Virus record (IMG/VR): IMGVR_UViG_3300030385_002649
Span: 62,001 to 126,000 of that record
Length of the DNA: 64,000 bases
Reading direction: 5' to 3' (one strand)
Made by a program: the position numbers and the translations under genes. The notes under the pieces were generated by a model. That model made no database searches, was not told the origin of the DNA, and saw only the letters and a list, made by a program, of their open reading frames with translations. Shown piece by piece: positions 1 through 64,000 of the stretch (its first letter is position 1; each line of letters starts with the position of its first letter).

Positions 1-1
1 C

Positions 2-118
2 GTGTTTTACACGGCTGACATGGTCACATCTGGCACGACGATTATAAAAACAAGATCCGGATGCCTTACTGACAAAATCTGGTATTCAGCACTTTTAGGA
101 GCCAACAATATACAATGA
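2..118 (+). CDS. 5'-truncated small ORF carrying the W-x-S motif of the microprotein family
   Basis: Frame open from the window edge: VFYTADMVTSGTTIIKTRSGCLTDKIWYSALLGANNIQ*. WYSAL resembles WYSAEIL of 10172..10381. Its TGA overlaps an ATG at 115. Confidence 0.45.
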   Translation: MFYTADMVTSGTTIIKTRSGCLTDKIWYSALLGANNIQ

Positions 119-542
119 ATATGTATGATTACAACAACGAAGGTAAAATGCACCTCTAGCCGATATCATTCGAGGCTGGCTTCAAGAGACCTGTCCTGAC
201 TTAACCGTAGTTAAAAACGTCTACGCTAAGCTCCACCTCAAATCAACAATCAACAATCAACAATCAACAATCAAAGAGCATGACTGGCTTCACCTTAACA
301 TAATTGTCAGCAGAGCAACGCTCAACCCCAAGATTATGATCACTGTGGATCGTGATGGCGATGACGAAGTCATGTATTTTCACGAGTTTGTGATTATTGG
401 AGACGGAATCAAGGACTGTAACAATCCTGATGACATCAATTTCGCTTACGACGACGCTTTTCTTGACCGATTTAAGGTTGAGATCGATAAGATCGTAAGC
501 GGAGAATGGTTCGACCAATCCGGGGTCGACGCTGTATCTTGA
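115..542 (+). pseudogene. Probable hypothetical gene with an apparent 2-nt frameshift near 153-159 (track reports only 336..542)
   Basis: ATG115 frame (MNMYDYNNEGKMHL) stops at TAG157-159. The 336..542 frame is open back to 147 (LADIIRGWLQETCPDLTVV...) with no ATG before 336. Removing one CT from cacCTCTagcc joins the two. Confidence 0.4.
241..275 (+). repeat. 7-bp tandem repeat (AATCAAC)x4 + AATCAAA
   Basis: Read directly at 241-275. Confidence 0.95.
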
Positions 543-600
543 CGCTTGGGACTTTCCGTGTTCCAATTTTCTTTCACTTCCAACCCCAAGAGGGTAATCA

Positions 601-1065
601 ATGACTACTGCTAAAATGACCAACGTTGCTGTGGGCCAAGTGTGGTATTGTAACGAGGGCTCAGGCACTCGTTACATCGAAATCACAGGTGTCGTCCCAG
701 GACAAAGCGTCCGATACACAACTTACGCTAAATGGGCCTGGCCTGACCGTAAGCGTTATCCGACCGACTCCACCATGAAAACGCAATCGTTGATCGCTAG
801 CTATAAGTTGGCAACTTCGATTCAAGTGGCAACTTTGTTGCGCCGTCAACCGGTGACCGGAACCAAGACTGCTGGCGCTCCTCCGTATGACGCTGCTCGC
901 CACGTCGCAGCCGAAATGATATCTATCAATAAAAAGCTGGGCGTTATCGGCCAAAACCAAGCTCAATTTCGGGCTGACTTCGCAAACACCATGAAGCGTC
1001 TGCATGACAAACAGAACCGACTTGAAGAGAAGCTCGACAGCCTTCTCGAATCCCTTGGAGGGTAA
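601..1065 (+). CDS. hypothetical protein (154 aa), C-terminal coiled coil
   Basis: ORF with AGAGGG RBS-like sequence upstream; followed by 1068 after 2 nt. Confidence 0.75.
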   Translation: MTTAKMTNVAVGQVWYCNEGSGTRYIEITGVVPGQSVRYTTYAKWAWPDRKRYPTDSTMKTQSLIASYKLATSIQVATLLRRQPVTGTKTAGAPPYDAARHVAAEMISINKKLGVIGQNQAQFRADFANTMKRLHDKQNRLEEKLDSLLESLGG

Positions 1066-1067
1066 TC

Positions 1068-1349
1068 ATGAGAGACACAATGCAAGACCCAATCGTACGG
1101 TACACGTGCGATTGGTGTAAAAAGGTCGACTACGTTCGGAATCTTAAGGACGTCTATAAGAAAACCAGTCCAGAGACGTGGGTTCACAACAACGGGGAGG
1201 GGCCAGGAGAGGATTTCTGCTCCTCCGGGTGTCGATCACAGTCTGAAGTCGCCTGGGAGCAAGGAATAGACGCTGCTCTTAACGCTCAGACTGACAAATG
1301 GGAGACGATCCGAATAGCTAGCGCGCTGGAGCGTCGAGCCTTCAAATGA
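1068..1349 (+). CDS. small Zn-binding hypothetical (CDWC...CSSGC)
   Basis: GGAGGG RBS; paired Cys motifs; ATGA overlap with the next gene. Confidence 0.7.
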   Translation: MRDTMQDPIVRYTCDWCKKVDYVRNLKDVYKKTSPETWVHNNGEGPGEDFCSSGCRSQSEVAWEQGIDAALNAQTDKWETIRIASALERRAFK

Positions 1350-1567
1350 GCAACATGACTACTAATACAAAGACTGATATGCTTAAACTGTTACGACCTG
1401 ATTGGACCGAAGAGGATCTTGCAGTTCATGGCCCTAATTGTAGGTGCGGACATAGCATTTACAACCATGAGGGCGGTCAATGGCCTATGGAACAATGTTG
1501 TTATCTTGATTGCGATTGTATTACCAACGCTACGTGGTTATCAAGCACGATTAAATGGGAGGCTTAA
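1346..1567 (+). CDS. CxC/W-x-S microprotein family member (73 aa)
   Basis: CRCGHSIYNH...CCYLDCDC...WLSSTI; ATGA-coupled. Confidence 0.7.
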   Translation: MSNMTTNTKTDMLKLLRPDWTEEDLAVHGPNCRCGHSIYNHEGGQWPMEQCCYLDCDCITNATWLSSTIKWEA

Positions 1568-1620
1568 TATTTATTTTGTTTATGATAAGTATTTAACAAT
1601 TAACCAAAGGAATAATTCCT

Positions 1621-2718
1621 ATGAAACTGGAATCAAGACCATACCAGGAACGGATCCACGCTAAAGCGTTGGGTTTCCTGGAGACTGACACCGGTAACGT
1701 AACCAACTCCGTAATGATCGAATCCCCCACAGGGTCCGGCAAAACCATTATGGGGTTGAAACTTGTCCAGCACCTAGCTGAGCAAGGTATGAACATTGGG
1801 TGGGTTGCGCACAGACGCGAACTTCTCAAACAAGCGATGGGCGCTAACAGGGACTTCTTTGGAATCGAAGGAGTTGAGTATATCTCGCTGTTTACTCGTC
1901 AACCACAGCAATACGCCCATTGCGACGTGATCGTGGTTGACGAGTGCCAGCACGACGCTAGCAAAACAGCAACAATGCTGCACGACGTGATCCGTCCTAA
2001 GATCATTATTGGGTTGTCAGCTACACCCTATAGAACTGACAACGCTCAGTTGTGCTTCTCTAGGGTCATTAGGGACGCTGGAATTCACCAGCTAATCCGA
2101 GAGGGCTTCCTTGCCGAATTTAAGCAATGGATTGTCGAGGACGATTGGACGCCAGAAGTGGTGGCTAATACTTATCTTCAGCAACCTGAGATTTGGGGCA
2201 AGTCGGTCATTTACTTCTTGACTAAGGACGACGCTGAAGCTTGTAACGCTATCTTGGAAGCTAACGGCGTTCGGTCCGGTTGCGTGGTTGGTGATAAGCC
2301 TCGTGACCACCTTTTGGAGGGCTTTCATGGCGACACTCTTGACGTGTTGACAAACGTTATGGTTCTTACTGAGGGTTTCGATTATCCTGCTTTGCAGACT
2401 GTATTTGTTAGGCCCTCTTCGCGGGGTCCGACTGTGCAAATGGCTGGGCGTGGGTTTCGGATTTATCCCGGTCAGGACAGCATCAATATCGTCCAGTCTA
2501 GAGCCACCAAGTATCCGTTCACTCGTCATGCCCGTCCATTGGAGCAGTGGCAGAGACTCCACGGAAAATGGCGAAACGTGAGCCCTAAGGATCTAGCACC
2601 TTTGTTCAAGTCGCAGATCGCGAGAGTCTCTGACGCCCAGGTTGCGTTACCCACTTTTCTGACCAAGCAAATGGGCAAGAAGAACATTTTTGCAAGTATC
2701 ATGGGCCCTCAGAAGTGA
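1621..2718 (+). CDS. SF2 DExH helicase (ResIII/UvsW-like)
   Basis: Walker A PTGSGKT, DECQH, SAT, TEGFD, QMAGRGFR motifs. Confidence 0.93.
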   Translation: MKLESRPYQERIHAKALGFLETDTGNVTNSVMIESPTGSGKTIMGLKLVQHLAEQGMNIGWVAHRRELLKQAMGANRDFFGIEGVEYISLFTRQPQQYAHCDVIVVDECQHDASKTATMLHDVIRPKIIIGLSATPYRTDNAQLCFSRVIRDAGIHQLIREGFLAEFKQWIVEDDWTPEVVANTYLQQPEIWGKSVIYFLTKDDAEACNAILEANGVRSGCVVGDKPRDHLLEGFHGDTLDVLTNVMVLTEGFDYPALQTVFVRPSSRGPTVQMAGRGFRIYPGQDSINIVQSRATKYPFTRHARPLEQWQRLHGKWRNVSPKDLAPLFKSQIARVSDAQVALPTFLTKQMGKKNIFASIMGPQK

Positions 2719-2725
2719 ACCCAGA

Positions 2726-2766
2726 CTCCCAGTGTCGCCATTGCGAATATGGGGGCCTTTTTTGTT
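2726..2766 (+). terminator. probable intrinsic terminator after the helicase
   Basis: Imperfect stem CTCCCAGTGTCGC-catt-GCGAATATGGGGG followed by CCTTTTTTGTT. Confidence 0.55.
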
Positions 2767-2903
2767 CCCATTGCATGAATTGTATGAGGGACAATTGCTT
2801 TTGGTATTCTTCAGTTTTAATTCAGAAGAATTACTTTTACTCAACCAAACAATTAACGAGGCCAACATATGAGCGACCAAAACAAGTCTAAAGGAAAACG
2901 ACA

Positions 2904-4061
2904 ATGAGTAACAACATGCAGGACCGGACGGTATCAACTCTCCGATCAGAAGGGCTGACCTTTGGCGAGCATTATGTCAAGCTAGGAGACGTGCTTTGTC
3001 GCAAGACTAAGGACTACAACGAAAAGGCCGGGGCAGGAAGTCGCAACAACCTCCTCAGTACCGCACTCGAATGGAGCAATAGCACTTTCTTCCCAAGCGG
3101 ACGATTCTGGCTCTCATTCTGTGCTAAAGTTGGAATTAGCCCGAGTGTTTTCAACCTTTTCACCCATGAGGAAGTGTTCAACCGTTGCCGAGATCGAAAC
3201 AAGGTCAGCGAGAGCGGCAATATCCGAATCGTAGAGGAAAAGAAGAGCAAAGACCTCCTAGCTATCAGCGATCCCAGCAAGGGCATTATTCATTGGGAGA
3301 ACGCCTATAAGATCGTGGAAGAGAAAAAGGGAACTGGAGTTTATTACAACGAAGGTGTTGTCTCTTCTCTTCACAGGCTCCAGAACGATACCCCGGTCCG
3401 AGTTGGGATTGAGGATTATGAGCCTCGGATTCAGGTCATGATTCCGATTGACGGTTATGGTTCCCCTACTGTCTATCTGGCTCTGGTCAGAAAGGCCAAC
3501 AACGCTGTGATCGTTGCTATGGGCAAGGCTTTCAAGTCTACGGTCAAGGTGTCTAAGAAGAAGAAAGCTGATCCGATTGAATTCTCTTTGGAGCGCATGT
3601 TCGATTCGTTCAGTAATGACGAGGGTTTCGACGCTCTAATCCGACGAATGGACGCTGCTCGCCACGCTCCTTTGTCAGTTCGGGAGTTTCATGAGATTCA
3701 GAAGATCTTGTCCAATCTCCCTAGGGATATTCGGGCTCAGAATGAGATTGATCGAATGATCCGTCCTGAGGTTCGGTTCTTCAACCGTCTAGCTGGCGAT
3801 CTTCACTTGAAGTATGGGCTTGCTCACCTTCAGGAAATGACTGAGAAGCAAATGGGCTTGCTGGAGACTGATATCTCTGTGTATGAGGCTTTCAACTTTA
3901 TCTCAGAATTGACCACTCACCACCTTGATTATCAGAACAATTCTGAGGCTAACGTTGCTGGAAAACTTCAGTCTTGGATTGGTCGTGTTTTGGCTCGTGC
4001 TTATGACCTTGAGGGCACGATCTCCCAGCCTAAGAAGAGCTACCTAGACCGTTACCTGTAA
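2904..4061 (+). CDS. DUF932/DUF945-like hypothetical protein (385 aa)
   Basis: LAISDPSK and PIDGYGSPTVYLALVR segments resemble, from memory, a DUF932-type family seen in planctomycetes; not searched. Confidence 0.5.
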   Translation: MSNNMQDRTVSTLRSEGLTFGEHYVKLGDVLCRKTKDYNEKAGAGSRNNLLSTALEWSNSTFFPSGRFWLSFCAKVGISPSVFNLFTHEEVFNRCRDRNKVSESGNIRIVEEKKSKDLLAISDPSKGIIHWENAYKIVEEKKGTGVYYNEGVVSSLHRLQNDTPVRVGIEDYEPRIQVMIPIDGYGSPTVYLALVRKANNAVIVAMGKAFKSTVKVSKKKKADPIEFSLERMFDSFSNDEGFDALIRRMDAARHAPLSVREFHEIQKILSNLPRDIRAQNEIDRMIRPEVRFFNRLAGDLHLKYGLAHLQEMTEKQMGLLETDISVYEAFNFISELTTHHLDYQNNSEANVAGKLQSWIGRVLARAYDLEGTISQPKKSYLDRYL

Positions 4062-4240
4062 TGGTTGATCTAAGCGAAGTTCCCTGGATTTGTAGGTGTA
4101 CCCATGAATGGGAGGATCACACCTACGACACTTCGCCTGGCTTTTGGGCTCCTCGGGGCTGTGAAGTTGAACACTGCATCTGTGACAACTGGCAACCCTG
4201 GCTTTCATGGCAAGTTTATTACGATTGGATTTCGAGATGA
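4061..4240 (+). CDS. CxC/W-x-S microprotein (59 aa), not in ORF track
   Basis: MVDLSEVPWICRCTHEWEDHTYDTSPGFWAPRGCEVEHCICDNWQPWLSWQVYYDWISR*; TAATG overlap upstream, ATGA overlap downstream. Confidence 0.75.
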   Translation: MVDLSEVPWICRCTHEWEDHTYDTSPGFWAPRGCEVEHCICDNWQPWLSWQVYYDWISR

Positions 4241-4548
4241 CTGACAACTTTGGGTTTGGGTTTAAATTCAACGATTGGTTTCGTTATTACTCGCCCTCTA
4301 AATTTAACAAATTCTCTAGAGAGCATGATTTAGATATGTACGGAGAAGATATTAACGCACTCCAAGCACTTTTCAAAAAGTACGGATACGATTCTCTCCG
4401 TGGACAACTCGATGAGTTCATGGATCAAGAACCCAAGTCCTTGAAGTTTCCAACGCCGATGAAGAATGTCGAAGTTCCTTACACCGATCCGGACTGTGCT
4501 GGGTGTGGAGTTGGACCCGACGAGGACTGCATCGAATCACGACATTAA
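4237..4548 (+). CDS. hypothetical protein with C-terminal CAGC...C motif
   Basis: Track ORF 4207..4548; ATG4237 overlaps the stop of 4061..4240 (ATGA) and is the likelier start. Confidence 0.65.
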   Translation: MTDNFGFGFKFNDWFRYYSPSKFNKFSREHDLDMYGEDINALQALFKKYGYDSLRGQLDEFMDQEPKSLKFPTPMKNVEVPYTDPDCAGCGVGPDEDCIESRH

Positions 4549-5639
4549 GCTTCCGGAGTCGCAACGTAAGTTATGACAACCTCCTGAACGTTGCCAGTTT
4601 CACGAGCTTTAGCTAGGGCGGCAGTAACAGCTGTCCTGGCCGCGTCAACCCCACTGTAAGAGTTGACCTGAACAACATCATTGTCTTTCACAACGAAAGT
4701 CAACTCTTCAGTGACGTTAACAGTATCAACAATTTCAAGACCGTAAGTCGCTCTTGGATACTTGATTGGATTATGAATCGTAACTGAGTTAGAGCCCGCA
4801 AATAAAAGGCCGACAGCGTTACGATTCATGTCCATCAACAGACTGCCAGAGTCTCCACCCTGGCTCATAACGCCAGTTATGATTTGGTCTTGGAATTTTA
4901 GAGTTCCAATGCCATAATCAACCCAAACTGTGGCGTTAAGACCAATGATATTGCCTGTTGTGTGACCTGTGGTTCGCCCTGTTTTTTGAACTGCCATGCT
5001 CATTGTTGGGTTGTCATTAAAGGCAACGATTGAACCGATGTCTTTAATGGCTTCTTCGACAAGGTTTTCGTTATCAATAACGGCAATGGCGGAGTCTTCC
5101 ACGTTATAACCGTAGATTCTGTGCCAGTTGGCTGCGTCCCATGTCCTTTGTCTAGCATTAATAAGAGGGCGGAAGTACTTGAGGAGACCGATTCTATCTC
5201 TTGTGCCTCCTCCGTCGTACCTGCCTGGTTGAATAGCCATGTGTCCTCTTGAACCACGATTTTCCGCTGCGAGGACGTGATTGTTGGATAGGATGACTAG
5301 GTCGCCTTCACGGTCTCGAAACACTCCGCCGATGGTTCCCGCTGTTACCCAGAGGTGCCCGCATGAGATTCCTGGGGCAGCTGGTCGTTCTTTACTGGTG
5401 TAGGGGTGGGCTGAGATTTTACCGACTCGGCCAACTACGTCGGTTTTAACCCCTTCAATTTCATCTTCAATGATGTCTGAAGGTTTTAACTGGCTCTTTG
5501 GGACTTTTTCACTAACGAGGACAATTAGGGCGTCCTCGTCGGTGGGTTTTCCGTCTACCCATTTCTTGCCTGTAGCAACTGCTACGACGTTCTTTTTCTT
5601 GTGTAGACGATCACCATGGGCTTCAACTAGGTTTTTCAT
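4545..5639 (-). CDS. trypsin-like (S1) serine protease, Nal1-like architecture
   Basis: AGTIG, LSNNHVL (His), EDSAIA (Asp), KTGRTTG, GGDSGS (Ser); N-terminal VVAVATGKK...LVSEKVP...EIEGVKTDV prodomain-like segment. Confidence 0.88.
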   Translation of the reverse strand: MKNLVEAHGDRLHKKKNVVAVATGKKWVDGKPTDEDALIVLVSEKVPKSQLKPSDIIEDEIEGVKTDVVGRVGKISAHPYTSKERPAAPGISCGHLWVTAGTIGGVFRDREGDLVILSNNHVLAAENRGSRGHMAIQPGRYDGGGTRDRIGLLKYFRPLINARQRTWDAANWHRIYGYNVEDSAIAVIDNENLVEEAIKDIGSIVAFNDNPTMSMAVQKTGRTTGHTTGNIIGLNATVWVDYGIGTLKFQDQIITGVMSQGGDSGSLLMDMNRNAVGLLFAGSNSVTIHNPIKYPRATYGLEIVDTVNVTEELTFVVKDNDVVQVNSYSGVDAARTAVTAALAKARETGNVQEVVITYVATPEA

Positions 5640-5643
5640 AACC

Positions 5644-5650
5644 TATTTTT
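5644..5650 (-). promoter_or_regulatory. AAAAATA putative late promoter
   Basis: 4 nt upstream of the protease ATG5639. Confidence 0.45.
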
Positions 5651-5653
5651 CAA

Positions 5654-6061
5654 CTAATCGGGTGATTCGACTGCGCCACCTTTAACAGTTCCATACCTAT
5701 TATTGGACGTGCGTTTCTTCTCTTTGTTCAATTTCTTAGGAGAATAACTCTCAAGCCCAAACAGCCGTCTGGCATCGTTTAGCTGAATAACTGGCAGTTC
5801 GTTGTCGGTCACTAAGTCTCTTAGAATGTTAGAGACGGTTTGTTCAAGGTATGTCGGGCCTAGTGACTTCTGCTCGGGGCTGGGGTGAGCTAGACACTCA
5901 CCGTTTTTAATGGCTGCTTGAACATGGTGCAGGGTATATCCTGCTCCATTCAGCAATTTTTTAAGGCGGCTGTCACCTTTATTCAATCTTCGGCTGACTT
6001 TTCTGAACACATATTGTGGGAATGGTTCGCCTGATTGTTCATGTAAGGTGTAGAGCTTCAT
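5654..6061 (-). CDS. hypothetical basic protein, MKLYTLHE leader
   Basis: 135-aa ORF co-oriented with the protease; TAAATA 6 nt upstream of the ATG. Confidence 0.65.
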   Translation of the reverse strand: MKLYTLHEQSGEPFPQYVFRKVSRRLNKGDSRLKKLLNGAGYTLHHVQAAIKNGECLAHPSPEQKSLGPTYLEQTVSNILRDLVTDNELPVIQLNDARRLFGLESYSPKKLNKEKKRTSNNRYGTVKGGAVESPD

Positions 6062-6172
6062 TCATTATATTTATCTTTAGTATTCTAATCGCATGGAGGG
6101 AATGAGGGAATTGATTTTATGTATTTAACTCTTGCGATTAAAGCAACTTCATAAAAAGCAAAGAGAACTAAA

Positions 6173-7462
6173 ATGAGCACAGTAACAGAACAACACATGC
6201 TAATCTTCACAGATATCGACAATAACAATAACAAGTTTTGGGAGGGCGTCTTAAAGGATGACAACACTCTTACTTGTCGATGGGGACGGGTTGGAGAACG
6301 AGGACAAAGCCGCGATTTCTCCGGAGGAGCCAAGAAATTGGCAGCCAAGTTGCGTGAGAAAAAGCGCAAGGGCTATGAAGAGGCCATGATCCTTAAAGAG
6401 ACCGGCCCTGCAGTTAGTGTTGGGAAGAGCCGACTTAAAAAGGTCGCGGCCAAGCAGATTGATCACGGATCGTGCGCGGAAACATCAACTCTCATTGAAT
6501 TCCTGGTTAAAGTCAACCGACACCAAATTTCTGCTGCCTCTGGTGGTAAGATTTTCATCGATGACGACGACGGGCTGATCAGAACTCCTCTTGGGGTTGT
6601 CAACCAGGAAGCTATCGATGCTGCTCGGATCTTCCTCACGGACATTGGCGATTGCGTCCAAGTTAAGTCCTACACTACTAAAAAATGGAAGGAAGCGGTC
6701 AACAAGTTCACTAGGCTTATCCCCCAGGACGTCGGTCGTGGTAGGGGGTGGGATAAGAAACTCTTCCCTAACATCTCGGCTGTTCGAAAGCAGAATGATT
6801 TGTTGGATTCGCTGCAGACCACTCTCACTCACGTCTTGGATAACCCTGCCAAGACTAAAGCTGATGCGAAGGAGGAAGATGTCTTCAAGGTTAAGCTTGT
6901 CCCGTTGACTGATGATAAAGTTCTTTCTCACATTAGGAGCTTCTATTATAAGAGTGTGAAGAAGATGCACTCTAGTTATGGGATGAAAATCAGCCGAGCA
7001 TGGGTCGTGGACATCGAGACGATGCGTAAAAAGTACGAAACTGATGGGGCGGGGCTGAGCAACGTCTGGGAGCTTTGGCACGGTACAAAGGCTTCGAACG
7101 TCCTCTCCATCTTAAAGGGTGGCCTGGTTATTCCCCCATCAACAGCAGGTCACGTATGTGGTCGGATGTTCGGCGATGGTCTTTACTTCTCTGACCAGAG
7201 CACGAAGTCTTTGAACTATGCTACTGGTTATTGGGACGGGTCGTCGGAGGAACGTTGTTTCATGTTCATGTCGGACGTGGCGATGGGCGAGACTTACGTT
7301 CCTAAGTCGACCTATTGGGGTCAATCTAACACTAAGAGTTGTCCTAAGGGCTATGATAGCACGTTCGCTAAGGCTAACGTTTCTGGCGTTCAGAATAACG
7401 AAATGATCGTTTATAGGACTTCTCAGGCTAACTTGAGATTTCTCGTTGAATTCGTCCGTTAA
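6173..7462 (+). CDS. poly(ADP-ribose) polymerase-like protein (WGR + regulatory + catalytic)
   Basis: WGR domain (CRWGRVGERGQ...EKKRKGY), helical regulatory region, catalytic LWHGT, MFGDGLYFSDQSTKSLNY, NNEMIVY. Confidence 0.93.
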   Translation: MSTVTEQHMLIFTDIDNNNNKFWEGVLKDDNTLTCRWGRVGERGQSRDFSGGAKKLAAKLREKKRKGYEEAMILKETGPAVSVGKSRLKKVAAKQIDHGSCAETSTLIEFLVKVNRHQISAASGGKIFIDDDDGLIRTPLGVVNQEAIDAARIFLTDIGDCVQVKSYTTKKWKEAVNKFTRLIPQDVGRGRGWDKKLFPNISAVRKQNDLLDSLQTTLTHVLDNPAKTKADAKEEDVFKVKLVPLTDDKVLSHIRSFYYKSVKKMHSSYGMKISRAWVVDIETMRKKYETDGAGLSNVWELWHGTKASNVLSILKGGLVIPPSTAGHVCGRMFGDGLYFSDQSTKSLNYATGYWDGSSEERCFMFMSDVAMGETYVPKSTYWGQSNTKSCPKGYDSTFAKANVSGVQNNEMIVYRTSQANLRFLVEFVR

Positions 7463-7601
7463 GTGGAGATGCAAATGGTGTGGATACCCCTGGGAACACA
7501 TTAACTCAGACGTTACTTGGAAATGCTCGCCAGAAAATTGTTACAATTACAGAATTTGGTTCTCTTATAATGTGCAAATAGACAGGCCATTCCCGGTATG
7601 A
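7446..7601 (+). CDS. Cys/His microprotein, array 1 member A (51 aa, TTG start), not in ORF track
   Basis: MNSSVKWRCKWCGYPWEHINSDVTWKCSPENCYNYRIWFSYNVQIDRPFPV*; overlaps the PARP stop by 17 nt; ATGA overlap with the next ORF. Confidence 0.6.
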   Translation: MNSSVKWRCKWCGYPWEHINSDVTWKCSPENCYNYRIWFSYNVQIDRPFPV

Positions 7602-7753
7602 GCGCGTTTAATGATGCTTTTCAGGATTGTAAGTGTGGCACGGTTTGGCATCATTTCCACGTCGGGTTTCACTGCTGGCATAGTTACCAAATTCGAGCCT
7701 GGAGAATAGAACTTTATGAAGAAGACGCAGGAATTGTGATCGATGGCTTGTAA
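7598..7753 (+). CDS. Cys/His microprotein, array 1 member B (51 aa), not in ORF track
   Basis: MSAFNDAFQDCKCGTVWHHFHVGFHCWHSYQIRAWRIELYEEDAGIVIDGL*. Confidence 0.75.
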   Translation: MSAFNDAFQDCKCGTVWHHFHVGFHCWHSYQIRAWRIELYEEDAGIVIDGL

Positions 7754-7754
7754 T

Positions 7755-7889
7755 GTGATTGATAATTTTCCTTGTCGGTGCGGACCGGATCCTGATCATT
7801 TCCAAGAAAATTGCTGGTACAGCTACCAAATCAAGTTCTGGGAAGCACCGATCAAGGTTTACCCTTTAATTAGTGGGGAAAAGATCTGA
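7755..7889 (+). CDS. Cys/His microprotein, array 1 member C (44 aa, GTG start), not in ORF track
   Basis: MIDNFPCRCGPDPDHFQENCWYSYQIKFWEAPIKVYPLISGEKI*; TGATG overlap with 7889. Confidence 0.75.
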   Translation: MIDNFPCRCGPDPDHFQENCWYSYQIKFWEAPIKVYPLISGEKI

Positions 7890-8188
7890 TGGAGATAGGT
7901 ATTGACCTTTTCCCGTGTTCTAATCTTATTTCGGGGGACAAAGACATGCTGAAAGATGAAGTTCTCACGTTGTGCAGATGTAAGGAGGAAAGCATCACCC
8001 ATTGGGAAGAAAATTGCTGGTATAGTTATCAACTTCCCAGGTGGTCTAAGGGTGTTGTCCGGCACGATCATTTGAGGTGTGACTTCCCGGCGTGGGCTCG
8101 GCTGTTGGTTGAGGCTCGTGGTAGAGTTGAGGATCCTGCGATTGCGATGGACAAATTGTTGATGGAATTTGAAACTCATGGTTTGTAG
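7889..8188 (+). CDS. Cys/His microprotein, array 1 member D (99 aa)
   Basis: LCRCKEESITHWEENCWYSYQLPRW core plus a C-terminal helical extension. Confidence 0.75.
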   Translation: MEIGIDLFPCSNLISGDKDMLKDEVLTLCRCKEESITHWEENCWYSYQLPRWSKGVVRHDHLRCDFPAWARLLVEARGRVEDPAIAMDKLLMEFETHGL

Positions 8189-8324
8189 ATGCCATTATGA
8201 AGTGTCGATGGTCCATTGGGGGAAAACTTGTTGGATTTCTTATCGAATCCCTAGATATAGGAAGACCGTTAGATTGGATTATCCAACAATTCATCGGCTT
8301 AACAAAGTGAAGGACTTATTATGA
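8178..8324 (+). CDS. Cys/His microprotein, array 1 member E (48 aa), not in ORF track
   Basis: MVCRCHYEVSMVHWGKTCWISYRIPRYRKTVRLDYPTIHRLNKVKDLL*; 11-nt overlap with D. Confidence 0.72.
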   Translation: MVCRCHYEVSMVHWGKTCWISYRIPRYRKTVRLDYPTIHRLNKVKDLL

Positions 8325-8372
8325 AATTTTGCGTATTTTACTCTTTAAGAGTTCCAAAAACGAGGAGGAAAC

Positions 8373-8975
8373 ATGGCGGTTACTGCTAACAAGGAACAAT
8401 TTGTGCTCATCTACACGAGCAACAAGAATCACGACAACCTGGTTTACCAAGTCGACAACGTGCATCGTGGGGTGTACCACTTGCGCTGTGTCGAGACTAG
8501 TCGGGTTATCAAGGCTCATAAGAGCCGTATTAGGAAAGTTCTATCCGAGGAGGAAATGATGAACGGAACTGGCGTTATTGAAGATACCGAGGTTGTCAAC
8601 GAGTCGACGACCACGGACAACATCGAAGTGAAGGCTCTAGAGGAAACTGACGAGACAATCGAGGCGATCAAGCCAAAGGCTAAGGTCAAGAAGACTAAAG
8701 CCCAAGCTATCCCCTTCGACTTCGATCAGTTCAAGACCGATGGTTACGAGATTTGGGTTAAGTCCGATCTTGAGTTCGACATCGAGAATGTTAAGGTTGA
8801 CGCGATCTGCCTCATCTACCCGGATGAGGCCAGTTACGAGACTTTCAACATCTACAACGGTTCTCTCGGAAAGAAGGGGTCTCGCGGTCAGAACTATAAG
8901 TTCACCGAGAAGAACACCATCGAGAGGAAGCGTAAGCAGCTGGGCAAGAAGGGCTACACCCAACGTAGCAACTAA
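8373..8975 (+). CDS. hypothetical protein, possible degenerate C-terminal WGR-like domain
   Basis: Strong AGGAGG RBS. C-terminus GKKGSRGQNYKF...KRKQLGKKGY parallels the PARP WGR GRVGERGQSRDF...KLREKKRKGY. Confidence 0.7.
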   Translation: MAVTANKEQFVLIYTSNKNHDNLVYQVDNVHRGVYHLRCVETSRVIKAHKSRIRKVLSEEEMMNGTGVIEDTEVVNESTTTDNIEVKALEETDETIEAIKPKAKVKKTKAQAIPFDFDQFKTDGYEIWVKSDLEFDIENVKVDAICLIYPDEASYETFNIYNGSLGKKGSRGQNYKFTEKNTIERKRKQLGKKGYTQRSN

Positions 8976-8992
8976 TGACACCAGCCAAGTGT

Positions 8993-9027
8993 GGGCGCCC
9001 GGGAGGAACAAACCCTCCCGGGCGCCC
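8993..9027. repeat. perfect 14-bp GC-rich inverted repeat (hairpin), 7-nt loop, no U-tract
   Basis: GGGCGCCCGGGAGG-aacaaac-CCTCCCGGGCGCCC. Confidence 0.85.
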
Positions 9028-9031
9028 TCGT

Positions 9032-9133
9032 ATGCTTAGAAACCATAAAGGAAGGTCCTGGCACAGTTTCTGGGTCACCTTAAAAAGGAACATGGATGCG
9101 ATGTACGGCATCGTACGGGTTACGAACTTGTGA
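9032..9133 (+). CDS. possible degenerate W-x-S microprotein (33 aa)
   Basis: MLRNHKGRSWHSFWVTLKRNMDAMYGIVRVTNL*; WHSFWV resembles WYSFWI at 13748. Confidence 0.3.
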   Translation: MLRNHKGRSWHSFWVTLKRNMDAMYGIVRVTNL

Positions 9134-9212
9134 GAATCTCTGGACCAGTTATCGAATTTATTATCTAAAAAATAATTCTTTTGTAATTAGTGCCAGGTCT
9201 CGGCGATTATAA
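9096..9212 (+). CDS. possible degenerate W-x-S microprotein (38 aa)
   Basis: MRCTASYGLRTCENLWTSYRIYYLKNNSFVISARSRRL*; ENLWTSYRI resembles ENCWYSYQI; AAGGA upstream. Confidence 0.4.
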   Translation: MRCTASYGLRTCENLWTSYRIYYLKNNSFVISARSRRL

Positions 9213-9357
9213 ATTCGCAAGCTGTACCAGGACCATCTGTTTGTTCCTATCCCTCGTGATCCCATGGTAGTGATTCTCTAGGAAATTCGAAAACATCTTC
9301 AGAGTTCAAGAGTTCTCTGAAAACAGCGGATTTGGAAGAAATGAGGAGTAGACGCCA

Positions 9358-9588
9358 ATGACAATCATTTTTCTTTGTGCCGTCCTGTTGATTACAGGAT
9401 TTATTACGCACCGACTGTATCTTAAAAATATCAGTCGGTGGCGTATGAGTAAAGTTGAACAAGATAGCGCAGTGATCGGGTATCATTGGGCTCAAGTAGA
9501 ACTGGATTACCTATATGCTGATTGCACTACCGATGAGTTTAATCGTTGGAATCCTCATCTCACTACGATTGAAAGAAAGAGCCACTAG
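9358..9588 (+). CDS. small membrane protein (N-terminal TM)
   Basis: GAGGAG RBS; hydrophobic IIFLCAVLLITGFI. Confidence 0.6.
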   Translation: MTIIFLCAVLLITGFITHRLYLKNISRWRMSKVEQDSAVIGYHWAQVELDYLYADCTTDEFNRWNPHLTTIERKSH

Positions 9589-9675
9589 CGGCATTTTCGA
9601 GCGCATGATGCGCGATCCCAAATTACTAACCACCATTAAACAGCTTGACAAAGCGACAAAGCGATGGAGCGATAA

Positions 9676-10002
9676 ATGACTGAAACCATTGAACAAACCG
9701 GCACTGTAACCACCACAGACACGGACACCGAAACCCAAGGTAAGAGCGGCTACTATCCAAAGTGGGTCGTCATTTTCCACAATGACGATGGCACTGCCTA
9801 TGATTTCGTCGTCGGGGTTCTCGTCAAGTTCTTCAACAAAGCAATGAAAGACGCCCAGCAATTAGCCGAGGAAGTCCACAAGAACGGTCAAGGCGTTGCT
9901 GGGATTTTCCCTAAGGAACAAGCTGAATTCCGCTCCCATGAGACGATGAAACTCGCCCGAGAACACGGTTATCCCCTGCAACTCTCGGTTGAGCCTGAGT
10001 GA
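9676..10002 (+). CDS. clpS: ATP-dependent Clp protease adaptor ClpS
   Basis: WVVIFHNDD..YDFVVGVL..FF...EVHKNGQG...YPLQLSVEPE; N-degron pocket NDD/H retained. Confidence 0.92.
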   Translation: MTETIEQTGTVTTTDTDTETQGKSGYYPKWVVIFHNDDGTAYDFVVGVLVKFFNKAMKDAQQLAEEVHKNGQGVAGIFPKEQAEFRSHETMKLAREHGYPLQLSVEPE

Positions 10003-10004
10003 GA

Positions 10005-10172
10005 ATGAAGTTCTTATCGCCAGAATGGTGGAAAAACGATCCTTCCTCAACTTGTCGTTGTGGATCACCGCTGAGCATCAACTCAATTGCTACGTGTCCT
10101 TGTGGGTCTATAGCGTGGTTCTCGGCGGAAATACTTAGTGAGGTCAGGTTTTACAACCGATTGGTCCATTAA
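10005..10172 (+). CDS. CRCG/W-x-SA microprotein, array 2 member A (55 aa), not in ORF track
   Basis: MKFLSPEWWKNDPSSTCRCGSPLSINSIATCPCGSIAWFSAEILSEVRFYNRLVH*; 2 nt after the clpS stop; TAATG overlap with the next ORF. Confidence 0.78.
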   Translation: MKFLSPEWWKNDPSSTCRCGSPLSINSIATCPCGSIAWFSAEILSEVRFYNRLVH

Positions 10173-10381
10173 TGTCGTTGTTCGAAAAAGTGACGCATCA
10201 TGACATTGAAGAATGGTTCACTAACTGGAAAGACCCTGCTGAAATGTGCCGGTGTGGGTATAGTCTATATGATCATACTATGCAGAGTCATTTTCATGCT
10301 TGGTATTCCGCAGAAATACTTAGTGATGAACAGTTCAATGAAAATATGAGTGAAAATATGAACGCGAAATCGAACAAATGA
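10172..10381 (+). CDS. CRCG/W-x-SA microprotein, array 2 member B (69 aa)
   Basis: WKDPAEMCRCGYSLYDH...HAWYSAEILSDEQF. Confidence 0.78.
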   Translation: MSLFEKVTHHDIEEWFTNWKDPAEMCRCGYSLYDHTMQSHFHAWYSAEILSDEQFNENMSENMNAKSNK

Positions 10382-10590
10382 GCGACGCATGGAAACGGAC
10401 ATGGAAAGACCCAGCCAAAATTTGTAGATGCGGCAGCCTTGTGATGGTACCATGGCACAGACACAAACCGTGGATTTCTGCTATCATTTTAAGCGACATT
10501 CAATTCTACAAGATTTATGACATGAAAACGGTTAGGCTCAGAATAAATGAAACTCATCCCATCGATTATAAAAGACCTTCTAAAAGATAG
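10378..10590 (+). CDS. CRCG/W-x-SA microprotein, array 2 member C (70 aa)
   Basis: WKDPAKICRCGSLVMVPWHRHKPWISAIILSDIQFY; ATGA overlap. Confidence 0.78.
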   Translation: MSDAWKRTWKDPAKICRCGSLVMVPWHRHKPWISAIILSDIQFYKIYDMKTVRLRINETHPIDYKRPSKR

Positions 10591-10885
10591 CTGCGAGCTA
10601 GAGGTAGAGGTTCTAGACTGTGGGTGGGTTTCAGACTTGCTAACGCATCTATACGTTCCAGCGGCAGAAATGGACATTGAGATTAGCCTGAATGAAGGAC
10701 TTATCAATGTCCAAGCATGGGGCGACGACAGTGTTTATAATTGTAGAGTATTTGACCCTCACGACATAGAGTTCATAGACGATCTAAGAGAATACTTGAT
10801 TCCTATGTGCGAAAACCATGAAGTACACATGAGGTACCCAGATGAAAAAAGCGGAAATAATCCAGAAGCTAGTAAAACACCTTAA
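10547..10885 (+). CDS. hypothetical protein (112 aa)
   Basis: Fills the gap before ligA; weak resemblance to the 147..542 frame (IIKDLLKDSCELEV vs IIRGWLQETCPDLTV). Confidence 0.65.
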   Translation: MKLIPSIIKDLLKDSCELEVEVLDCGWVSDLLTHLYVPAAEMDIEISLNEGLINVQAWGDDSVYNCRVFDPHDIEFIDDLREYLIPMCENHEVHMRYPDEKSGNNPEASKTP

Positions 10886-12779
10886 CCGTTGCGACCTAGC
10901 CTATTACAACCAAACCCCACTCATCAGCGACCAAGACTACGACAAACTCCGAGACAAGCTAACCAGCCTAGACCCAAGCAACCCCTTCCTCGCAAAAGTT
11001 GGGGCTCCCGTCGTCACCACGGACGGACGAAGCAAGCACACACATAAATCGCTCATCGGGTCCCTTGCCAAGTGCAAGACCAAAGAAGAGTTCATGAAAT
11101 GGGCCGAGGGAAAGGGCCCCCTGTGCGTCAGCTACAAGTATGATGGCAGTACAGTAGTCGCCACCTACGAAAGCGGTACGCTGAAAACTCTAGCGACCCG
11201 TGGCGATGGCACCATCGGAGAAGATATCACGGACAATGCCGACCTGATAGGCTCAAAATCCAACACTTACCATTTCATCCCGAAGCAACTTACCTCCGAT
11301 TTTACCGGAGAAATCCGAGGCGAAGCTATCCTGCGTTTAGGTCGGTTTGAAGAGTTCTTCAAGCCCGCTGGTTACAAAAACGCCCGCAACGCCGCCAACG
11401 GAAAAGTCCGCGATATGAAGCGCGACGACCTGATCAAATGGTTGGAAGTGGTGTGGTTCGATATCATCCCCGAGGACCGTGATGTCAAGACTGAGGGAGA
11501 GAAATGGGCTCTCATCCAGGAACTTGTCAACGATGATCGCCCCACCACTAAGAGTCTCGCTATGGCTCAGATCCAGACTGACGCCGAGAAGGCATGGGAG
11601 ATCTTCGAGGAGGTCGGCAAGCTTAGGTCCGGCTTGGACTTTGAGATTGACGGTATAGTCGTCAAGGTAAACGATATTGATGACCAAGAGTCCTTCGGTG
11701 TCACTAGTAACCGGCCCAATGGGGCTATCGCTATCAAGTTCCCCTCTTTGGGAGCAGAAACCTTTTTGGAGAGTATCGAATGGAATCGTGGATTGACAGG
11801 GGTTTACGCCCCGACCGGGATCCTCAAGTCGGTAGATATCGGCGGAGTGACCATAGGAAGAGTCTCCCTGTGCGGCATGGACGAGATCCGCAGGTTGAAG
11901 ATCGCCCCAGGAGACAAGGTCTACATCACCCGGCGAAATGACGTCATCCCCAAGGTTGAATATGTCATCAATCGGACCCCACAGCCGGGGACCATCCGAA
12001 CTCCAGTTAAAGCACCTAAGACGTGTAATGAGTGTGACGCCGACCTGATCCAGAACGGATCCTACCTGATCTGCCGAAACCCGGACTGCCAGGGAGAGAT
12101 TTTCGGTAGTCTCATGACCTGGATTCAGCGTTTGAAGATTAAAGGGCTAGGGTCTTCAGTGCTCCGGTCCCTCATCGACGAGGGCGTCACGGACATCTGC
12201 AAGCTCTACGAAGCTCAAGAGGAAGTCTATGAAAAAGCAACAAGATCCTCAAAGCTTGCAGCTAAGCTCTACGCATCCGTGCAATCAACAACGGAAGTTA
12301 GACTTGGTACTTTCTTATCAGGGCTCTGTATACCGTCTCTCGGGGCTACAAACGGTACGCGGTTGGAAAAGCGATTTAATACGCTTGAAGCAGTTGTCGC
12401 AGCATCCGAAGAAGACCTGGAAGGAGTACCGGGCATCAAAACAAATGCTAAGAAAATCAGAGCAGGACTTGACGCTAAATCCGATCTAATCGAAGGATTA
12501 GCTAAGATCCTAACGATCAAGACTCTAGACACTAGTGGGCCTCTAGCTGGACACACTGTCTGTGTCACCGGGGATTTAACCGTCCCAAGGTCTAAGTTCC
12601 AAGATTGGATTAGGTCTCTAGGAGGGGAAGTTAAGTCGGGCGTCTCTAAGGACCTATCGTATCTTATAACTAACGCTCCTGCAAGCGGCACTTCTAAGAA
12701 CAAGAAAGCGGACAAGTATGGTGTCAGAAAGTGTACTGAAACGGATTTCTATAGTCTTATCGGGTCCTCGCCAGCCTAA
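10842..12779 (+). CDS. ligA: NAD-dependent DNA ligase
   Basis: KYDG adenylation motif, TRGDG, EIRGE, DGIVVK, AIKF, C4 Zn finger, HhH repeats, C-terminal BRCT (VCVTG...GGEVKSGVSKDLSYLI). Confidence 0.96.
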   Translation: MKKAEIIQKLVKHLNRCDLAYYNQTPLISDQDYDKLRDKLTSLDPSNPFLAKVGAPVVTTDGRSKHTHKSLIGSLAKCKTKEEFMKWAEGKGPLCVSYKYDGSTVVATYESGTLKTLATRGDGTIGEDITDNADLIGSKSNTYHFIPKQLTSDFTGEIRGEAILRLGRFEEFFKPAGYKNARNAANGKVRDMKRDDLIKWLEVVWFDIIPEDRDVKTEGEKWALIQELVNDDRPTTKSLAMAQIQTDAEKAWEIFEEVGKLRSGLDFEIDGIVVKVNDIDDQESFGVTSNRPNGAIAIKFPSLGAETFLESIEWNRGLTGVYAPTGILKSVDIGGVTIGRVSLCGMDEIRRLKIAPGDKVYITRRNDVIPKVEYVINRTPQPGTIRTPVKAPKTCNECDADLIQNGSYLICRNPDCQGEIFGSLMTWIQRLKIKGLGSSVLRSLIDEGVTDICKLYEAQEEVYEKATRSSKLAAKLYASVQSTTEVRLGTFLSGLCIPSLGATNGTRLEKRFNTLEAVVAASEEDLEGVPGIKTNAKKIRAGLDAKSDLIEGLAKILTIKTLDTSGPLAGHTVCVTGDLTVPRSKFQDWIRSLGGEVKSGVSKDLSYLITNAPASGTSKNKKADKYGVRKCTETDFYSLIGSSPA

Positions 12780-12824
12780 AGAGATCCGGAAGACTCGAAC
12801 CACGCACAAAATAAAGGAACACAT

Positions 12825-13748
12825 ATGGCCCTCGGATTATGCTGCCAATGGTTAGAAATCAAAAAAGGCAAACCAAAGAATGTGCTCATAAGCAGAAGTC
12901 TTCAATTGGGCCGTTTTAACAGAGGTGAATATAGTCGAGAAAAGATCAAGAAGACATTTATAGACAACCTTCAAAATGTCTTAGACGTTATGCCTAAGAT
13001 TGTAGCATCTGGGGTTCGTTCTCTACGCATTAGCAGTTCAATGTTTCCTCTTTTTGATAAAGTTGACAAAGAATTGGCTGAAAATAAAGAAACCGATTTG
13101 TTACTTGCTGAAATAGGTTCAATGGCATTAATCAATGGCGTTAGAATCACCACTCATCCCGCTCAGTTTACAGTTATTTCAAGCGATAACCCAAAAGTGG
13201 TTGATAATTCTATCCGAGAATTGGAGTATCACGCTTGGATGTTCGATAAAATGGGGCTTCCACAAACCCCTCATTATAGCATCAACATCCATGGAGGTAA
13301 AAGGGACCGAAAAACGCAATTGATATCAGGAATTGAACGTCTTAATGACTCAACTCGTCTCCGCTTAACCTTAGAGAATTGTGAATTTGCGTACAGTGTT
13401 AAAGATTTAGCGTTAGTTGCGAAGGACGTAAAAGTTCCCATTTGTTTTGATAGTCACCATCATCGATTTAACTCTTCGGACCTGTCTGGTGAAAAAGCCA
13501 TGGGTATAGCGATAAAAAGCTGGCCATCCGGCAGCAAACCCATGACCCATTTAAGCAATTCCAAACCAGAATATGTAGAAACTGATTCCGTCACTAAATT
13601 ACGAAAGCATAGTGATTATTTACATCAAGTTCCAGAATATCAATTAAAAGCTAACAACGATGGGTTGATTGATATAGAAATTGAAGCTAAAATGAAAAAC
13701 CTCGCCATCTTTAAAGCTGTAAATGATTTTGGTTTACAGCTTAATTAA
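12825..13748 (+). CDS. uvsE: UV-damage endonuclease (UvsE/UvdE)
   Basis: LGLCC, RISSSMFP, RITTHPAQF, NIHGG, LTLENCE, CFDSHHH, HSDY, IEIEAKMK. Confidence 0.93.
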   Translation: MALGLCCQWLEIKKGKPKNVLISRSLQLGRFNRGEYSREKIKKTFIDNLQNVLDVMPKIVASGVRSLRISSSMFPLFDKVDKELAENKETDLLLAEIGSMALINGVRITTHPAQFTVISSDNPKVVDNSIRELEYHAWMFDKMGLPQTPHYSINIHGGKRDRKTQLISGIERLNDSTRLRLTLENCEFAYSVKDLALVAKDVKVPICFDSHHHRFNSSDLSGEKAMGIAIKSWPSGSKPMTHLSNSKPEYVETDSVTKLRKHSDYLHQVPEYQLKANNDGLIDIEIEAKMKNLAIFKAVNDFGLQLN

Positions 13749-13906
13749 TGCAAAACTCTACAGTCTCATCGGGTCCTCGCCAGCCTGATAGGCGTAAAAG
13801 AGGCGAATCACCACCGCCGGGTTCAAGATGGTATTCATTTTGGATCCGCCGCAAAAGGAAAAGACTTCGAGATGGACCTATTCGACGATTGTTACTGGGG
13901 GAATAA
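13748..13906 (+). CDS. possible basic W-x-S microprotein (52 aa), not in ORF track
   Basis: MQNSTVSSGPRQPDRRKRGESPPPGSRWYSFWIRRKRKRLRDGPIRRLLLGE*; TAATG overlap with uvsE; lacks Cys. Confidence 0.45.
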   Translation: MQNSTVSSGPRQPDRRKRGESPPPGSRWYSFWIRRKRKRLRDGPIRRLLLGE

Positions 13907-14063
13907 ACAAAAACGCAAGGAATACTACAAGAAATATGTTGAAGGCTGGAAGACCAGACCGTGCTCGGCCTGTGCCGGATCTGGCCATTACGACAGGGGC
14001 GGAAGCCCAAAATGCCAAGGCTGTGAACCGCCAGGGTCTGGAAAAGAAAGATATAAGCCATGA
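13872..14063 (+). CDS. small DnaJ-type Zn-finger protein
   Basis: CSACAGSG...CQGC..PGSG; ATGA overlap with 14060. Confidence 0.65.
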   Translation: MDLFDDCYWGNKQKRKEYYKKYVEGWKTRPCSACAGSGHYDRGGSPKCQGCEPPGSGKERYKP

Positions 14064-14662
14064 AGCTTAAAGCTGCCTTGAAAAGCGAACAAAACCTCAA
14101 GTGCGCAATTTGCAAAGACAATGACGATGGTCTTATGCTATGCGCTAAGTGCAACACTGTTCAGCACGCTTCATGCATGATCGAATTTAAAGGCTGTTCT
14201 GGCTGTGGAAATAGCGACCCTCATGCCGAGAAGCCTGCCAAAAAGAAAACAGAAACCAAAACGAGCAGTGCTCACACTTTGTCTAGACAGGATTCAGGTG
14301 TGCTCTGCGACCCCTCATTCGGTTATTGTCATTATCCAATGGGAACGCAACATTTTTGTCCATACCACAGAATTACGACGACCGATGATTATCAAGTTCC
14401 TAAAAGGAATGATGGGCCGCACGGATCACACAGACCGTGTCGGTCTTGTGGTCCCCACACTTATTCTCCTGGCGACATGCAGTCTAAAAGAACACACGGT
14501 TGCTGCTGTTGCTCCTGTTGGCGTTATAGGTCCTCAGAAGAACGAGACCGAGTCATGCCAGAGATGGAGATATCTGGCATGTTTGTTAATGCCGCTAAGC
14601 TATTCGTTTTTTCACTAATAGTTTTCTCTCTTGCGGACCTCCTTGTGGCGTTAAGTATCTAA
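14060..14662 (+). CDS. prokaryotic RING-like finger protein with C-terminal TM helix
   Basis: CAIC...LMLCAKCNTVQHASCMIEFKGCSGC fits the Prok-RING_1 pattern; extra Cys/His clusters; hydrophobic C-terminus. Confidence 0.6.
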   Translation: MKLKAALKSEQNLKCAICKDNDDGLMLCAKCNTVQHASCMIEFKGCSGCGNSDPHAEKPAKKKTETKTSSAHTLSRQDSGVLCDPSFGYCHYPMGTQHFCPYHRITTTDDYQVPKRNDGPHGSHRPCRSCGPHTYSPGDMQSKRTHGCCCCSCWRYRSSEERDRVMPEMEISGMFVNAAKLFVFSLIVFSLADLLVALSI

Positions 14663-14681
14663 ACTGAAGCGAGAGAGAATA

Positions 14682-15083
14682 ATGGAAGACCCAGGCCAAA
14701 TCGTCACTTTAATGGATTACCAACAGTTCTGCGACCAGAGATCGGGATACGAATTCTCAGCTCTGATTGGTCGAGGCGACCCGTGCTTACAAGTTGGGCA
14801 CGAGTTGGTTTATAATTCATTAGGTCTAGCTGGGGAAGCTGGGGAGTTCGTCGAGAAGATTAAAAAGGCCATTCGTATGGCCAACATCGACAGTTTTTAC
14901 GGTACCATCGACGATGAAAAAAGATTGGCTTGCCTAAAGGAATTAGGGGATGTGATGTATTATGTCTCTCGGTGCGCCAATCTTTTAGACTCTAGCTTGG
15001 AAGAGGTCGCTGAAATCCACAAGGTAAAGCTCCTAGACCGGATTGAGCGTGGAGTTGTTAAGGGAGAAGGCGATGACCGATAA
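14682..15083 (+). CDS. MazG-like nucleotide pyrophosphohydrolase
   Basis: GLAGEAGEFVEKIKK...KELGDVMYY...KLLDRIERGVVKGEGDDR. Confidence 0.9.
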   Translation: MEDPGQIVTLMDYQQFCDQRSGYEFSALIGRGDPCLQVGHELVYNSLGLAGEAGEFVEKIKKAIRMANIDSFYGTIDDEKRLACLKELGDVMYYVSRCANLLDSSLEEVAEIHKVKLLDRIERGVVKGEGDDR

Positions 15084-15480
15084 GCCTGAGGACGATGACG
15101 ACGAGTACCAAAACTTGGATGAATTTCTAAAAGACTTTTACGGACGCAAATCAGAACAAGAGCTAGAAGAATTGCTAGCTAAAATAACAGAAGGTGAAGA
15201 GATGGACGAAGATGACGATCTAGACATTATTGTGCACGGCCCTTTACACGTGCCCATGATTGACCTCACAGAAGAGATCGGAATGGCATTTGTTCACAGC
15301 GGAAGCTCCGTGGGAATTGTCATGAAGGATTCTTTCGCTAGAGAAAAGTTCATCAACGCTATCACCACCTGGGCTCTAGAGTCTGACTTAAAGAAGCACT
15401 TCATCATCTCCCCTAAGGGTGAAGACGAAGACCATATCAAGTGTATCGAACACATTATTACTGACCATTTCGATCAGTAA
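15073..15480 (+). CDS. acidic hypothetical protein
   Basis: Track ORF 15043..15480; in-frame ATG at 15073 is the likelier start. Confidence 0.65.
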   Translation: MTDKPEDDDDEYQNLDEFLKDFYGRKSEQELEELLAKITEGEEMDEDDDLDIIVHGPLHVPMIDLTEEIGMAFVHSGSSVGIVMKDSFAREKFINAITTWALESDLKKHFIISPKGEDEDHIKCIEHIITDHFDQ

Positions 15481-15501
15481 CTACAAGAGAGGAGAATCAT
15501 C

Positions 15502-15747
15502 ATGGTCGATAGAAAACAATCAGTCTGGACAGAGGTCGGAGCCGTAGAACTTGACGGAGGTATCACTGAAACCACAAGCCACATGCGAGTCATGGGCGGT
15601 TTTATGTACCGAATCTCAACCTCATGGAAAGGCGACGAGGACCGCCCAGGCGGCAGAGCAGAAGCCCTAGCGTTCGTTCCAGTTGACCCAGAAGTCACTA
15701 AGAACCTGCGCCCACAAGTTCGACGCGCCCCGACTCGATCTAGATGA
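15502..15747 (+). CDS. hypothetical protein (81 aa)
   Basis: AGAGGAG RBS; ATGA overlap downstream. Confidence 0.7.
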   Translation: MVDRKQSVWTEVGAVELDGGITETTSHMRVMGGFMYRISTSWKGDEDRPGGRAEALAFVPVDPEVTKNLRPQVRRAPTRSR

Positions 15748-15950
15748 CATTGGGTGAAGTAACCAAAGCATTATCAGCTTTGAGGGATAAGCTTCCAAAC
15801 GACCCGGACTTAAAAGTTAGGTTAATTGGTCACGACGACAGTTTTCATTTCGCGCCAACTTATGAAATTCTGGTGACTGACGGGGAAGTGGTGCTCAGCG
15901 GAGTGCCACCAGAGTTGGCGAAAGCATATGGCCTCGATGAGCGTAACTGA
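15744..15950 (+). CDS. hypothetical protein (68 aa)
   Basis: Coupled ORF in the + strand run. Confidence 0.6.
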   Translation: MTLGEVTKALSALRDKLPNDPDLKVRLIGHDDSFHFAPTYEILVTDGEVVLSGVPPELAKAYGLDERN

Positions 15951-17010
15951 ATACACCTATGCACCTTATAGGTTCCAACATGCCTCAGCCGTGTGCGCAT
16001 TAAAAGAACCAGCTAAAAACCACGGGTCCCAAAAATCGGGGGCCCTGGTTGCGTTTTACGCAGGGTTATCCGAATGCCACGAGTCTCAGCACGTCTGCCT
16101 AGCCTTCAACGGTGAAGTGTTCCACGAGCTAGAGCCGTACACTGGCAATCCTGTTCTTTTCTCCACAAGCGAGACAGAAGCTGTTCTAATTTACTCCAAG
16201 TTCGAAGACTTGCCAGCAAACAGGATAAGATGGTGGCAATATTGTTCCCTGTGGGCCCGCAAGATTTCCACCCTGGACGATGGAGTGCTTTGCGTTTCAG
16301 ACCCTGAGCAGATCATAGTGGAAATGGAAGACCTCCCAACAGGAAAAGGTCTTCTTACTAGGTGCCACCCTGTCAAGACAGAAATCCCGGGGTTCACAGA
16401 AGAAAAGTGGTGCTTACCAGTCTATCGTGAACACGACCCAACCCACCACGGTGCTCTCCTGATCAGCGATGACGGGTTTAAATGGGAAACCCATAGTCTT
16501 ATTGGGCACGATTCCACCTCCAATAGGGGCCTTCCCATTAGAAGCATCCAACCTACCTTCTGGAAGCAGAATGGAGAATTGCACGCTCTACTTCGAAACT
16601 TCAATTATTCGAGCAAGGGCCCTAGATTGGCTTATCATTCTAGGCTTGATGCAGACGGAAAATGGAAGCCTCTTGTAGAGTCCACACTCTACAATGCTAA
16701 TAATAGCTTAGTGGTCTTGCCCCACAATGACCGCAGTTTTGTGCTATGGAACCATGACCCTAAAGGCAGAAATAACTTGTTTCTTGGAGTGTTGAACACG
16801 CATGGTACAGGGGTTCCAAACGGTGGAGTGATTGCTAAAGTTTCTGATTATGGCCATTACCCTTCGATGGCTGTTATCGAGGGGAAGTTGCACATATTGT
16901 TCACAACTTCGATAGCTCACGTTGATTCCTTCACAGCCAAGTCATGCATCAAACATCGCATTTTCGACTTGGACTCAATGGAAATGTTTTTAAAAGCTAA
17001 GGGATTCTAA
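15928..17010 (+). CDS. BNR/Asp-box sialidase-like beta-propeller
   Basis: ISDDGFKWE Asp-box, IQPT...GELHALLR, RNNL, YPSMAVIEGKLHILFT. Confidence 0.65.
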   Translation: MASMSVTEYTYAPYRFQHASAVCALKEPAKNHGSQKSGALVAFYAGLSECHESQHVCLAFNGEVFHELEPYTGNPVLFSTSETEAVLIYSKFEDLPANRIRWWQYCSLWARKISTLDDGVLCVSDPEQIIVEMEDLPTGKGLLTRCHPVKTEIPGFTEEKWCLPVYREHDPTHHGALLISDDGFKWETHSLIGHDSTSNRGLPIRSIQPTFWKQNGELHALLRNFNYSSKGPRLAYHSRLDADGKWKPLVESTLYNANNSLVVLPHNDRSFVLWNHDPKGRNNLFLGVLNTHGTGVPNGGVIAKVSDYGHYPSMAVIEGKLHILFTTSIAHVDSFTAKSCIKHRIFDLDSMEMFLKAKGF

Positions 17011-17026
17011 AGTCCAAATATAAAGC

Positions 17027-17524
17027 ATGACAAAATTCATGCTTTATCTGGTTGTCCCTTTTGTATTGTTATTTAGTTCGTGTTCAACGCAAGAATTATC
17101 TAGCGACTGGTACCCATTAACAACATTAGTTGAACGTCCGGACATTGGGAATGAACGTGTTGTCACAACCGTTTCCCCTTACCTGTATACCTCTAGCCTA
17201 GATTGGTTTAATGAGACCTATACTCCGGGTTCTGTCCCTTATGAGGCCCTCAGACGACACGAGGTGACGCACGCTAAAAGGCAAGAAGCTTCTTCTAGTA
17301 AGACGCTCTGGCTTCAACGTTACCTAACTGACAAAAAATTCCGATACGAAGAGGAAAAGGCCGGATATAAGGCTGGGATAGAGTATTATATCAAGAGCGG
17401 GTGGGCTGCGAGCCCCGAGGGCCTGGCAGAAACCCTGTCTGGAAAAGCTTACGGCAGTATGGTTTCCTACGATGAAGCCTTGATCTGGACTAAGAAGATG
17501 ATTGCAGATGCAAAAGCCAAGTAG
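17027..17524 (+). CDS. lipoprotein with HExxH motif (zincin-like), paralog 1
   Basis: Lipobox LLFSSC; RRHEVTHAKRQE; YEEEKAGY. Confidence 0.75.
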   Translation: MTKFMLYLVVPFVLLFSSCSTQELSSDWYPLTTLVERPDIGNERVVTTVSPYLYTSSLDWFNETYTPGSVPYEALRRHEVTHAKRQEASSSKTLWLQRYLTDKKFRYEEEKAGYKAGIEYYIKSGWAASPEGLAETLSGKAYGSMVSYDEALIWTKKMIADAKAK

Positions 17525-17542
17525 TGGGCTGTAAATAGAAGG

Positions 17543-18184
17543 ATGAAAGTAAAAACAAGCGCATTCTGCGGTCTATCCCGCAACAAGGATTGGCAATTGT
17601 GGTTAAAAGACCAAGCGCCGGACTTAAATAAAGAATTGGATATAACGATTAAGTCCATGAAGGGTTGTCGAGCTAATAGCAACAAGATGATGGACATCTA
17701 TTACGAGCTTTACAAAAGAAATAAGGGTCAAAAATTCGAAGATTTCATCAGAGGTCGATTCCCATGGCTCGTAGAGGAAGAAGAGAAGAACACTAGGAAA
17801 GAGATTCGGAAAAAGGTCTCAGATCTAAAAAAGAAGGGAATCATTAAAAAGGTCAACATGATGGACCATGACGCGGTCAACAAACACCGTGTCTTCACCC
17901 TTTATCGCCCACATATTTTGAGTTTTCCCCAAAAGTTAATCATTGTTGGGGACGACCTCTTCAATAAAACTCAAGAGTTCTTAAAAAACAAAATCGGAGC
18001 TGATTACCTTATTGTTGAGGACAGGTCATATATCGAGTATTTCGAGCAGAAATACGCTAATGTTGTCGACAAGATCCCAAGAAAAAACCGGGAGATATAT
18101 AAATACAGGCAGAAGAATAGTCAGAATGCAACAAGCAATACTCCTAACGAGTCTGAACTTCAAGAACCCGAGCAATCTAGCTAA
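17543..18184 (+). CDS. basic hypothetical protein (213 aa)
   Basis: Long ORF; TAAATA 5 nt upstream of the ATG. Confidence 0.7.
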   Translation: MKVKTSAFCGLSRNKDWQLWLKDQAPDLNKELDITIKSMKGCRANSNKMMDIYYELYKRNKGQKFEDFIRGRFPWLVEEEEKNTRKEIRKKVSDLKKKGIIKKVNMMDHDAVNKHRVFTLYRPHILSFPQKLIIVGDDLFNKTQEFLKNKIGADYLIVEDRSYIEYFEQKYANVVDKIPRKNREIYKYRQKNSQNATSNTPNESELQEPEQSS

Positions 18185-19298
18185 CTTAGAATTGTACAAA
18201 CTATTCAACAACTTCTCGGACTACGACACATACATCTATTACGAAGGGTCAGAGAAGTCTAAAATCTGGAATCAAGTTTCAAACTCCAAGATCATATCCA
18301 AGAGTCCGAGCGCATTTAAAGATGCCCTCATCCTATTATGTGGATATAACCCATCCTTAGCGAACCTAGATAGATCTAATAGGGTTTTTTACTTCGTACA
18401 AGGCAGAAAACTAGAAAGCAGGGAGCTAACGCTCCTTCCAATCCTCGACACGGTAGTGGTCGATTCTCTTGATTCTGCTTACATTGTCCAATCCCAAATG
18501 GGGCCATATAAGAATAAGGTTAGAGTTGTGGTTCTCCCCGCCTGGTGGGACACCCAGCCAGAAGAATATCCTTCGGTAGTAAATGCGAAGGTTTGCAACT
18601 ATGACGAAATATTCGGACACGCCTTAAACAGCATCCCGAGATGTAAGGAAGACCATAAAGCTTGGATGATAGTAAACCCCGAAACCGTTGAAGTTCTAAA
18701 GTATATGGCCATGGGGAAACCAGTTTTAGCCCCGGATAAGACCCCGTATTCTAGTCTTATCATCAACGGTTTCAACGGTTTTCTGATATCAAAACCTGGG
18801 GATGTATCAACATCAATACGGCAACTCAAGAGAAACCGAAAAGAAATTTCCCTTAACGCCAAAGCTGCAGCTAGAGCAATACTGTCTCCTGCCAAATACC
18901 TTGATAAGCTATTAAATTCTGTTGGTGTAGAACCCCTCCCGGAGCCGTCAAAGCCAAGTAGGTGGGTTATAAAGGAGAGGTATTTTGCTGACGGCGGGAT
19001 TGGTTTTCGGCCCGAGACTATTGGTGCTGAGTTTAGAGATGCTGAAGTGTACGATCTAATTGAAATTCTAGAGTTCTTGGCTATTAAGAAGTTTCGTGAC
19101 GCTTTCGTGTTCGGTTTTGATTTTCCCATTTATGACGCTATCGAGATGGGTAGGGTGAAGACCCTTCTCAAAATTCTTGGGGAAAATTCTCTTAATATTA
19201 GGTTCTGTCTGGATGGCGATATTCCACCAGAGTGGGTAAATATTTTCAAAAAATTAAGTGTTGTGTCAGTTGAAGAAGGACTGAAACAAGTCCGGTAA
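18126..19298 (+). CDS. GT-B glycosyltransferase (GT4-like) domain protein
   Basis: ETVEVLKYMAMGKPVLAPD...IINGFNGFL; the track starts at 18012, ATG18126 gives less overlap. Confidence 0.6.
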   Translation: MQQAILLTSLNFKNPSNLANLELYKLFNNFSDYDTYIYYEGSEKSKIWNQVSNSKIISKSPSAFKDALILLCGYNPSLANLDRSNRVFYFVQGRKLESRELTLLPILDTVVVDSLDSAYIVQSQMGPYKNKVRVVVLPAWWDTQPEEYPSVVNAKVCNYDEIFGHALNSIPRCKEDHKAWMIVNPETVEVLKYMAMGKPVLAPDKTPYSSLIINGFNGFLISKPGDVSTSIRQLKRNRKEISLNAKAAARAILSPAKYLDKLLNSVGVEPLPEPSKPSRWVIKERYFADGGIGFRPETIGAEFRDAEVYDLIEILEFLAIKKFRDAFVFGFDFPIYDAIEMGRVKTLLKILGENSLNIRFCLDGDIPPEWVNIFKKLSVVSVEEGLKQVR

Positions 19299-19303
19299 AA
19301 ATA
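19296..19303 (+). promoter_or_regulatory. TAAAAATA putative late promoter
   Basis: 14 nt upstream of ATG19318; the same octamer occurs at three other gene starts. Confidence 0.5.
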
Positions 19304-19317
19304 AGTTAGAGGCTACG

Positions 19318-20619
19318 ATGGACAATGATATCTTAAAGATCGCCAGCATGTTGGGCGAAGACCCAGACGACATCAAGGAGATGGCACTCACTACAGGTGC
19401 CATTCCTGCTGGCCCATTTGGAGACGCTGGCTTCGTTAACAAGAAGAAGTCAAAGGCCAACAAAAAACGGAGCCGCAAAAAGAAGAAATCCGGATCCGAT
19501 AACAAAGAAGGTTCAGTTCTATACTCCGGAATAGAGGACGATAAGCACATCGAAGAGGCTAGCAGAGTAAAGAAACAAGTCGCCGCGCCGACAAGATTGA
19601 TGACTCCAGAAGAGAGAAAAGCGAAAAAGAAACAAGAGGTTAACCTTCACCTTAAGCAAAAAGCGCAACATCTATCCCCATCCAACATCAGAAGACCAAA
19701 TTCGATCATCTTCAACGGTGGGATCGACGTTAACCCAATGGAGGTTCCTGATTCCACTGAAATGCAAGGAATCAACGCTAGGGTAGAAAAGGCCGAAAGC
19801 TCACTTGGCGAATCATGGAAAAAACTCACTAATATCTTTAACGCCCTAAGACACTTAGAAATGTACGATGGCAAGATCCAGATCTTCGATAAGAACAAGT
19901 GTCACTTTTACAGACAATATCGAATCTTGAATGACATTTATTCCAGCGGACACTCAGCATATGAAGAGGCTCAAAATGAATGGGGCGGAGGGATTTCGCC
20001 GGGTCTAAGCATGCTTCCTCCCGTTAAAGGTTGGAGGGGGATCCACAATTGGAACAAAAACGCACTCGAACGTAGTCGCTACGTCAAGAATTACGTTCGT
20101 CAAATTGCTTACGTCTATTTGAAGCACATTGGTGAAAATGTTCTGATCACTCATATGGGCAGTTGCAGTAAAGCTGACTGTCTGAAATCCAACCACGCTC
20201 ATTTCCTTATTAAAGGATACTGCGATGGTTTCAAAGAGGACGGGCAAGTCTGGAATATGACTAGAGCGGTGAAAAAGGTATTCAAGATCCGCCAGAAAGC
20301 TCTGCAAGACTTCGCAGCTAAGAGAAGGAAGAAAAAGGAAAAACCACCAGCCCCTACTCTGAGCCCAGGAGACCAAGCACGCTATGATGAAGAAATCGCC
20401 ACTCATGGTAGGGTTAGAGGTGGACAAATGGCTTACGTCTTCCAAGACTACTATTATGACCTTATCCACAAGAACGATAAGGATGAGATGCCCGAAGTTG
20501 GCCCAGAAACTGCAGCCAAGCAGGGGCAAGCTCAAGCGCCTAACCCCACACAAGTTGACGAGTGGGCACCTTTTGATATCTCAGGGTATCTAACAGAAGA
20601 CCCGGATTTGTTTATATGA
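19318..20619 (+). CDS. hypothetical, probable virion/internal protein with LxEDPD motifs at both ends
   Basis: N-terminal IASMLGEDPD and C-terminal ISGYLTEDPDLF; TAAAAATA upstream. Confidence 0.7.
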   Translation: MDNDILKIASMLGEDPDDIKEMALTTGAIPAGPFGDAGFVNKKKSKANKKRSRKKKKSGSDNKEGSVLYSGIEDDKHIEEASRVKKQVAAPTRLMTPEERKAKKKQEVNLHLKQKAQHLSPSNIRRPNSIIFNGGIDVNPMEVPDSTEMQGINARVEKAESSLGESWKKLTNIFNALRHLEMYDGKIQIFDKNKCHFYRQYRILNDIYSSGHSAYEEAQNEWGGGISPGLSMLPPVKGWRGIHNWNKNALERSRYVKNYVRQIAYVYLKHIGENVLITHMGSCSKADCLKSNHAHFLIKGYCDGFKEDGQVWNMTRAVKKVFKIRQKALQDFAAKRRKKKEKPPAPTLSPGDQARYDEEIATHGRVRGGQMAYVFQDYYYDLIHKNDKDEMPEVGPETAAKQGQAQAPNPTQVDEWAPFDISGYLTEDPDLFI

Positions 20620-21719
20620 TACCAGTATATCAGCCATGGCTAACATCTAAAGAAAAGAACAACGTCCACGAAGCAATGGAGTCAGGTTGGATCTCATCAA
20701 CCGGCAAATACGTGGAGAAAGCCGAAGAGTTATTCGCAGACTTTGTAGGAACGAAACACGCTATAACAACCACCTCCGGAACTACAGCACTTCATTTATG
20801 CTTAAGAGCAATGAAAATCGAAGACCCTAAGAAATACGTTATCGTCCCGAACATTACGTTCATTGCTACCGCCTTCGCCGCCTCTTATGAAAGGATGGGA
20901 GTATTGATTGCTGAAGTTGATCCAAGAACGTGGAATATCGATCCATTACAAGTTGAACATTTCTGCTCTAATTATGATGTCGCAGCGGTAATTCCAGTAC
21001 ATTTATATGGGAATCCGGCTGACATGATTGCGCTTAAAGTCCTACAGGAAACCTGGGGTTTTGCGCTGATTGAAGACGCTTGCGAGTCTCTTGGTGCCAA
21101 AATCGGGGATAAAATGACGGGTTCTCTGGGCGACATGTCTTGCTTCTCCTTCTACGGGAACAAGACCTTCACTAGCGGAGAAGGCGGGATGGTCACGACG
21201 GATGATGACGAGTATGCTGAAAGGGCTCGGTTGCTACGAGGACAGGCTCAGGATCCGAACAAACGCTACTGGCACGTGGACGTGGGTCACAATTATCGCA
21301 TGACTAATATCCAAGCGGCTATCTTATGCGCCCAACTTGAGAGAGCGGACCAAATACTAGCCGAGAAGAAAAGAGTCTCTGACCGCTACTTGGCTAACTT
21401 GGGCGACATGGACGAATTGAAGTTCCAGAAGGTCTTCGAGGACCATGAACACTCTAATTGGTTAGTAAGCACTGAGCTTCTAACCACTAAAAATCACATT
21501 TTCTCAACTTGGATGCGGGAGAACGGGGTAGACACTAGAAAAGTCTTCTACCCGATTTCTGACATGCCGACGTATAAGGACTGTGAAACGCGAGAGCCTC
21601 CCCGAATATCGAGGAGGCTCTCTGAGCACGGTGTGTCGTTTCCATCTTATCCAGAATTGAGCAATAAAGAGGTCGACCACATTTGTGATCTAGTAAAGAA
21701 CTTTTTACTTAAGGCTTAG
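20616..21719 (+). CDS. DegT/DnrJ/EryC1/StrS PLP aminotransferase (perosamine-synthase-like)
   Basis: SGWISSTG, SGTTALHL, PVHLYG, EDACES, SFYGNKTFTSGEGG, NYRMTNIQAA. Confidence 0.93.
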   Translation: MIPVYQPWLTSKEKNNVHEAMESGWISSTGKYVEKAEELFADFVGTKHAITTTSGTTALHLCLRAMKIEDPKKYVIVPNITFIATAFAASYERMGVLIAEVDPRTWNIDPLQVEHFCSNYDVAAVIPVHLYGNPADMIALKVLQETWGFALIEDACESLGAKIGDKMTGSLGDMSCFSFYGNKTFTSGEGGMVTTDDDEYAERARLLRGQAQDPNKRYWHVDVGHNYRMTNIQAAILCAQLERADQILAEKKRVSDRYLANLGDMDELKFQKVFEDHEHSNWLVSTELLTTKNHIFSTWMRENGVDTRKVFYPISDMPTYKDCETREPPRISRRLSEHGVSFPSYPELSNKEVDHICDLVKNFLLKA

Positions 21720-22218
21720 GATGCCATTGTCCGCTTCGTACCAGTCTAGCCCAAGTTAGAGCGTCCTCATAAGAGACAATCCCTCCAGTGAAGATCTTAT
21801 ACTTGGACAGCGCAGATGCGACATTTTCAGGTCGCAGTGAACCATCTAGTTTCATCTGGTGATAATACCCAATTTTCTCTTCCGCTAAAGCGAACTTAGC
21901 ATCCGTCATATATTGTCCGACCCAGGAGAAAACTCCTGTCTTCTCCTGGCGTTGTGCATGAATTCGTTCATGAGTCATGATAGACCTGAACTTCACAGAG
22001 CCGGGTGGCTTCAGCTTGAGGTAGTAATCGAGGTCCGTTACGTAACAATACGGGGAAACAGTGGTGATATTGGATTTGGAGGGAACGACCAATGCTGCCA
22101 TTTTAGAACGTTGTTTAATTTCCTTCAGGGGAAGCCATTCATCGTCCAGTTCGTAAGATTTAGCGTTGGTACAACCCGAGAAAACCAAGACTGCGAGAAT
22201 TAACAAATACTTTTTCAT
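21709..22218 (-). CDS. lipoprotein with HExxH motif, paralog 2
   Basis: Lipobox VFSGC; MTHERIHAQRQE; alignable along its length with 17027..17524. Confidence 0.78.
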   Translation of the reverse strand: MKKYLLILAVLVFSGCTNAKSYELDDEWLPLKEIKQRSKMAALVVPSKSNITTVSPYCYVTDLDYYLKLKPPGSVKFRSIMTHERIHAQRQEKTGVFSWVGQYMTDAKFALAEEKIGYYHQMKLDGSLRPENVASALSKYKIFTGGIVSYEDALTWARLVRSGQWHPKP

Positions 22219-22230
22219 ATAGCACCTAGA

Positions 22231-22238
22231 TATTTTTA
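22231..22238 (-). promoter_or_regulatory. TAAAAATA putative late promoter
   Basis: 12 nt upstream of ATG22218. Confidence 0.5.
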
Positions 22239-23522
22239 GTGAAACTGTTCTGTTTCGGTTGAGCCTGCAAGAGCAGACGTTGATGGGTCCACGCCAATGG
22301 TTTTCTTGATATCGTCATAATATCCGGTACCAACAAATCCTTGGTGCTTGACAGCCTTGTAACCATCCGATTCCGCAAGAGCGAATTCTTCTTCCTGAAG
22401 AGTAGAGTACGCTGCCATTCCAGAATCTTTATAGTCATGAGCTAGCTTGTACATCGACGTGTTCAATGAGTGGAAGCCAGCAAGGGTGATGAATTGAAAC
22501 ACATAACCCATTTTGGCTAGTTCATTCTGAAATTCAGACAATTCTCCGGTCCGGTCCTTGTTAGATTCCCAATTGAAGGATGGAGAACAATTATACGCCA
22601 ACATCTTGTGTGGGTATTTGTCGTGAATTGCCGTGGCAAATTGACGGGCCTCTTCGAGGTCGGGTCTAGCTGTTTCTACCCATACCATGTCAGCGTAAGG
22701 AGCGTAAGCTAGACCTCTAGCGATTGCCATGTCCAACCCGCCAGTGACGCCATAGAATTGGCCTTGGCTTTCTCCGGTTAGGAAGGGCTTATCGCGGTCG
22801 TCGATGTCTGAAGTCATGAGTTTAGCGCTGTTGGCATCAGTTCTAGCAATGATCACAGTGTTAGCACCGACCACGTCTGCTGCTAACCTAGCGACTTTTA
22901 GTTTTTCGATGAATTCGCTGGTTGGGACTAGAACTTTACCGCCGAGGTGGCCACATTTCTTTTCGGAGGACAGTTGGTCTTCCAGGTGGACCCCTGCTGC
23001 TCCAGCTTCGATCATCCCTTTTACAACTTCGAAGGTGCACTGGACTCCGCCGAATCCGGCTTCAGCGTCAGCTACGATTGGCTGGACATAATTGTAACGG
23101 GGTTTCCCGTCTGTCTCTCCGAATTCGATCTGGTCTGCTCTTATCATGGCGTTGTTCAATTTCTGAACGTGGAAGGCCATGCTGTTGTTGGCGTAGAGGC
23201 TTAGGTCTGGGTACATCTGGCCGGACAGGTTGTTATCTGCGGCGACTTGCCATCCACTTGCGTAGACCGCCCTGAGGCCAGCTTGCGTCATTTGGATAGC
23301 TTGGTTTCCTGTTACTGCTCCGAGTGCTCTAACGGCGGGGCCTTCTTTTCGGAAGGCTTTTTGGCATTCTTTGTGCAATTGATCAGACATTTCCTCAGCT
23401 AGAAACCGTGGGTCTTTTGTGCCTCTCAGTCGGACGACATCTTGCTCGCTATAATCTCGTTGAACTTCTTTCCATCTGGGATCTGACCATTCGTTTTTTA
23501 AGTCTTCTGCTGATTTGTTCAT
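22236..23522 (-). CDS. aceA: isocitrate lyase
   Basis: SGWQVAAD, YPDLS, IVADAEAGFGG, HLEDQ, KKCGH, ARTDA, YNCSPSFNW, FITLAGFH. Confidence 0.97.
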   Translation of the reverse strand: MNKSAEDLKNEWSDPRWKEVQRDYSEQDVVRLRGTKDPRFLAEEMSDQLHKECQKAFRKEGPAVRALGAVTGNQAIQMTQAGLRAVYASGWQVAADNNLSGQMYPDLSLYANNSMAFHVQKLNNAMIRADQIEFGETDGKPRYNYVQPIVADAEAGFGGVQCTFEVVKGMIEAGAAGVHLEDQLSSEKKCGHLGGKVLVPTSEFIEKLKVARLAADVVGANTVIIARTDANSAKLMTSDIDDRDKPFLTGESQGQFYGVTGGLDMAIARGLAYAPYADMVWVETARPDLEEARQFATAIHDKYPHKMLAYNCSPSFNWESNKDRTGELSEFQNELAKMGYVFQFITLAGFHSLNTSMYKLAHDYKDSGMAAYSTLQEEEFALAESDGYKAVKHQGFVGTGYYDDIKKTIGVDPSTSALAGSTETEQFH

Positions 23523-23530
23523 GGTTCTCC

Positions 23531-25033
23531 TTAAGCGGGGTTGTGTTGTTGAGAGTAAATGAGTTGTTTGGTTTCTTCGGCGGCTTGTCTTAGTGTAGCC
23601 TCTGTGCCCAGTTCGCCAGTATCATGTGCTAATGCGATGATCGAATCGAGTACTTGAGCGAAGCACTGTTCAACTTGTTTCTTGGAAACAACCTCGTGTT
23701 GTAGTCTTTGAGCGACCATCAGCCTGCAGATTCTGTCCGTCGCGAGGTCTTCCATATACCCATCGAGCAAGACGGCTCCTCTACCATTAATGACGCCATT
23801 TCGGTATCTTACAGACACTCGGATGCAGTCCTGGAGCCCTTCTATAGTCATCGGAAGTGGAGTGGCCCGATCCCACATATCTGAAACATCCAGAAGATCA
23901 GGGATCGGACAATCAGGAATAATGTCTAGCTGATTAAATGCCGGGAATGCGCCAACTGCGATGTCATTCTGATCCGGATGTCCAGTCCAAGCTCCATCGA
24001 ACCCACAAGAGGCTTCATTAGCCTTATCCTTAGCCAGAAGTGTCAAAGCTCGGTCGTTCAATTCCTTATCGGAACGGCTTGGGTAAAGAGCGGTCATCCC
24101 GCCGATAGCGAGAATCCCAAATTCGTGGCATGTTTGGACAAGGTGGTGACGGAGGTTCTGAAAGAAAGCAGCGTCGTGGGGGATGCTGTTTCGGTCTGGG
24201 AGGAGGAATTCCTTCTCGCTATTCCAATCGATCCAGCTAGCCATATAATCCCATCGGCCAAGATTTAAGCCAAGTAGATGGTCTCGCAATTGGCCGATGA
24301 ATCCTCTTAAGTCACATGCCATTGGGTAGGATTCTACAAGGGCCATACATTTGATGTAGTTATCTTCTAGACCAACGGACCTAGCGGCGTGTTTTAGCAC
24401 TTCTGACCACCAGGCAGCTTCGGCTGGGTGTTCAGTCTTTGGAATGTAAATGCATAATGGTTTGTCCATTAGGTCGGGTTTGATGCGCCAAACGAGGTTG
24501 GCGATATCGAAGAGCGGGGCTGAAGTCAATCTACCGTTCACAACTTGGGTTAGGTGTAAGCCTCTGACTCTGCTCCAGACGACTGGATTGCCCGTGATCT
24601 CGTGAGTCTCTCCTCTTTTTTCATAAGATAAGGAGCCATGTAGGGCTTGGACAATGTTATCGTACCCTGTTTGGAGGGACTCCCAATTGTTAGCCATGGA
24701 ATCCTCTAAGTCGAGCATAACGCCTGGCGACCCGGAGTTGATCATTTTAACAACTAGTTCAGCGCTATCCGCTGGTCCGGTCATTTGGTTTCTTTGGTCT
24801 CGACACCAGGTTGGAAGGCTTACTTTCCAGGTTGATTTGCGTCTTGGCGGGGAGCCCGCTTTTTCACATTCACCCCTGGCCTTGGGCTTCCAATCTGGGA
24901 ACTTTTTGGTGCGTTCTAGAATCTCTCTACGTTGTTCTATCGCTTTGAAGGCATGGGCGGAGAATTTACTGTGAAATGACTCGTAGAATTCTAGAAATTC
25001 TGGGTCTACTAAATTGCCAACGTTAGGTTTCAT
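23531..25033 (-). CDS. aceB: malate synthase
   Basis: QMTGP, MLDLEDS, RVRGLH, YIPK, LVES, GLNLGRWDY, AIGGM, GFDGAWTGHP, MEDLAT (catalytic Arg/Glu/Asp/Asp present). Confidence 0.94.
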   Translation of the reverse strand: MKPNVGNLVDPEFLEFYESFHSKFSAHAFKAIEQRREILERTKKFPDWKPKARGECEKAGSPPRRKSTWKVSLPTWCRDQRNQMTGPADSAELVVKMINSGSPGVMLDLEDSMANNWESLQTGYDNIVQALHGSLSYEKRGETHEITGNPVVWSRVRGLHLTQVVNGRLTSAPLFDIANLVWRIKPDLMDKPLCIYIPKTEHPAEAAWWSEVLKHAARSVGLEDNYIKCMALVESYPMACDLRGFIGQLRDHLLGLNLGRWDYMASWIDWNSEKEFLLPDRNSIPHDAAFFQNLRHHLVQTCHEFGILAIGGMTALYPSRSDKELNDRALTLLAKDKANEASCGFDGAWTGHPDQNDIAVGAFPAFNQLDIIPDCPIPDLLDVSDMWDRATPLPMTIEGLQDCIRVSVRYRNGVINGRGAVLLDGYMEDLATDRICRLMVAQRLQHEVVSKKQVEQCFAQVLDSIIALAHDTGELGTEATLRQAAEETKQLIYSQQHNPA

Positions 25034-25310
25034 CGTCTTCCTCTTTTTCGATAATTTTTAGAAACCCAATTTTGTGAGCTATTGCTGCCCACAGCTGATC
25101 ACATATTGGTGCATGTGCGACCTCTTGGTATTTCCCGGTTTTAATGTCTTTTCTTAGGGTTTTTAGGTCTAGAACGTTCTTAACTGAACGAGTTACTAGA
25201 ACGTTCTCTTCTTTTTCCACCCAGCCTTTGGGTGTTTCTACAGCGAAATGTCTCCCGTTTCGTTTTACAACTAGTAGGGAGATAGGTTTTGTGAACACCC
25301 ATTCTTTCAT
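25023..25310 (-). CDS. hypothetical protein (95 aa)
   Basis: Coupled upstream of aceB. Confidence 0.65.
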   Translation of the reverse strand: MKEWVFTKPISLLVVKRNGRHFAVETPKGWVEKEENVLVTRSVKNVLDLKTLRKDIKTGKYQEVAHAPICDQLWAAIAHKIGFLKIIEKEEDDET

Positions 25311-25751
25311 TTAGTAATTCTTCCATTTAGGCTGGTAGAGCTTTTTTTTCTCCTCTTCAGTCATAGAGAGTTGTTCGACGTTGAGCTTGTCGATTTCGTC
25401 CATTAGTTGGTTACGCTGAAGGTTGAGGTCGCACGCTCTTTTTAAAATATGGCGGACACGATCTGGGTCATCTCCAAATTCTTCAGCCCACTCGTCCGGG
25501 GTCATTCTGCGAAACCTGTAGAGGTCGTCTTGAGCGTGCCACATTCTTACAGTAACAATTGAAAGTTTGTCAGTTAAGGAGCCAATTGTGTCCATTTCTT
25601 CCCTCTTGCCTTCTAATTCTACCGGGTTGCACGGGCTGTCATTGAACAAATTATGTAGAGTGGAATGAAACCACTCTACAAGGTGCTCGGAGTCTAATTT
25701 TTTAACTGCTGCGCTCTCAGCGCGCTCTGCCAAAATTGAGTAGTTTAACAT
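25311..25751 (-). CDS. DUF4254-like helical protein
   Basis: DTIGSLTDKLSI...WHAQD and LNLQRNQLMDEID resemble DUF4254 motifs. Confidence 0.6.
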   Translation of the reverse strand: MLNYSILAERAESAAVKKLDSEHLVEWFHSTLHNLFNDSPCNPVELEGKREEMDTIGSLTDKLSIVTVRMWHAQDDLYRFRRMTPDEWAEEFGDDPDRVRHILKRACDLNLQRNQLMDEIDKLNVEQLSMTEEEKKKLYQPKWKNY

Positions 25752-25769
25752 TAGGACAACCAGTATCTG

Positions 25770-26438
25770 ATGGCTATGAAATCAGAATCTAAGATATTTA
25801 TTCTCGGTTCGAGTGGGTTCGCCCATGAAATTAAGGACTATTTCTTAGAGTATTACAGAGCTAAGAGACCGAAGGGGCAAATAGCGGACCTTTACGTTAA
25901 TCATGTTGGGTTGCACGAACCTGAGTTCTATTTTGTTGGTCCTGACGGCATGTCTGTGAAAGAATATCACGCGGCCCTAAATGCCAGTCTGTCCAAGCCT
26001 ACCTTCTCTATTATGGGGTCTGGCAAGTGTTCTGTTAAGATTAAAATGCTAGAAGAGATTAGGGGACATATTATTAGTATGGTGCACCCTACCTCGCATG
26101 TTATTTCCGCTAAGATCGGTTCTGGGAGCATCATTGCCCCCGGAAGCGTGGTAGCCCCTAGAGCGGTGGTCGGAGACCATTGTCTTGTAAATTACAACGC
26201 CACAATCGGCCATGATGCTATTGTTGGAGATCTATCTGTTGTGTCTCCTAACGCGTCTATCGGAGGATCTTGTGTGCTGGGTCGCGGTGTCCATATTGGT
26301 TCTAATGCTTCGGTACGAGAAGGATTAAAAATTGGTGAAGGCGCAACGGTGGGTATGGGAGCGGTAGTAATTAAAGATGTCCCCTCTGGTGTAACCGTCG
26401 TTGGCGTGCCCGCTAGAACACTTATAAAGGAGAATTAA
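25770..26438 (+). CDS. NeuD/PglD/PerB-like sugar acetyltransferase (hexapeptide repeat)
   Basis: LGSSGFA...; left-handed beta-helix repeats; IGHD; GVPAR. Confidence 0.9.
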   Translation: MAMKSESKIFILGSSGFAHEIKDYFLEYYRAKRPKGQIADLYVNHVGLHEPEFYFVGPDGMSVKEYHAALNASLSKPTFSIMGSGKCSVKIKMLEEIRGHIISMVHPTSHVISAKIGSGSIIAPGSVVAPRAVVGDHCLVNYNATIGHDAIVGDLSVVSPNASIGGSCVLGRGVHIGSNASVREGLKIGEGATVGMGAVVIKDVPSGVTVVGVPARTLIKEN

Positions 26439-26663
26439 ATGAGTGACGAGGAAACTGTTGTTGAAGTTGATAAGTTGGCCGGAACAAAGCTCGGAGAGCT
26501 ACGTGATTTGGTCGCTAGTTTAGAAGAGGATTACCTCAAGGGTTGCGCAGGCGTTAAGACAGCCGCACGACGAGTAAGAAAAGGAGTCCAAAGCTTGGAC
26601 ACTATGCGTTCTGACATTCGTACCGAGCTTTTGTCCGCTATGAAGAAAGACAAAGAAGATTAA
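26439..26663 (+). CDS. histone H1-like Hc1 family small protein
   Basis: LRDLVASLEEDYLKGCAGVKTAARRVRKGVQSL...IRTE matches the bacterial Hc1-like pattern. Confidence 0.7.
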   Translation: MSDEETVVEVDKLAGTKLGELRDLVASLEEDYLKGCAGVKTAARRVRKGVQSLDTMRSDIRTELLSAMKKDKED

Positions 26664-27273
26664 CCTTCTACCTTACATAACTCCTGCGCTCAGTTTAGAA
26701 GACTCCATTGCTATAGTGGGTTCTAGTGGGAGACTGCTAGAAACCGATTTTGGTGATAGAATCGACAAATACGCAGAAATAGTAAGGTTTAATAGAGCCC
26801 CCGTAGAGGGCTGGGAAGCAAAAGTCGGATCTAAAACGACCCTAAGAGTTCTGAATAGGCCGACTTTTGCTTCTGCTCCCCTTCTTCGCTGGTCCGACGA
26901 CATTGAGTTCGCTAAAAAGATAAAAGATTCTAGGATCCTTGTTGGCGCTCATACTCAAGGTCTAGTAAAAGCAAGAGACAAATACGTTGACCCTAGTAAC
27001 GAATTATATGTGTTTAACCACGGAAAAGTGGTACAAGCCGCCCATAAAGCGAAATACATATTGACATCACCAACCATTGGATTCCAAATCGTCTTTCTGC
27101 TAGTTGCAGCAGGATTGAAACCCCACTTGTATGGTTTCGATTTTGAAGAAGGACGACCAAGAGACCATTATTGGCACGAACGACCACCTGGCTCTTGGTC
27201 TCACAATTTAGAAGCCGAAATGAAAGTAATGAGGGACCTAGTCTCCAAAGGAAAGGTTAATTTAATCCAATGA
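26659..27273 (+). CDS. GT29 sialyltransferase-like glycosyltransferase
   Basis: Sialylmotif L (SIAIVGSSGRLL...FGDRID....VRFNRAP..GWEAKVGSKTT), S (PTIGF...HLYGFD), III (HYWHE), VS (HNLEAE). The track start GTG26716 lies inside motif L; the frame is open to 26644, candidate ATT start at 26659. Confidence 0.85.
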   Translation: MNLLPYITPALSLEDSIAIVGSSGRLLETDFGDRIDKYAEIVRFNRAPVEGWEAKVGSKTTLRVLNRPTFASAPLLRWSDDIEFAKKIKDSRILVGAHTQGLVKARDKYVDPSNELYVFNHGKVVQAAHKAKYILTSPTIGFQIVFLLVAAGLKPHLYGFDFEEGRPRDHYWHERPPGSWSHNLEAEMKVMRDLVSKGKVNLIQ

Positions 27274-27671
27274 AGAAATTTCTAATCGCGGCTCTCGCCG
27301 CCATGTGCATCGGCACTCTCACTATAGCAGCAACGTCCCCCTCAAGGAGCGGCGCACGAAGTAGTGGTGCCGTTGATGTAGCACAAATTGCCAGCAATTG
27401 TGTTGTTACTGGCCTCATATCAGGCCCTAAAATCAAGCACAGCGCTATTGTTAACGATACGATCATATGGCAAGGAAAAATTTATGCCGTTGACGCCAAA
27501 ACCGGAAAGATCCGTGCATGGCTTAAAAGCGATAAGAAAGCTCGTACAACATCTGTCGAATTGACAAACGTTTCAGGGAAAAAAGCAACTTTTATCGTCA
27601 CGGAAAGGTTTAAAGACGACTTCGTGATCAATCATTTTTTTCATAAAGTTATTAAGCGGTCAAAACGATAA
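27270..27671 (+). CDS. secreted hypothetical protein (signal peptide)
   Basis: MKKFLIAALAAMCIG; VVTGLISGP..SAIVN weakly recalls GspC/PilP-type folds. Confidence 0.65.
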   Translation: MKKFLIAALAAMCIGTLTIAATSPSRSGARSSGAVDVAQIASNCVVTGLISGPKIKHSAIVNDTIIWQGKIYAVDAKTGKIRAWLKSDKKARTTSVELTNVSGKKATFIVTERFKDDFVINHFFHKVIKRSKR

Positions 27672-28272
27672 AAGCGATTTTCTGGCCGCTGGCTGGAGCG
27701 ATAGATTCTTTCCAGTAAGTTATCTTATGCTCTGGCAGAGCTTCTTTAATTTGTTTTCGGCCAAGATGTAAACCATTAAGATAATTGCGAGCAGCGAAAT
27801 AATTCTTGCTCTCAACGACTTTATCGGCTAACTTAATCTGGATAGCGATATGCTTGGGTGAAAGTTCCCTCCACTTTTGGGACACTTTCACCCAATATTC
27901 GTATGAAGGAAAGTGCTGGATTACGGAATAGCACAAAATCAGGTCGATCTTGTCCTCGACTTCAACATCTTCGGGGTTTCCGACATGTATCGTCTTGCAT
28001 TCCTTGCCTATAAAACGTTGAGCCTCAGTTAAACTAGCCTCACTAATATCCACAAGAGTGACATCAAAATGTTGAGAAAGCTCTTTAGCCAAAAGACCGC
28101 CGCCACAGCCCCAGTCCAAGGCAGTTTTAACTTCATCAAGATCAATCTGACTCAATACGTGAGATCTAACCCTATTGATGTGATCAGCAACCTTTTTCAT
28201 GGGCATGTGATCCACAAAGTGCTTATGGTTTAGGGTGACTTTAGTGTCCCAGTGTTTTCTTAGTTTATCCAT
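27652..28272 (-). CDS. class I SAM-dependent methyltransferase
   Basis: LDWGCGGG, LVDIS, DLILCYSVIQHF. Confidence 0.88.
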   Translation of the reverse strand: MDKLRKHWDTKVTLNHKHFVDHMPMKKVADHINRVRSHVLSQIDLDEVKTALDWGCGGGLLAKELSQHFDVTLVDISEASLTEAQRFIGKECKTIHVGNPEDVEVEDKIDLILCYSVIQHFPSYEYWVKVSQKWRELSPKHIAIQIKLADKVVESKNYFAARNYLNGLHLGRKQIKEALPEHKITYWKESIAPASGQKIAFIVLTA

Positions 28273-28951
28273 TTAATATTAGCTCAGCAATCTTAAAATC
28301 TAGTAAAGTGTCGATATCGACAGAATCTTCTATAGGCATGTGGTAGTTCGCTACTCTACCTTTAAAGAAATTACGGTCTCTGATGAATGATTCCATTCTA
28401 CGCAAATAGATCGCACCGTTTGGCCTTATAACTGAAGAATGGTCTTGAGACCTAGTGTTTCCAGTTATAAAAGGCAAAGACTGGTCGGAACAATGAACGA
28501 AACCGTCTGGATCAACTACAAGCCCTAAAGTTGGTGGAAATTCATAGTCCGTTGTACTAATAACTCCGTCTAAACTAGGGTCTTCCTCTAACAAAGCCAT
28601 GGCATCCATCACATCCACTTGACCTCGAAACGGAGCAGTGGGAAGAAACAATCCAACAACATCGTAATCATTGTACTCTTGAGATGCGACAAGATTGATA
28701 ACAGTTTCAAGGACCGTCGACTTATCTCCTGATAAAGCAGCGCTACGCTTTAAAGGAGTAACCCCTTCTATAGATCCTCCTACTTTTAGAATGTCGTCAG
28801 AGTCTGATGTTAGGATGACCGTGTGCGCTTCATCAACGACGGCCTCTAGGGTCCACTGAATTAGCGGCTTTCCTCCTAGAGGCCGGATGTTTTTGCCGGG
28901 CAACCTTTTTGACCCACCTCGGGCGGGCACTATTGCTAGGAGCTTAACCAT
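28265..28951 (-). CDS. acylneuraminate (NeuA/CMAS-type) cytidylyltransferase
   Basis: IVPARGGSKRLPGKNI, PTAPFR, NGAIY, SVDIDTLLDF. Confidence 0.92.
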   Translation of the reverse strand: MVKLLAIVPARGGSKRLPGKNIRPLGGKPLIQWTLEAVVDEAHTVILTSDSDDILKVGGSIEGVTPLKRSAALSGDKSTVLETVINLVASQEYNDYDVVGLFLPTAPFRGQVDVMDAMALLEEDPSLDGVISTTDYEFPPTLGLVVDPDGFVHCSDQSLPFITGNTRSQDHSSVIRPNGAIYLRRMESFIRDRNFFKGRVANYHMPIEDSVDIDTLLDFKIAELILNG

Positions 28952-29730
28952 TTCTGTGTTGCCAAAACCTTTTCAACTTCATCATAAGTCTTTATTAGAT
29001 TTTCGACTTTATCCAGGTACAACTGGCAGTCTCCATCAGAAACAGCCTTCCGAGGCTCCGGGTGGCATTCAGCGAAAATACCGCTATACTCATAAGCGAG
29101 AGAAGCGATCATATACTTAGCGGCAAGTTCTCTGTCCCCACCGGTAAAATCGCCCTTTTTGCGTTGAGTAGAGTGGGTGCAATCTAGGATCACTCTATCA
29201 TAGTGCTTCGACATTTCTTCGGCAGCGCCAAAATCAACGATTAATTGATTATACCCAAAGAACGTACCTCTTTCAGTGATCCAAACTTCACAGTCAGGGT
29301 TCTCGGCTTTTACCTTGCCAACAAAGTGTTTCGTGCTGTCCGGATTAATCCATTGGCCCTTCTTGATGTTCACCTTGTCGAAGCATTTTCCGGACTCGAT
29401 TAGAAGGTCGGTTTGGCGGCACAGAAAGGCTGGGATCTGGCATAGTTCGACGCCTTGGTCGGCAATGAGCTTAGCTTGATGACACTCGTGGATGTCCGTG
29501 GTCAGTCTAATTCCTGGAAACTCTTCTCGGACTTTTTCCATTAATCGGAGGGACTCGTCGATACCAGGACCCCTACCTCCATCAACTGCGGTTCTGTTGG
29601 CCTTGTCGAAAGAAGCTTTGTAGTACCAGTCTCTCCCATCCATGAACTTGGTTAGTTCTTCGGCACACTTCAAGTAAAGATGCTCGTTTTCCATGGAGCA
29701 TGGCCCCAAAATCCAGACTTTATCCGACAT
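28936..29730 (-). CDS. kdsA: Kdo-8-phosphate synthase (metal-dependent type)
   Basis: GPC, KASFDKANRT, TDIHE, QIPAFLCRQTDLL, NIKKGQ, ERGTFFGY, DCTH, ECHP...SDG; ATG29730 is the likelier start (track 29763). Confidence 0.92.
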   Translation of the reverse strand: MSDKVWILGPCSMENEHLYLKCAEELTKFMDGRDWYYKASFDKANRTAVDGGRGPGIDESLRLMEKVREEFPGIRLTTDIHECHQAKLIADQGVELCQIPAFLCRQTDLLIESGKCFDKVNIKKGQWINPDSTKHFVGKVKAENPDCEVWITERGTFFGYNQLIVDFGAAEEMSKHYDRVILDCTHSTQRKKGDFTGGDRELAAKYMIASLAYEYSGIFAECHPEPRKAVSDGDCQLYLDKVENLIKTYDEVEKVLATQKWLSS

Positions 29731-30637
29731 ATGAATCCCATCTTCTTTCAATATCATCAACAACGCCTCTTACTCTGAGTTGTTGTTCTCTTGTAACTTC
29801 GCTAAAAGGCGCCCTATTTTCAGTAGGCAGCAATTGTTTATAATTTAGAGCGGATTGCAACGCTTTATGCCATCCGATTTTCTTGAACACATTAAACAAA
29901 GGTTCTTCAAATTTAGTAACAATGTCGTGTGCTACCGCCAAATCACCAGCCGTAAACTCTTCCAAAAACCGGTCTTCAATTTCAGGAAAAATGTTTCCAA
30001 TCCCGCCAAGGAAAGTCTGCGCACCAGCGGGCCCTGTCAGCAAGAATCTCCTGCAGCTACCGCCAGCGGGGAAGATGAGAAAATCATCATCGGCCAATCT
30101 AGAAACATCATAGGCGAGCGCGAGCTTAGAACTTTCCTCTTTCATGCCTATGATGTTAGGGTGTTTTTTCAGTTTTTCGACTATTTGTGGTGTATAATCG
30201 TACATGCCGCCTAGAGCGTGTCGCATAAACATTCCGTGAATCATAACTGGCACTTCAGAACGGTCAGCGGCCCAATAGAAGTAATTCACAACGCTTTCAT
30301 CGTCGTAATACCTGTCAGGATAAAACAGGAGAATCGCATCTGGCTTGATTGCGTTAGCGAACTCTAGTTCTCTAGATAAGTGTTTGTTAGCTAATGGCGG
30401 GAGACCCATAATGAACGAACCTTGAAACTCTGAGCATAGCTCGTTCATTTCTTGGAGTTCAAATTCGTCCAGCAAGTTAAATCTTGTAGTTCCGGCTGTT
30501 GTTAGGATTGTTTTGGCTCCTTCTCTGTGAAGGTAATTGAGGTATCCTTTTATAGAGGCGCTGGACAATTCCCTTTCGCTAAATGCGGGGGGAATTGGAT
30601 ATATAACGCCTTCGCTCAATTTTTCAATGTTGGACAT
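29720..30637 (-). CDS. DHDPS/N-acetylneuraminate-lyase family class I aldolase (divergent)
   Basis: YPIPPAF, AGTT, PNIIGMKEES Schiff-base Lys; His where the family Tyr usually sits. Confidence 0.82.
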   Translation of the reverse strand: MSNIEKLSEGVIYPIPPAFSERELSSASIKGYLNYLHREGAKTILTTAGTTRFNLLDEFELQEMNELCSEFQGSFIMGLPPLANKHLSRELEFANAIKPDAILLFYPDRYYDDESVVNYFYWAADRSEVPVMIHGMFMRHALGGMYDYTPQIVEKLKKHPNIIGMKEESSKLALAYDVSRLADDDFLIFPAGGSCRRFLLTGPAGAQTFLGGIGNIFPEIEDRFLEEFTAGDLAVAHDIVTKFEEPLFNVFKKIGWHKALQSALNYKQLLPTENRAPFSEVTREQQLRVRGVVDDIERRWDSYVG

Positions 30638-31082
30638 GAGTAGCGATCACCTTTGAAACCGTCTTGGCAACTTTAATGTTTTCAAGTTTGTCATCGTAAA
30701 AGTAAATCTCATCGTATTCTTCGCTGGCGCACTTTTGAAGGACCTCAAGTTTCTTTTGAGGCACGTCTTCTCTTGTTCCTAGTCCTACGAGAATGTCGAA
30801 TAGATTTCCTTTTTTGTTTTCCGCTAGCCAGTAGGCAATTTGTTTAGCGCTTCGCCCAGATAGGATCATGTTATCACCCATTTTGCTGGTTGCGGCTACT
30901 TGTTTCCACATTTTTTGATACGGTTTGCATAAGTCCGCAACTTTGTATCCTATATCGCTATCAGCGAAACATAGGGCACCGGCTTTCGCCTCGTCCATCC
31001 AATCGTTCTCAATCAACACATCGTGAGTATTGACAAGGGTGTCATCGAAATCATATACATACAATCTTGATTTTGGATCCAT
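30624..31082 (-). CDS. HAD-superfamily phosphatase
   Basis: DFDDTL (motif I), LSGR (II), K (III), FYDD..EN (IV). Confidence 0.85.
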   Translation of the reverse strand: MDPKSRLYVYDFDDTLVNTHDVLIENDWMDEAKAGALCFADSDIGYKVADLCKPYQKMWKQVAATSKMGDNMILSGRSAKQIAYWLAENKKGNLFDILVGLGTREDVPQKKLEVLQKCASEEYDEIYFYDDKLENIKVAKTVSKVIATHVQH

Positions 31083-31136
31083 AAACTAAATACTCAGGAA
31101 ACACGCAAAGTTAAATTAAACCCCTAAAGAGGACAC

Positions 31137-31973
31137 ATGAAAATTTCAGTAGGAATGCTAGTCGTCAACGGACGCCCCTTCATTGAAGCGCAACTGAAAA
31201 ACCTATACGACATCGCACACGAAATCGTAATCTGCGAAGGAGGAGACAAGTTCTGGCATGCCAGACATGGTTATTGGAGATCCACAGACGGCACAATAGA
31301 CATTATCAAAAACTTCCCAGACCCGGACAAAAAGATTAAACTGATCCAAAAGAATTGGAAAAACAAAAACGAAATGTCCCACACCTTCAGCGAAGGCATG
31401 ACAGGAGACATAATTTATAGCGTAGACTTAGACGAATTCATGAACCCAACCGAACTAGTGGCAGTGTGCAAAAAACTCATGACACAGCCATTCACTTCAG
31501 TCACAATCCCACATTACGTCTTTTATGGAGATTTCGAAACTCTAATGGCAATGGAGCATTCACCAACATGGGTGCAAGTACCACGCATCTTCAAAAGACA
31601 AAAGAATTCATTGATCCATCATCTCCCAATGGCATATTGGAACATGACAACAAAAACACCATACAACCCTAAGAAAATGCCCCACAAAATGGTACCAGAC
31701 GTGTTCATCTACCACTATTCTTGGGTGTATCGCAAATCCGTCAGAGACAAAATCGCATATTACGCTCATCGCATTCCTGGTTGCATTAGAAAAGACTGGC
31801 TAGACAAATACTTCGAAGACTTCGCCAGCAAAAAAGACGCTCTTCTAAAATCCAAAGAGAACATCAGACCAACAGAAGGCGCAAAACAGTTCTTGCTACC
31901 ATTTAAAGGGAAACACCCAGAAATCGTTTCTGAAATTCAGAAGGATATAGCGCTACTTGACGCGGTAAAGTGA
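31137..31973 (+). CDS. GT2-family glycosyltransferase
   Basis: MLVVNGRPFIEAQL, STDGTIDII, VDLDE, IYHYSW. Confidence 0.85.
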   Translation: MKISVGMLVVNGRPFIEAQLKNLYDIAHEIVICEGGDKFWHARHGYWRSTDGTIDIIKNFPDPDKKIKLIQKNWKNKNEMSHTFSEGMTGDIIYSVDLDEFMNPTELVAVCKKLMTQPFTSVTIPHYVFYGDFETLMAMEHSPTWVQVPRIFKRQKNSLIHHLPMAYWNMTTKTPYNPKKMPHKMVPDVFIYHYSWVYRKSVRDKIAYYAHRIPGCIRKDWLDKYFEDFASKKDALLKSKENIRPTEGAKQFLLPFKGKHPEIVSEIQKDIALLDAVK

Positions 31974-33122
31974 TAATTTCCTGCCGCCAGGATAACTGCT
32001 AATTCGTTTCACCAATTCTAAGCCATGCTTGATTAACGCCTTTTCATAAACCTCGGCTGTGTTTATATCCTCTAAGATTAAGAACTTCTTGGTAAGGTTA
32101 GCTAACAGCTTGGCAAATATTTCATGCTTAAATGTTATATGGTGCACAATCGCTAAAGCAATCACAAGTTCAGAAGAGTATCTCTCGATTTCACGATACT
32201 CATTTCTAATAAGCCTTTCGATGTCAGAATAAACAAACGTTGCCGGAAGACTCTTATCAAATCCGTCAGCGTCGTCAATGCAAGGTTCAACATAATCGAA
32301 ACCAACCGCTGATTCTACGCCGCCCTGCTGTTTATCAATAGCCAAGAAAGTGTAATACCCCTTATTACAAGCGACATCAGTTACAGTTTTGTACTCTAAC
32401 TCATCCAATAAATCAGAGACTATCTTAGCCTTTGGATTAACTTTCTCAGGATGTTTCACATCCATGATGTTAGAGTAGTTGTTGTACCAATGGTTTTTCT
32501 TCTGAGGAAGTTTAATCGTCTTAACCCAAGTTAACAATTCATCCCAAAACTCTTTACTTTGGCAATTTCCTTTATAGCGCTTGTGATGGTTAGCTAACCA
32601 TCCGCCGTGGCCGTTGACTGATTTTCCATTATATTTCGAGTATCCACCTTGGACATCTTTCTTAAAAACATAACTGTTGATGATATACGCCAGTTTTACA
32701 AAAGAATAAGAAGCATAATTCGAGTCAATTTCAGCAACCGCATTGTAGTCTAACCAAACAAATTCGCCTCTTGAGTAAGCTATGTTGCCTTCATGAATAT
32801 CAAATAAGACGATTCCTTTCTTCAATAACTCTACGTTCATCTCACAAAGGCCAACCACTATCTTGAGAGATTGCTTACATGTCAATTCTTGGATTTTTAT
32901 TAAGTGTTCAATTATAGGATGCTCAATGACAGTCCTTAATTCTTTACCCCATCTTAATTTGATGTCAGTTTTTGAATATGGTTGAGTGTATTTGCAGGAG
33001 CTAATAGCGTCTAAAAACTGCAGTTCTCTACTCTGTAAACCCCTGTACAGTTTCTCTTTGTGGTAAAACAGTGTCGATGAAGAATCAGGGTGTCTTTTAA
33101 TGTCTTTTTTAGTAAGGATCAT
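31953..33122 (-). CDS. NoeA-like protein: kinase-like N-domain + SAM methyltransferase
   Basis: FDIHEGNI...WLDY, then DVACNKGYY, GFD, ALAIVHH. Confidence 0.7.
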   Translation of the reverse strand: MILTKKDIKRHPDSSSTLFYHKEKLYRGLQSRELQFLDAISSCKYTQPYSKTDIKLRWGKELRTVIEHPIIEHLIKIQELTCKQSLKIVVGLCEMNVELLKKGIVLFDIHEGNIAYSRGEFVWLDYNAVAEIDSNYASYSFVKLAYIINSYVFKKDVQGGYSKYNGKSVNGHGGWLANHHKRYKGNCQSKEFWDELLTWVKTIKLPQKKNHWYNNYSNIMDVKHPEKVNPKAKIVSDLLDELEYKTVTDVACNKGYYTFLAIDKQQGGVESAVGFDYVEPCIDDADGFDKSLPATFVYSDIERLIRNEYREIERYSSELVIALAIVHHITFKHEIFAKLLANLTKKFLILEDINTAEVYEKALIKHGLELVKRISSYPGGRKLSLYRVK

Positions 33123-33792
33123 TTTTCAGCTTTTTCATCGTTTTTTTATCTTTAACTCTATATTTGGCATTGCGCTCTAAACTAGATTGCCTATTAGCAT
33201 ATATTCCGAGAAACTTAGGAATATGACCCCAAGAGATATCACCAGCAGCTAGTTTAGTCCAAAATAGGGCATCTCCATATATTTCAAGTCTCTCCTCAAA
33301 AAAGCCAAATTCATCGTGAAGGCTCTTCCTCCACATGGGGAAAGGACCTAGCCCATTTCCTGGTGAGTACCCTTCATCTGAACACTTATAATAGTCATGA
33401 GCGGCTTTGTACCCTTCTTGCCATGTTGGTTTATAAGCGGAAAGTTTGTAGTCGAAGTAAGCAATGTCGGATCCTTCGTCCATTTTTTCAACTTGTGCCT
33501 TATATCCATTTGGGTGCACATAGTCATCAGTATTAGCTTGAACAACATAAGGAGTGTCTGCTAATCTTATGCCAAGGTTCATGGCTGCCCACACCGAGAT
33601 TCTCTCGTTAATAATGACTTTAACAAATTGCGGGGTGTTTGTTATATTCTCTACTAGCTTTAGTTCTTTTCCTCCTGTACAATCGATCAATATGATTTTT
33701 ATTGGCACAGCGGATTCTAGTAGGTTTAATATCTTATTTCTGATGAATTTGTCAGAATTGTAAATAGAAACAATCGCTGTGGCTTTATACAT
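33109..33792 (-). CDS. GT2-family glycosyltransferase
   Basis: AIVSIYNSDKFI, AAMNLGI, ANTDD, PMWRKSLHDEFGFF...GDALFW. Confidence 0.87.
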   Translation of the reverse strand: MYKATAIVSIYNSDKFIRNKILNLLESAVPIKIILIDCTGGKELKLVENITNTPQFVKVIINERISVWAAMNLGIRLADTPYVVQANTDDYVHPNGYKAQVEKMDEGSDIAYFDYKLSAYKPTWQEGYKAAHDYYKCSDEGYSPGNGLGPFPMWRKSLHDEFGFFEERLEIYGDALFWTKLAAGDISWGHIPKFLGIYANRQSSLERNAKYRVKDKKTMKKLKNDPY

Positions 33793-33815
33793 AGTGGTCT
33801 ACCAATAAATATTTT

Positions 33816-34646
33816 ATGAAAAAGGCTGTCATCGCTATATTTCACGGTCTTGGGGATTGCATAAACGCAACTTCCATAATTAAGCCCCTGAAAGCTAAAC
33901 ACCCAAACTGCGAAATAACGTGGGTTAGTTCTAAGGCTTACTTGCCAATAGTTGAACACAACCCTCTAATTGCACACACTGAAGGTATCCCCGGAAACGT
34001 TTGGGCCGCTGACGAGCAATACAAAAACCTCAGGAAAAAACACGGAAAGTCGCTAATAGTTCCAGCCCCATATCTCAACTCATTAGCGCAAGACAAAACC
34101 CTATTGGGCTCATACAAAGAACGGATTAAAGTGATAACTGGTGGGAAAAACCTCAATTTCACGCCTGAACCGTTATTGTTTTTAACCCCTAAAGAAGTAA
34201 AAGACGTGGACGATTGGCTAGAGGAACGGAAAATAGAAAAATTCGTAATGCTTGAGGCTATTTTCACATCCAGTCAATCATTTTGGGGTAGAGCCCATAC
34301 CGATGAAGCATTAAGAATTTGCGCTGCCAAAGGCTATACTGTATTAATGACGCACAGAGAAGACGTCAACTTACATGAATATAATAAAATATGTCCAACA
34401 TTTTGTTTAGACGTTGGTTTTAGATATATGCCAGCTTTCTACAACAAATCGTCTGGTTTCATAGGGGTTAGTAGTGGTATAACGTGCGTTGTTCATACGC
34501 ACCAGTGCCGAAAAAATATACCACACCTTGAATTTGTAAGCGGAGAGCACTGGTGCACCCGTCATTACGTCAAGAAAAACAAAGTGATCAGCTTTGACAA
34601 AAAAGTTGAATCTGTAGGAAAGCTGATACAAGAGAGAATTAAATGA
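33816..34646 (+). CDS. GT9 (heptosyltransferase-like) glycosyltransferase, paralog 1
   Basis: HGLGDCINAT...KAKHPNCEITW; FIGVSSG. Confidence 0.8.
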   Translation: MKKAVIAIFHGLGDCINATSIIKPLKAKHPNCEITWVSSKAYLPIVEHNPLIAHTEGIPGNVWAADEQYKNLRKKHGKSLIVPAPYLNSLAQDKTLLGSYKERIKVITGGKNLNFTPEPLLFLTPKEVKDVDDWLEERKIEKFVMLEAIFTSSQSFWGRAHTDEALRICAAKGYTVLMTHREDVNLHEYNKICPTFCLDVGFRYMPAFYNKSSGFIGVSSGITCVVHTHQCRKNIPHLEFVSGEHWCTRHYVKKNKVISFDKKVESVGKLIQERIK

Positions 34647-35209
34647 GCCTAGAAATTGAACCGTTTGTGGAGACCAAGGATATCATCTTTAAAGGAGACG
34701 ACCCTCTTTATTTTAAAGATGATTTGAAGAGGAAATACTATAATTTCTATTTCAGTTATGGAAGGCACTTCAAACCAAGAAATATCTTCGAAATCGGAGT
34801 CAGAACAGGCTACACTGCGTATTTCTTGCTTCTAGGGTCCAAGGCTGAAAAGTTCAGAGGCATCGACCTAGAAACCTACAAAGTGAACTCTAGTCAATTG
34901 GCTATCGGGTTAATCCGAAAAGTATGCGAAGACAGTAGCGTTGCGATTGGCGATAGCCACAAGTTGACGGCTCTAGATGAGGCTTATGATCTTGTCCATA
35001 TTGATGGTGACCACAGTTATGACGGAAAGGTCCAAGACCTAGAACTTGCCTTTGGCAGCTTGAGTCCAGACGGAGTCATCGTTGTGGATGATTACAACCC
35101 TAATCTTGGCATTGAAGTTAAGAGAGCAACTGATGATTTCGCTAAAAAACATGACCTAAAGGTTACCGTTTTACCAACCTTTACCGGCCACGCGCTACTC
35201 CAGAGGTAA
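34643..35209 (+). CDS. class I SAM methyltransferase (Methyltransf_24-like)
   Basis: FEIGVRTGYT, HIDGDHSY, GVIVVDDY. Confidence 0.88.
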   Translation: MSLEIEPFVETKDIIFKGDDPLYFKDDLKRKYYNFYFSYGRHFKPRNIFEIGVRTGYTAYFLLLGSKAEKFRGIDLETYKVNSSQLAIGLIRKVCEDSSVAIGDSHKLTALDEAYDLVHIDGDHSYDGKVQDLELAFGSLSPDGVIVVDDYNPNLGIEVKRATDDFAKKHDLKVTVLPTFTGHALLQR

Positions 35210-35211
35210 GA

Positions 35212-36144
35212 ATGCAATCGAAAATTTATCCAATAGCTAACTTTCCAAACTGGAAGGCAGCTTGTGACGCAGCCCACAAATGGCTACGTGAAAGTGGTAA
35301 AGAAACCACTCTTCTTTTCGAACAAAACAGAAATCTAGGGGACACTCTACATTTAACGCCAATCATACGGCATTATAGGTTAGAAAACCCAGACGCCGCT
35401 ATTGTTTTCCTAGTAGGTAGACCATATTCTGGCGCTCACGAGTTTAATCCGGATATTGATAAAATCTTTTGTGTTCCAGTTCTTAAACCTAAAGACAGGG
35501 TTGCGCTCCGAAAACACATTATTAGTTTCAAGGATGTTACGAAGGTGATTGCTCCATCTATTTTCCCGTATGCTGACATTTGGAAAGAATTATCTTGGTC
35601 ATATGCTGACATTGCTAGTCAATATTTTGCAAACGCTGAAATTGAAGGCATTGAACCGAAAGGTGGTCGCAACTTGATTGTGAAAATCACGGATGCGGAC
35701 CGAAAATGGGCTAAAGGTTTCATGAAGAGGCATAACTTAAAAAGGAAAACCTCTTGTGTTTTAGAGTATAACTCTTATTCCGCTCAGCCTGTTTGGCGTG
35801 CGCCGAAGTTTACTAAATTTGTACAACATGCCAAGAAACATGGCATTAAGTGCATCAGCATTGCTGGTAAGAAAGAGAAAGCTATTCCTGGTACGATTGA
35901 CGCTACTGGTATTTCTTGGCGTCAATCGGTCGCTCTATTCAATGAAGTTGGTAGTTTTATTGGTGTTGGTTCGGGTCTTACGATGCTAGCTGCATCTGCT
36001 GATAATTCACCTAACATTCTGGAGATCGCAGTAGATGACCCAGTAAATATGAACGGTTGCGGCTATGCTACTAGCATCAAGATACTCAATCCTGATCCTG
36101 TCAACGTCGCTGATCATTTATGGTTTAAGGTACTAAATGGCTAA
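35212..36144 (+). CDS. GT9-like glycosyltransferase, paralog 2
   Basis: NLGDTLHLTPII...ENPDAAI; FIGVGSGLTMLAAS. Confidence 0.8.
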   Translation: MQSKIYPIANFPNWKAACDAAHKWLRESGKETTLLFEQNRNLGDTLHLTPIIRHYRLENPDAAIVFLVGRPYSGAHEFNPDIDKIFCVPVLKPKDRVALRKHIISFKDVTKVIAPSIFPYADIWKELSWSYADIASQYFANAEIEGIEPKGGRNLIVKITDADRKWAKGFMKRHNLKRKTSCVLEYNSYSAQPVWRAPKFTKFVQHAKKHGIKCISIAGKKEKAIPGTIDATGISWRQSVALFNEVGSFIGVGSGLTMLAASADNSPNILEIAVDDPVNMNGCGYATSIKILNPDPVNVADHLWFKVLNG

Positions 36145-36538
36145 GAATAAGAATGATAATTTTACTTTCAAAGAAAAGGAGGAAATGCCTTTTGCTAAAG
36201 TAACAAAGAAGGGTGAAGCTCGAAAAGACTTCCATCCCAAGAACACATGGGAGTTCGACATCACTGAATTTCTAGAAGATGTGATTCCAAAGGACTACTT
36301 CGCCACTACTGGAGAAGCTGTAGTAAAAATGCGCAAGCTTGAAAATGATTTGTTCGCTCAGGCTGGCCTGGCACGCAAACTTGGAAACACTTTGGAGAAA
36401 CTGAAGGGTGAGAACATTTACATGGAGACTTGCTGGACCGGAGGAAGGTTACTTCTGAAGGCGAAGAATCCACGTAAAAACCGCGAAGCTAAGCTTGAGG
36501 CATTGTGGGAGAACTTTGAAGGCGGGAAGAAACAATGA
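36137..36538 (+). CDS. hypothetical protein (133 aa)
   Basis: Coupled ORF. Confidence 0.7.
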   Translation: MAKNKNDNFTFKEKEEMPFAKVTKKGEARKDFHPKNTWEFDITEFLEDVIPKDYFATTGEAVVKMRKLENDLFAQAGLARKLGNTLEKLKGENIYMETCWTGGRLLLKAKNPRKNREAKLEALWENFEGGKKQ

Positions 36539-36762
36539 GCCCCGAAGAAGCCTCGTTTCCCATTAGATTAGCTCAAGCCGAGCATCTTTTGGCGGCTCTT
36601 GAAACACTTCCCCCGGATCAGAAGATCTCTGTTACTCACACGGATCTGGTCAAGCGTATCTCACGAGTCAGGGATACCTGGAAGAAATCTGAGGTTGCAC
36701 GCAAAGACCGTCGCGCCCCAGTTAAAACCAAGTCTCAGTTCAAGAGAAAGCCAAAGCCTTAA
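36535..36762 (+). CDS. hypothetical protein (75 aa)
   Basis: ATGA upstream and TAATG downstream overlaps. Confidence 0.65.
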   Translation: MSPEEASFPIRLAQAEHLLAALETLPPDQKISVTHTDLVKRISRVRDTWKKSEVARKDRRAPVKTKSQFKRKPKP

Positions 36763-37424
36763 TGAGCGGAAAATTTGTAGTCTTTGAAGGTGTCGACAAT
36801 AGCGGGAAGACCACCGTAGCAACACGCATAAAAGAATGGCTAGAAAGCAGAAAAGTGCAAGCGATTCTAACGAAGCATCCTGGATCCACAGCTGTTGGGC
36901 AGGAGCTTCGTCAGATTCTAAAGCACTCAGAGCACCCTATTGACCCAAATTCACAAGCATTACTTTTCGCTGCTGACAACAGTCTGTTTATTAACAACAT
37001 TCTGAAGCCCGCTAAGAAGACCGGATGCTGGATTCTGTGCGACCGAAACAACTTCATCAGTTCCCTCGCCTACCAGATCGCCTCAGGGTGTGATTTCGAC
37101 CACCTAGACAACGTCCACGCGGCCACGGGAAATACCGAAGATACAAAAATCGACGTGCTCTTCGTCTTTTACTGCTCGTGGGAAAACACGAAGCTCCGTA
37201 AGTCTCTAGCGGGTGATGAAGTGCCCGACCGATACGAAGATCAGGGCAGGGATTACTTTAACAAACTTCACGATTGTTATGATAAATTGCTGTCCGAGCA
37301 ATCCGGGCGTCTTCAGAAGTTTGTCAAGGACTTAGACAACGTCCATTACATCGACGCTAATCGAACTCTAGATGAAGTAATCGGCGAGATTAAAGGGATC
37401 CTAGAAGTTAATCTTCGAGGATGA
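36762..37424 (+). CDS. tmk: thymidylate kinase
   Basis: FVVFEGVDNSGKTT, ALLFAAD, CDRN..SSLAYQ, RYE, IDAN. Confidence 0.92.
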   Translation: MSGKFVVFEGVDNSGKTTVATRIKEWLESRKVQAILTKHPGSTAVGQELRQILKHSEHPIDPNSQALLFAADNSLFINNILKPAKKTGCWILCDRNNFISSLAYQIASGCDFDHLDNVHAATGNTEDTKIDVLFVFYCSWENTKLRKSLAGDEVPDRYEDQGRDYFNKLHDCYDKLLSEQSGRLQKFVKDLDNVHYIDANRTLDEVIGEIKGILEVNLRG

Positions 37425-37727
37425 GATCATTAGAGTCGCAATGATTAACACTACCGTAACGTATCCCCAATCGATGTTCCATCTTGCTGACTTTGGCTCT
37501 ACGGGCTGAGGCACAAATGATGGCTCTTCGTCACGGAACTCTAGCTTACCTTTTAACTTCCTCAGGCGGTCTATTTTGTCGTCTGTGGGACCAGCTGCTA
37601 CCACTTCAATTGGGTATAGCCGCATCTTGTAAATCTTGGCTAAAAAGCCTTCGTAGTTTGGAGCCTCGATGACGCCTTCATGGACTTTGTCCTTAGCGTC
37701 GACGGCTTTGTACTTGAACTTTCTCAT
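37401..37727 (-). CDS. PilC/GspF N-terminal-like domain + single C-terminal TM helix
   Basis: MRKFKYKAVDAKDKVHEGVIEAP...KMRLYPIEV; TM WGYVTVVLIIATLMI; no GspF core domains. Confidence 0.65.
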   Translation of the reverse strand: MRKFKYKAVDAKDKVHEGVIEAPNYEGFLAKIYKMRLYPIEVVAAGPTDDKIDRLRKLKGKLEFRDEEPSFVPQPVEPKSARWNIDWGYVTVVLIIATLMISSSKINF

Positions 37728-37756
37728 CACTATATTGTACGCTTAAGGAAACATCG

Positions 37757-38200
37757 ATGAACGAAATTGACACAGTATCCCTCGAATATATGCTAATTCA
37801 TGAAGACGCTATTCTTCCAAGTAAGAAACGCCAAGAAGATGCTGGATATGACATCTACACAATTGAAACTAAGATCATTCCGGCTAGGAGTATCTTATCA
37901 TTTAGCACTGGTATTAGAGCGGCGTGCCCTTTAGGCTGGTTTATGAGCATTCGTGGCAGATCCAGTCTTGGGTTTAAAGGGATCAAACCATTTATCGGTA
38001 CATTAGACGCAGGCTACAATGGAGAACTAAAAGTCTTGCTAGAAAATTTTGGAGATGAGCCTTACCAAGTAAATAAGGGTGACAGAATTGCTCAACTAAT
38101 CTTAGAGCGTCAAACAGAAGTAAAGTTTGTTGAAATAGAAGAGTTCTCTCCAGAGTACAACAAGCGCGGAACTGATGGATTCGGAAGCAGTGGAAAATAA
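37757..38200 (+). CDS. dut: trimeric dUTPase
   Basis: AGYD, GRSSLG, GTLDAGYNGE, GDRIAQL, RGTDGFGSSG. Confidence 0.95.
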   Translation: MNEIDTVSLEYMLIHEDAILPSKKRQEDAGYDIYTIETKIIPARSILSFSTGIRAACPLGWFMSIRGRSSLGFKGIKPFIGTLDAGYNGELKVLLENFGDEPYQVNKGDRIAQLILERQTEVKFVEIEEFSPEYNKRGTDGFGSSGK

Positions 38201-38535
38201 TGCTAATAATCGTATACGCTAGAATAATCGACAACAAGAAGAACGGTCTAGAGATGGAAGGGCCATTCCTTGGTCCGGAGTCTTCGACTATGGAAGAAGC
38301 ACATGCTCATTGCTCAGATCTAGTGACTGAAAGCAAGAATCATACTATTGTTCGTATTTATAACTTGGATGAGTTTAGCGAAAAGGGCGCTTTGGAAAAG
38401 GCCACCGAAAGCTTTGATAAGATCTATTCGGATATGCAACGAGCTTCTCGTATTATTGAGAAGCCCATTATTAAACGAAAAAGAAAAAAGAAGATTGTCG
38501 CTAGTACGCCTAGCGTTGTTCCCCAAAAAAGTTAA
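38200..38535 (+). CDS. hypothetical protein (111 aa)
   Basis: TAATG overlap with dut. Confidence 0.65.
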   Translation: MLIIVYARIIDNKKNGLEMEGPFLGPESSTMEEAHAHCSDLVTESKNHTIVRIYNLDEFSEKGALEKATESFDKIYSDMQRASRIIEKPIIKRKRKKKIVASTPSVVPQKS

Positions 38536-39277
38536 TATCTTCCGAAATTAACCTTGCGATGCTGGTTATGTTCCTGGAAATACTCTCGAATTCGATCTCT
38601 TCCTCTTGGGGCATGAGATCTTCTTCTGGTTGAGCAGGACCGGGTTCCCCACCTGGTGGTGGTTCTAGGTCGTCTAGACCTTCTCCGTCATCTGGTGCTG
38701 GCTCTTCTGGGAGTCCTAGATTTTCATCATCCACACCAAGTTCTCCCATGTCTGGGAGTGCGTCTTCTTCTTCCTCTGGTGGTTCTTCGACTTTGTCGAT
38801 TTTAACCACTGTGATCATTGGAAGAATGTCTTTACGCTTAATTTTAGAGTTAGGCCCGACGTCAATCTTTTGGTGACTAACTTCGAGACCTAACTCTCCA
38901 CGCACAGCATTGCCGAATTCTTTGTTCATGGCTTGGTAAAGGTTAACCTTTAGCTCATGCTCAAATTTATGCCTTATCTCTTGGTCTTCTAATTGCTTAG
39001 ATAGACGTTGTGCGAGGTCGCGCTGCTGTTGGATGTCGGGACAATGTAAGGATACGTTTTTGATGATGAAACCTGGTGGAATGAGCTTAACGGTCAGTCT
39101 CTTGATATCAAGCTCGCATCCATTGTCCTCGGCCACCTTTTTTAGAAGCCCGACCACATTATAGTAGTCGGACAATTCTAAACAGGATTCCCTTTTCCAG
39201 GCATCTGAGTACGCAGACATAACATTAGGATCCTCTGTTAAGAGTACAGCGATTTCCCTAATTTTATTATCTGCCAC
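38510..39277 (-). CDS. probable virion/head protein, acidic Pro-rich C-half, LTEDP motifs
   Basis: IAVLLTEDPNV at the N-terminus and IARLISEDINF at the C-terminus. Confidence 0.7.
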   Translation of the reverse strand: MADNKIREIAVLLTEDPNVMSAYSDAWKRESCLELSDYYNVVGLLKKVAEDNGCELDIKRLTVKLIPPGFIIKNVSLHCPDIQQQRDLAQRLSKQLEDQEIRHKFEHELKVNLYQAMNKEFGNAVRGELGLEVSHQKIDVGPNSKIKRKDILPMITVVKIDKVEEPPEEEEDALPDMGELGVDDENLGLPEEPAPDDGEGLDDLEPPPGGEPGPAQPEEDLMPQEEEIEFESISRNITSIARLISEDINFFGEQR

Positions 39278-39288
39278 AGATGGTTCCC

Positions 39289-39783
39289 TTATCTGCGCCT
39301 GCGAGGACGAGGACGACGACCGCTAAAGACATCTGGGTCTTCAGTCAGTAAGTTAGCGATGCGATTGACGCTTTCGCCATAACATTCGCCAGCAACTTCT
39401 TCGCCACCGCCGAAGTCATCAAGACCTTCCTCAGTGTCATCGAGGTCGAGTGCTGCGTCTCCGTCAGCTTCTAGACCACCCATTTCGTCTCCGCCGAGAT
39501 CAAGGCCACCTTCGTCGCCTCCACCAGCTAGAGCGCCCCAGGCACTATCTACTGCACTCATGACTGCGTCTTCGAACTCTTGGCGAGTACACGTTACGCT
39601 TTCTTCTTCTTCGGCTCCGAGGTCGTCGCCCATGTCACCCATCTCTTCGTCTCCGCCGAGATCGAGGCCGCCTTCGTCGCCTCCGAGGTCCATGTCGTCG
39701 TCGCCTTCGTCGCCCATGTCTAGATCGAAATCATCGTCCATTTCATTCATAGGTCCCATTCCGATACCGCCCATTCCAGTCAT
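39289..39783 (-). CDS. very acidic Gly/Asp/Met-rich protein (scaffold-like) with DLGGDE repeats
   Basis: GGDEGGLDLGGDE twice; C-terminal IANLLTEDPDVF + poly-Arg. Confidence 0.7.
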   Translation of the reverse strand: MTGMGGIGMGPMNEMDDDFDLDMGDEGDDDMDLGGDEGGLDLGGDEEMGDMGDDLGAEEEESVTCTRQEFEDAVMSAVDSAWGALAGGGDEGGLDLGGDEMGGLEADGDAALDLDDTEEGLDDFGGGEEVAGECYGESVNRIANLLTEDPDVFSGRRPRPRRRR

Positions 39784-39805
39784 ATTATCTGACCCTTCTT
39801 AGATT

Positions 39806-39812
39806 TATTTTT
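39806..39812 (-). promoter_or_regulatory. AAAAATA putative late promoter
   Basis: In the intergenic gap upstream of ATG39783. Confidence 0.4.
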
Positions 39813-39844
39813 GTGTGGTTCACTGTTTATCTACTTGGGATTAA

Positions 39845-39869
39845 TGTAGCTCTTATACAAAGAGCTACA
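39845..39869 (-). terminator. hairpin spanning the stop codon of the 938-aa gene
   Basis: TGTAGCTCTT-ataca-AAGAGCTACA (10-bp stem); weak T-tract. Confidence 0.45.
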
Positions 39870-42681
39870 CTGACCGCCCAGCTTGATGCAATAACTTAAT
39901 TATTAAACTAAAAGACTTAGGATCCAAAAGACTAGTTGTTTCACCAACTTGATTAGGATTGTGACTTTGCTCACTCGTATTTTGTTTTACGAATTGTGCA
40001 AGATTACCATTAGAAACAGCCTTCAAGAGTCCTCCTAATAAATAATAAGTCTCGACTGACATATTGCCGTTATTGTGCGTCTTCTCAACATACTGATAAA
40101 ACGCTTTCATGGCTTCAGGTTTTGCGATGCCGGAGGATTTAACAGCATTGAGAATAACAGATTGTTTTCTTCTTGCCTCACGAGTGCTCGGGGTGGCCAA
40201 AGGCGCTTTACTTCTTATCCTTTCTTTTTCCTGATGATCTTTACTATGTCCTAAGGACCGCGTGACAAGGTCTTCATCCTTCTCATCTTCAGACTTAAAT
40301 ATGTCCTTCTCAGCTTGAGCCATCCTATTATTGGTTTTATTGCCCATAAAGTTCTTGTTTTTATACGCTTTATGCCCTCCAGCTTTATTGATAGTATTAA
40401 TTGCCGTCTTAAAGTGCTTGTGGTTCCCCAGTCCGTCTTCTTTGTCATTTAAAGAATTCTTGACAAATTCTATAAGGTTGTTTTCTCCCATAGCTTTCGA
40501 AACTTTATACATTAGGCTATAAGCCTCAGTAGATAAAGACTGTCCCAAATTACGATGAAGAAAATTATCAAAGCTGCGCCTAGCTTTAGGAGACGCAGCT
40601 ATTCCAGACAGTTTGACTGCGTCTAAGAAAACCTTTTGTGCTCTAGATTCTTTTTCCCTTTTTGGAGCCTTTTCTCTAAAGCGAGCCTGCCTACCAGCTG
40701 TAAAATCACCAGCGCCTGGCTGATCCGAAGCGAATTCCCTTTTCTTTTGGGCCAATTCTTTAGGACTCAACACACTCCCCCTGACGTCTTTGCCCCATGC
40801 GGCCTGGCCTTTTCTCTTGGCAATTTTCTGATCTTTATCCTTAGCTGTTTGTTCAGCCTTCTCTAGCTCATCAGGATTAGTGGCTTGTAAAGCCTCACGA
40901 GCTTCTTCTCCGCCTCTCATCTTGACATATTCTTGATAGGCTGGAGAGCCGGATTTTTTCAAAACCCTATGTAACATGCCAGGATCTCTAGCAAGAGACT
41001 TAGCAAGCTTCTGATATATTAACGACATTTGAGCAAGACGAATGTCCGCTTTTGAAAGAGGGCCTCCAAAAGCTTTAGCGATTGCCTTCAATTTCTTCTC
41101 TAATATCATTTCCTCGACGGACTTTTCAAGAATAACCCTATCAATGGACTCATTCACTTGAGACGATCTTTGATATTCAACAACACGAGCTGTCACAAAA
41201 TTGAGGATGTCATTAAAATCCACAACTTTGTTCATGTCTTTAACATCACCATTAGAATACTTCATCAAAAGCTGAGGTTTCCTAGCGACTTTTAATAATG
41301 TTTCAAGATCCTTATTAGCAAGAGACGAAATGATGCCAGAGAGGCTCCCATTATCACTTGGATCAGCCCTTTGGTAAGCTTTTAGAAGGCGGTCTTTAGG
41401 TGTACCGCCGATATACTGTGTAAAGTACGCTCTTGCATTGCCAGGGGTTTCTTCAGTTTTAGAGACAGCATGTCTTAGATTAGGAGAAAATAATTGATTA
41501 TATTCCTGCGCTGCCTGAGCGTCTTCCCCGCTCTTGGCCATATTGCTTGCTGCAGACAAGTATTCCCAGACGTGACTTTCATTAGGAGATTCTATGTTCG
41601 TCCAATAAGGCGCGGAAAGGTCAATGTTAGCGAACTTATAAGCTGGTATTTTAGTGCCATCTGGGCCTTTTTTAAGCCCTCTAACCCTTACAACCAAATT
41701 AGTTGGAGCACGCTTGATGATGTCGATTCTTTTTCTAGCGTGCTCCGAGGCTTTTTGATCGTTTTGAGCCTCAATAGACCCTCCAACTTCGACGCCGTCG
41801 TCACGGGCGTCAGACTTGACAGGCCCTCCGACTGTTCCTTTTGGCTTTTCTTTACTAAACGCCTTAGCGCCTCTCGCCAGATTTCTAGCTTTAACATCTT
41901 CTGGATTAAATTGCAGACCGCGATTTTTCTGCTTGATTGGTGAACCCGGCTCAACATTAGGCTCAGTTGGTCTGGGTGATGCTTTAACTTTAGACTTACG
42001 GTCGCTGAGACTTTGGTTCCTATCTAGTCTAGGAGTCGCTCTAATTTTTTCAATTTCGCTCTGAGTTGGATCTTCGGATTCTTCCTCTTCAGGTGCTTCT
42101 TCAGCCTGCTCTATACCAAGCTGTTTAGCGTAACCTTTGAAAAAATCATTGTTGATACCTATGCTCTTAGCGTCAGAAGACGTTAAGAGACCATAAAATC
42201 CTCCGAGCTGGTTCTTAAAGTTCTCATTGTCTAAAAGATCTGGATTTTCAACTATATTGCCCCAGAGGTCTTTGCCAAATCCAGAAGCGGCCTTAGCCAG
42301 AGCCTTGGTCACCTTTCCTTTTGCGCTATTTCCTCCCCATGACCTTGCAAGAAGAGTAGCAATTTTATCGCGTTTGCTAGGGTTTAGAATGTCCGAGAAG
42401 AATCCGATTAATCTTAGGGAATTTTCGCTATCGCCAGCTTTTAGAACTGCGTCGTGGACTCTCTTGAACCCACCTTTTTCTTTTAGCATGCCGTTGATTA
42501 TGCCGACGCTGGACATTTTTCCTTTTAGCAAGGCACTTAGTGCTTCTACCTTACCAGTATAAGGTGTAGTAGGTTCCTTATCATCTTCTTCTTTGAGAAG
42601 GTCCATATACTCATTGACGATAGAGCTTGCAACAACCCCATTTTCAATGAATGATTTATTAAGCTTGTCTAGAAAATCCAT
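39865..42681 (-). CDS. large basic hypothetical (938 aa), probable internal head/ejected protein
   Basis: Several [ILV]-x-E sites (FIE, VNE, LKE, ILE); duplicated ~65-aa C-terminal unit. Confidence 0.75.
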   Translation of the reverse strand: MDFLDKLNKSFIENGVVASSIVNEYMDLLKEEDDKEPTTPYTGKVEALSALLKGKMSSVGIINGMLKEKGGFKRVHDAVLKAGDSENSLRLIGFFSDILNPSKRDKIATLLARSWGGNSAKGKVTKALAKAASGFGKDLWGNIVENPDLLDNENFKNQLGGFYGLLTSSDAKSIGINNDFFKGYAKQLGIEQAEEAPEEEESEDPTQSEIEKIRATPRLDRNQSLSDRKSKVKASPRPTEPNVEPGSPIKQKNRGLQFNPEDVKARNLARGAKAFSKEKPKGTVGGPVKSDARDDGVEVGGSIEAQNDQKASEHARKRIDIIKRAPTNLVVRVRGLKKGPDGTKIPAYKFANIDLSAPYWTNIESPNESHVWEYLSAASNMAKSGEDAQAAQEYNQLFSPNLRHAVSKTEETPGNARAYFTQYIGGTPKDRLLKAYQRADPSDNGSLSGIISSLANKDLETLLKVARKPQLLMKYSNGDVKDMNKVVDFNDILNFVTARVVEYQRSSQVNESIDRVILEKSVEEMILEKKLKAIAKAFGGPLSKADIRLAQMSLIYQKLAKSLARDPGMLHRVLKKSGSPAYQEYVKMRGGEEAREALQATNPDELEKAEQTAKDKDQKIAKRKGQAAWGKDVRGSVLSPKELAQKKREFASDQPGAGDFTAGRQARFREKAPKREKESRAQKVFLDAVKLSGIAASPKARRSFDNFLHRNLGQSLSTEAYSLMYKVSKAMGENNLIEFVKNSLNDKEDGLGNHKHFKTAINTINKAGGHKAYKNKNFMGNKTNNRMAQAEKDIFKSEDEKDEDLVTRSLGHSKDHQEKERIRSKAPLATPSTREARRKQSVILNAVKSSGIAKPEAMKAFYQYVEKTHNNGNMSVETYYLLGGLLKAVSNGNLAQFVKQNTSEQSHNPNQVGETTSLLDPKSFSLIIKLLHQAGRSV

Positions 42682-42881
42682 TACTTAGACTTACCCTTCT
42701 TCTTTTTTTTCTCGCCTTGAATGACGTTTAAGAACCTATCACGATCTTCATGACCACCTTTTAAGTGGCTCAAATTGCTTCGGCCCTTAACTTTAGGCTT
42801 GGCTTTACCTTTTGGATCCCCGTAGAAATCTTCTGAGGATTGGATGACATCGAGATCTTCGTACAACTTATTTAATTTCAT
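42681..42881 (-). CDS. small basic protein with MKLNKLYE leader
   Basis: ATG42881 overlaps the upstream TGA (ATGA); track start 42917. Confidence 0.7.
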   Translation of the reverse strand: MKLNKLYEDLDVIQSSEDFYGDPKGKAKPKVKGRSNLSHLKGGHEDRDRFLNVIQGEKKKKKGKSK

Positions 42882-43948
42882 CCTGGGTACTTGAACTGTT
42901 CCTTGAGTGGAACGCAAGTTCCCCTTCTTTCGTCAACAATAGCGGCACCAGCTGGTTCTTTGCTATTGTAACGGTTCTTAGATTCATTGAAAGCGCCAAG
43001 GTTTTTCTTGCGCCCACTTGGAACGTCCGTCCAACCGCATTCAACCATAGTTACGCCAGGCTTGTTTCCAGCGTCCTTCATGTCAGCCTCGATGAGGCCC
43101 TCATTAGAATCAACGGACATCATGTCAAGACCAAGGCCACCGCTACCCTGCGTTTTCAATCGGTTAATGTCATCGACAGAGATTTCTAGTTTATGCCTAA
43201 GATCACGATCAGTAACGATCATATACTTGAGAGGCTTTCTTCCAGAATCACCGGCTTTAATGTGTGACATGAGACCAAGAGCACCATTTACTGAATCGGA
43301 GATCCCAAAAGAGATTGTTGGTTGTACTCTTCTTTCTGGAGACCATCCCTCATGGTGGAAACCTTGACCAGCCAGAGTGTTGGACATTAGAATACAACGT
43401 TTAATAACGTCAGCGAAAATCCTCTGTGCCCTATCCTTGTCCGTATCACCCACATAGACGCTGACGGCGAATGTATCACCACCCAATCGGTAACACTCTG
43501 CTCTACTTGAACCGCCAAATTGGCTAGTGATGAGGTTTCCGATATATCCAATGACTGAATTGACTCCAATAGTTCCTAGACCGCTCTTTTCGTTAAGGTG
43601 CCTAGCATCGTCAACGTCGCCAACAACATAAATGAAGTTTTTCAGACCGTTTTCGTTGACATCATCGCTCGCCTCAGCATGCAGGGCCTTGAAAACGTGC
43701 CCGCCCTTTAAGCCAGTTACCACGTCTTTTTCTACTAGGTCTCTTAGCTCTTTATAAGCACTACCCGGGTTAGACTTGGACAAATCGTCTAGTCTTTCTA
43801 ATTCCTCGCACATATTGATGGCTAGGGAATTTTCTACTGGCCTATGTCCTGATACCGGTGGGTACCTGATAGGGTCTAAAGGAAGGTCTGAACTTTCTTT
43901 TAGTACTCCTCGGTAGCTTCTCTTGCCGTATAGGTCTTCTAATTTCAT
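42878..43948 (-). CDS. GGDEF-like (diguanylate-cyclase fold) protein with MKLEDLY leader
   Basis: DVVTGL, GDVDDARHLNE..G, YRLGGDTFAV, TISFGIS. Confidence 0.8.
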   Translation of the reverse strand: MKLEDLYGKRSYRGVLKESSDLPLDPIRYPPVSGHRPVENSLAINMCEELERLDDLSKSNPGSAYKELRDLVEKDVVTGLKGGHVFKALHAEASDDVNENGLKNFIYVVGDVDDARHLNEKSGLGTIGVNSVIGYIGNLITSQFGGSSRAECYRLGGDTFAVSVYVGDTDKDRAQRIFADVIKRCILMSNTLAGQGFHHEGWSPERRVQPTISFGISDSVNGALGLMSHIKAGDSGRKPLKYMIVTDRDLRHKLEISVDDINRLKTQGSGGLGLDMMSVDSNEGLIEADMKDAGNKPGVTMVECGWTDVPSGRKKNLGAFNESKNRYNSKEPAGAAIVDERRGTCVPLKEQFKYPG

Positions 43949-43974
43949 ACGTTATGTCCCAACCTTATGTTTAA

Positions 43975-45272
<1,298 letters not shown>

Positions 45273-45273
<1 letters not shown>

Positions 45274-48200
45274 TAGCTGCCACCGAATCCACCTCCGCCA
45301 AAGTCTTCTCCGCCAAAATCATCGTCCACAGTAACTGTACCGCTAGTTACGTTACGAATTTCAAAAGCTATGTCATCGACAATATTGTTGTCTAAGAAGA
45401 AAGCGAAAGGATTGTTAAATGTTTCATCACCACATCCGAATGTGGTCTGAAATCTTTTTATTTCTTGAGAGCCACCTTCAGCAAGGACCATAAAGCCCTG
45501 ATCGGTAACCTGAATAATCTGACGTTCTACAGTCTCAACTCCGTCTTTAAAGACGCGACGGTTGATAACCTCACCAGATATTTCTTGGCCAGGGACCCTA
45601 GGGTCTTGGACCTGGAGTGTGTAGTCCAACCTGTCGTTGAACGTTTCGAAGATTACTCTATAAATAATGCCATAATCATCGATGAACTTAAATGACCCTT
45701 CTTGAGGGAATCGTTCATCGAAGTCCGTGAGAGGCCCACTGAATACCTCTTTTTCATCCTCGAACATCATCATGTTATTAATGGCGCCGTCCATAATGCA
45801 GGTCTGAGCGCGATATTGCTCATCCAGAATCATTGTGGAGATCAAGTCGACTCTATCACAGTTAAAATCATATGATCCGTCTGGAAGTTCGAAATGGCTT
45901 AAGTGACATCTTTCGATTGTGAGGGTTTCTGGTTCTGCTGTGACATCCGCACTGGTTCCCGTTCCCGTTCCGCCCGAATCGTCTGGGCATTCGAAACTCG
46001 TGCAGCCACAGTCCATTCTGTGTGGCCTATAATCTTCATAATCAAAATCACCAGGTCTGACGCGGACGCCAGAGCCCAGCCTAAATCTTAAAGAAGGGGC
46101 CCCTTCTCCAGTGACAATCAGAGGAAGTCCGAGAGCGATAGCTGGGCCCAATATCGTAATCCCGCCTTCAGCGCTATACAAGTCCTCGTCATATAACGAG
46201 AAACCATACCCTTCAATAGTCTCCCTTGGGAAATCGAAGTCCGTCAGATCTTCCATGTAAGAGCCGAATTCCGCAGGGTATCCGTCGATAAAGTCCGCGC
46301 CCCCGGTTGGCGTCACGCCACCCGTGATGGCTGTCGGGTCGGCTCCGGTTGTTTCGATATTTTCGAGATCCTGTGCTGTCCACACGTCATCCCCTTCAGG
46401 ACATGGGCAGTTACGATCCGCAGACTCGAAAATCGGGTCCTGGAGATCAGTGAAACAAATGAAGTTCTTCTGCTCCCCAAGAGCCTCCTCAGAGAATCTA
46501 AGAGCATCGCTTTTATGGTCGATAGCGTAGACAGGTTGACTACCAAGAGAAAAACCAGTGCTATAACAGAGGCCAGGATCTGCAGAAGACCAAACCGAGT
46601 GCGTCACATCATTCTGAGGGATCAAAGACCCATCATGAACGTCCATGTTTGGAATGTCCGCTGCGATGCCATTTCCGACATAGATCAGATCAGCGTCATC
46701 ATAAGCGATGACTTCCTCTCCGTCAGTTCCAATTTCAATCCTAGCGTTAATTTCCGGAACAGTCAATCCTGATGGGACATCTTCTGGACAATCGTAGTTG
46801 AACACATAATCCCAAGGACGCAACCGATACTCAGGGTGGTTCAGATCACTGATAAGATTGGCCATTGAAACAAACCGATGGCCAGGATAAAACATGTTAT
46901 CCTTGTCAATTTCAAGAGACGGTCTACGAGTGGCGAAGAACCTATTGTTAATAGTGTCTTCGATGTCATCTACGTATGCCCTATCAGTATAATGCAATTC
47001 AGGATTACTGAAAGCCATGACTCTAGTATAACCCTGGTCATGCCCGCTCCGGCGATAATTGGCTATGTTGGTTAAGTCAGGAGCGTTAGGGCCTTGATCC
47101 CCACATGAGAATTCATCGTTTTGTATGAGCGGTGTTAAATAATACAGCCCCAGCCCTGGCATTAGGTCGCAAGGACGGCATCTCCAGGACTCCGGAAGAA
47201 TCATGGTCAGTTCGGTCTCAGCAACCTGTTCTACTCTGCCCTTATAGCAATAGTCGGCAACGTTATTTTCAACATCACAGAGCTTGGCACGATCATCTTC
47301 AAAGTGATCAAAGTCTTTCTCTCCATTGCTGACAATTCTGTCTTGTCCGAAAGGGTTAAACTGGCAAGAATCGCCATCTGGTTGTCTAATTTGGATTCTT
47401 GAGGCCGATTGTAGAATTGGGAGAAGAGCGTCTGGAACTTCATGAGTCCCGTCTAAGTTCTTCCATGCTGCATGTTCTTGCTCGAGGAGGTCGAGGATTT
47501 CATCTCTGTGGTCTGTATCGGAGCCTTTGAAGCCTCTATCTAATGAGAACTCCGAACAGACGAAATCTGGATCATCCAGGTCGGGGATGTCGTTAGGGAT
47601 AACCGGAGGGGGTATTTGGATGTTTCCGAGATCGCTATCTGCGTCTTGGGCTAAACGGCCTCCAACACAGAAATCTTGAACGTTATAAATCTCTGGACAT
47701 TCGACTGTGAAGGTGATTTTTCTGAGCAACGAGTGGAATGCCTTGAACTTGAACAAGAATTCAAGAAGGAACTCGTAGACGTCTGATGTTGGTTGTTCCC
47801 CATTCTTGAACAACAAAATGTTAATGTCGAAGCGGTTGCTTCTCAAATCGGCCAACGCTGTAGGAAGAACGATCTTAGTTCTTTCATACGTGGCAAAGAC
47901 GTAAACCACTGTATCTCTATCGAACGAGAAATAATGGTCTAGGTCTAGGCTTACTTCATTAGTGTCAGGATTAAATCCAATACCTTCAGTACTAACAACA
48001 GGAATTCCACGTTGTGTTTCGTCGATACCTCCAACATCTTGTGAAATCAGAACGGTCGAATGACCGATTGACCCTACAGCAATTGACTCTTGAAAGTCCG
48101 ATAATTGGAAGCCTTCTGGAGTCAGAGAGCATCTTCCGGTGCTGAAAGACTCTACGTCAGTAGCAGTAGCATCCAAGGCATTTTGGAGGGCTATTTCTTG

Positions 48201-49409
48201 CGGTGTTCCTCTTGTCACAAAATAAGCATCAAGAGTGATATTACCAAGAGCTTTGAATAAAAGTGGAACGGTTAGTTGTCCGAAGCCTGGAGAGGAATAA
48301 TCGGCTATCAGAGGCTCGGAGACGCATAGCGTTTCTGTCGTGATCTCTTGATCTTCAATATCGCTTGGCAGTTGCTCGTCTGGAGCAATGAACCTTTGTC
48401 CATCCTTGCTAAACCATAAGTTAGCAACATCGATAGTGAATCCGAAAATATCGAAAAGTTCCCTAATCGCCCTCTTGGACCCTTTTAGTTGTTGGAGTTT
48501 TCTGCCATTTCTCAACATTGAACGGCGAACTTGGTCCGTTGTGCTTGGGAAATACGGTAGATCCAACCCGATGAGGTTGGCTAGGTACGGGATGTACTGC
48601 ACTGGGATCTTATCGATCCAGTTAACGCCTCTTAATAGTTCTTGCTCGTCGAAAATGTCCTGAAGGGCATCTGCGAATGGCCTATAGAAAGCAACTGTTC
48701 CGTCTTTGTCAATCGATGGGCTGTTAAAATAGAGCGCTGGGCTCCTGCGGATCATTGCGAAGTGAAGGTCGCCCGGGTGATTGATATAACTTGAAAAACG
48801 TGACTTGATAGCGCGGCTAGTATCAATACAAACCAATTCGCCGTTGGATGAAATGATTCTCTTGTAGTAAGAGCATTCCCAAACGAAATTGTACTTTCCT
48901 TCTGGGAGATCTACAGTCTCAATAATGAACGGAGTAACGTCATAATAATCGGCATCGTAATAATATGGAATTCTGTCTTTTGAACCTGGCCCTGATCTGC
49001 CGAATGCGCCGATGACGCCTCTCATTAGAGTGATCTCCATGAGGTCGCCGTTGTTGACGTCGCTATAAGTTTTTTCGTCTCCTGTTGCTGGATCGAAAAA
49101 GCGTTGGCCTGTGACGTCTATCTTTACTGATGACAGTTCTTCTGTACTAACTTCTCTTCTGAATCTTTCAAAGTTCGGTACGAAGATTCCTTGGTTTTGA
49201 ACTCCAGCTACTGGAACCTTTCCGGGTGCGTCTTCAATGTAGAAAGCGCAGTCGGTGAGGCCAGTGTCATTGATCGGAATACCGTCAATAGTACGCCTAA
49301 ATGGTACTACAAGCACTAACGGCAGGTTTACAGGCTGATAACCTGTCCTGTTTGTATTGATTGGAAATAATGAGAAGGTAGGTTGGTACCTATCAACAAC
49401 TTCTGCCAT
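45273..49409 (-). CDS. large baseplate/tail protein with P2 gpI-like segment (1378 aa)
   Basis: [15 protein letters not shown]...[30 protein letters not shown] typical of baseplate wedge proteins. Confidence 0.75.
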
Positions 49410-49716
49410 TACTTGATTTCTTTATCCTAAGTTGAGTATATTGCTGCCGAGGTATATTTACCCAGAAGGAATTGAAGGTCGGATAAACTTGACCATTAAG
49501 TTCCCATTTATTAGTATCTGTGCCCTGCTTAGTGGCAGTCAGAGGTTGTAATGGGTTTCTTTGTTTTTGAGTTGGAGTTGGGCCCGTTGGAGTCGGGTTA
49601 GGTTTTGGTTTGCACTTTTCTAATTTACAAATAGGGCCCACGGGGAACAGCCCGGAGCCCTTAATGTTGTTATATCTAACGTCTTTTGGATTTGTGCGCC
49701 GTACTTTTAAACTCAT
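49393..49716 (-). CDS. hypothetical protein, Pro/Thr-rich linker
   Basis: PKPNPTPTGPTPT. Confidence 0.6.
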   Translation of the reverse strand: MSLKVRRTNPKDVRYNNIKGSGLFPVGPICKLEKCKPKPNPTPTGPTPTQKQRNPLQPLTATKQGTDTNKWELNGQVYPTFNSFWVNIPRQQYTQLRIKKSSNGRSC

Positions 49717-49736
49717 TGTGCGGTATATTTGGTGTC

Positions 49737-50207
49737 CTAGACTGGTTGACCGTCTCCTGTGCCAGACATTTTCTTTTTAGCGAGTTCTTTAACACCAGTC
49801 AATGGAAGGTAAGCCCCACCGACAGCAAGAAGAATCTCCCACCATCCGAGAGGATCTCCAGATTTGTCGTTCTTAGCCTTGATTTCTTTTACAAGAGCTA
49901 GAGTCTCAACGCCGCTAATCTGACCGTCCTTGTTGGCGTCAAATTCTTCGACTTTAACTCCGATTCTTTCCAGTTTTCCTTCGCTCTCTAGTTTGTATTT
50001 ATCAAGCTGGATTACGGCAGCGGCTACTGCAGCTTCTTGGGCTTCTCCTGCTAGACCCTTAGCTTCTGCTATAAGTTGCGGTTTCCATTCTTCTTGCCAT
50101 TTAAGACGCATTTTTTGGTCAGCCGAATCAATGGCATCGCTAACAGCGCTAGAAACACACCCAGTAAAGGTGAGGAGCAATACAATTAAAATAGCGATTT
50201 TCTTCAT
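49737..50207 (-). CDS. lipoprotein with EF-hand loop and C-terminal hydrophobic segment
   Basis: True start ATG50207 (MKKIAILIVLLLTFTGC); DANKDGQISGVE EF-hand loop. Confidence 0.72.
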   Translation of the reverse strand: MKKIAILIVLLLTFTGCVSSAVSDAIDSADQKMRLKWQEEWKPQLIAEAKGLAGEAQEAAVAAAVIQLDKYKLESEGKLERIGVKVEEFDANKDGQISGVETLALVKEIKAKNDKSGDPLGWWEILLAVGGAYLPLTGVKELAKKKMSGTGDGQPV

Positions 50208-50217
50208 ATTATAAATT

Positions 50218-51825
50218 TCACTGAGGGTTGTTGAAACTTCTATCGATTCTTTGTGATATAGGAATTGAAGCCGCTGCTGAGGGCATAGGAAAAGCCCTAA
50301 AATATACTGGGTCATAATCAACATTAAAAATGTTGATATCAATACTTAGCAAAGCAGCAAGCGAGAACGCAAAAGATCTATCATCAAGTGTACCACCGGT
50401 AACAGTTTCAATTCCTGCTACTTCTGTTGTAGTCCCGGCATTATACACACGAACTTCAGTGTCTTCACGCATTCCGGTTAACGTTAGTGTTACGTTGTTC
50501 AGAATATTGACAGTAGCGCCACCAAGTTTCTTAAATGTTGGAGTTGTGCCACCATCGATAGTTAGATTATATGTTCCGGTAGCGGCTGTAAGGTCCAGAG
50601 CGGCGCTATCGGTCGTGTCAGCGCCGTAGCCGGTCCATGTCATTTCAGTGAATGTATAGTTGCCCGCAGTTGCTATTTCAACTGCGTGTCCTGCCCCACC
50701 TTGAATAAATTCAGTGTTGTTGAGATCGGTAGTAGTTCCAAAAGTAGGATCCTGTAGAGTTGCAATACTAGTAAGAGACACGGTCGTCACGACACACCCC
50801 TCGACATTTGCACTACCCTGTGTAAATGCTGCCGTTTCGATATTGCATGATGCAATATCGACTTTACTTGTAGCAATAAAGTCTGCTAAATTTTGAAAAT
50901 TACAACCAGTAATGTCCGCCTGTGCCGTTGCTGTAGTCCCAATAAATTCAACAATGGCACGGGTATCGACAGTACCACCCGTTGTTCCCCGACTAATGAA
51001 CGTGCTGTTGGAAATGCTGATAACGGTGCTGGCATTCTCAAGGTTGATGTCCAGACCAAAGAAACCGACCGAATTGAGGAACTCAGCATCAGGCCAAACG
51101 ACAACCTCTCCCGAACTCGTGAACTCGGCTCCGGTTCCGCTATCACCAACGGTGAGGACACCGGTAACGAAAAGAATACCGTTGCGCGTCGAGACGATCC
51201 CCCAGCGATTAGTGCCCGCAGAGTCCTCGTCGGTCGTAGCGAAGAGGGCGAAGTTGCCGTCAGTGCCTCCGATTCCGTCAAGGCAGGTCAGCCCGGTACC
51301 GCTAGTGATGTTGTCAACCGCATCACTAGCAACATTCTCTGATTTACTAGTAGCGCTGAAATCACATGTCCACGAGTAGAAGTCGATAGACGAAAGTGTT
51401 AAGCCACCATTAACAGCGCTAGCGTTGCCCCCATTTGGATCAATCGGAATGATAAGCCAACCACCCAGTAGCGGATAATCATCATTTCCAGCCACGTAGT
51501 AATCATCAGAGTTACCAGCACCTCCTGTTCCAATAGATAATACGCCTCCAGGTGCAGCTTTAGCTAGCAAAGATGACGAGTTAGTAGCAATACATTTTGC
51601 TATCCAGACTAATGGAGTCGTATAATCAGTTGCTGCTCCTAAATTCAATTGCTGACCACGCAGCGAAGTACCAACCTTACTAGAAATAGAGAATGATCCT
51701 TGATAGACAAAGTCGGGCTCGGCGACGGCCTTGGCGCCACCACCACCAATGCCTGTCCAGACCGTTCCGACAGCGTCAGCGTCGTTGACGCGTGTTCCGT
51801 CGAACGTGACAGCAGCAGCAGCCAT
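50218..51825 (-). CDS. virion structural protein, Gly/Thr-rich beta-rich (535 aa)
   Basis: Composition and position in the structural block. Confidence 0.7.
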   Translation of the reverse strand: MAAAAVTFDGTRVNDADAVGTVWTGIGGGGAKAVAEPDFVYQGSFSISSKVGTSLRGQQLNLGAATDYTTPLVWIAKCIATNSSSLLAKAAPGGVLSIGTGGAGNSDDYYVAGNDDYPLLGGWLIIPIDPNGGNASAVNGGLTLSSIDFYSWTCDFSATSKSENVASDAVDNITSGTGLTCLDGIGGTDGNFALFATTDEDSAGTNRWGIVSTRNGILFVTGVLTVGDSGTGAEFTSSGEVVVWPDAEFLNSVGFFGLDINLENASTVISISNSTFISRGTTGGTVDTRAIVEFIGTTATAQADITGCNFQNLADFIATSKVDIASCNIETAAFTQGSANVEGCVVTTVSLTSIATLQDPTFGTTTDLNNTEFIQGGAGHAVEIATAGNYTFTEMTWTGYGADTTDSAALDLTAATGTYNLTIDGGTTPTFKKLGGATVNILNNVTLTLTGMREDTEVRVYNAGTTTEVAGIETVTGGTLDDRSFAFSLAALLSIDINIFNVDYDPVYFRAFPMPSAAASIPISQRIDRSFNNPQ

Positions 51826-52304
51826 TATTCAACCCCTCGGCCGATAAGACGCATGGGGTAGCGCTCGGGGTAGGAGCAGACGAGCACAGTCTGGTTCCGC
51901 TCGCGGCTTACCCTCTCAACCGCTAGCCGGGCCTCGTGCGTATCCTGTGCGCCCTCAGAGGTAGGAATTGCCCGCAGCGCGTTTTCAATTGGCAGTACGT
52001 CGTCAAGTACAACGCCAACGAGGTCAGGCCGATCCTCTTCCGCACCATAGCCTCGAATCCACATGCAGGTGTAGCCGCAGGCAGGCTTTGGCCTATTGGC
52101 ATAGTCTGTACAGTTAAGGCCGTCGTCACAGATCTCGTCCTTGAGCTTGCTGCACGGAACAAGTGGAGGTTTTTTGAGGGCTTCAATCGAGAAATAGGTA
52201 CAGCATACTGTGCAACTACCGCAGTTTCGGCCTTTAACAGGCTCAAATGCTTTCTTGATTGCCGCAAGCTGCAATTTTCTACCTTTAGACTTTTTACTTG
52301 GCAT
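51825..52304 (-). CDS. YkgJ/FliB-like CxxCxxCC cluster protein
   Basis: CGSCTVCC...C...C..Y..RP..C.Y.C.W; ATG52304 likelier than the track start 52325. Confidence 0.8.
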   Translation of the reverse strand: MPSKKSKGRKLQLAAIKKAFEPVKGRNCGSCTVCCTYFSIEALKKPPLVPCSKLKDEICDDGLNCTDYANRPKPACGYTCMWIRGYGAEEDRPDLVGVVLDDVLPIENALRAIPTSEGAQDTHEARLAVERVSRERNQTVLVCSYPERYPMRLIGRGVE

Positions 52305-52329
52305 GGGGATCTCCAATCCTTCCACAATC

Positions 52330-52337
52330 TATTTTTA
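52330..52337 (-). promoter_or_regulatory. TAAAAATA putative late promoter
   Basis: Upstream of the YkgJ-like gene. Confidence 0.45.
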
Positions 52338-53147
52338 AATCAATCCGGGAATGAGAGAAGTGCGATTTCCAATGATGTTGACTAACTCTCCGTAGCTTCC
52401 AACAGTTGTTGGAGTAGTCGCAATAGTCCAAACCGCATTTGCGATAGCGTTATTGTCAACTGCAGCTGTGGCGGTTCTAGCTAGAACCACCATTTGGTCT
52501 CCTGCTGAAGGCGCAAGAGGAAAATCAGGACTGACGAAAATTGTTCCATCAGATGTGTAATCCGAGATAGTCCGAGCAAGGATTATAGGAGCGGTTCCAA
52601 GAGTTCCAATCCAAATGACCAATTGACCATTGAAAAAGTCATCAGGATAATCAGCGTTCCCAGTAGGAATGACTCCCTCGCTAAGGCTCGTAGATGCTAT
52701 AACGGTAAATTGCTCCGATATGAGAGTTGCAAAAATCGTCGAAACATCGCTTTCGATATCGGTAACAATGTTTTCCACATTATTAAGAGAAGTCTGGATA
52801 TCAGTAATCGTTGTAGCACCTGCAATATCGTTCAGATCTTTTTCAGCTACATTTAATACTTTACTAAATGCCGTTCTAATTTTCGGTTTTACAGATGAAT
52901 CAATTTGAACAACAACACCATAATCACCTATCCCATTGGCCAATAAAAAAGCTGAAGTAACATTAAAATAATAAAACCCAGCCTTCTGCGTAGATTCTGC
53001 AACTACAAAAGCATCAGTTGCAGAATCATCTCCGTCAACTATGGTAGCAATAAAGTCAGAAGGTATCATCCCAGTTCTGAGATTGCCTTTAGAATCTATG
53101 ACAGAAAACCAACCTCTAAATCCAGTTGAATCCTTAGTAAACCACAT
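52335..53147 (-). CDS. probable virion structural protein (270 aa)
   Basis: ORF in the structural block; its C-terminal pattern recurs in 53147..53944. Confidence 0.7.
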   Translation of the reverse strand: MWFTKDSTGFRGWFSVIDSKGNLRTGMIPSDFIATIVDGDDSATDAFVVAESTQKAGFYYFNVTSAFLLANGIGDYGVVVQIDSSVKPKIRTAFSKVLNVAEKDLNDIAGATTITDIQTSLNNVENIVTDIESDVSTIFATLISEQFTVIASTSLSEGVIPTGNADYPDDFFNGQLVIWIGTLGTAPIILARTISDYTSDGTIFVSPDFPLAPSAGDQMVVLARTATAAVDNNAIANAVWTIATTPTTVGSYGELVNIIGNRTSLIPGLI

Positions 53148-53944
53148 TAAGACACCCCTCCCCTATTGACATCATGTTTGTTAAGTATAATTATCGAAGC
53201 GCCATCTGACGGGACAAAAGGAAGAGGATCAATCAAATCAATTTGTCCCGTTGAGAAATACTGGTCTATTTGGCGAGTTGCCACATTATTTCCAACTGAA
53301 TCAATGACAATTATAGAAGAATCGTCATAATATCCGTCGGGTTTAATTAATAACGTTTGTAAGGACGAGTTTGTGCTCACATTGGTACCAGCATTATCAA
53401 CCATGCTTGTGCCTGAAATTATAGCATCCTGTAAATTTAAAACAACATCTCCGATCGATCCAGCGATAATGCTATTAACGCTAACGTCCCAAACAGCCTG
53501 AGAAATTTCAGCAGCTGTTATTGTAGCTTCAACAAGGTTATCAACAACCAGAGTAGAAACTGTTGAAGTAGCAAAGGGAACATCCCCAACCGTAATAAAA
53601 GGAGGGTCGCCGGACTCGGTGAAAAGGTTACCAGTGAAGTTGATACCGTGATCCAACACAATGCGCCAGCCGTTAATAAGGAAGAACGTTCTTCCTAGAA
53701 ATTCACCGCCGGGCAACGGGTCACCACCAGTTGACCTAAAAGCAGCGACCCACTTCATGTTGATCGCGCTCGCGATCAACATCCATTCTTTCCATGCGGA
53801 ATAAAGGTCGATTCTAACGTCAATTTCGGTAATATCAATAGGTATAGTTATAAGACGGTTAAAACCATCAAAGTTGACTTTATGAGCTAAATCCCAAAAG
53901 TCCCAGAAGTATCCATAGGTATGATGCATAACACTAGATATCAA
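53147..53944 (-). CDS. probable virion structural protein (265 aa)
   Basis: DLYSAWKEW...GGDPLPGG...FFLINGWRI resembles a segment of 55566..58310. Confidence 0.7.
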   Translation of the reverse strand: MISSVMHHTYGYFWDFWDLAHKVNFDGFNRLITIPIDITEIDVRIDLYSAWKEWMLIASAINMKWVAAFRSTGGDPLPGGEFLGRTFFLINGWRIVLDHGINFTGNLFTESGDPPFITVGDVPFATSTVSTLVVDNLVEATITAAEISQAVWDVSVNSIIAGSIGDVVLNLQDAIISGTSMVDNAGTNVSTNSSLQTLLIKPDGYYDDSSIIVIDSVGNNVATRQIDQYFSTGQIDLIDPLPFVPSDGASIIILNKHDVNRGGVS

Positions 53945-55553
53945 TCCCTGTAAAGCTAAATTTTACTGTAGTATCACCTGCTGTAGGCTCTAAGGATTCC
54001 ATTGTTATTGTTAAATTATCTTGGCTATCGTCAGCATTTAATCTGCCAGCAGTGCCAAGAAGATTGAAATTTGGCGGCATGGGCAAATTATGGCCGCCAG
54101 GAGCCAAATACCAATCATATATTAAGTATCCTCCGCCAAATGTACCAGTTAAATTAACATCTCCCGCATTGTCAATGTCTATTTGACTCCATACCCCACC
54201 AGTTACAGTAGAGAATGTGTACATTTGAATATGGCACGCCTGTCCGGTAACAAAACATCTTAACGATTCAGGAACAATCGTCTTATTGTTCCTAATCCCA
54301 TTTATTGCCAATGTTGGTCGCCAAGATGCAGCAAAAGCCTCTCCACTAAATGTTCCAGCGCTTTTTACTGTCCATTTGACAGATCGCCTCTCTAAAGTAG
54401 GAACAATCTTTCCTTCCACTTCAACTTGAGCGCAAGTAAGCTTTAGCCTACTTGGGCTCACGACAGGAGTTATGTTCTCTATTTCTAATCTAATTGGCAA
54501 CGTGCCAGAAGTCATATAAGGGCGATCTAATGAGTTTGGGTTATGAAAATCATGTATTAAGATTCTCTCTCCAGCAGGCGAGAAAATCCCAAAGCGTACA
54601 CGGCCAGCGCCGAGCCAGGCAAAGTCAATCCAGTAAATGTTGACATTTGTTACATCTAGCAGAACATTGCTGGCATTGGCCTCGTCCCTACTGCCATCAA
54701 GTTTGTCTTCCCCCCAGCTGCCTTGAAGCACTCTAGTTTCTATTACAGACCCAGATGTGTTCGACCTTTGAACTACACAAAGGTCGGCGCCAAGTTGCTC
54801 AAAATACAACCCATTAAAATCATCGAAATACCCCCAACGCCTACGAAGCCCAGCCTTCCCGTTATCTCCACATGTGACAGTCATCTCAATAAGCTGTCCA
54901 AATCCAGGCTGGTAAATGTGGTAACGGTCTGTAGTAGATCTTACCATATCGCCAGAATCTATACCTATATCTAATGCAATGGAAGACTCATCTGGTAAAT
55001 GAGTAACATCTACTGCTGGAGCTGTCCCACTTACCTCGTGGCTCCACTCTGTGCTATCCATATCATAGTGAAAAGTATAAGCAGCCAGCTGTTCGCTAGG
55101 GGCTACTTTAGATGCTCCGAAAGCACTTAATTGTTGAGAACCGTCAGTAAATCTAACAAAAGCTGACCCATTTCTGTCAACTCTTTGCCCGAATGTTGGA
55201 TTATTGGCTCCAAGCACAATGTGGCCTGGAGGGTAAAATGGGATACTAGTTGTAACTTCGGCGTACTTGGTAGCATTAACATTTAAATCGTCATTGGGCG
55301 TAACATCTTGGACCGTAGATGTTATGCTGGGATTTACATAGATTGTGCCGCTAGCAGTTAAATTGCCAGGTCTTAGAGCTATTACTGTTCCAACGAAGTT
55401 ATTTCCTGGTGCTGTAATTTCATCATCAACAACGAAGTCTGTGACGCCGTTCTTGTAATCTATAGCTAGATATACACCTGTGACCATCCTCTTGCCAGCT
55501 CCATCTGGCGGGATTCTGATATAAGAATTTGGTCCAGTGTCGAGATCTGCCAT
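53934..55553 (-). CDS. phage virion structural protein (539 aa)
   Basis: YQPG...WGYFD..NGLYFE...W.EDKLDG...IYWIDFAWLGAGRVRFG, a pattern I recall from uncultured tailed-phage proteins. Confidence 0.75.
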   Translation of the reverse strand: MADLDTGPNSYIRIPPDGAGKRMVTGVYLAIDYKNGVTDFVVDDEITAPGNNFVGTVIALRPGNLTASGTIYVNPSITSTVQDVTPNDDLNVNATKYAEVTTSIPFYPPGHIVLGANNPTFGQRVDRNGSAFVRFTDGSQQLSAFGASKVAPSEQLAAYTFHYDMDSTEWSHEVSGTAPAVDVTHLPDESSIALDIGIDSGDMVRSTTDRYHIYQPGFGQLIEMTVTCGDNGKAGLRRRWGYFDDFNGLYFEQLGADLCVVQRSNTSGSVIETRVLQGSWGEDKLDGSRDEANASNVLLDVTNVNIYWIDFAWLGAGRVRFGIFSPAGERILIHDFHNPNSLDRPYMTSGTLPIRLEIENITPVVSPSRLKLTCAQVEVEGKIVPTLERRSVKWTVKSAGTFSGEAFAASWRPTLAINGIRNNKTIVPESLRCFVTGQACHIQMYTFSTVTGGVWSQIDIDNAGDVNLTGTFGGGYLIYDWYLAPGGHNLPMPPNFNLLGTAGRLNADDSQDNLTITMESLEPTAGDTTVKFSFTGIDI

Positions 55554-55565
55554 AGGCTACCAGCT

Positions 55566-58310
55566 TTATGTGCTATAGTTACGTTCGAGAGCGTTACCAA
55601 CCGCAATTGTCTGGGAGTTAACCTTTCCAATAGTTTCGTTGACCAGAACGTATTGGGCCAAGTCATCGCCGATTGCTACTACAACAACGTTAGCATCAGT
55701 ATCCGGAGTTCTACCTCCCTGAGCGTTGTTGGTATAATCGAAAGATCGACTAATGTTTCCAGCAATTGTGGTGAAGTCCATGTCGACATTGCTAGCATCG
55801 TCAACGATGATTGCTCCGTTACTATCGAATTCATCACCGTTAGCTGGTGTTCCATCGGGATCAGCGAAGAATGCAACTAATCTCTTGAAGCTGGAGTTGA
55901 TCAAGTTGTTGTTAACAGCGAAGATCAATCCAACAAGGAAAGCGTTGTTTCTATCATCACCAGTCAAGTCACGGAACGTAACATTGTTAGACTCAGTTGT
56001 TGAAAGATCATCTGGGAAGAGGTCAAGCGTGGTACCGTTAGGAGAAGCGAAGCTCATCAATAGGGCAGTAATGTCTCCACGTTCAATCCCAGTCGATCCG
56101 TCAATATCAGATGTCAAGCGCAGCTTCCACTGTAAATATTGGAAAATCTGTGATAGGTCACCAGAGTTAGCGAACAACCTCCAGTGGAAAGGATATGCTA
56201 CAGAGTTAATCGTTCTAACAATGCCGGTCTCATAAGCAAGAACCGCTGCGGTGTCCGTAGCATCTGCTGTAAGAAGTTCCTCAGCAATCAACGTTATAGT
56301 TAACGCTACGCTTGCTGAGATAACAAACTGTCCATCGTTAGCAGAAACTGTAGCGCTTGTAACTGTTACAGCGCCACCGACATCATAACCGTCCGTGACC
56401 CAAGACCCAGCAGCACGTGTAATCGTGTCAGGGTTGGAATCAACGAATGACGGATCGTTGGCAACATCACCTTGAGTAGTCTCGAAACGCTGCAGGAACA
56501 TTCCTGGGCGGAAAACCCTGAAAGACTGAGCAGTCTGGGTGGTAAAGACTTGGTCACTAGTGTCGAGAGTAATAACTGTCGCGGTCGCACTAATCACCTT
56601 GTAATAGCCAACATGCGCAGCTACACCAGAGTAAATCTCAACAATGTCGTCTGCTACAACAATTCGGTCACCGATAGCTGTATCAGTAGTGAATGTTCCA
56701 CCAGCATCAGTTAGAGTACCAGTAACCCCGGTAGCGTCCGCGATAGCGCCAATAGCGCTACCAACATCTTGCAATGGAGTCCTGGCATCATAAGTCTGAG
56801 TCGACTCACCGCCAGTATAAGTAAGCAGAGGATCCTTCCAAAGAGTTACTACTGTATCAGAGTCTACACTCTTTACAACATAGCTGCCTGCGTCAGAACC
56901 AGTAGAGATGACAAAAGCATCTCCAGTTCTTAGAATAGCAAGCGTACGAGCAACTGTGGCAGTAAATCCGCCAGTGGCACTAGTAAATGTGAAGGCTGTA
57001 GTGTCAGCGGTTGGCGCTGTTTCAGTAACACCATCAGTAGTAGTTAGAAGCGACTCTGATTGTTGAAAAATCTCACCAGTAGCCGTACCATCGCCAGCCA
57101 TGACGCCATCTTCTAAAAGAATAGCGGGGTCTACGGCGTGCGATAGAGGAAAACGGTTAACAAGAGCTTCAAGAACCGTAACGCCAATTTCTGTTAGGCC
57201 AGCTTGAGCGTATGTACGAGCTTTCTTACGAACACGAAGTTCTAAGAAACGTCTGTGGTCAACTTGGACCACAGCTAGAGTGTCGGCACCGTTTGCGGTA
57301 AACGTGGCAGCACCGAATGTCATTGTAGAGTCGGTTCCAGTAGGTACTGTAAGGATTGGCCCAAACGTGCCATCATTAGCGACATTCTCTGCCGCACGAA
57401 TGATGACGTAATCGCCAACACGATAATTATCTGTTTCCCAACTACCACCATCTTGTCGTTGCAGAGTGGTGGTACCGAAGATGAACCCAGTACCACTATC
57501 AGGACCAACATCTGGCCCGGTAACTAGAACAGCCTGGTTAGCAGGACCTGTAAGTTTCATGTCTGTAGGAGTAGCTGTCGTATCACCTTGCTGGTAATAA
57601 ATCTGAGCGTCAGCGTCGACGGTACCAAGAGTAGCAACCCCAATATAACGACGAAGAATGTTGCCAGTGGTATCTTGCTCCTGCCATCCACCAGTTCTAA
57701 CTAGGTCGCGAGGAACACCCTCATCATCAGAAGTCTCCACGGCGTTAACAGCAGCGAAAGACCAAGCTGATGTAGCATCACCGTTAACACCACCAAGAAT
57801 CATCTGCTCACGAGTAATAGCGGTAAATGGGAACGTGAACTGGATCAAGTCCTCAGCGTTCCCCAAGCCTCCAGCAAGTTCACGCCACTCTTCCTTAAGG
57901 AAGGAATAAAGAGCCTGTAGAGTAACACCATCTGAAACTGCAACCGGAGTTCCACCTGTAGCAAGCTTAGCATTAACTCTATACGTCAGGTCAGCCGCCG
58001 TTGAAGCCGGAATTGTTCGATCGACCACGAATGAAGTAGCTGCAATGGTGCTGACTACTCGATAATGACCGATAATCAAGCCGTCGTCAGCAGGATCACT
58101 GATAATAGTCAGTACATCACCTACCTCGACACTATCGGTGACGTAATCGCCATTAGTAGTATCAGTAAAAGTAGTGGTGCCATCAGAGTCGCCCGTTTGT
58201 TGGAGCGTACCTCTTATTGTATCTTGACCTCTTAGAGAGATAGTTTGTGCAATTGGGTCGACGGCTACTTGATAGCGGTCTAGTGAGTCTGGGTCTGTTA
58301 CAATTGTCAT
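55566..58310 (-). CDS. large Thr/Asp/Gly-rich virion structural protein (914 aa)
   Basis: Repeated beta-rich modules (GD..TI...GHY.VV...T...D); structural block. Confidence 0.75.
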   Translation of the reverse strand: MTIVTDPDSLDRYQVAVDPIAQTISLRGQDTIRGTLQQTGDSDGTTTFTDTTNGDYVTDSVEVGDVLTIISDPADDGLIIGHYRVVSTIAATSFVVDRTIPASTAADLTYRVNAKLATGGTPVAVSDGVTLQALYSFLKEEWRELAGGLGNAEDLIQFTFPFTAITREQMILGGVNGDATSAWSFAAVNAVETSDDEGVPRDLVRTGGWQEQDTTGNILRRYIGVATLGTVDADAQIYYQQGDTTATPTDMKLTGPANQAVLVTGPDVGPDSGTGFIFGTTTLQRQDGGSWETDNYRVGDYVIIRAAENVANDGTFGPILTVPTGTDSTMTFGAATFTANGADTLAVVQVDHRRFLELRVRKKARTYAQAGLTEIGVTVLEALVNRFPLSHAVDPAILLEDGVMAGDGTATGEIFQQSESLLTTTDGVTETAPTADTTAFTFTSATGGFTATVARTLAILRTGDAFVISTGSDAGSYVVKSVDSDTVVTLWKDPLLTYTGGESTQTYDARTPLQDVGSAIGAIADATGVTGTLTDAGGTFTTDTAIGDRIVVADDIVEIYSGVAAHVGYYKVISATATVITLDTSDQVFTTQTAQSFRVFRPGMFLQRFETTQGDVANDPSFVDSNPDTITRAAGSWVTDGYDVGGAVTVTSATVSANDGQFVISASVALTITLIAEELLTADATDTAAVLAYETGIVRTINSVAYPFHWRLFANSGDLSQIFQYLQWKLRLTSDIDGSTGIERGDITALLMSFASPNGTTLDLFPDDLSTTESNNVTFRDLTGDDRNNAFLVGLIFAVNNNLINSSFKRLVAFFADPDGTPANGDEFDSNGAIIVDDASNVDMDFTTIAGNISRSFDYTNNAQGGRTPDTDANVVVVAIGDDLAQYVLVNETIGKVNSQTIAVGNALERNYST

Positions 58311-58311
58311 A

Positions 58312-58548
58312 TTAAACCTCTGCCAATTCTATGGGTTCGCCGCGCTGGTCGGCCTTTTTTCTAGCGTAACGCAAGCACTTTCCACATTGTAAACAAAGGG
58401 ATGTTCCATCTTTCAGAAGATCAATATAGTATTGTTCACTAGATTGGATGAATGTAGGACATAACTTGTCGCTACATTCTTTCTCGCCACCACCATTTAT
58501 GAGGGGCTTCATTCCAAAAAAGGTTCCTTCTTCTTGTTCTTCATTCAT
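58312..58548 (-). CDS. small Zn-ribbon hypothetical
   Basis: CSDKLC...CLQCGKC. Confidence 0.6.
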   Translation of the reverse strand: MNEEQEEGTFFGMKPLINGGGEKECSDKLCPTFIQSSEQYYIDLLKDGTSLCLQCGKCLRYARKKADQRGEPIELAEV

Positions 58549-59036
58549 TCGGTTACAACCTCTGTCACAATCTGATATTTTTTATATAAAGCGCGACGTT
58601 GCACTATCAAATTATTCACAATATTTTTGTACGCAGACTCTTTAGAAAGACCTTGGGCCCAGGCTCTCTTAAAAACCCTAATTTCTCTATCATGGACGTC
58701 GCATAACTTGCATGGTTCATCTCGAATCGGTTTCCCAGATTTGATCATATGAACAAAACATTGATCTCCGCCAGGAGGCCAGCTTTCATACTTCCTATGC
58801 TTACCAGAACACACCATGCATAAATTACAAGACTCACATTTCGCAGCTACTCTTCTAATATCGACTTCTTGCGTTAGTCCTACCCTACCTTTATATGCTG
58901 TTTTTACTGTCCCTTTAGTATCTTCTATTTTCTTGTTTAATTCAATGAGTTCTTTGGTTGGTATCTCAGCCACAACTGGAATTTTAGAAAATTCACCATC
59001 AGGCCCTCTAAAAAACAGCATAGAGATAGTATTCAT
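58545..59036 (-). CDS. Cys-rich hypothetical protein
   Basis: CESCNLCMVC...C..H...CKLCDVH; ATGA overlaps. Confidence 0.65.
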   Translation of the reverse strand: MNTISMLFFRGPDGEFSKIPVVAEIPTKELIELNKKIEDTKGTVKTAYKGRVGLTQEVDIRRVAAKCESCNLCMVCSGKHRKYESWPPGGDQCFVHMIKSGKPIRDEPCKLCDVHDREIRVFKRAWAQGLSKESAYKNIVNNLIVQRRALYKKYQIVTEVVTE

Positions 59037-59692
59037 GCAATGGTCTCCACAGAAATCAGTCTTGAACCAGAATATATTAGAGCTTTGCTGAGAGTAGCTC
59101 CATCCGACGCCCTTGTTAACAACGTGGACGTCAGATTGTTCCCAGTATACGCCAACGATTTGGCAAATAACAAAGTTGTTTTGGTATTATCCTCATAAAT
59201 GTTTACTGAGATCAAATTGTTCCCAGTATACAATAACTCTTTAAAATTAGAGAGATTACTTAGTTTAAATTCTAACTCTAACTCTAAATCTAATTTATTA
59301 TCTATAGACCATAATGATTGCAATCTCCAATCGCCACTTGCTTTATGAGTTAGAAGATAATCTCCAACATCGCTGATGGTCGCTGAAGCCGCGTCATTTA
59401 CAGTCCCAGAAGATGTAAATGTGAGACTGTTACTTTCAATATCGTCATTTTCAACGTGTAGGAAGAACAGTCTCCCAGGAAGTTCTGTAGCGTCTAAAGT
59501 AAGGGTGCGGTCTGCTGATAAATTCCCGGAAGAGCCCAAATAAATTGGTGCGTCTTCTTCTAAGTTAGATGTTGCTGCATTTTGTAGTAATGAGTCGCAG
59601 ACGCCGTCAACCTGAGGTCCAACATTTAGGTCATAAAATTGACCAGATAGACCTCCATGAATTTGGACCGACTCAAGAAACGACTTGGCCAT
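59033..59692 (-). CDS. probable structural protein (219 aa)
   Basis: C-terminal YTGNNL repeats; TAAAAATA upstream. Confidence 0.65.
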   Translation of the reverse strand: MAKSFLESVQIHGGLSGQFYDLNVGPQVDGVCDSLLQNAATSNLEEDAPIYLGSSGNLSADRTLTLDATELPGRLFFLHVENDDIESNSLTFTSSGTVNDAASATISDVGDYLLTHKASGDWRLQSLWSIDNKLDLELELEFKLSNLSNFKELLYTGNNLISVNIYEDNTKTTLLFAKSLAYTGNNLTSTLLTRASDGATLSKALIYSGSRLISVETIA

Positions 59693-59696
59693 ATCT

Positions 59697-59704
59697 TATT
59701 TTTA
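59697..59704 (-). promoter_or_regulatory. TAAAAATA putative late promoter
   Basis: 4 nt upstream of ATG59692. Confidence 0.5.
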
Positions 59705-60331
59705 GCTGATTATTACTCGACCACTAAATGTGGGCGCTAAAGGAGCCTTGATTAGTCTAATCAGCCCAGTTACAAGGTTGACCGACACTTCTAAATCGAC
59801 TCCGACAATTATTGGGCTACCATCGCTTCTCCATACATTTAAGTGAAATGAGCGATTTGTCCCATATTCATGTGGCCCAATATCGCCAGGCACTAAAGGG
59901 CCCTCGTTTGGAATATGAATTTGGTTAACAGTGCCATCTGTCCAATCTGAAGCGGCAAATGTGAATTCGCTAGCTTGTCCAGTAAGTAACTCTAAAATAG
60001 AAACTCTGCGGTTTAGATCAGAGCATTCTAAAAGCCAGTCAATGGTATCGCACATATTTTGTTGTAAAACTGTTTGATAAACTAGCTGTGCTCGTGGGCC
60101 TTCTAGATTAACTCCAAACCTACCGCCGCCTGGGACTGTACTATCTGGGATGAAACCGTAGAGGTATTCAACGTTCACACCGTCAGAAAATGTGATAGTT
60201 CCCCCACCGCCGCGAACTAAAATGTCGGTTACTTTCACTCCAGATTTTACAGGCAACAAAGAATTGTTGATGCCGCTAAAGTTTTTCGAGGTGGCTGCAA
60301 ATTTCCAAAAGTCTTCTGGACATGGCTGCAT
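59702..60331 (-). CDS. probable structural protein
   Basis: Track 59702..60355 (TTG); ATG60331 avoids overlap. Confidence 0.65.
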   Translation of the reverse strand: MQPCPEDFWKFAATSKNFSGINNSLLPVKSGVKVTDILVRGGGGTITFSDGVNVEYLYGFIPDSTVPGGGRFGVNLEGPRAQLVYQTVLQQNMCDTIDWLLECSDLNRRVSILELLTGQASEFTFAASDWTDGTVNQIHIPNEGPLVPGDIGPHEYGTNRSFHLNVWRSDGSPIIVGVDLEVSVNLVTGLIRLIKAPLAPTFSGRVIIS

Positions 60332-60345
60332 GGTAGTACTCCGAC

Positions 60346-60720
60346 TTAAGTACAACTAATTAGATTAATCAACAATCCTAATAGTTGTTTTACTTCTGAT
60401 CTCGAAACAGGACCATCGTCTTCTTTAATCTCGTTGAACCGGGCCCTAGCGCCTTGGACGCCAGCTTGCTCCATGCCTTTAAGCATTTGTTCAACCCATT
60501 GATTGTCTTTAAAATTGCCAAGTTCTTTAGCGCCGTCAATGAATTTAACTTTGGTATCCTCTGGAATCCCTCTGTTCTTTTCGTCATCATCAATAGTGAT
60601 TGTTATTTTGGCTTCGTTTAAAACCCCGGCGCCTGACTTCAAGACATAATCCTGAAGCTTGGACATATATTCCAAGAAAACCTTTTTGTCAGTCTCCTTA
60701 TATAATTTATCCAGTTTCAT
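60346..60720 (-). CDS. hypothetical with MKLDKLY leader
   Basis: MKLDKLYKE...FLE...VLNEA. Confidence 0.7.
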   Translation of the reverse strand: MKLDKLYKETDKKVFLEYMSKLQDYVLKSGAGVLNEAKITITIDDDEKNRGIPEDTKVKFIDGAKELGNFKDNQWVEQMLKGMEQAGVQGARARFNEIKEDDGPVSRSEVKQLLGLLINLISCT

Positions 60721-60733
60721 GCTTTATCTTTCA

Positions 60734-63700
60734 TTAAAGGGAAGGGAAGAGAATAAACGGAATCTCAGAACCAGGGTTTCCAATTATTTTACTCGCCGAA
60801 CCGCCGTTTATAATCCCAAGGAAAGCGTCAGACATCGCCTGATCCTTCATAAAGTTTACAAACCCACTAGTAGGGAGCCCAAGAAACTCTTCCCCGCCAC
60901 CGCCAGGAATATTACCAACAGCCCCAACAAAAGGAGGTGTTGTAGTGGGCCAAGCGATAGCCGGGTGGCCATCTCCAGAGTCTATGAATTGCCTCACACA
61001 AGGTGTGCTTTCGCTCTCGCCACCGCCACAAGTCGTGTCGATACCGATGGACCGTTTCACGATAACCCACCAGTTGTCTGTGCCAACTTCGATCAGAGCG
61101 CCACAGCAAGCACCAATTCTCCAGCCTCTTTCATACCATTCCACCTGCTTATAGTGCATTTGGCACCCAGAGCCAGGTGGAATAGGCGAGAAAATGACCC
61201 TATTAGGATTCTGGCCAACTCCGCCAACACTCTTACCATTTCCAGAAGCGGTCCAGGTGCTATTTGTTGGAACTTTATTGTCAGGTTCTGCACCCGGAAC
61301 TGGTGGGACAGGGCTTTCTGTAACTTCAACAACTCGTGCGTTAACCGTTTGACCCGCGCCGCCAATCTGGAGAGTAGAAAGAACAACGTAGAGGGCCTCG
61401 ACGCCTAGATCTGATTTAGGAGGAAGCGTGTTTCCGAAGTTGATCGCAAAGATCCCCTCATCGCCCTCAGCTCGGTATACCGTCTTGATTCTGGGTAGAC
61501 TCGTGTCTGGATCGATATCATCAACATCAATTCTCTTAATTCTAGTTCCAGAAGGAATAGGAGTAGAACCCCTGTCGTTAGTGATGTAATAAATGTCCTT
61601 AGTCACAGGGTTTATTTTAAGTCCGAAACCATTCTCAGGAATATCTCTGAAAAGAACTCTAGCACCATTGCTGGACACCACAGTATAGATAGCATTATCT
61701 TCAATGGAGAAGACACTATATTGGTTAAATTCTAAGTCTAGCTCCTCTTGGATGGCTTCAACATGAAACTGGTTAATCTGCTCACTTGGGACTGGAAGCG
61801 TTGGTTGTGGGTTAGCAGGCTTGCTAGAAGTGACAGCGACCCCTGAGAATCCTGTCCCAAAAAGTTGGATTGATTCGGAATTTCTAAGGCGTCCTGCAAC
61901 TGCAACAGTTCTCCCTGATCCCGGTGGATTTCCAACTCCGAAACAACATCTTGGAGTCGTCACATCATCTCTAAACGCTGAACCGTTGGAGAAGTAAGTC
62001 TTGCTCATGCCCTTCGCGAGATACCAATTACTACCAATTCCGATGTACAGTTCTTGATTCAAGTTCGGCCCGGCTTGGACGTGGTCTCCTAGAGCGATGC
62101 TAACATTGTTTGAAGTTGGGAGACCTTCTTCCATGGTGATGACCGTATTAGCAGCCAGACCGTTAGCGTCACCAAATGAGGTGTTGCGAATCAAGCTGTT
62201 GGACGCCAAGAATGAAATGATGGTTCCTGCTGGGCCGTCTACAATATAGACAACGCCGTGATCATCTACTGCCATGCAATCGCCTGAAACCGAACCACTA
62301 ACTGTGTTTAATACTCGGTTGTCATTGTTCACCAAGTCATTAAAACCGCTGCTCACATTCAGGTGAGTGACACGTTGGTTGCCTGCTTCATTGAACAAGA
62401 AATGATTATTGCCGTTGAAATTGATTCCACGTTTTAGTACGGTGTCGAATCCCTCGTAATCGCCATAATAAGAGCCTAGGCTGCTATAAAGAAGACCAGT
62501 GTTTAAGCTATCAGTGCCAACTTTGGTACCAACCACTCTCTTGATTCTACCTAGTACAAAGTTCTCACCTTGCGCTAAGCCAGTCTGAGGCAGATTGAAA
62601 TCATCAATTATTACTTCTATGGACGACCCTGGAATTCCGATTGTTGCGGTGATCACGCCAATGGCTACCGTGCCAATAGGAGCGTTTTGATACTCTATTT
62701 CGATGTCGGTCATCACTCGGCCGCTAGCGGCTTTTTCAACAGGAGTCCCAAGAAGACCCTGGACGTAAGTTAGCCTAGCAATGCCTTCTAGTCGGATCGC
62801 TCTTCTGAGTTGATTCGCCGTTAAAGAACTCTTGATAGCCGATTCTTCAATAGTCTTTTGTGCTATGACGGTCTCGGTGAAGATGTCAGGAGGTGAAAGA
62901 ACCTGCACTGGCATACCGAGAGACAAAGAACTTAAAACCCCAACGCTCTCCGGGCCCACTGTATGAAACGCCGAGTAGTATTTGTTTCCAGAAATATCAG
63001 TAAGAATATATCGAAGGCTAACAGAGCTTGATGATTGAATGCTGATACTAATATCTAGAATACATGGGTCTTGAGGCGATCCTGGTGTACCTCTTGGAAG
63101 CATCGAAGCTTCTTCTGAAACAATCGGAACGCCTGGGATGACGATTAAACCGCCCTTTACGGTGGTCGGAACGTCTTCTGGATCGTCACCGTCGTCCTCT
63201 GGAACGTCTTTTGGATCGTCTCCATCAGGAACGTCTCTAGGATCATCTCCGTCAGGAGGTGTAAGACCCTCTGGAATAGGAGCAGGAATGATCGTTTCTT
63301 CTGGAGTGGACCCAGGAACCGCTGCAGGAACTTCAATGTTGATCGGTCGGGTTACAGTATAGTTCTGGCCAGCTACGTTGTTTTCTGATTCAATAGCGAA
63401 TTCGTTTCCGCCACCATAACGAGATTCATCTTCTGAACTAGAACCAACCGTAACGTCATAAAGCGCTACCGATACCACATCGCGCACTTGAGAGGTCTGA
63501 GGGCCAAGTCCTTCAGTTCCACCTTGCGCCAGGAGGATTTCACCCTGATCAGGGTCGGCTACCAGCCAACTTCTCATAGTATCTAGGTTAAGCGGATCGA
63601 AGACAATAGACCAGTTAAGTCCATCTAGTTCTCCAATAGCGAACCCGGAAGAGCTAGCAATGTTTACGCCGCCTTCAAAGGCGGTCTCACTAGACTGAAG

Positions 63701-64000
63701 AATGGTGCTTCCAGGGCTTTGAGCTGCTATAGATGTCGAAAGGGCGTTATCGTTAACTTCTAAGGCCACTTGCATATTGGCAGTGAAGTCAGCTTCGTCG
63801 TTCCCAGTACCAGGAACTGCGCCGCCAACAAAGAAGAAACTAAGACCATCAGTTCCCAAGTGGAAGAAGTTTTGAGCAGTGGTTTCTACTAGGGTTAGGC
63901 CAGACGGGTTAACGTTTCCGTCTCCATCAACGGCCAAATAATCCGCAGCGGTTCCTCCGCTCACGAATGGGACAACTCTAGCTACGAAACTATCTGTTGA
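60734..64000 (-). CDS. very large virion protein, 5'-truncated by the window edge
   Basis: Frame open from 64000 (STDSFVARVVPFVSGG...), so the track start at 63964 is not the true start; beta-propeller-like segments and Pro/Asp linker. Confidence 0.8.
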   Translation of the reverse strand, partial: STDSFVARVVPFVSGGTAADYLAVDGDGNVNPSGLTLVETTAQNFFHLGTDGLSFFFVGGAVPGTGNDEADFTANMQVALEVNDNALSTSIAAQSPGSTILQSSETAFEGGVNIASSSGFAIGELDGLNWSIVFDPLNLDTMRSWLVADPDQGEILLAQGGTEGLGPQTSQVRDVVSVALYDVTVGSSSEDESRYGGGNEFAIESENNVAGQNYTVTRPINIEVPAAVPGSTPEETIIPAPIPEGLTPPDGDDPRDVPDGDDPKDVPEDDGDDPEDVPTTVKGGLIVIPGVPIVSEEASMLPRGTPGSPQDPCILDISISIQSSSSVSLRYILTDISGNKYYSAFHTVGPESVGVLSSLSLGMPVQVLSPPDIFTETVIAQKTIEESAIKSSLTANQLRRAIRLEGIARLTYVQGLLGTPVEKAASGRVMTDIEIEYQNAPIGTVAIGVITATIGIPGSSIEVIIDDFNLPQTGLAQGENFVLGRIKRVVGTKVGTDSLNTGLLYSSLGSYYGDYEGFDTVLKRGINFNGNNHFLFNEAGNQRVTHLNVSSGFNDLVNNDNRVLNTVSGSVSGDCMAVDDHGVVYIVDGPAGTIISFLASNSLIRNTSFGDANGLAANTVITMEEGLPTSNNVSIALGDHVQAGPNLNQELYIGIGSNWYLAKGMSKTYFSNGSAFRDDVTTPRCCFGVGNPPGSGRTVAVAGRLRNSESIQLFGTGFSGVAVTSSKPANPQPTLPVPSEQINQFHVEAIQEELDLEFNQYSVFSIEDNAIYTVVSSNGARVLFRDIPENGFGLKINPVTKDIYYITNDRGSTPIPSGTRIKRIDVDDIDPDTSLPRIKTVYRAEGDEGIFAINFGNTLPPKSDLGVEALYVVLSTLQIGGAGQTVNARVVEVTESPVPPVPGAEPDNKVPTNSTWTASGNGKSVGGVGQNPNRVIFSPIPPGSGCQMHYKQVEWYERGWRIGACCGALIEVGTDNWWVIVKRSIGIDTTCGGGESESTPCVRQFIDSGDGHPAIAWPTTTPPFVGAVGNIPGGGGEEFLGLPTSGFVNFMKDQAMSDAFLGIINGGSASKIIGNPGSEIPFILFPSL
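63168..63256 (-). repeat. GDDPxDVP peptide repeat x3
   Basis: PDGDDPRDVPDGDDPKDVPEDDGDDPEDVP. Confidence 0.85.

What the first reader, a model, noticed from the sequence alone, without database searches (positions are those of the whole stretch)
10005..10590. Second tandem array: three CRCG/W-x-SA-x-ILS microproteins coupled behind clpS
Seen: WWKNDPSSTCRCG...WFSAEILSEVRFY, WKDPAEMCRCG...WYSAEILSDEQF and WKDPAKICRCG...WISAIILSDIQFY, joined by TAATG and ATGA overlaps; the first is absent from the track. This subfamily differs from array 1 (W-K-D-P prefix, SAxILS suffix), implying independent local duplication. Inference: each array may be co-regulated with, or modulate, the effector gene it follows.
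Basis: partly seen in the sequence, partly recalled or inferred. Interest (0 to 1): 0.72.

Follow-up and report, generated by a model that had tools for sequence, protein, structure and literature searches.

The report
Expanded zinc microprotein family, jumbo phage
The three tiny genes behind clpS are real, and they are one small branch of a previously undescribed family of about 58 zinc-binding-type microproteins (36-99 residues) in a 371-kb marine jumbo phage, an unusually large gene expansion for a phage whose function is still unknown.

Summary
Three overlapping ORFs (10005-10172, 10172-10381, 10378-10590) follow clpS and are significantly alike (BLASTP E 4e-12 to 3e-8).

The window is part of a 370,804-bp marine (Tara) jumbo phage. 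A profile built from the window's copies finds 58 ORFs of the same family in this genome, against 0 in reversed or shuffled controls. About 41 of them lie in one 12.4-kb array.

- **Core motif:** C-R-C ... H ... (C/H) ... W-x-S, followed by a helix, with at least 4 Cys/His per core.
- **Selection acts on the protein:** the conserved Arg uses all six Arg codons, and the invariant Ser uses both TCN and AGY. Synonymous divergence between paralogs is saturated, yet the ORFs are intact.
- **No known family matches:** Pfam, PHROGs, NCBIfam, PADLOC, PDB and the fold searches all gave nothing.
- **Rare elsewhere:** 1.84 billion representative proteins gave only about 17 outside relatives, all on tiny metagenome contigs, several of which also hold tandem copies.

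A specific link to ClpS is not supported: neighbours of family members are diverse, and the co-fold gave no verdict.

Most likely these are Zn-stabilised binding microproteins of the phage's accessory (host-takeover) repertoire. The closest analogue is the roughly 35-copy Zn-ribbon expansion of Bacillus phage G, which is not homologous.

The parts
10005..10172 (+). a2_1: 55-aa family member (alternative GTG start at 9999). Four-Cys core of CRC plus CPC, then W-F-S-A-E-I-L-S. No gene caller called it.
10172..10381 (+). a2_2: 69-aa family member. Core of CRC plus H, then H-F-H, then W-Y-S-A-E-I-L-S and an acidic helical tail. TAATG overlap with a2_1.
   Evidence: (AF2 helix 45-67, pLDDT 68.8)
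10378..10590 (+). a2_3: 70-aa family member. Core of CRC plus H-R-H, then W-I-S-A-I-I-L-S and a basic tail. ATGA overlap with a2_2; its last 44 nt overlap the next ORF.
9676..10002 (+). Phage clpS (108 aa), immediately upstream. Its start overlaps the preceding small ORF (ATGA).
   Evidence: PF02617, E 1.3e-23; phrog_27368
7446..8324 (+). Array 1: five overlapping family members (7446-7601, 7598-7753, 7743-7889, 7889-8188, 8178-8324), mostly the short C-R-C...H...C-W-x-S-Y form. It lies directly after the PARP-like gene.
1346..1567 (+). Single long-form family member (CRCGH...H...C-x-C...W-L-S), upstream of a ResIII/DEAD helicase gene.
4061..4240 (+). Single long-form family member. Its start overlaps the stop of the 385-aa ORF at 2904-4061.
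9096..9212 (+). Possible decayed family copy (C...C...L-W-T-S-Y-R-I) in the gap upstream of the clpS operon.
   Evidence: (E 0.48, iteration 0): weak
6173..7462 (+). PARP-like gene (WGR + PARP regulatory + PARP catalytic domains) preceding array 1. Context only.
10547..12779 (+). Downstream genes of the same tightly packed unit: a 112-aa ORF (10547-10885) and the NAD-dependent DNA ligase (10842-12779). The ORF overlaps a2_3 by 44 nt, and the ligase overlaps the ORF by 44 nt.

Best explanation
The three ORFs are translated genes for 55-70-residue microproteins of a new family.

**Architecture of a member**
- a variable N-terminal leader;
- a Cys/His knuckle that most likely chelates zinc. The short form has 4 ligands (CCHC, CCHH or CCCC). 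The long form has 7-8 ligands (C-R-C-G-H-x4-H...C-x2-3-C-x-C), possibly for two metal ions;
- an invariant W-x-S that starts a C-terminal helix whose sequence differs from copy to copy.

**Origin.** The family expanded by old tandem duplications to about 58 copies in this 371-kb marine phage. Array 2 is one local triplication with its own prefix and suffix.

**Expression.** The three are probably made from the same polycistronic message as clpS, the 112-aa ORF and the NAD ligase. None has an SD-like motif upstream, and their starts overlap or abut the preceding stop, so translation is probably by termination-reinitiation.

**Function (inferred, not shown).** The conserved knuckle is a scaffold and the variable leader and helix are the binding surface. 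Each paralog would bind a different host or phage macromolecule, protein or nucleic acid. The family would then be part of the phage's accessory, host-takeover or counter-defence repertoire rather than a ClpS-specific partner.

**Rough odds**
- real, translated proteins: about 0.9;
- metal-binding knuckle: about 0.75;
- diversified binding modules for host takeover: about 0.4.
For: **The family is real**
- An iterative profile search of all six-frame ORFs of the genome gives 58 ORFs at E<1e-3, against 0 in reversed and 0 in shuffled ORFs. The regex C[RK]C...W.S hits 58 real ORFs against 3 and 0.

**Selection acts on the protein**
- The conserved Arg (Lys in 3 of 50 curated copies) uses all six Arg codons.
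- The invariant Ser uses TCN in 23 copies and AGY in 27.
- The best paralog pairs are only about 50% identical. dS is saturated or at least 0.8, and dN is 0.3-0.6. The ORFs nevertheless remain open.
- The annotated frame has the best codon-usage score in 38 of 50 copies, where about 8 would be expected by chance.

**Zinc**
- Cys+His make up 24% of the core against 4% outside it.
- After discounting cores that the script cut at the wrong W-x-S, every copy keeps at least 4 ligands, in two discrete classes.
- Cys is enriched 6-fold, Trp 3.9-fold and His 2.5-fold over the phage's long ORFs.

**C-terminal helix**
- AF2 models show it starting at W-x-S.

**Coupling**
- Overlaps of 1 to 29 nt (one of 50) are the rule in the arrays.
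- SD-like motifs precede 54% of long ORFs but only 32% of family ORFs, and none of the three.

**Conservation elsewhere**
- About 17 outside relatives exist.
- Tiny metagenome contigs hold 2-4 tandem copies each.
- A single-copy relative occurs in five JGI contigs beside a small terminase gene.
- A two-module relative lies among small genes between an ERF/YqaJ recombination module and the portal gene of a 39-kb phage contig.

**Context**
- Members lie among accessory enzymes: PARP-like, ClpS, Macro, HDAC-like, helicase, ligases and peptidase genes.
Against: - There is no expression data. Only the source sample holds this DNA, and no RNA run was found.
- The structure models are of middling confidence (pLDDT 68.8 and 64.7), and no fold match was found. 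Zinc binding is inferred from the residue pattern alone.
- Nothing identifies a target.
- pI ranges from 4.3 to 11.4, so no single class of ligand is implied.
- Some copies are broken or lack a start codon, so not every copy need be functional.
- a2_1 has only the second-best codon score among its six frames.
Confidence: 0.6

Rival explanations
1. ClpS-linked function. The three microproteins would be cofactors, anti-adaptors or substrates of the phage ClpS and would tune delivery of proteins to the host ClpAP.
For: - They lie immediately downstream of clpS with coupled start codons, probably in the same operon.
- Array 2 has subfamily-specific N- and C-terminal motifs that could reflect a specialised partner.
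- The genome has no ClpP of its own, so the ClpS must act on host machinery.
Against: - 55 of 58 family members are nowhere near clpS, and their neighbours are diverse.
- The N-termini (MK.., MS.., MS..) are not L/F/Y/W N-degrons (established knowledge of ClpS).
- The co-fold of ClpS with a2_1 gave no verdict (score 0.00). This is neither support nor refutation.
Confidence: 0.07
2. Nucleic-acid-binding zinc knuckles. The family would be a set of small DNA- or RNA-binding regulators or structural proteins, as was proposed for the Zn-ribbon expansion of Bacillus phage G.
For: - The short form is a CCHC-type knuckle, with a conserved Arg between the first two Cys and an invariant Trp after the last ligand.
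- Median pI is about 9.
- The tails are enriched in Arg (12% against 5%) and Trp (4.9% against 1.3%).
- Precedent: PMC7824862 proposes a transcription-factor or DNA-binding role for about 35 Zn-ribbon copies in phage G.
Against: - Eleven of 50 copies are acidic (pI below 6), including a2_2 at pI 4.9.
- There is no match to any DNA- or RNA-binding family or fold.
- The ligand spacing differs from retroviral-type knuckles.
Confidence: 0.25
3. RiPP precursor peptides. The arrays would be short Cys-rich peptides with variable regions that an enzyme modifies after translation, as with the prochlorosins of marine cyanobacteria.
For: - Many short, tandem, Cys/Ser-rich ORFs combine a conserved part with hypervariable parts.
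- The setting is marine.
Against: - No radical-SAM or YcaO homolog is present in the genome.
- A LanC search also found nothing, but its control rang in no genome, so that result is uninformative.
- The conserved residues form Cys/His metal-ligand patterns rather than a leader with a cleavage site.
- Length and charge vary widely between copies.
Confidence: 0.03
4. The ORFs are not functional genes. They would be chance ORFs, a DNA-level repeat, or decaying pieces of a former multi-domain protein.
For: - They are very short, often overlapping and mostly missed by gene callers.
- A few copies are frameshifted, truncated or lack a start codon.
- Multi-module relatives exist elsewhere, with 4 modules in P0008 and 2 in P0010.
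Against: - Decoy searches give 0 hits against 58.
- Nucleotide identity between copies is about 50%, with synonymous and six-fold codon variation at the conserved residues.
- The ORFs have stayed open although dS is saturated.
- Codon usage favours the annotated frame.
- Homologous arrays occur in other samples.
Confidence: 0.04

Closest known systems
Lineage-specific expansion (about 35 copies) of a Zn-ribbon protein in Bacillus phage G, e.g. gp32 / YP_009015343.1 (Iyer et al. 2021, PMC7824862)
   Same: - A jumbo phage carries dozens of paralogs of a small zinc-binding protein of unknown function.
- That paper called the expansion 'unprecedented' and suggested transcription factors or structural DNA-binding proteins.
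   Different: - The two are not homologous. The family profile finds nothing in the 497.5-kb phage G record at E<=1, and hhalign against gp32 gives probability 0.24%.
- gp32 is a 117-aa classical C-x2-C...C-x3-C ribbon.
- Here the proteins are 36-99 aa with a C-x-C first ligand pair and an invariant W-x-S.
- There are more copies here (about 58), and they are packed with overlapping reading frames.
Zn module C-x-C-G-H-x4-H...C-x2-C-x-C in uncharacterised phage and cellular proteins (P0008, P0010, P0023, P0028, P0031; weak matches to phrog_24688 and Pfam FAM221)
   Same: - The N-terminal ligand pattern matches the long-form members.
- They were found by the family profile at E 1.6e-7 to 7.6e-4.
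- P0010 lies among small genes between an ERF/YqaJ recombination module and the portal gene of a 39-kb phage contig.
   Different: - These proteins carry 2-4 modules in one chain and lack the W-x-S helix that is invariant here.
- None has a known function.
- The FAM221 matches are below Pfam's cut-off (best 19.5 bits against 25).
SWIM zinc finger (C-x-C-xn-C-x-H)
   Same: - The first ligand pair is C-x-C and the second pair is also spaced by one residue (H-x-H or C-x-C in array 2), followed by a helix.
- This resemblance is recalled from knowledge of the motif, so it is a lead only.
   Different: - No Pfam SWIM match appears even at E<=1.
- The second pair is not C-x-H.
- The invariant R, W and S are not SWIM features.
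Multigene families of large DNA viruses that evolve by tandem duplication (for example in poxviruses, ASFV and giant viruses)
   Same: - Tandem arrays of diverged paralogs sit in accessory parts of a large viral genome, usually tied to host interaction.
- This comparison rests on established knowledge, not on a test here.
   Different: - Those are viruses of eukaryotes, with unrelated and much larger proteins.
- Here the units are microproteins in a tailed phage, and no recent duplicates are present.

Membership tests
ClpS (PF02617), for the upstream gene | Match to the ClpS profile above Pfam's gathering score | tested here: met
   83 bits against a cut-off of 23, E 1.3e-23, covering profile positions 4-79 of 80
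The new C-R-C...W-x-S microprotein family (defined here) | C-[RK]-C, at least two further Cys/His, then W-x-S; significant match to the in-genome profile | tested here: met
   In the final iteration a2_1 scores E 7.7e-10, a2_2 2.7e-13 and a2_3 5.8e-8. C, C, W and S are invariant in 49 and in 52 aligned sequences.
Any curated family (Pfam, PHROGs, NCBIfam, PADLOC) | Profile match at or above the curated cut-off, or E<=1e-3 | tested here: not met
   The three ORFs have no hit better than E 0.054. Across 52 family sequences the most frequent Pfam hit is FAM221 (6 sequences, best E 0.0064, below the cut-off). PADLOC and NCBIfam give single chance-level hits.
SWIM zinc finger | C-x-C-xn-C-x-H signature and a Pfam SWIM match | tested here: not met
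   No SWIM hit at E<=1. The second ligand pair is C-x-C, H-x-H or a single C before W.
Retroviral-type CCHC zinc knuckle | C-x2-C-x4-H-x4-C spacing | tested here: not met
   The short form here is C-x-C-x(6-9)-H-x(3-6)-C. No Pfam zf-CCHC hit.
Phage G Zn-ribbon expansion (gp32-like) | Sequence or profile similarity to gp32 / YP_009015343.1 | tested here: not met
   No match in the phage G record at E<=1. hhalign probability is 0.24%.
RiPP precursor array | A cognate maturase gene in the genome, plus a conserved leader with a cleavage site | tested here: not met
   No Radical_SAM or YcaO match in the 370-kb genome. The LanC search was uninformative because its control rang nowhere. No leader-like conserved N-terminus.
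Zinc-binding protein (generic) | Stoichiometric metal bound by four Cys/His ligands | not testable with these tools
   Only the residue pattern supports it. The models have pLDDT 65-69 and their coordinates cannot be inspected.

The most novel reading that the evidence does not exclude
The roughly 58 paralogs would be a standing 'library' of zinc-scaffolded inhibitor or adaptor microproteins. Each would be tuned to a different host factor or defence protein, so that one jumbo phage carries a combinatorial counter-defence or host-range toolkit.

A further possibility is that they work with the neighbouring ADP-ribose enzymes. A PARP-like gene precedes array 1, a Macro gene follows the large array, and an HDAC-like gene sits inside it. 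The microproteins could then be targeting subunits or substrates for those enzymes.
Probability: 0.2. Interest if true: 0.85.

Novelty: new variant of a known kind. Interest (0 to 1): 0.62.

Why it matters
Microproteins are the least annotated part of phage genomes. Here gene callers missed a2_1 and four of the five array-1 genes.

This family makes up about 58 ORFs and roughly 2.4% of a 371-kb genome, counted over 50 curated copies. That is larger than the roughly 35-copy Zn-ribbon expansion in phage G, which was called unprecedented in 2021.

Every copy has stayed open through saturating synonymous divergence, so dozens of distinct small binding modules appear to be maintained by selection.

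If they target host proteins or defences, they would be a compact source of new inhibitors and of a new metal-binding mini-fold. They would also show that phages, like large eukaryotic viruses, build multigene families for host interaction.

The work also gives a practical lesson: six-frame profile searches are needed to see such families at all.

Tried and rejected
**ClpS co-fold**
- The ClpS + a2_1 co-fold scored 0.00, with partner pLDDT 37-38. This is no verdict and is not evidence either way.

**Structure**
- AF2 of a2_2 and of a canonical member gave only pLDDT 68.8 and 64.7.
- Fold searches found nothing usable: Foldseek PDB (best E 4.9), VIA-align over 48,161 chains (no Z>=2), BFVD (best E 2.3) and AFDB clusters (best E 0.21, an unnamed 66-aa protein).
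- A PDB sequence profile search gave 0 hits at E<=10.
- ESM Atlas returned only unnamed viral clusters at chance-prone scores.

**Search for relatives**
- The word-index protein search found almost only the genome's own proteins.
- A virion structural protein found only relatives at 28-33% identity.
- megablast and tblastn against 50,697 GenBank phages found nothing.
- Degenerate DNA patterns in IMG/VR gave 0, 3 and 8 matches. None was confirmed by the profile, and the two that were translated looked like chance or out-of-frame matches.
- The one metagenome scan recovered mainly the same phage (Tara scaffolds), plus one single-copy relative.

**Expression and regulation**
- No RNA run holds the sequence.
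- Promoter and terminator scans were at chance level.
- No Rfam match was found.

**Literature**
- Searches found no description of this family.

**Phylogeny**
- The tree of 50 members is poorly resolved. Array 1 is not a clade in the best tree, but its monophyly is not rejected (p-AU 0.29).

Full report
**1. The observation**

The three ORFs are present exactly as described. a2_1 runs 10005-10172 from an ATG; a GTG at 9999 would overlap the clpS stop. a2_2 runs 10172-10381 and a2_3 runs 10378-10590. The TAATG junction (10170-10174) and the ATGA junction (10378-10381) are real.

The gene ending at 10002 is a ClpS (PF02617, E 1.3e-23).

Pairwise BLASTP gives E 4e-12, 3e-10 and 3e-8. Weak nucleotide repeats remain over the two shared motifs. 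a2_1 reads W-K-N-D-P rather than W-K-D-P.

a2_1 is in no public gene-call set, whereas a2_2 and a2_3 are. Logan's own assembly of two runs of the same sample, which may be the window's source, reproduces 7300-10800 without a single difference.

**2. Where the window lies**

The window is bases 62001-126000 of a 370,804-bp IMG/VR virus record. Its 46-bp terminal repeat is just the overlap of a circular assembly. The DNA comes from a marine (Tara) sample.

Tail-fibre and virion PHROGs mark it as a tailed jumbo phage, and its structural proteins resemble those of cyanophages only distantly. It has no close relative in GenBank phages or in IMG/VR.

**3. The three ORFs are a small part of a very large family**

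A profile seeded with the eight copies in the window was iterated over all six-frame ORFs of the genome. It converged on 58 ORFs at E<1e-3. Reversed and shuffled ORF sets gave none.

- **Location:** 41 lie in one 12.4-kb array on the minus strand (genome 332.3-344.7 kb). Three are isolated.
- **Size and charge:** median length of 50 curated copies is 56 aa, and median pI is about 9 with a range of 4.3-11.4.
- **Invariant residues:** the two Cys of C-R-C, and the Trp and Ser of W-x-S. The Arg and one His are nearly invariant.
- **Two classes of core**:
  - A short form, C-R-C-x(6-9)-H-x(3-6)-C-W-x-S, has four ligands.
  - A long form, C-R-C-G-H-x4-H...C-x2-3-C-x-C-x4-5-W-x-S, has seven or eight.
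- **Array 2:** it belongs with the four-ligand class but places its second pair differently, as C-P-C, H-F-H or H-R-H two to four residues before the Trp.
- **Composition:** Cys+His make up 24% of the core and 4% of the rest. Cys, Trp and His are enriched 6-, 3.9- and 2.5-fold over the phage's long ORFs.

**4. They are protein-coding and under selection**

- The conserved Arg (Lys in 3 of 50 curated copies) is encoded by all six Arg codons.
- The invariant Ser is encoded by TCN in 23 copies and by AGY in 27. DNA-level conservation cannot explain this.
- The closest paralogs share only about 50% of residues and 50-60% of bases. dS is saturated or at least 0.8, with dN 0.3-0.6. There are no recent duplicates, yet the frames stay open.
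- Codon usage favours the annotated frame in 38 of 50 copies. It is the best frame for a2_2 and a2_3 and the second best for a2_1.
- Successive copies usually overlap by 1-29 nt.
- SD-like motifs are rarer upstream of family ORFs (32%) than of long ORFs (54%), and none precedes the three ORFs here. This fits translational coupling.
- A few copies in the large array are frameshifted, truncated or lack a start codon, so there is some gene death.

**5. Outside this genome**

A profile search of 1.84 billion representative proteins gave only 31 hits at E<=1e-3. About 14 of these are the genome's own proteins.

The true outside relatives, those with the W-x-S, come from metagenome contigs under 1.3 kb. 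Six-frame scanning of those contigs shows tandem copies there too: four in 535 bp of L006, and two each in L007, L012 and L013.

One metagenome scan added a single-copy relative, present in five JGI contigs beside a small terminase gene. More distant proteins carry two to four copies of the N-terminal ligand module without the W-x-S. One of these (P0010) lies among small genes between an ERF/YqaJ recombination module and the portal gene of a 39-kb phage contig.

GenBank phages hold nothing detectable. Because gene callers miss most copies, protein databases must understate the family's spread.

**6. Comparison with known families and folds**

- No hit in Pfam, PHROGs, NCBIfam or PADLOC reaches significance. 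The only recurrent weak Pfam match is FAM221, itself uncharacterised and below its cut-off.
- No PDB sequence matches.
- AF2 with the paralog alignments gives pLDDT 68.8 for a2_2 and 64.7 for a canonical member. In both, a helix starts at W-x-S.
- Fold searches in PDB, BFVD and AFDB, and an exhaustive VIA-align run, gave nothing.

**7.

The local-duplication part stands. The three share a prefix and a suffix found in no other copy. They group together in both trees, though with uneven support: SH-aLRT 86 in the quick tree, and 26/0 for the trio but 96/93 for a2_1+a2_3 in the careful tree. Array 1 is not resolved as one clade, but its monophyly is not rejected (p-AU 0.29).

The functional link to the preceding 'effector' is not supported. 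Most copies neighbour each other. The others sit beside a helicase, a PARP-like gene, ClpS, a DUF2201 peptidase, an AAA ATPase, an HTH protein, a Macro gene and an HDAC-like gene. The ClpS + a2_1 co-fold gave no verdict. The genome has no ClpP.

**8. Most likely mechanism**

- **Shown:** a real, selected, multi-copy family with a Cys/His core, arranged in overlapping arrays.
- **Inferred:**
  - The core binds zinc and, with the Trp, anchors a C-terminal helix.
  - The variable leader and helix provide specificity.
  - The copies act as small binding modules on different host or phage targets, as part of the accessory repertoire that fills this genome region.
  - The three ORFs here are co-translated with clpS by coupling.
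- **Rivals:**
  - A nucleic-acid-binding role is the main rival. In its favour are the conserved Arg and invariant Trp, a basic majority and Arg/Trp-rich tails. Against it are the acidic copies such as a2_2.
  - A RiPP-precursor reading is disfavoured, because no radical-SAM or YcaO enzyme is present. The LanC search was uninformative.

**9. Closest known case and novelty**

Iyer et al. (PMC7824862) describe an 'unprecedented' expansion of about 35 Zn-ribbon copies in Bacillus phage G, and proposed transcription factors or DNA-binding proteins. That family is not homologous. The profile finds nothing in the phage G genome. gp32 is a classical C-x2-C ribbon of 117 aa. hhalign gives probability 0.24%.

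The present case is therefore a new family and a larger, more compact example of a rare phenomenon. I rate it a new variant of a known kind, and interesting mainly for the size of the expansion, the undescribed motif and the fact that annotation misses it.

Noticed in passing
window 12748-12777 and 13757-13786: A 30-nt direct repeat (93% identical) brackets the UV endonuclease gene uvdE (12825-13748). These are the only two copies in the 370-kb genome, and the first is the 3' end of the NAD-ligase gene. It looks like the scar of a uvdE cassette insertion.
   Followed up: partly
genome 331447-332064 (-), 336572-337483 (-); window 6173-7462 (+): There is an ADP-ribose/NAD theme around the arrays. 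A PARP-like gene (WGR + regulatory + catalytic domains) precedes array 1. A Macro-domain gene lies directly downstream of the 41-copy array. A histone-deacetylase-family gene sits inside that array. An NAD-dependent ligase follows array 2.
   Followed up: partly
genome 332270-344654 (-), locus L002: A 12.4-kb array holds about 41 family ORFs. Some copies are broken: 341612-341773 with 341622-341717 is frameshifted, and 341819-341992 is truncated. Two copies have no ATG, GTG or TTG start (343094-343306 and 340098-340313). One copy is fused to a 125-aa C-terminal extension with no Pfam match (332270-860).
   Followed up: partly
window 9096-9212 (+): A 38-aa ORF with C...C...L-W-T-S-Y-R-I lies in the 380-nt gap upstream of the clpS operon. 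It may be a decayed family copy (E 0.48 only).
   Followed up: no
window 9358-9588 and 9515-9679 (+): Two overlapping small ORFs (76 and 54 aa), each with a hydrophobic N-terminal stretch, precede clpS. The second ends in an ATGA overlap with the clpS start. Neither has a family match.
   Followed up: no
window 10547-10590 and 10842-10885: Two successive gene overlaps of exactly 44 nt: a2_3 with the 112-aa ORF, and that ORF with the NAD ligase.
   Followed up: no
window 7446-8324 and 10005-10172: Public gene calls lack a2_1 and four of the five array-1 ORFs. External contig L006 has four family copies but only one called gene.
   Followed up: yes
loci L028, L029, L031, L033, L036: An identical 54-codon open frame (48 aa from its first Met) with the long-form motif and W-T-S-F-I-L occurs as a single copy in five JGI metagenome contigs. 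In L033 it lies near a small terminase gene and a DUF6876 gene.
   Followed up: partly
window 14060-14662 and 1068-1349 (+): Other small Cys-rich ORFs give weak zinc-finger matches: PHD / prokaryotic RING at E 1e-3, and zf-FCS at E 2e-3, all below the Pfam cut-offs.
   Followed up: no

What the first reader, a model, noticed from the sequence alone, without database searches (positions are those of the whole stretch)
19318..39783. Shared IAxLLTEDP[DN] motif at the termini of three unrelated proteins
Seen five times: IASMLGEDPD and ISGYLTEDPDLF (both ends of 19318..20619), IAVLLTEDPNV and IARLISEDINF (both ends of 38510..39277), and IANLLTEDPDVF (C-terminus of 39289..39783). Established: the T4 prohead protease cleaves after Glu in [ILV]-x-E. 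Inference: a short docking or cleavage tag that recruits different proteins to the prohead core. Copies at both ends suggest cross-linking or bracketed processing.
Basis: partly seen in the sequence, partly recalled or inferred. Interest (0 to 1): 0.65.

Follow-up and report, generated by a model that had tools for sequence, protein, structure and literature searches.

The report
Scaffold-mimicking capsid-loading tag, jumbo phage
Unrelated proteins of an uncultivated 371-kb T4-like phage share a 12-18 residue end tag that copies the tail of the phage's own head-scaffolding protein, so it is most likely an address label that loads them into the forming capsid, a new version of the T4 capsid targeting sequence.

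Summary
The genome (370,804 bp, terminal repeats, T4-type capsid protein and prohead protease) holds exactly six copies in four proteins: the five reported and one outside the window. All lie within about 20 residues of a protein end.

The same tag sits at the extreme N-terminus of about 20 mutually unrelated proteins in a 395-kb relative, and of many more across a large uncultivated clade whose capsid proteins are 75-90% identical.

The new result is that the tag resembles the conserved C-terminal peptide of the clade's scaffolding protein. A profile built only from scaffold tails retrieves the tags as its best genomic hits (p about 1e-24).

Most tags are followed by a hydrophobic-x-Glu site of the kind the T4 protease cuts.

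Best reading: a capsid-targeting, cargo-loading tag that mimics the scaffold tail. It is analogous to the T4 CTS but has a different sequence and works from either end. No proteomic or binding evidence exists, and one complex prediction gave no answer. I rate it a new variant of a known kind, confidence about 0.6.

The parts
19318..20619 (+). Gene of the 433-aa tagged protein (P0001): N tag, Lys-rich disordered stretch, Cys/His-rich middle, disordered linker, C tag
   Evidence: No Pfam or PHROG family. No homologue in the word search.
19339..19374 (+). N-terminal tag copy of P0001 (residues 8-19), followed by an Ile-Lys-Glu site
20578..20616 (+). C-terminal tag copy of P0001 (residues 421-433, ends the protein)
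19297..19303 (+). AAAAATA motif 14 nt before the start codon, resembling a T4 late promoter
   Evidence: inference
38510..39277 (-). Gene of the 255-aa tagged protein (P0002): N tag, small alpha/beta domain, acidic Pro-rich disordered linker, C tag
39218..39253 (-). N-terminal tag copy of P0002 (residues 9-20)
   Evidence: conserved in P0012 and P0013
38525..38560 (-). C-terminal tag copy of P0002 (residues 240-251)
   Evidence: conserved in P0012
39289..39783 (-). Gene of the 164-aa tagged protein (P0003): Asp/Glu/Gly-rich low-complexity body, C tag, Arg-rich tail. It lies 11 nt upstream of P0002 on the same strand.
   Evidence: Composition like the C-terminal half of the 1106-aa head-module protein.
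39325..39360 (-). C-terminal tag copy of P0003 (residues 142-153), the best match to the clade consensus in this genome
39806..39813 (-). CAAAAATA motif 22 nt before the P0003 start codon, resembling a T4 late promoter
   Evidence: inference

Best explanation
The motif is a portable capsid-loading tag. It consists of a short amphipathic helix (Ile-Ala-x-Leu-Leu/Ile-Thr), an acidic turn (Glu/Asp-Asp-Pro-Asp) and one or two hydrophobic residues. This copies the peptide at the very end of the phage's scaffolding protein. I infer that the scaffold tail docks on a receptor inside the assembling prohead: the basic N-terminal propeptide of the major capsid protein, or another core protein. On that view, any protein carrying the same peptide on a flexible linker is co-assembled into the prohead. 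The T4-type prohead protease would then free the cargo by cutting at the hydrophobic-x-Glu site after an N-terminal tag, at the Leu/Ile-Thr-Glu inside the tag, or by removing the capsid propeptide. The cargo would stay in the head and be injected with the DNA. Shown here: the motif, its terminal position, its spread over unrelated proteins across a clade, and its likeness to the scaffold tail. Inferred: docking, the receptor, cleavage and injection.
For: (1) The genome has a T4-type head module in T4 gene order. It holds a gp23-like capsid protein (E 8.5e-80), an S77 prohead protease (E 3.8e-20; PHROG head maturation protease) and, between them, a 251-aa protein. That protein is modelled as two long helices, a roughly 70-residue disordered linker and a short terminal helix. 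(2) In 76 relatives the protein in that position ends with the same kind of peptide. In a 30-sequence alignment at 26-52% identity only four columns are invariant, and two of them are the Ile-Ala of this terminal motif. (3) A profile made only from 59 scaffold tails ranks tags at the top of all ORFs. In the 395-kb relative, 11 of the 21 best hits after the scaffold itself are tagged ORFs (p 1.2e-24). In this genome P0001 ranks first and P0003 fourth (p 9e-7). (4) The tag begins at residue 5-9 in 15 of 20 tagged proteins of the relative. All five hits of a DNA pattern scan of IMG/VR are N-terminal. Predicted propeptides of about 19-22 residues compare with the 10-19-residue T4 propeptides (PMC9026906). 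(5) Tagged proteins share nothing else, as with the T4 internal proteins, which have only a conserved CTS (PMC3012670). (6) 19 of 27 tags are followed by hydrophobic-x-Glu (p 1.5e-16), the T4 gp21 motif L/I-x-E (PMC9026906). The capsid protein has an invariant Leu/Ile-Leu-Glu-Asp about 33 residues before the conserved GVQPM block, close to where T4 gp23 is cut. (7) Some tagged genes lie inside head modules, between protease and scaffold or just after the capsid gene. (8) T4 offers a parallel: the CTS of IPII and IPIII resembles the first nine residues of its scaffold gp22. T4 Alt is trimmed at both ends, at ITE and LTE (PMC5694885).
Against: There is no virion or prohead proteome for any member of the clade; the nearest GenBank record is an uncultured phage with 40% capsid identity. 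The one complex prediction, capsid protein plus a 36-residue tag piece, gave no answer. The scaffold assignment rests on gene order and shape only: no Pfam or PHROG family matched and there was no profile match to T4 gp22. The ungapped match of this genome's own scaffold tail to the tag is poor and needs a one-residue gap. Several clade members have no tags by the patterns used, so the system is not universal. Tagged genes are not visibly enriched near head genes. One tagged protein is an AAA+ ATPase, an unusual capsid cargo. A downstream cut cannot remove a C-terminal tag.
Confidence: 0.6

Rival explanations
1. The tag is a short linear motif for a hub that has nothing to do with the head, for example a host or phage protein of replication, transcription, division or proteolysis. 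The likeness to the scaffold tail would be coincidental, or would reflect the scaffold using the same hub, such as a membrane anchor.
For: Terminal peptides on disordered linkers are typical hub-binding motifs. Tagged genes are scattered over the genome; the fourth lies among replication and transcription genes and P0001 among sugar-modification genes. Cargo includes a NUDIX hydrolase and an AAA+ ATPase. Some scaffold tails end with an Asp-Pro-Ala-Phe-Ile-Arg-like peptide. By my own recollection this recalls the conserved FtsZ C-terminal peptide; I did not test it.
Against: The statistical link to the scaffold tail is very strong. The motif is absent from every other protein of the genome, including the replication proteins that carry clamp-binding tails in T4. 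The invariant part of the scaffold motif is Ile-Ala, not the FtsZ-like part. T4 genes for internal proteins and Alt are scattered too.
Confidence: 0.15
2. The tag is only a recognition and cleavage site (or degron) for the prohead protease. It would mark proteins for timed processing or destruction, not for packaging.
For: Leu/Ile-Thr-Glu inside the tag equals proven T4 gp21 sites: gp23 and Alt ITE-6 and LTE-619 (PMC5694885). A second hydrophobic-x-Glu follows most tags. The capsid protein has a similar invariant site.
Against: T4-type proteases need only about three residues (PMC9026906), whereas 12-18 are conserved here, including an amphipathic helix. The internal Glu is Asp in 9 of 27 tags. 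The scaffold motif sits at the last residues of the protein, where cutting would remove only one to three residues. The protease is active inside the prohead, so substrates must get there first.
Confidence: 0.12
3. The shared peptide is a relic of common descent or of recombination between gene starts, a shared leader exon or cassette junction without a function of its own.
For: In the 395-kb relative many tagged genes also share a promoter-like motif placed exactly 4 nt before the start codon. Promoter plus tag could therefore travel as a unit. One relative has tandem arrays of tagged paralogues.
Against: Synonymous codons differ freely between copies while the residues are kept. The tag is kept between orthologues at 35% identity. 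It also occurs at C-termini, and in the scaffold tail, where no promoter junction exists.
Confidence: 0.05

Closest known systems
Capsid targeting sequence (CTS) of phage T4 internal proteins IPI-III and Alt (Mullaney and Black 1996, as reviewed in PMC9026906, PMC3012670, PMC5694885)
   Same: It is a short terminal peptide shared by otherwise unrelated, fast-evolving proteins of a phage with a gp21-type protease. It is followed by an L/I-x-E type site, and the propeptide length is similar. T4 Alt is processed at both ends, and the T4 CTS also resembles a scaffold terminus (gp22 N-terminus).
   Different: There is no sequence similarity to the T4 CTS. The model peptide here is the scaffold C-terminus, not the N-terminus. 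The tag is longer and works at N- or C-termini, or both. Up to about 20 carriers occur per genome, including enzymes. Nothing has been tested experimentally.
Scaffold C-terminal coat-binding peptides: phage P22 scaffolding protein helix-turn-helix, and the herpesvirus assembly protein C-terminal tail with its maturational cleavage site (own knowledge, not checked in papers here)
   Same: The layout is a helical rod, a flexible linker and a short terminal peptide that would hold the scaffold to the shell, released by a related protease (for the shape). Engineered P22 particles load cargo through fusions to that scaffold region. The tags here look like a natural version of this.
   Different: The receptor is unknown here. 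The peptide is much shorter than the P22 domain. There is no sequence relation.
Encapsulin cargo-loading peptides (own knowledge)
   Same: Short terminal peptides on disordered linkers direct diverse enzymes into a shell of HK97-fold protein, and they can be found by sequence alone.
   Different: Encapsulins have no scaffold, protease or DNA. The peptides are unrelated in sequence. Cargo here would be ejected into a host cell.
N-terminal propeptides of head and ejection proteins in giant phages phiKZ, 201phi2-1 and SPN3US (PMC5694885, PMC10052503)
   Same: Many internal head proteins of giant phages are targeted and trimmed by a gp21-like protease after Glu.
   Different: Those propeptides are mostly longer than 100 residues and are not one shared motif. 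The cleavage motif is S/A/G-x-E, and no scaffold counterpart is confirmed there.

Membership tests
T4-type capsid targeting sequence (functional class) | The phage has a gp21-type (S77) prohead protease and a gp23-type capsid protein | tested here: met
   PF03420 E 3.8e-20; PF07068 E 8.5e-80; PHROG head maturation protease and major head protein
T4-type capsid targeting sequence (functional class) | A short terminal peptide shared by otherwise unrelated proteins | tested here: met
   Six copies in four proteins here and about 20 in the relative. Only one related pair among 24 proteins with the tag masked.
T4-type capsid targeting sequence (functional class) | The peptide ends in, or is followed by, an L/I-x-E cleavage site | tested here: inconclusive
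   Hydrophobic-x-Glu follows 19 of 27 tags. Leu/Ile-Thr-Glu lies inside 18 of 27 and is Asp in 9. The C-terminal copies and the N tag of P0002 lack the downstream site. No cleavage data.
T4-type capsid targeting sequence (functional class) | Sequence similarity to the T4 CTS itself | tested here: not met
   The T4 IPII/IPIII CTS read from the T4 record shares only Ile-Ala with the tag. The tag pattern has no match in the T4 genome.
T4-type capsid targeting sequence (functional class) | The peptide is necessary and sufficient for encapsidation, and carriers are found in heads | not testable with these tools
   No cultured relative. The complex prediction gave no answer.
T4 gp22 scaffold family (for the 251-aa protein whose tail the tag resembles) | Gene lies between the protease and capsid genes; elongated helical protein | tested here: met
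   Gene order in five genomes and 76 loci. The AlphaFold model has helices at 15-104 and 114-172, pLDDT above 90.
T4 gp22 scaffold family (for the 251-aa protein whose tail the tag resembles) | Detectable sequence or profile homology to gp22 | tested here: not met
   No Pfam or PHROG family. hhalign against T4 gp22 gave probability 0.9%.

The most novel reading that the evidence does not exclude
A clade of uncultivated 270-410-kb T4-like phages has a general cargo-loading code. Any protein that carries a copy of the scaffold's terminal peptide, at either end, would be packed into the capsid and delivered to the host. On this reading the whole set of injected proteins could be read from sequence alone: about 20 in one genome, including a NUDIX hydrolase and an AAA+ ATPase. 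The T4 CTS would then be one case of a wider rule that targeting peptides imitate a scaffold terminus.
Probability: 0.45. Interest if true: 0.75.

Novelty: new variant of a known kind. Interest (0 to 1): 0.6.

Why it matters
If correct, this gives a sequence rule for finding the packaged, host-injected proteins of huge uncultivated phages, which otherwise need virion proteomics. These proteins are the first phage products to meet host defences. The result also suggests a simple origin for capsid targeting peptides, as copies of the scaffold's own docking peptide. It offers a short natural tag, usable at either end, for loading foreign proteins into large T4-like capsids. Finally, it corrects at least one public gene start that cuts the tag off.

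Tried and rejected
- **Complex prediction.** Capsid protein (alignment A1) with residues 1-36 of the fourth tagged protein gave no answer, score 0.01. This is not evidence either way.
- **Family scans.** Pfam and PHROG scans of P0001-P0003, the fourth protein, the 938-aa and 1034-aa neighbours and ten tagged proteins of relatives found nothing useful. The exceptions are one NUDIX and one AAA+ domain.
- **Homologue searches.** Single-protein scans of IMG/VR with P0001 and P0002 found nothing. The word search found no homologue of P0001.
- **Fold of P0002.** Mean pLDDT was 56, and Foldseek found no match in PDB or BFVD.
- **ESM Atlas.** No leads for P0001 or for the 483-aa tagged protein.
- **Co-variation test.** Genomes whose scaffold ends with the Asp-Gly-Asp-Pro-Ala-Phe variant have no further copies of that variant. 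There is therefore no evidence that tags track the scaffold tail.
- **Enrichment near head genes.** Tag density in 545 kb of head-module flanks is about the same as genome-wide, so I make no such claim.
- **Weak tag-like pieces.** One lies in the 1106-aa head-module protein and one near the C-end of a 1034-aa protein. They are too weak to count.
- **Split portal gene.** This was a locus-edge artefact; the portal is one ORF.
- **Clamp-binding tail idea.** Rejected because no other protein of the genome carries the motif.
- **Not run.** The large profile search was skipped because an 18-column profile cannot reach significance in 1.8 billion proteins. The read-mapping tools were not used.
Full report
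**What the window is.** The 64-kb window is bases 62001-126000 of a single 370,804-bp IMG/VR virus record with direct terminal repeats and 45% G+C. It is a jumbo myovirus of T4 type.
- It has a gp23-like major capsid protein (PF07068, E 8.5e-80), an S77 prohead protease (PF03420, E 3.8e-20), a portal, a P2-I-like baseplate protein and collagen-like fibres.
- No cultured relative exists. The best GenBank match of the capsid protein is an uncultured 595-kb phage at 40% identity, and T4-like cyanophages follow at about 30%.
- IMG/VR holds at least 177 relatives. The 80 best have capsid proteins 75-90% identical to this one.

**The observation.** All five copies are present as described.
- A profile of the copies, searched against every stop-to-stop ORF of the genome, separates them cleanly: 16.7-26.2 bits against 5.3 bits for the next ORF.
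- The search adds a sixth copy at the N-terminus of a small Lys/Glu-rich protein outside the window (genome 210358-210687, minus strand).
- A core regular expression matches five times in a crude gene set and never in 200 shuffles.
- Every copy lies within about 20 residues of a protein end.
- Synonymous codons differ between copies, so selection acts on the peptide.
- The 255-aa protein has a 70%-identical orthologue with both tags and an ATG start, and a 35%-identical one with the N-terminal tag. The database gene call for this protein starts at Met20 and loses the tag.

**The tag across the clade.** A degenerate DNA pattern for the core found five places in IMG/VR. All five are at the start of an ORF, and four lie in records that encode a protease 52-59% identical to this one.
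- I fetched a 395-kb complete relative whole. It has about 20 tagged ORFs. In 15 of 20 the Ile of the motif is residue 5-9.
- One tagged protein there carries a NUDIX domain and one an AAA+ ATPase domain. The others are small, charged and largely without known domains.
- With the tag masked, 24 tagged proteins from the two genomes show only one related pair.
- Counts of a loose pattern vary widely: 16, 12, 5, 3 and 2 in five records and 0-1 in the rest, with one hit in all reversed-pattern controls. There is none in T4.
- C-terminal and double-ended carriers occur in other members too, including a 263-aa protein encoded between the protease and scaffold genes.

**The link to the scaffold.** In T4 the order is protease (21), scaffold (22), capsid protein (23). 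Here the gene in the scaffold position encodes a 251-aa protein. Its model has two long confident helices, a roughly 70-residue disordered basic linker and a short terminal helix.
- I read the tails of the corresponding proteins in 76 relatives. They all end in an Ile-Ala-x-x-hydrophobic-acidic-acidic peptide. Some continue with Asp-Pro-Ala-Phe, which is the layout of the tag.
- In a 30-sequence alignment at 26-52% identity only four columns are invariant. Two are this Ile-Ala.
- As an independent test I built a profile from 59 distinct scaffold tails only and searched all ORFs.
  - In the 395-kb relative, 11 of the 21 best hits after the scaffold itself are ORFs already called as tagged (hypergeometric p 1.2e-24).
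  - In this genome the top hit is the N tag of P0001, the second is the scaffold and the fourth is P0003 (p 9e-7).
- Individual scores are low because the motif is short; the enrichment is what counts. This genome's own scaffold tail needs a one-residue gap to align.

**Cleavage.** The T4 protease cuts after Glu in L/I-x-E (PMC9026906). Leu-Thr-Glu and Ile-Thr-Glu are proven sites in gp23 and Alt (PMC5694885).
However, 9 of 27 tags have Asp instead of that Glu, and in T4 Asp at that place blocks processing while allowing targeting (PMC9026906).
- A hydrophobic-x-Glu that ends 13 residues after the Ile is present in 19 of 27 tags (p 1.5e-16). It would give propeptides of about 19-22 residues, close to the 10-19-residue T4 range.
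- The capsid proteins have an invariant Leu/Ile-Leu-Glu-Asp about 33 residues before the GVQPM block, close to the place where T4 gp23 is cut. The propeptide upstream of it is basic.
- For C-terminal tags a downstream cut cannot detach the tag. Release would need a cut inside or before the tag, or removal of the receptor.

**Regulation.** An AAAAATA-type motif lies 14-22 nt before the start codons of P0001, of P0003 (which is followed after 11 nt by P0002) and of the fourth gene. It also lies before the scaffold gene and the 1106-aa head-module gene. It resembles the T4 late promoter TATAAATA; this is inference only. In the 395-kb relative a CAAA-N-N-TA motif stands exactly 4 nt before the start codon of 39 ORFs. 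Across spacings of 4-6 nt there are 43 such genes, and 14 of them are tagged.

**Interpretation.** The evidence fits a capsid-loading tag that imitates the scaffold's docking peptide.
- This works like the T4 CTS, for which the literature states that internal proteins are diverse and share only the CTS (PMC3012670). T4 itself shows a parallel that I read directly from its sequence: the CTS of IPII and IPIII resembles the first nine residues of scaffold gp22.
- The tag is not a sequence relative of the T4 CTS.
- The receptor is unknown. By analogy with other phages and herpesviruses, the scaffold tail may bind the capsid protein, and the basic capsid propeptide is a candidate. T4 work speaks instead of affinity for the core.
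- Rivals are a hub unrelated to the head, a pure protease site, and a functionless recombination relic. Each is weighed in its own section of this report.

**Limits.** All functional steps are inferred. The scaffold assignment is by position and shape, not by homology. Gene starts in relatives were chosen by rule. My gene sets are crude ORF calls. Tags that diverge from the patterns used would be missed, so zero counts in some relatives are weak evidence.

Noticed in passing
window 22236-25033 (- strand): Adjacent genes for isocitrate lyase (PF00463, E 5.9e-104) and malate synthase (E 5.1e-47). This is a complete glyoxylate shunt carried by a phage.
   Followed up: no
window 18012-19298 and 20616-21719 (+ strand): A weak glycosyltransferase match (below the Pfam cut-off) and a DegT/DnrJ/EryC1 aminotransferase (E 3.8e-102) flank the tagged gene P0001. 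The downstream gene overlaps it by 4 nt, suggesting a sugar-modification operon that includes a tagged protein.
   Followed up: no
G005 whole record (loci L034-L053), e.g. L038:11673, L039:8402, L048:2594: In the 395-kb relative, 39 of 102 CAAA-N-N-TA motifs lie exactly 4 nt before the start codon of an ORF with no room for a ribosome-binding site. This suggests a class of leaderless or nearly leaderless transcripts from T4-late-like promoters. A third of these genes are tagged.
   Followed up: partly
genome 160428-163748 (- strand; locus L006:15428-18748), outside the window: A 1106-aa protein is encoded between the portal and protease genes, the place of the T4 core proteins gp67 and gp68. 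Its N-terminal 430 residues are conserved and its C-terminal half is a variable Asp/Glu/Gly-rich stretch whose composition resembles P0003. It holds a weak tag-like piece near residue 973.
   Followed up: partly
window 38510-39277 (- strand): The public protein record for this gene starts at the internal Met20 (236 aa) and omits the N-terminal tag. Orthologues show the longer form is real.
   Followed up: yes
proteins P0037 and P0048 (homologues of the scaffold): Two scaffold homologues come from NCBI metagenome bins labelled Nitrososphaerales and Ranarchaeia archaea, one on a 170-kb contig. This is either mis-binning of phage contigs or a hint about hosts.
   Followed up: no
loci L093, L094, L099 (scaffold C-termini): Some scaffold tails end with Leu-Asp-Gly-Asp-Pro-Ala-Phe-Ile-Arg or -Gly. 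By my recollection this recalls the conserved C-terminal peptide of bacterial FtsZ. I did not test it, and it could be coincidence.
   Followed up: no
T4 record, loci L054:1118-1927 and L055:3417-4416: The first nine residues of T4 scaffold gp22 resemble the ten-residue CTS of IPII and IPIII, sharing Gln, Ile-Ala-Glu and a Phe/Leu. I did not find this stated in the papers read.
   Followed up: partly
genome 155319-157160 (- strand; L006:10319-12160), just downstream of the capsid gene: A 613-aa ORF with HNH endonuclease and DNA-binding domain matches sits next to the capsid gene. It may be a mobile element insertion in the head module.
   Followed up: no

What the first reader, a model, noticed from the sequence alone, without database searches (positions are those of the whole stretch)
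22236..25033. Complete glyoxylate shunt (aceB-aceA) embedded among phage genes
Seen: adjacent, co-oriented malate synthase and isocitrate lyase, 8 nt apart, with catalytic motifs intact. They are flanked by a phage-type lipoprotein and small hypotheticals, with no aceK, iclR or other housekeeping neighbours. Established: these two enzymes suffice to bypass the decarboxylating TCA steps. Inference: an auxiliary metabolic module conserving carbon from acetate or lipid for sugar and nucleotide synthesis, which fits the adjacent glycan island.
Basis: partly seen in the sequence, partly recalled or inferred. Interest (0 to 1): 0.8.

Follow-up and report, generated by a model that had tools for sequence, protein, structure and literature searches.

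The report
Glyoxylate shunt genes in huge phage
A 370-kb marine phage really does carry intact malate synthase and isocitrate lyase genes, but phages with this pair have been reported since 2017; what is new here is the unusual malate synthase type and the pair's position inside a sugar-synthesis gene island.

Summary
Window 23531-25033(-) encodes a malate-synthase-family protein and 22236-23522(-) an isocitrate lyase. They are co-oriented and 8 nt apart, and the catalytic residues are conserved. The contig is IMGVR_UViG_3300030385_002649, a 370.8-kb Tara Oceans huge phage. An assembly chimera is ruled out. Two separate per-run assemblies span the junctions without any difference. Base composition and codon use match the rest of the window. 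A diverged 294-kb phage from another sample has the same gene order.

Three corrections apply:
- The malate synthase is not a canonical AceB. It scores below NCBIfam's cut-off and belongs to a divergent clade found in Acidobacteriota, Eremiobacterota and other bacteria, where it is usually adjacent to isocitrate lyase.
- The pair lies inside a roughly 20-kb Kdo/nonulosonic-acid glycan island, not beside it.
- It is probably the middle of a five-gene operon.

The kind is already published: Nishimura 2017, Hurwitz 2013, and a 2025 huge-phage preprint whose collection includes this contig. IMG/VR holds at least 547 phage ICL loci, and at least 25 of the best 79 have a malate synthase directly upstream.

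The most likely function is a working auxiliary glyoxylate shunt. A direct link to glycan synthesis is possible but unproven. Interest is low to moderate.

The parts
23531..25033 (-). aceB-like malate synthase, 500 aa, of the divergent 'DQRNQMTG' clade of the malate synthase A family
   Evidence: Pfam MS_TIM-barrel 5e-47 and MS_C 9e-9. TIGR01344 258.8 bits, below the cut-off of 594.5. E 1e-63 to E. coli MSA 3cuz. R155, R157, E234, D262 and D429 invariant. AF2 model pLDDT 88.8, pTM 0.89.
22236..23522 (-). aceA isocitrate lyase, 428 aa
   Evidence: NF011645 615.2 bits, above the cut-off of 562. E 1e-152 to 6lrp, aligned to the last residue. K188-K189-C190-G191-H192 and the other active-site columns invariant.
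23523..23530 (-). 8-nt spacer GGAGAACC that carries the ribosome-binding site of aceA
   Evidence: Sequence read directly.
25023..25310 (-). orf95, unknown function; overlaps the aceB start by 11 nt; conserved upstream of aceB in L005
   Evidence: 45% identity to L005 2614-2919; no Pfam or PHROG hit.
25311..25751 (-). orf146 (ENA calls a 94-aa version, 25311-25595); phage family with a weak DUF4254 match; first gene of the putative operon
   Evidence: (66% identity to L005 2183-2614).
21709..22218 (-). 169-aa putative lipoprotein with an HERIH (HExxH) motif, 17 nt downstream of aceA; a paralogue lies at 17027-17524
   Evidence: cluster c26; viral clusters; structural resemblance to M48/M56 peptidases at TM 0.57, a lead only.
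25654..25680 (.). Perfect 10-bp inverted repeat with a 7-nt loop, in the divergent region between the operon and the NeuD-like gene; unique in the window
   Evidence: 0 expected by chance; found only in copies of this same contig.
20616..21719 (+). DegT/LegC-like sugar aminotransferase, the island gene flanking the operon on one side
   Evidence: Pfam 3.8e-102; TIGR04181 313.8 bits, below cut-off; 57% identity to the L007 orthologue.
25770..26438 (+). NeuD/PglB/VioB-family hexapeptide sugar N-acyltransferase, transcribed divergently from the operon
   Evidence: TIGR03570 141 bits, cut-off 160.8. The same neighbour is found in L005 and L007.
26716..27273 (+). GT29 sialyltransferase-like protein
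   Evidence: Pfam 3.1e-19.
28265..28951 (-). CMP-ulosonic-acid cytidylyltransferase, PseF/KdsB-like
28936..29763 (-). Kdo-8-phosphate synthase (KdsA), which consumes PEP
   Evidence: NF003543 255.9 bits, above the cut-off of 242; Pfam DAHP_synth_1 4e-42.
29720..30637 (-). Divergent DHDPS-family class I aldolase/dehydratase
15928..17010 (+). BNR_2 sialidase-like protein, marking the left end of the glycan island
   Evidence: an orthologue is present in L007.
31137..35209 (.). Right part of the island: GT2 (31137-31973, +), a methyltransferase-like protein (31953-33122, -), GT2 (33109-33792, -), and Methyltransf_24 (34643-35209, +)

Best explanation
The two genes are a phage-resident, vertically inherited glyoxylate shunt. 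AceA cleaves isocitrate to glyoxylate and succinate. The AceB-like enzyme condenses glyoxylate with acetyl-CoA to give malate. They probably form the middle of a five-gene leftward operon (orf146, orf95, aceB, aceA, lipoprotein), and during infection they would divert host isocitrate around the two CO2-releasing TCA steps. That keeps C2 and C4 carbon available for oxaloacetate, PEP, aspartate and sugar precursors. Shown: gene identity, conserved catalytic residues, residence in the phage genome, and conservation in diverged relatives. Inferred: enzyme activity, operon structure, expression during infection, and that part of the benefit is feeding the surrounding PEP- and acetyl-CoA-consuming glycan island. 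With no AceK present, flux partition would depend on enzyme abundance alone.
For: Identity. The malate synthase clade is a genuine shunt enzyme in cells: of 80 bacterial loci, 60 have an ICL within 6 kb and 47 have it directly downstream on the same strand, and Acidobacteriota locus L011 has a divergently transcribed iclR followed by MS and ICL. Phage residence: tail, baseplate and virion genes in the window. The contig is a 370,804-bp marine genome rated 'Complete'. Logan per-run contigs of 90 kb and 44 kb span 21000-26500 with no differences and no joints, and an independent ENA assembly has the same gene order. GC (0.489 and 0.488) and GC3 lie within one SD of the window's genes, and codon-use correlation is typical. 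Inheritance: the 294-kb phage contig L007 from another sample has the same island, with orthologues at 28-69% identity, MS at 49% and ICL at 62%; L005 is similar. Tight coupling: an 8-nt spacer containing GGAG, an 11-nt overlap with orf95, and 17 nt to the lipoprotein gene. Recurrence: IMG/VR holds at least 547 ICL stretches, and at least 25 of the best 79 other loci have MS directly upstream in the same order. Literature.
Against: There is no activity or expression evidence; no RNA run was listed. The malate synthase fails the NCBIfam equivalog cut-off (258.8 against 594.5) and sits on a long branch (1.24 against a median of 0.28), so altered specificity is not excluded. AceK, IclR and PEP carboxykinase were not seen among the ORFs scanned. 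The host is unknown, so whether it already has the shunt could not be checked. The promoter scan gave no signal for the operon (2 sites against 6.1 expected).
Confidence: 0.75

Rival explanations
1. The pair is a dedicated part of the phage's glycan pathway rather than a general carbon-saving module. It could be a hard-wired supply of C4 and PEP for the Kdo-8-P synthase. Alternatively glyoxylate could be a substrate of the DHDPS-like aldolase, or malyl-CoA (the intermediate of the malate synthase reaction) could be an acyl donor for the neighbouring hexapeptide acyltransferase.
For: The pair lies inside the island, between DegT and the divergently transcribed NeuD-like acyltransferase, in the window, L005 and L007. 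KdsA, 4 kb away, passes its equivalog cut-off. In the separate L003/L013 lineage, MS and ICL sit within a same-strand run of GT1 and GT2 genes. L008 has an epimerase/dehydratase 1.3 kb downstream. In Eremiobacterota the same MS clade follows a GT87 gene, and in L010 it lies in a Wzy/GT cluster.
Against: 23 IMG/VR loci, and by its matching 131-aa upstream gene probably the published TARA genome too, carry aceBA in or near a gp32-RecA-exonuclease-DnaB-RNR-ClpP...ThyX module, with glycosyltransferases about 16 kb away in the TARA genome. Most bacterial members of the clade are simply adjacent to ICL, and at least one has an IclR regulator next to it. The phage lineages with a glycan context may share one ancestor (AU p 0.605), so they are not independent observations. 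All catalytic residues match ordinary malate synthase.
Confidence: 0.1
2. The genes benefit the host during a carrier, pseudolysogenic or lysogenic state (the 'host adaptation' idea of Nishimura et al. 2017) rather than lytic production.
For: This was proposed for the TARA aceBA phage, which also carries LPS and capsule genes. The surface-glycan island here would fit superinfection exclusion.
Against: None of the window ORFs that were scanned matched an integrase or repressor family. The genome is a 370-kb huge phage; by general knowledge, such phages are mostly virulent. This idea does not exclude the best explanation.
Confidence: 0.1
3. One or both enzymes have shifted substrate. The ICL might act as a 2-methylisocitrate lyase, or the MS-like protein as a malyl-CoA lyase or thioesterase, or with another 2-oxo acid.
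For: The MS is below the equivalog cut-off and on a long branch. It gives weak hits to malyl-CoA lyase and HpcH/HpaI models.
Against: The ICL scores 615 bits on the ICL equivalog but only 101 bits on prpB, whose cut-off is 354. The MS retains the C-terminal domain with the catalytic Asp, and its clade is linked to ICL in bacteria.
Confidence: 0.04
4. Assembly chimera or bacterial contamination.
For: None found.
Against: (see the best explanation).
Confidence: 0.01

Closest known systems
aceBA operon of the marine environmental viral genome TARA_ERS478052_N000008 (Nishimura et al. 2017, PMC5332604)
   Same: A Tara Oceans phage genome with aceB immediately upstream of aceA on the same strand, in a genome that also encodes KdsA, NeuA and glycosyltransferases.
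   Different: That genome is 178.6 kb with 37.5% GC. Its AceB is canonical (TIGR01344 E 2.7e-215), and its glycosyltransferases lie about 16 kb from aceBA. Here the genome is 370.8 kb with 45% GC, the MS belongs to the divergent clade (258.8 bits), and the pair is inside the glycan island.
ICL and MS genes of huge phages in the Huge Phage Genome Collection (bioRxiv 10.1101/2025.02.27.640493)
   Same: The preprint reports 98 ICL and 22 MS genes in huge phages, adjacent in 20 genomes, with MS found only in marine, soil and plant-related samples. This contig is huge_phage_1906 of that collection.
   Different: The preprint gives counts only. It does not describe the MS subtype, the operon or the glycan-island context. 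I could not confirm that this genome is among the 22, because that table is not held.
Bacterial iclR-aceB-aceA loci of Acidobacteriota and relatives (for example L011, GCA_040754075.1)
   Same: The same MS clade (about 50% identity) with the same aceB-then-aceA order.
   Different: The bacterial loci can have an IclR regulator and housekeeping neighbours. The phage has neither, and its MS evolves about four times faster.
E. coli and Salmonella aceBAK operon
   Same: The same gene order and reactions; catalytic residues are shared.
   Different: 33% (MS) and 55% (ICL) identity; no aceK and no iclR.
IMG/VR phage lineage with gp32-RecA-exonuclease-DnaB-RNR-ClpP-[MS-ICL]-ThyX
   Same: A phage-borne aceB-aceA pair in the same order.
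   Different: The MS is of canonical type and forms its own viral clade. The context is replication and nucleotide metabolism, not glycan synthesis.

Membership tests
Isocitrate lyase (EC 4.1.3.1; NCBIfam NF011645 / TIGR01346) | Score above the curated equivalog cut-off | tested here: met
   615.2 against 562, and 512.8 against 275.9.
Isocitrate lyase (EC 4.1.3.1; NCBIfam NF011645 / TIGR01346) | Catalytic loop K-K-C-G-H and the conserved Mg/substrate-binding columns (SGW, DAEAGFGG, RTDA, NCSPSF) | tested here: met
   K188-H192, S89-W91, D152-G159, R227-A230, N311 and S313-F316 are invariant in an 8-sequence alignment that includes Salmonella AceA.
Isocitrate lyase (EC 4.1.3.1; NCBIfam NF011645 / TIGR01346) | Full length, including the C-terminal segment | tested here: met
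   Aligned over residues 7-428, to the last residue of 6lrp.
Isocitrate lyase (EC 4.1.3.1; NCBIfam NF011645 / TIGR01346) | Cleaves isocitrate to glyoxylate and succinate | not testable with these tools
   Needs an enzyme assay.
Malate synthase A as defined by NCBIfam TIGR01344 | Score above the curated equivalog cut-off | tested here: not met
   258.8 against 594.5. It is therefore not filed as canonical AceB.
Malate synthase family (Pfam PF01274 + PF20659) | TIM-barrel and C-terminal domains above the gathering scores | tested here: met
   160.4 against 26.4, and 36.2 against 23.1.
Malate synthase family (Pfam PF01274 + PF20659) | Catalytic Arg (RVRGLH), the Mg ligands Glu (LVE) and Asp (GRWDY), and the catalytic Asp of the C-terminal domain (MEDxAT) | tested here: met
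   R157, E234, D262 and D429 are invariant in 37 sequences, including Salmonella AceB and canonical-type viral MS.
Malate synthase family (Pfam PF01274 + PF20659) | Cellular members of the same clade are linked to isocitrate lyase | tested here: met
   60 of 80 loci have an ICL within 6 kb and 47 have it directly downstream; iclR is present in L011.
Malate synthase family (Pfam PF01274 + PF20659) | Fold matches solved malate synthase | tested here: inconclusive
Only the sequence match to 3cuz, E 1e-63 over residues 65-474, is available.
Phage auxiliary metabolic gene | Lies within a viral genome with viral genes on both sides, not at a contig end, and not an assembly artefact | tested here: met
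Phage auxiliary metabolic gene | Conserved in related phages and compositionally at home in the genome | tested here: met
Enterobacterial aceBAK/iclR regulon | AceK kinase/phosphatase and IclR repressor adjacent | tested here: not met
   Neither was seen among the ORFs scanned from about 12.8 to 37.4 kb.

The most novel reading that the evidence does not exclude
In this lineage of huge marine phages the glyoxylate shunt has become a built-in part of a virus-encoded Kdo/nonulosonic-acid glycan pathway. It would act either as a dedicated PEP/C4 feeder, or through direct use of glyoxylate or malyl-CoA as a glycan building block. The divergent, fast-evolving malate synthase and the two conserved small upstream proteins (orf146, orf95) would be adapted to that role, for example by taking over the flux control that AceK provides in enterobacteria.
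Probability: 0.12. Interest if true: 0.65.

Novelty: new member of a known kind. Interest (0 to 1): 0.3.

Why it matters
Phage-borne glyoxylate-shunt genes have been a recognised class of marine auxiliary metabolic genes since 2013-2017, so this instance does not change the picture. It adds three modest points. First, phages carry at least two unrelated malate synthase types. The type found here belongs to a clade that NCBI's annotation leaves as 'hypothetical protein' in many Acidobacteriota, Eremiobacterota and Eisenbacteria genomes, so shunt reconstructions for those phyla may be under-called. Second, in at least two huge-phage lineages the pair sits inside glycan-synthesis clusters, which gives a concrete hypothesis linking central-carbon rerouting to virus-driven surface-glycan synthesis. 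Third, I found no biochemical characterisation of any phage ICL or MS in the searchable literature. This intact, well-assembled pair is a reasonable candidate for that first test.

Tried and rejected
- **Mosaic origin (ICL from a phage gene pool, MS from bacteria).** The quick ICL tree nested the window group among viral ICLs. The AU test did not reject grouping them with the Acidobacteriota-type bacterial ICLs, and the constrained tree was actually better (p 0.79), so I dropped the idea.
- **Single or multiple acquisition of the divergent MS by phages.** Monophyly of the five phage sequences is not rejected (p 0.605), so this stays unresolved. Long branches are in play.
- **Host inference.** The window has no tRNA or Rfam match. 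The KdsA, orf146 and lipoprotein Atlas neighbours are viral clusters. The MS and ICL relatives are equidistant from many phyla. The host remains unknown.
- **Docking of CoA and Mg.** Complex prediction did not fold this kind of complex, so it gives no evidence either way.
- **Expression.** No RNA run was listed.
- **Promoters and terminators.** No enrichment over shuffles and no obvious operon promoter.
- **Cultured or deposited phages.** PHROGs has no family for either protein. GenBank phage records contain no true phage MS, and the only true phage record with a full-length ICL is Phage C48C1.
- **L002 as a phage relative.** Its MS nests within Vulcanimicrobiota and no ICL follows it, so it is probably bacterial or proviral DNA.
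Full report
**Observation.** The minus strand carries two ORFs at exactly the stated coordinates: 23531-25033 (500 aa) and 22236-23522 (428 aa). They are separated by 8 nt, reading TAA-GGAGAACC-ATG, which places a ribosome-binding site for the second gene in the spacer.

The downstream protein is an isocitrate lyase by every test:
- NCBIfam NF011645 scores 615.2 bits against a cut-off of 562, and TIGR01346 scores 512.8 against 275.9.
- It matches solved bacterial ICLs at E 1e-152 and aligns to their last residue.
- The KKCGH loop and the other active-site columns are invariant in an alignment that includes Salmonella AceA.

The upstream protein belongs to the malate synthase family. It matches Pfam MS_TIM-barrel at 5e-47 and MS_C at 9e-9, and E. 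coli malate synthase A 3cuz at E 1e-63. It scores only 258.8 bits on the TIGR01344 equivalog, whose cut-off is 594.5. Its catalytic Arg (RVRGLH), the two Mg ligands (Glu of LVE, Asp of GRWDY) and the catalytic Asp of the C-terminal domain (MEDLAT) are invariant across 37 sequences, including Salmonella AceB and a second, canonical type of viral MS. An AlphaFold model built from 36 sequences is confident (pLDDT 88.8, pTM 0.89). A fold comparison could not be run.

**Is it phage DNA, and is the assembly sound?** The window encodes a collagen-like tail fibre, a Tail_P2_I baseplate protein, a virion structural protein, an NAD-dependent ligase, UvdE, MazG, dUTPase and thymidylate kinase. It is part of IMGVR_UViG_3300030385_002649, which is 370,804 bp. 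A 2025 preprint's collection lists this contig as huge_phage_1906: marine, 'Complete', GC 0.454. The DNA comes from a Tara Oceans sample (ENA assembly of ERR599373, PRJEB4419).

- Logan's separate per-run assemblies of two runs of that sample give contigs of 90 kb (depth 53) and 44 kb (depth 275). Both span window 21000-26500 with no differences, joints or loose ends. They come from the same sample, so they are independent assemblies but not independent samples.
- The ENA assembly has the identical gene order.
- GC (0.489 and 0.488) and GC3 of the two genes lie within one SD of the window's genes (0.453 ± 0.037; 0.446 ± 0.069), and their codon use correlates with the rest as well as other genes do.
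- A diverged phage contig from another sample (L007, 293.6 kb, JGI 3300032132) has the same island in the same order. Orthologues range from 28 to 69% identity, with MS at 49% and ICL at 62% falling in that range. A 5-kb Logan contig (L005) shows the same local order.

**Anatomy.** Five co-oriented genes run from 25751 to 21709:
- orf146 (ENA calls a 94-aa version), a phage family with a weak DUF4254 match.
- orf95, which overlaps the aceB start by 11 nt.
- aceB, then aceA.
- After a further 17 nt, a 169-aa protein that begins with a lipoprotein-type signal (MKKYLLILAVLVFSGC) and carries an HERIH motif. Its Atlas neighbours are viral clusters, with a structural resemblance to HExxH peptidases that is only a lead.

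orf146 and orf95 are conserved upstream of aceB in L005 (66% and 45% identity). A unique, perfect 10-bp inverted repeat lies at 25654-25680, in the region that diverges towards the NeuD-like gene. The operon reading is inferred from spacing alone. The σ70-type promoter scan found nothing useful, and no RNA run was listed.

**Context.** The pair is inside a glycan island of roughly 20 kb (15.9-35.2 kb), not beside it. The island genes, in order, are:
- BNR_2 sialidase-like protein, a GT1-like protein and a DegT/LegC-like aminotransferase;
- the ace operon;
- a NeuD/PglB-family acyltransferase, an Hc1 histone-like protein and a GT29 sialyltransferase-like protein;
- a methyltransferase and a PseF/KdsB-like cytidylyltransferase;
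- Kdo-8-P synthase, which passes its equivalog cut-off (255.9 against 242);
- a divergent DHDPS-family aldolase, two GT2 proteins and further methyltransferases.

A second phage lineage shows a similar setting. L003 (a 167-kb contig) and L013 have MS and ICL (47% and 48% identity) inside a same-strand run of GT1 and GT2 genes. L008 has an epimerase/dehydratase 1.3 kb downstream.

**What kind of malate synthase is it?** The nearest proteins, all at 46-57% identity, form a large clade marked by the motif DQRNQMTG. At least 592 matching stretches were found in the species-representative genome collection. The best 80 come mainly from Acidobacteriota, Eremiobacterota/Vulcanimicrobiota and Eisenbacteria, with a few from Gemmatimonadota, Verrucomicrobiia, Dormibacterota, Chloroflexota and others. 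NCBI records name several of them 'hypothetical protein', while JGI names them malate synthase.

Of the 80 bacterial loci, 60 have an ICL within 6 kb and 47 have it directly downstream on the same strand. In Acidobacteriota locus L011 the arrangement is a divergently transcribed iclR followed by MS and ICL. The clade is therefore a genuine glyoxylate-shunt enzyme that the TIGR01344 cut-off misses.

In the MS tree, the window's protein pairs with that of L005 (SH-aLRT 97) inside this clade, on a long branch (1.24 against a median of 0.28). A very long, fully supported branch separates the clade from canonical MSA and from a monophyletic group of 23 viral MS of canonical type. Monophyly of the five phage sequences within the divergent clade is not rejected (AU p 0.605). 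No donor phylum can be named.

**Origin of the ICL.** The window's ICL forms a supported group (99) with those of L007, L008 and three metagenomic proteins. The quick tree placed that group among viral ICLs, which suggested a mosaic pair. The AU test did not reject placing it with the bacterial ICLs that accompany the divergent MS, and the constrained tree had the higher likelihood (p 0.79). Joint acquisition of aceB-aceA from a bacterium with this operon type is therefore the simplest reading, and I do not claim a mosaic origin.

**How common and how well known?** IMG/VR contains at least 547 stretches encoding ICL relatives. Among the best 79 loci other than this contig, at least 25 have an MS directly upstream in the same aceB-then-aceA order. 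In many of those the neighbours are gp32, RecA, a 5'-3' exonuclease, DnaB, ribonucleotide reductase, ClpP, an amidase and ThyX. ICL without MS often follows ribonucleotide reductase.

Published reports:
- Hurwitz et al. 2013 reported aceAB in ocean viromes.
- Nishimura et al. 2017 described an aceBA operon in a complete 178.6-kb Tara viral genome. Its AceB is canonical (TIGR01344 E 2.7e-215), and its glycosyltransferases lie about 16 kb away.
- The 2025 huge-phage preprint counted 98 ICL and 22 MS genes, adjacent in 20 genomes.

Among deposited phage genomes, neither protein has a PHROG family. No true phage record has an MS, and only Phage C48C1 (Kyanoviridae) has a full-length ICL, annotated as hypothetical. 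I found no biochemical study of a phage ICL or MS.

**Mechanism.** The best-supported reading (confidence about 0.75) is an active, phage-borne glyoxylate shunt. By established biochemistry, ICL and MS together bypass isocitrate dehydrogenase and 2-oxoglutarate dehydrogenase, so acetyl-CoA carbon is retained as malate and succinate. Host enzymes could convert these to oxaloacetate, PEP and aspartate.

The gene identities, conserved residues, phage residence and long-term retention are shown. Activity, timing and benefit are inferred. However, the aceBA pairs of other phage lineages sit among replication and nucleotide genes, so the association is specific to this lineage and may reflect shared ancestry rather than repeated selection.

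A direct chemical role in the glycan pathway is not excluded, and I rate it at about 0.1. That role could be glyoxylate feeding the DHDPS-like aldolase, or malyl-CoA serving the acyltransferase.

**Verdict.** This is a further member of a published kind of auxiliary metabolic module. It is distinguished by an unusual malate synthase clade and by its position within a Kdo/nonulosonic-acid island. Interest is 0.3.

Noticed in passing
window 6173-7462 (+): A phage-encoded poly(ADP-ribose) polymerase-like protein with WGR, PARP regulatory and PARP catalytic domains (Pfam 2.5e-14, 3.9e-8 and 5.1e-27). It matches phrog_23333, annotated 'polymerase'.
   Followed up: no
window 15928-35209: A glycan island of about 20 kb that looks like a Kdo/nonulosonic-acid pathway. 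It holds a BNR sialidase-like protein, a LegC-like aminotransferase, a NeuD-like acyltransferase, a GT29 sialyltransferase-like protein, a PseF-like cytidylyltransferase, KdsA (passes its equivalog cut-off), a divergent DHDPS-like aldolase, GT1 and GT2 proteins and several methyltransferases. It is syntenic with L007.
   Followed up: partly
window 26439-26663 (+); also L005 827-1015 and L007 7578-7763: An Hc1 (chlamydial histone H1-like) protein is conserved beside the NeuD-like gene in three related phages.
   Followed up: no
window 21709-22218 (-) and 17027-17524 (+): Two paralogous small proteins belonging to viral families; L007 14262-14765 falls in the same cluster. The first has a lipoprotein signal and an HERIH motif. 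Its predicted structure resembles M48/M56 metallopeptidases (TM 0.57), which is only a lead.
   Followed up: partly
window 25654-25680: A perfect 10-bp inverted repeat with a 7-nt loop in the divergent region upstream of the ace operon. It is unique in the window and absent from relatives. It could be an operator or a terminator-like hairpin.
   Followed up: partly
L099-L178, and proteins P0027, P0031, P0034, P0037, P0052, P0082, P0094, P0107: A malate synthase clade with the motif DQRNQMTG gave at least 592 matching stretches in the species-representative genome collection. It is mostly adjacent to ICL, yet several NCBI records name it 'hypothetical protein'. This is probably because TIGR01344's cut-off is too high for it (inferred from the phage protein's score, not measured on the bacterial ones). 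Glyoxylate-shunt calls for Acidobacteriota, Eremiobacterota and Eisenbacteria MAGs may be incomplete.
   Followed up: partly
L010 4489-7524 and L012 4360-7494: In two Eremiobacterota-type loci the malate synthase directly follows a GT87 glycosyltransferase. In L010 it lies in a GT61, GT87, MS, GT1, Wzy, GT1 cluster with no ICL called in the locus.
   Followed up: no
L014-L018 (GVMAG giant-virus contigs), e.g. L017 3353-6706: Single ORFs of about 1,110 aa that fuse an N-terminal malate synthase domain (about residues 27-536) to a C-terminal ICL domain (about 552-1111).
   Followed up: partly
L013 2172-5045, 7422-9824 and 11263-11976: Inteins with LAGLIDADG domains interrupt a GT1 gene and the gene upstream of MS. 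A GIY-YIG/NUMOD3 homing endonuclease sits directly downstream of MS, where its relative L003 has ICL.
   Followed up: no
L002 (IMGVR_UViG_3300047163_000092): This 'viral' contig's MS nests within Vulcanimicrobiota sequences on a short branch, and no ICL follows it. It is probably bacterial or proviral DNA.
   Followed up: partly
L180 4995-6236 (Phage C48C1, OQ984149.1, Kyanoviridae): A deposited 156-kb phage genome encodes a full-length ICL homologue (50.6% identity) annotated 'hypothetical protein', with no MS beside it.
   Followed up: partly
IMG/VR loci L020-L098: ICL is widespread in IMG/VR (at least 547 stretches). In 28 of the fetched loci a ribonucleotide reductase large subunit lies within 8 kb of the ICL, often directly upstream. 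This points to a recurrent ICL-only module in phage nucleotide-metabolism regions.
   Followed up: partly
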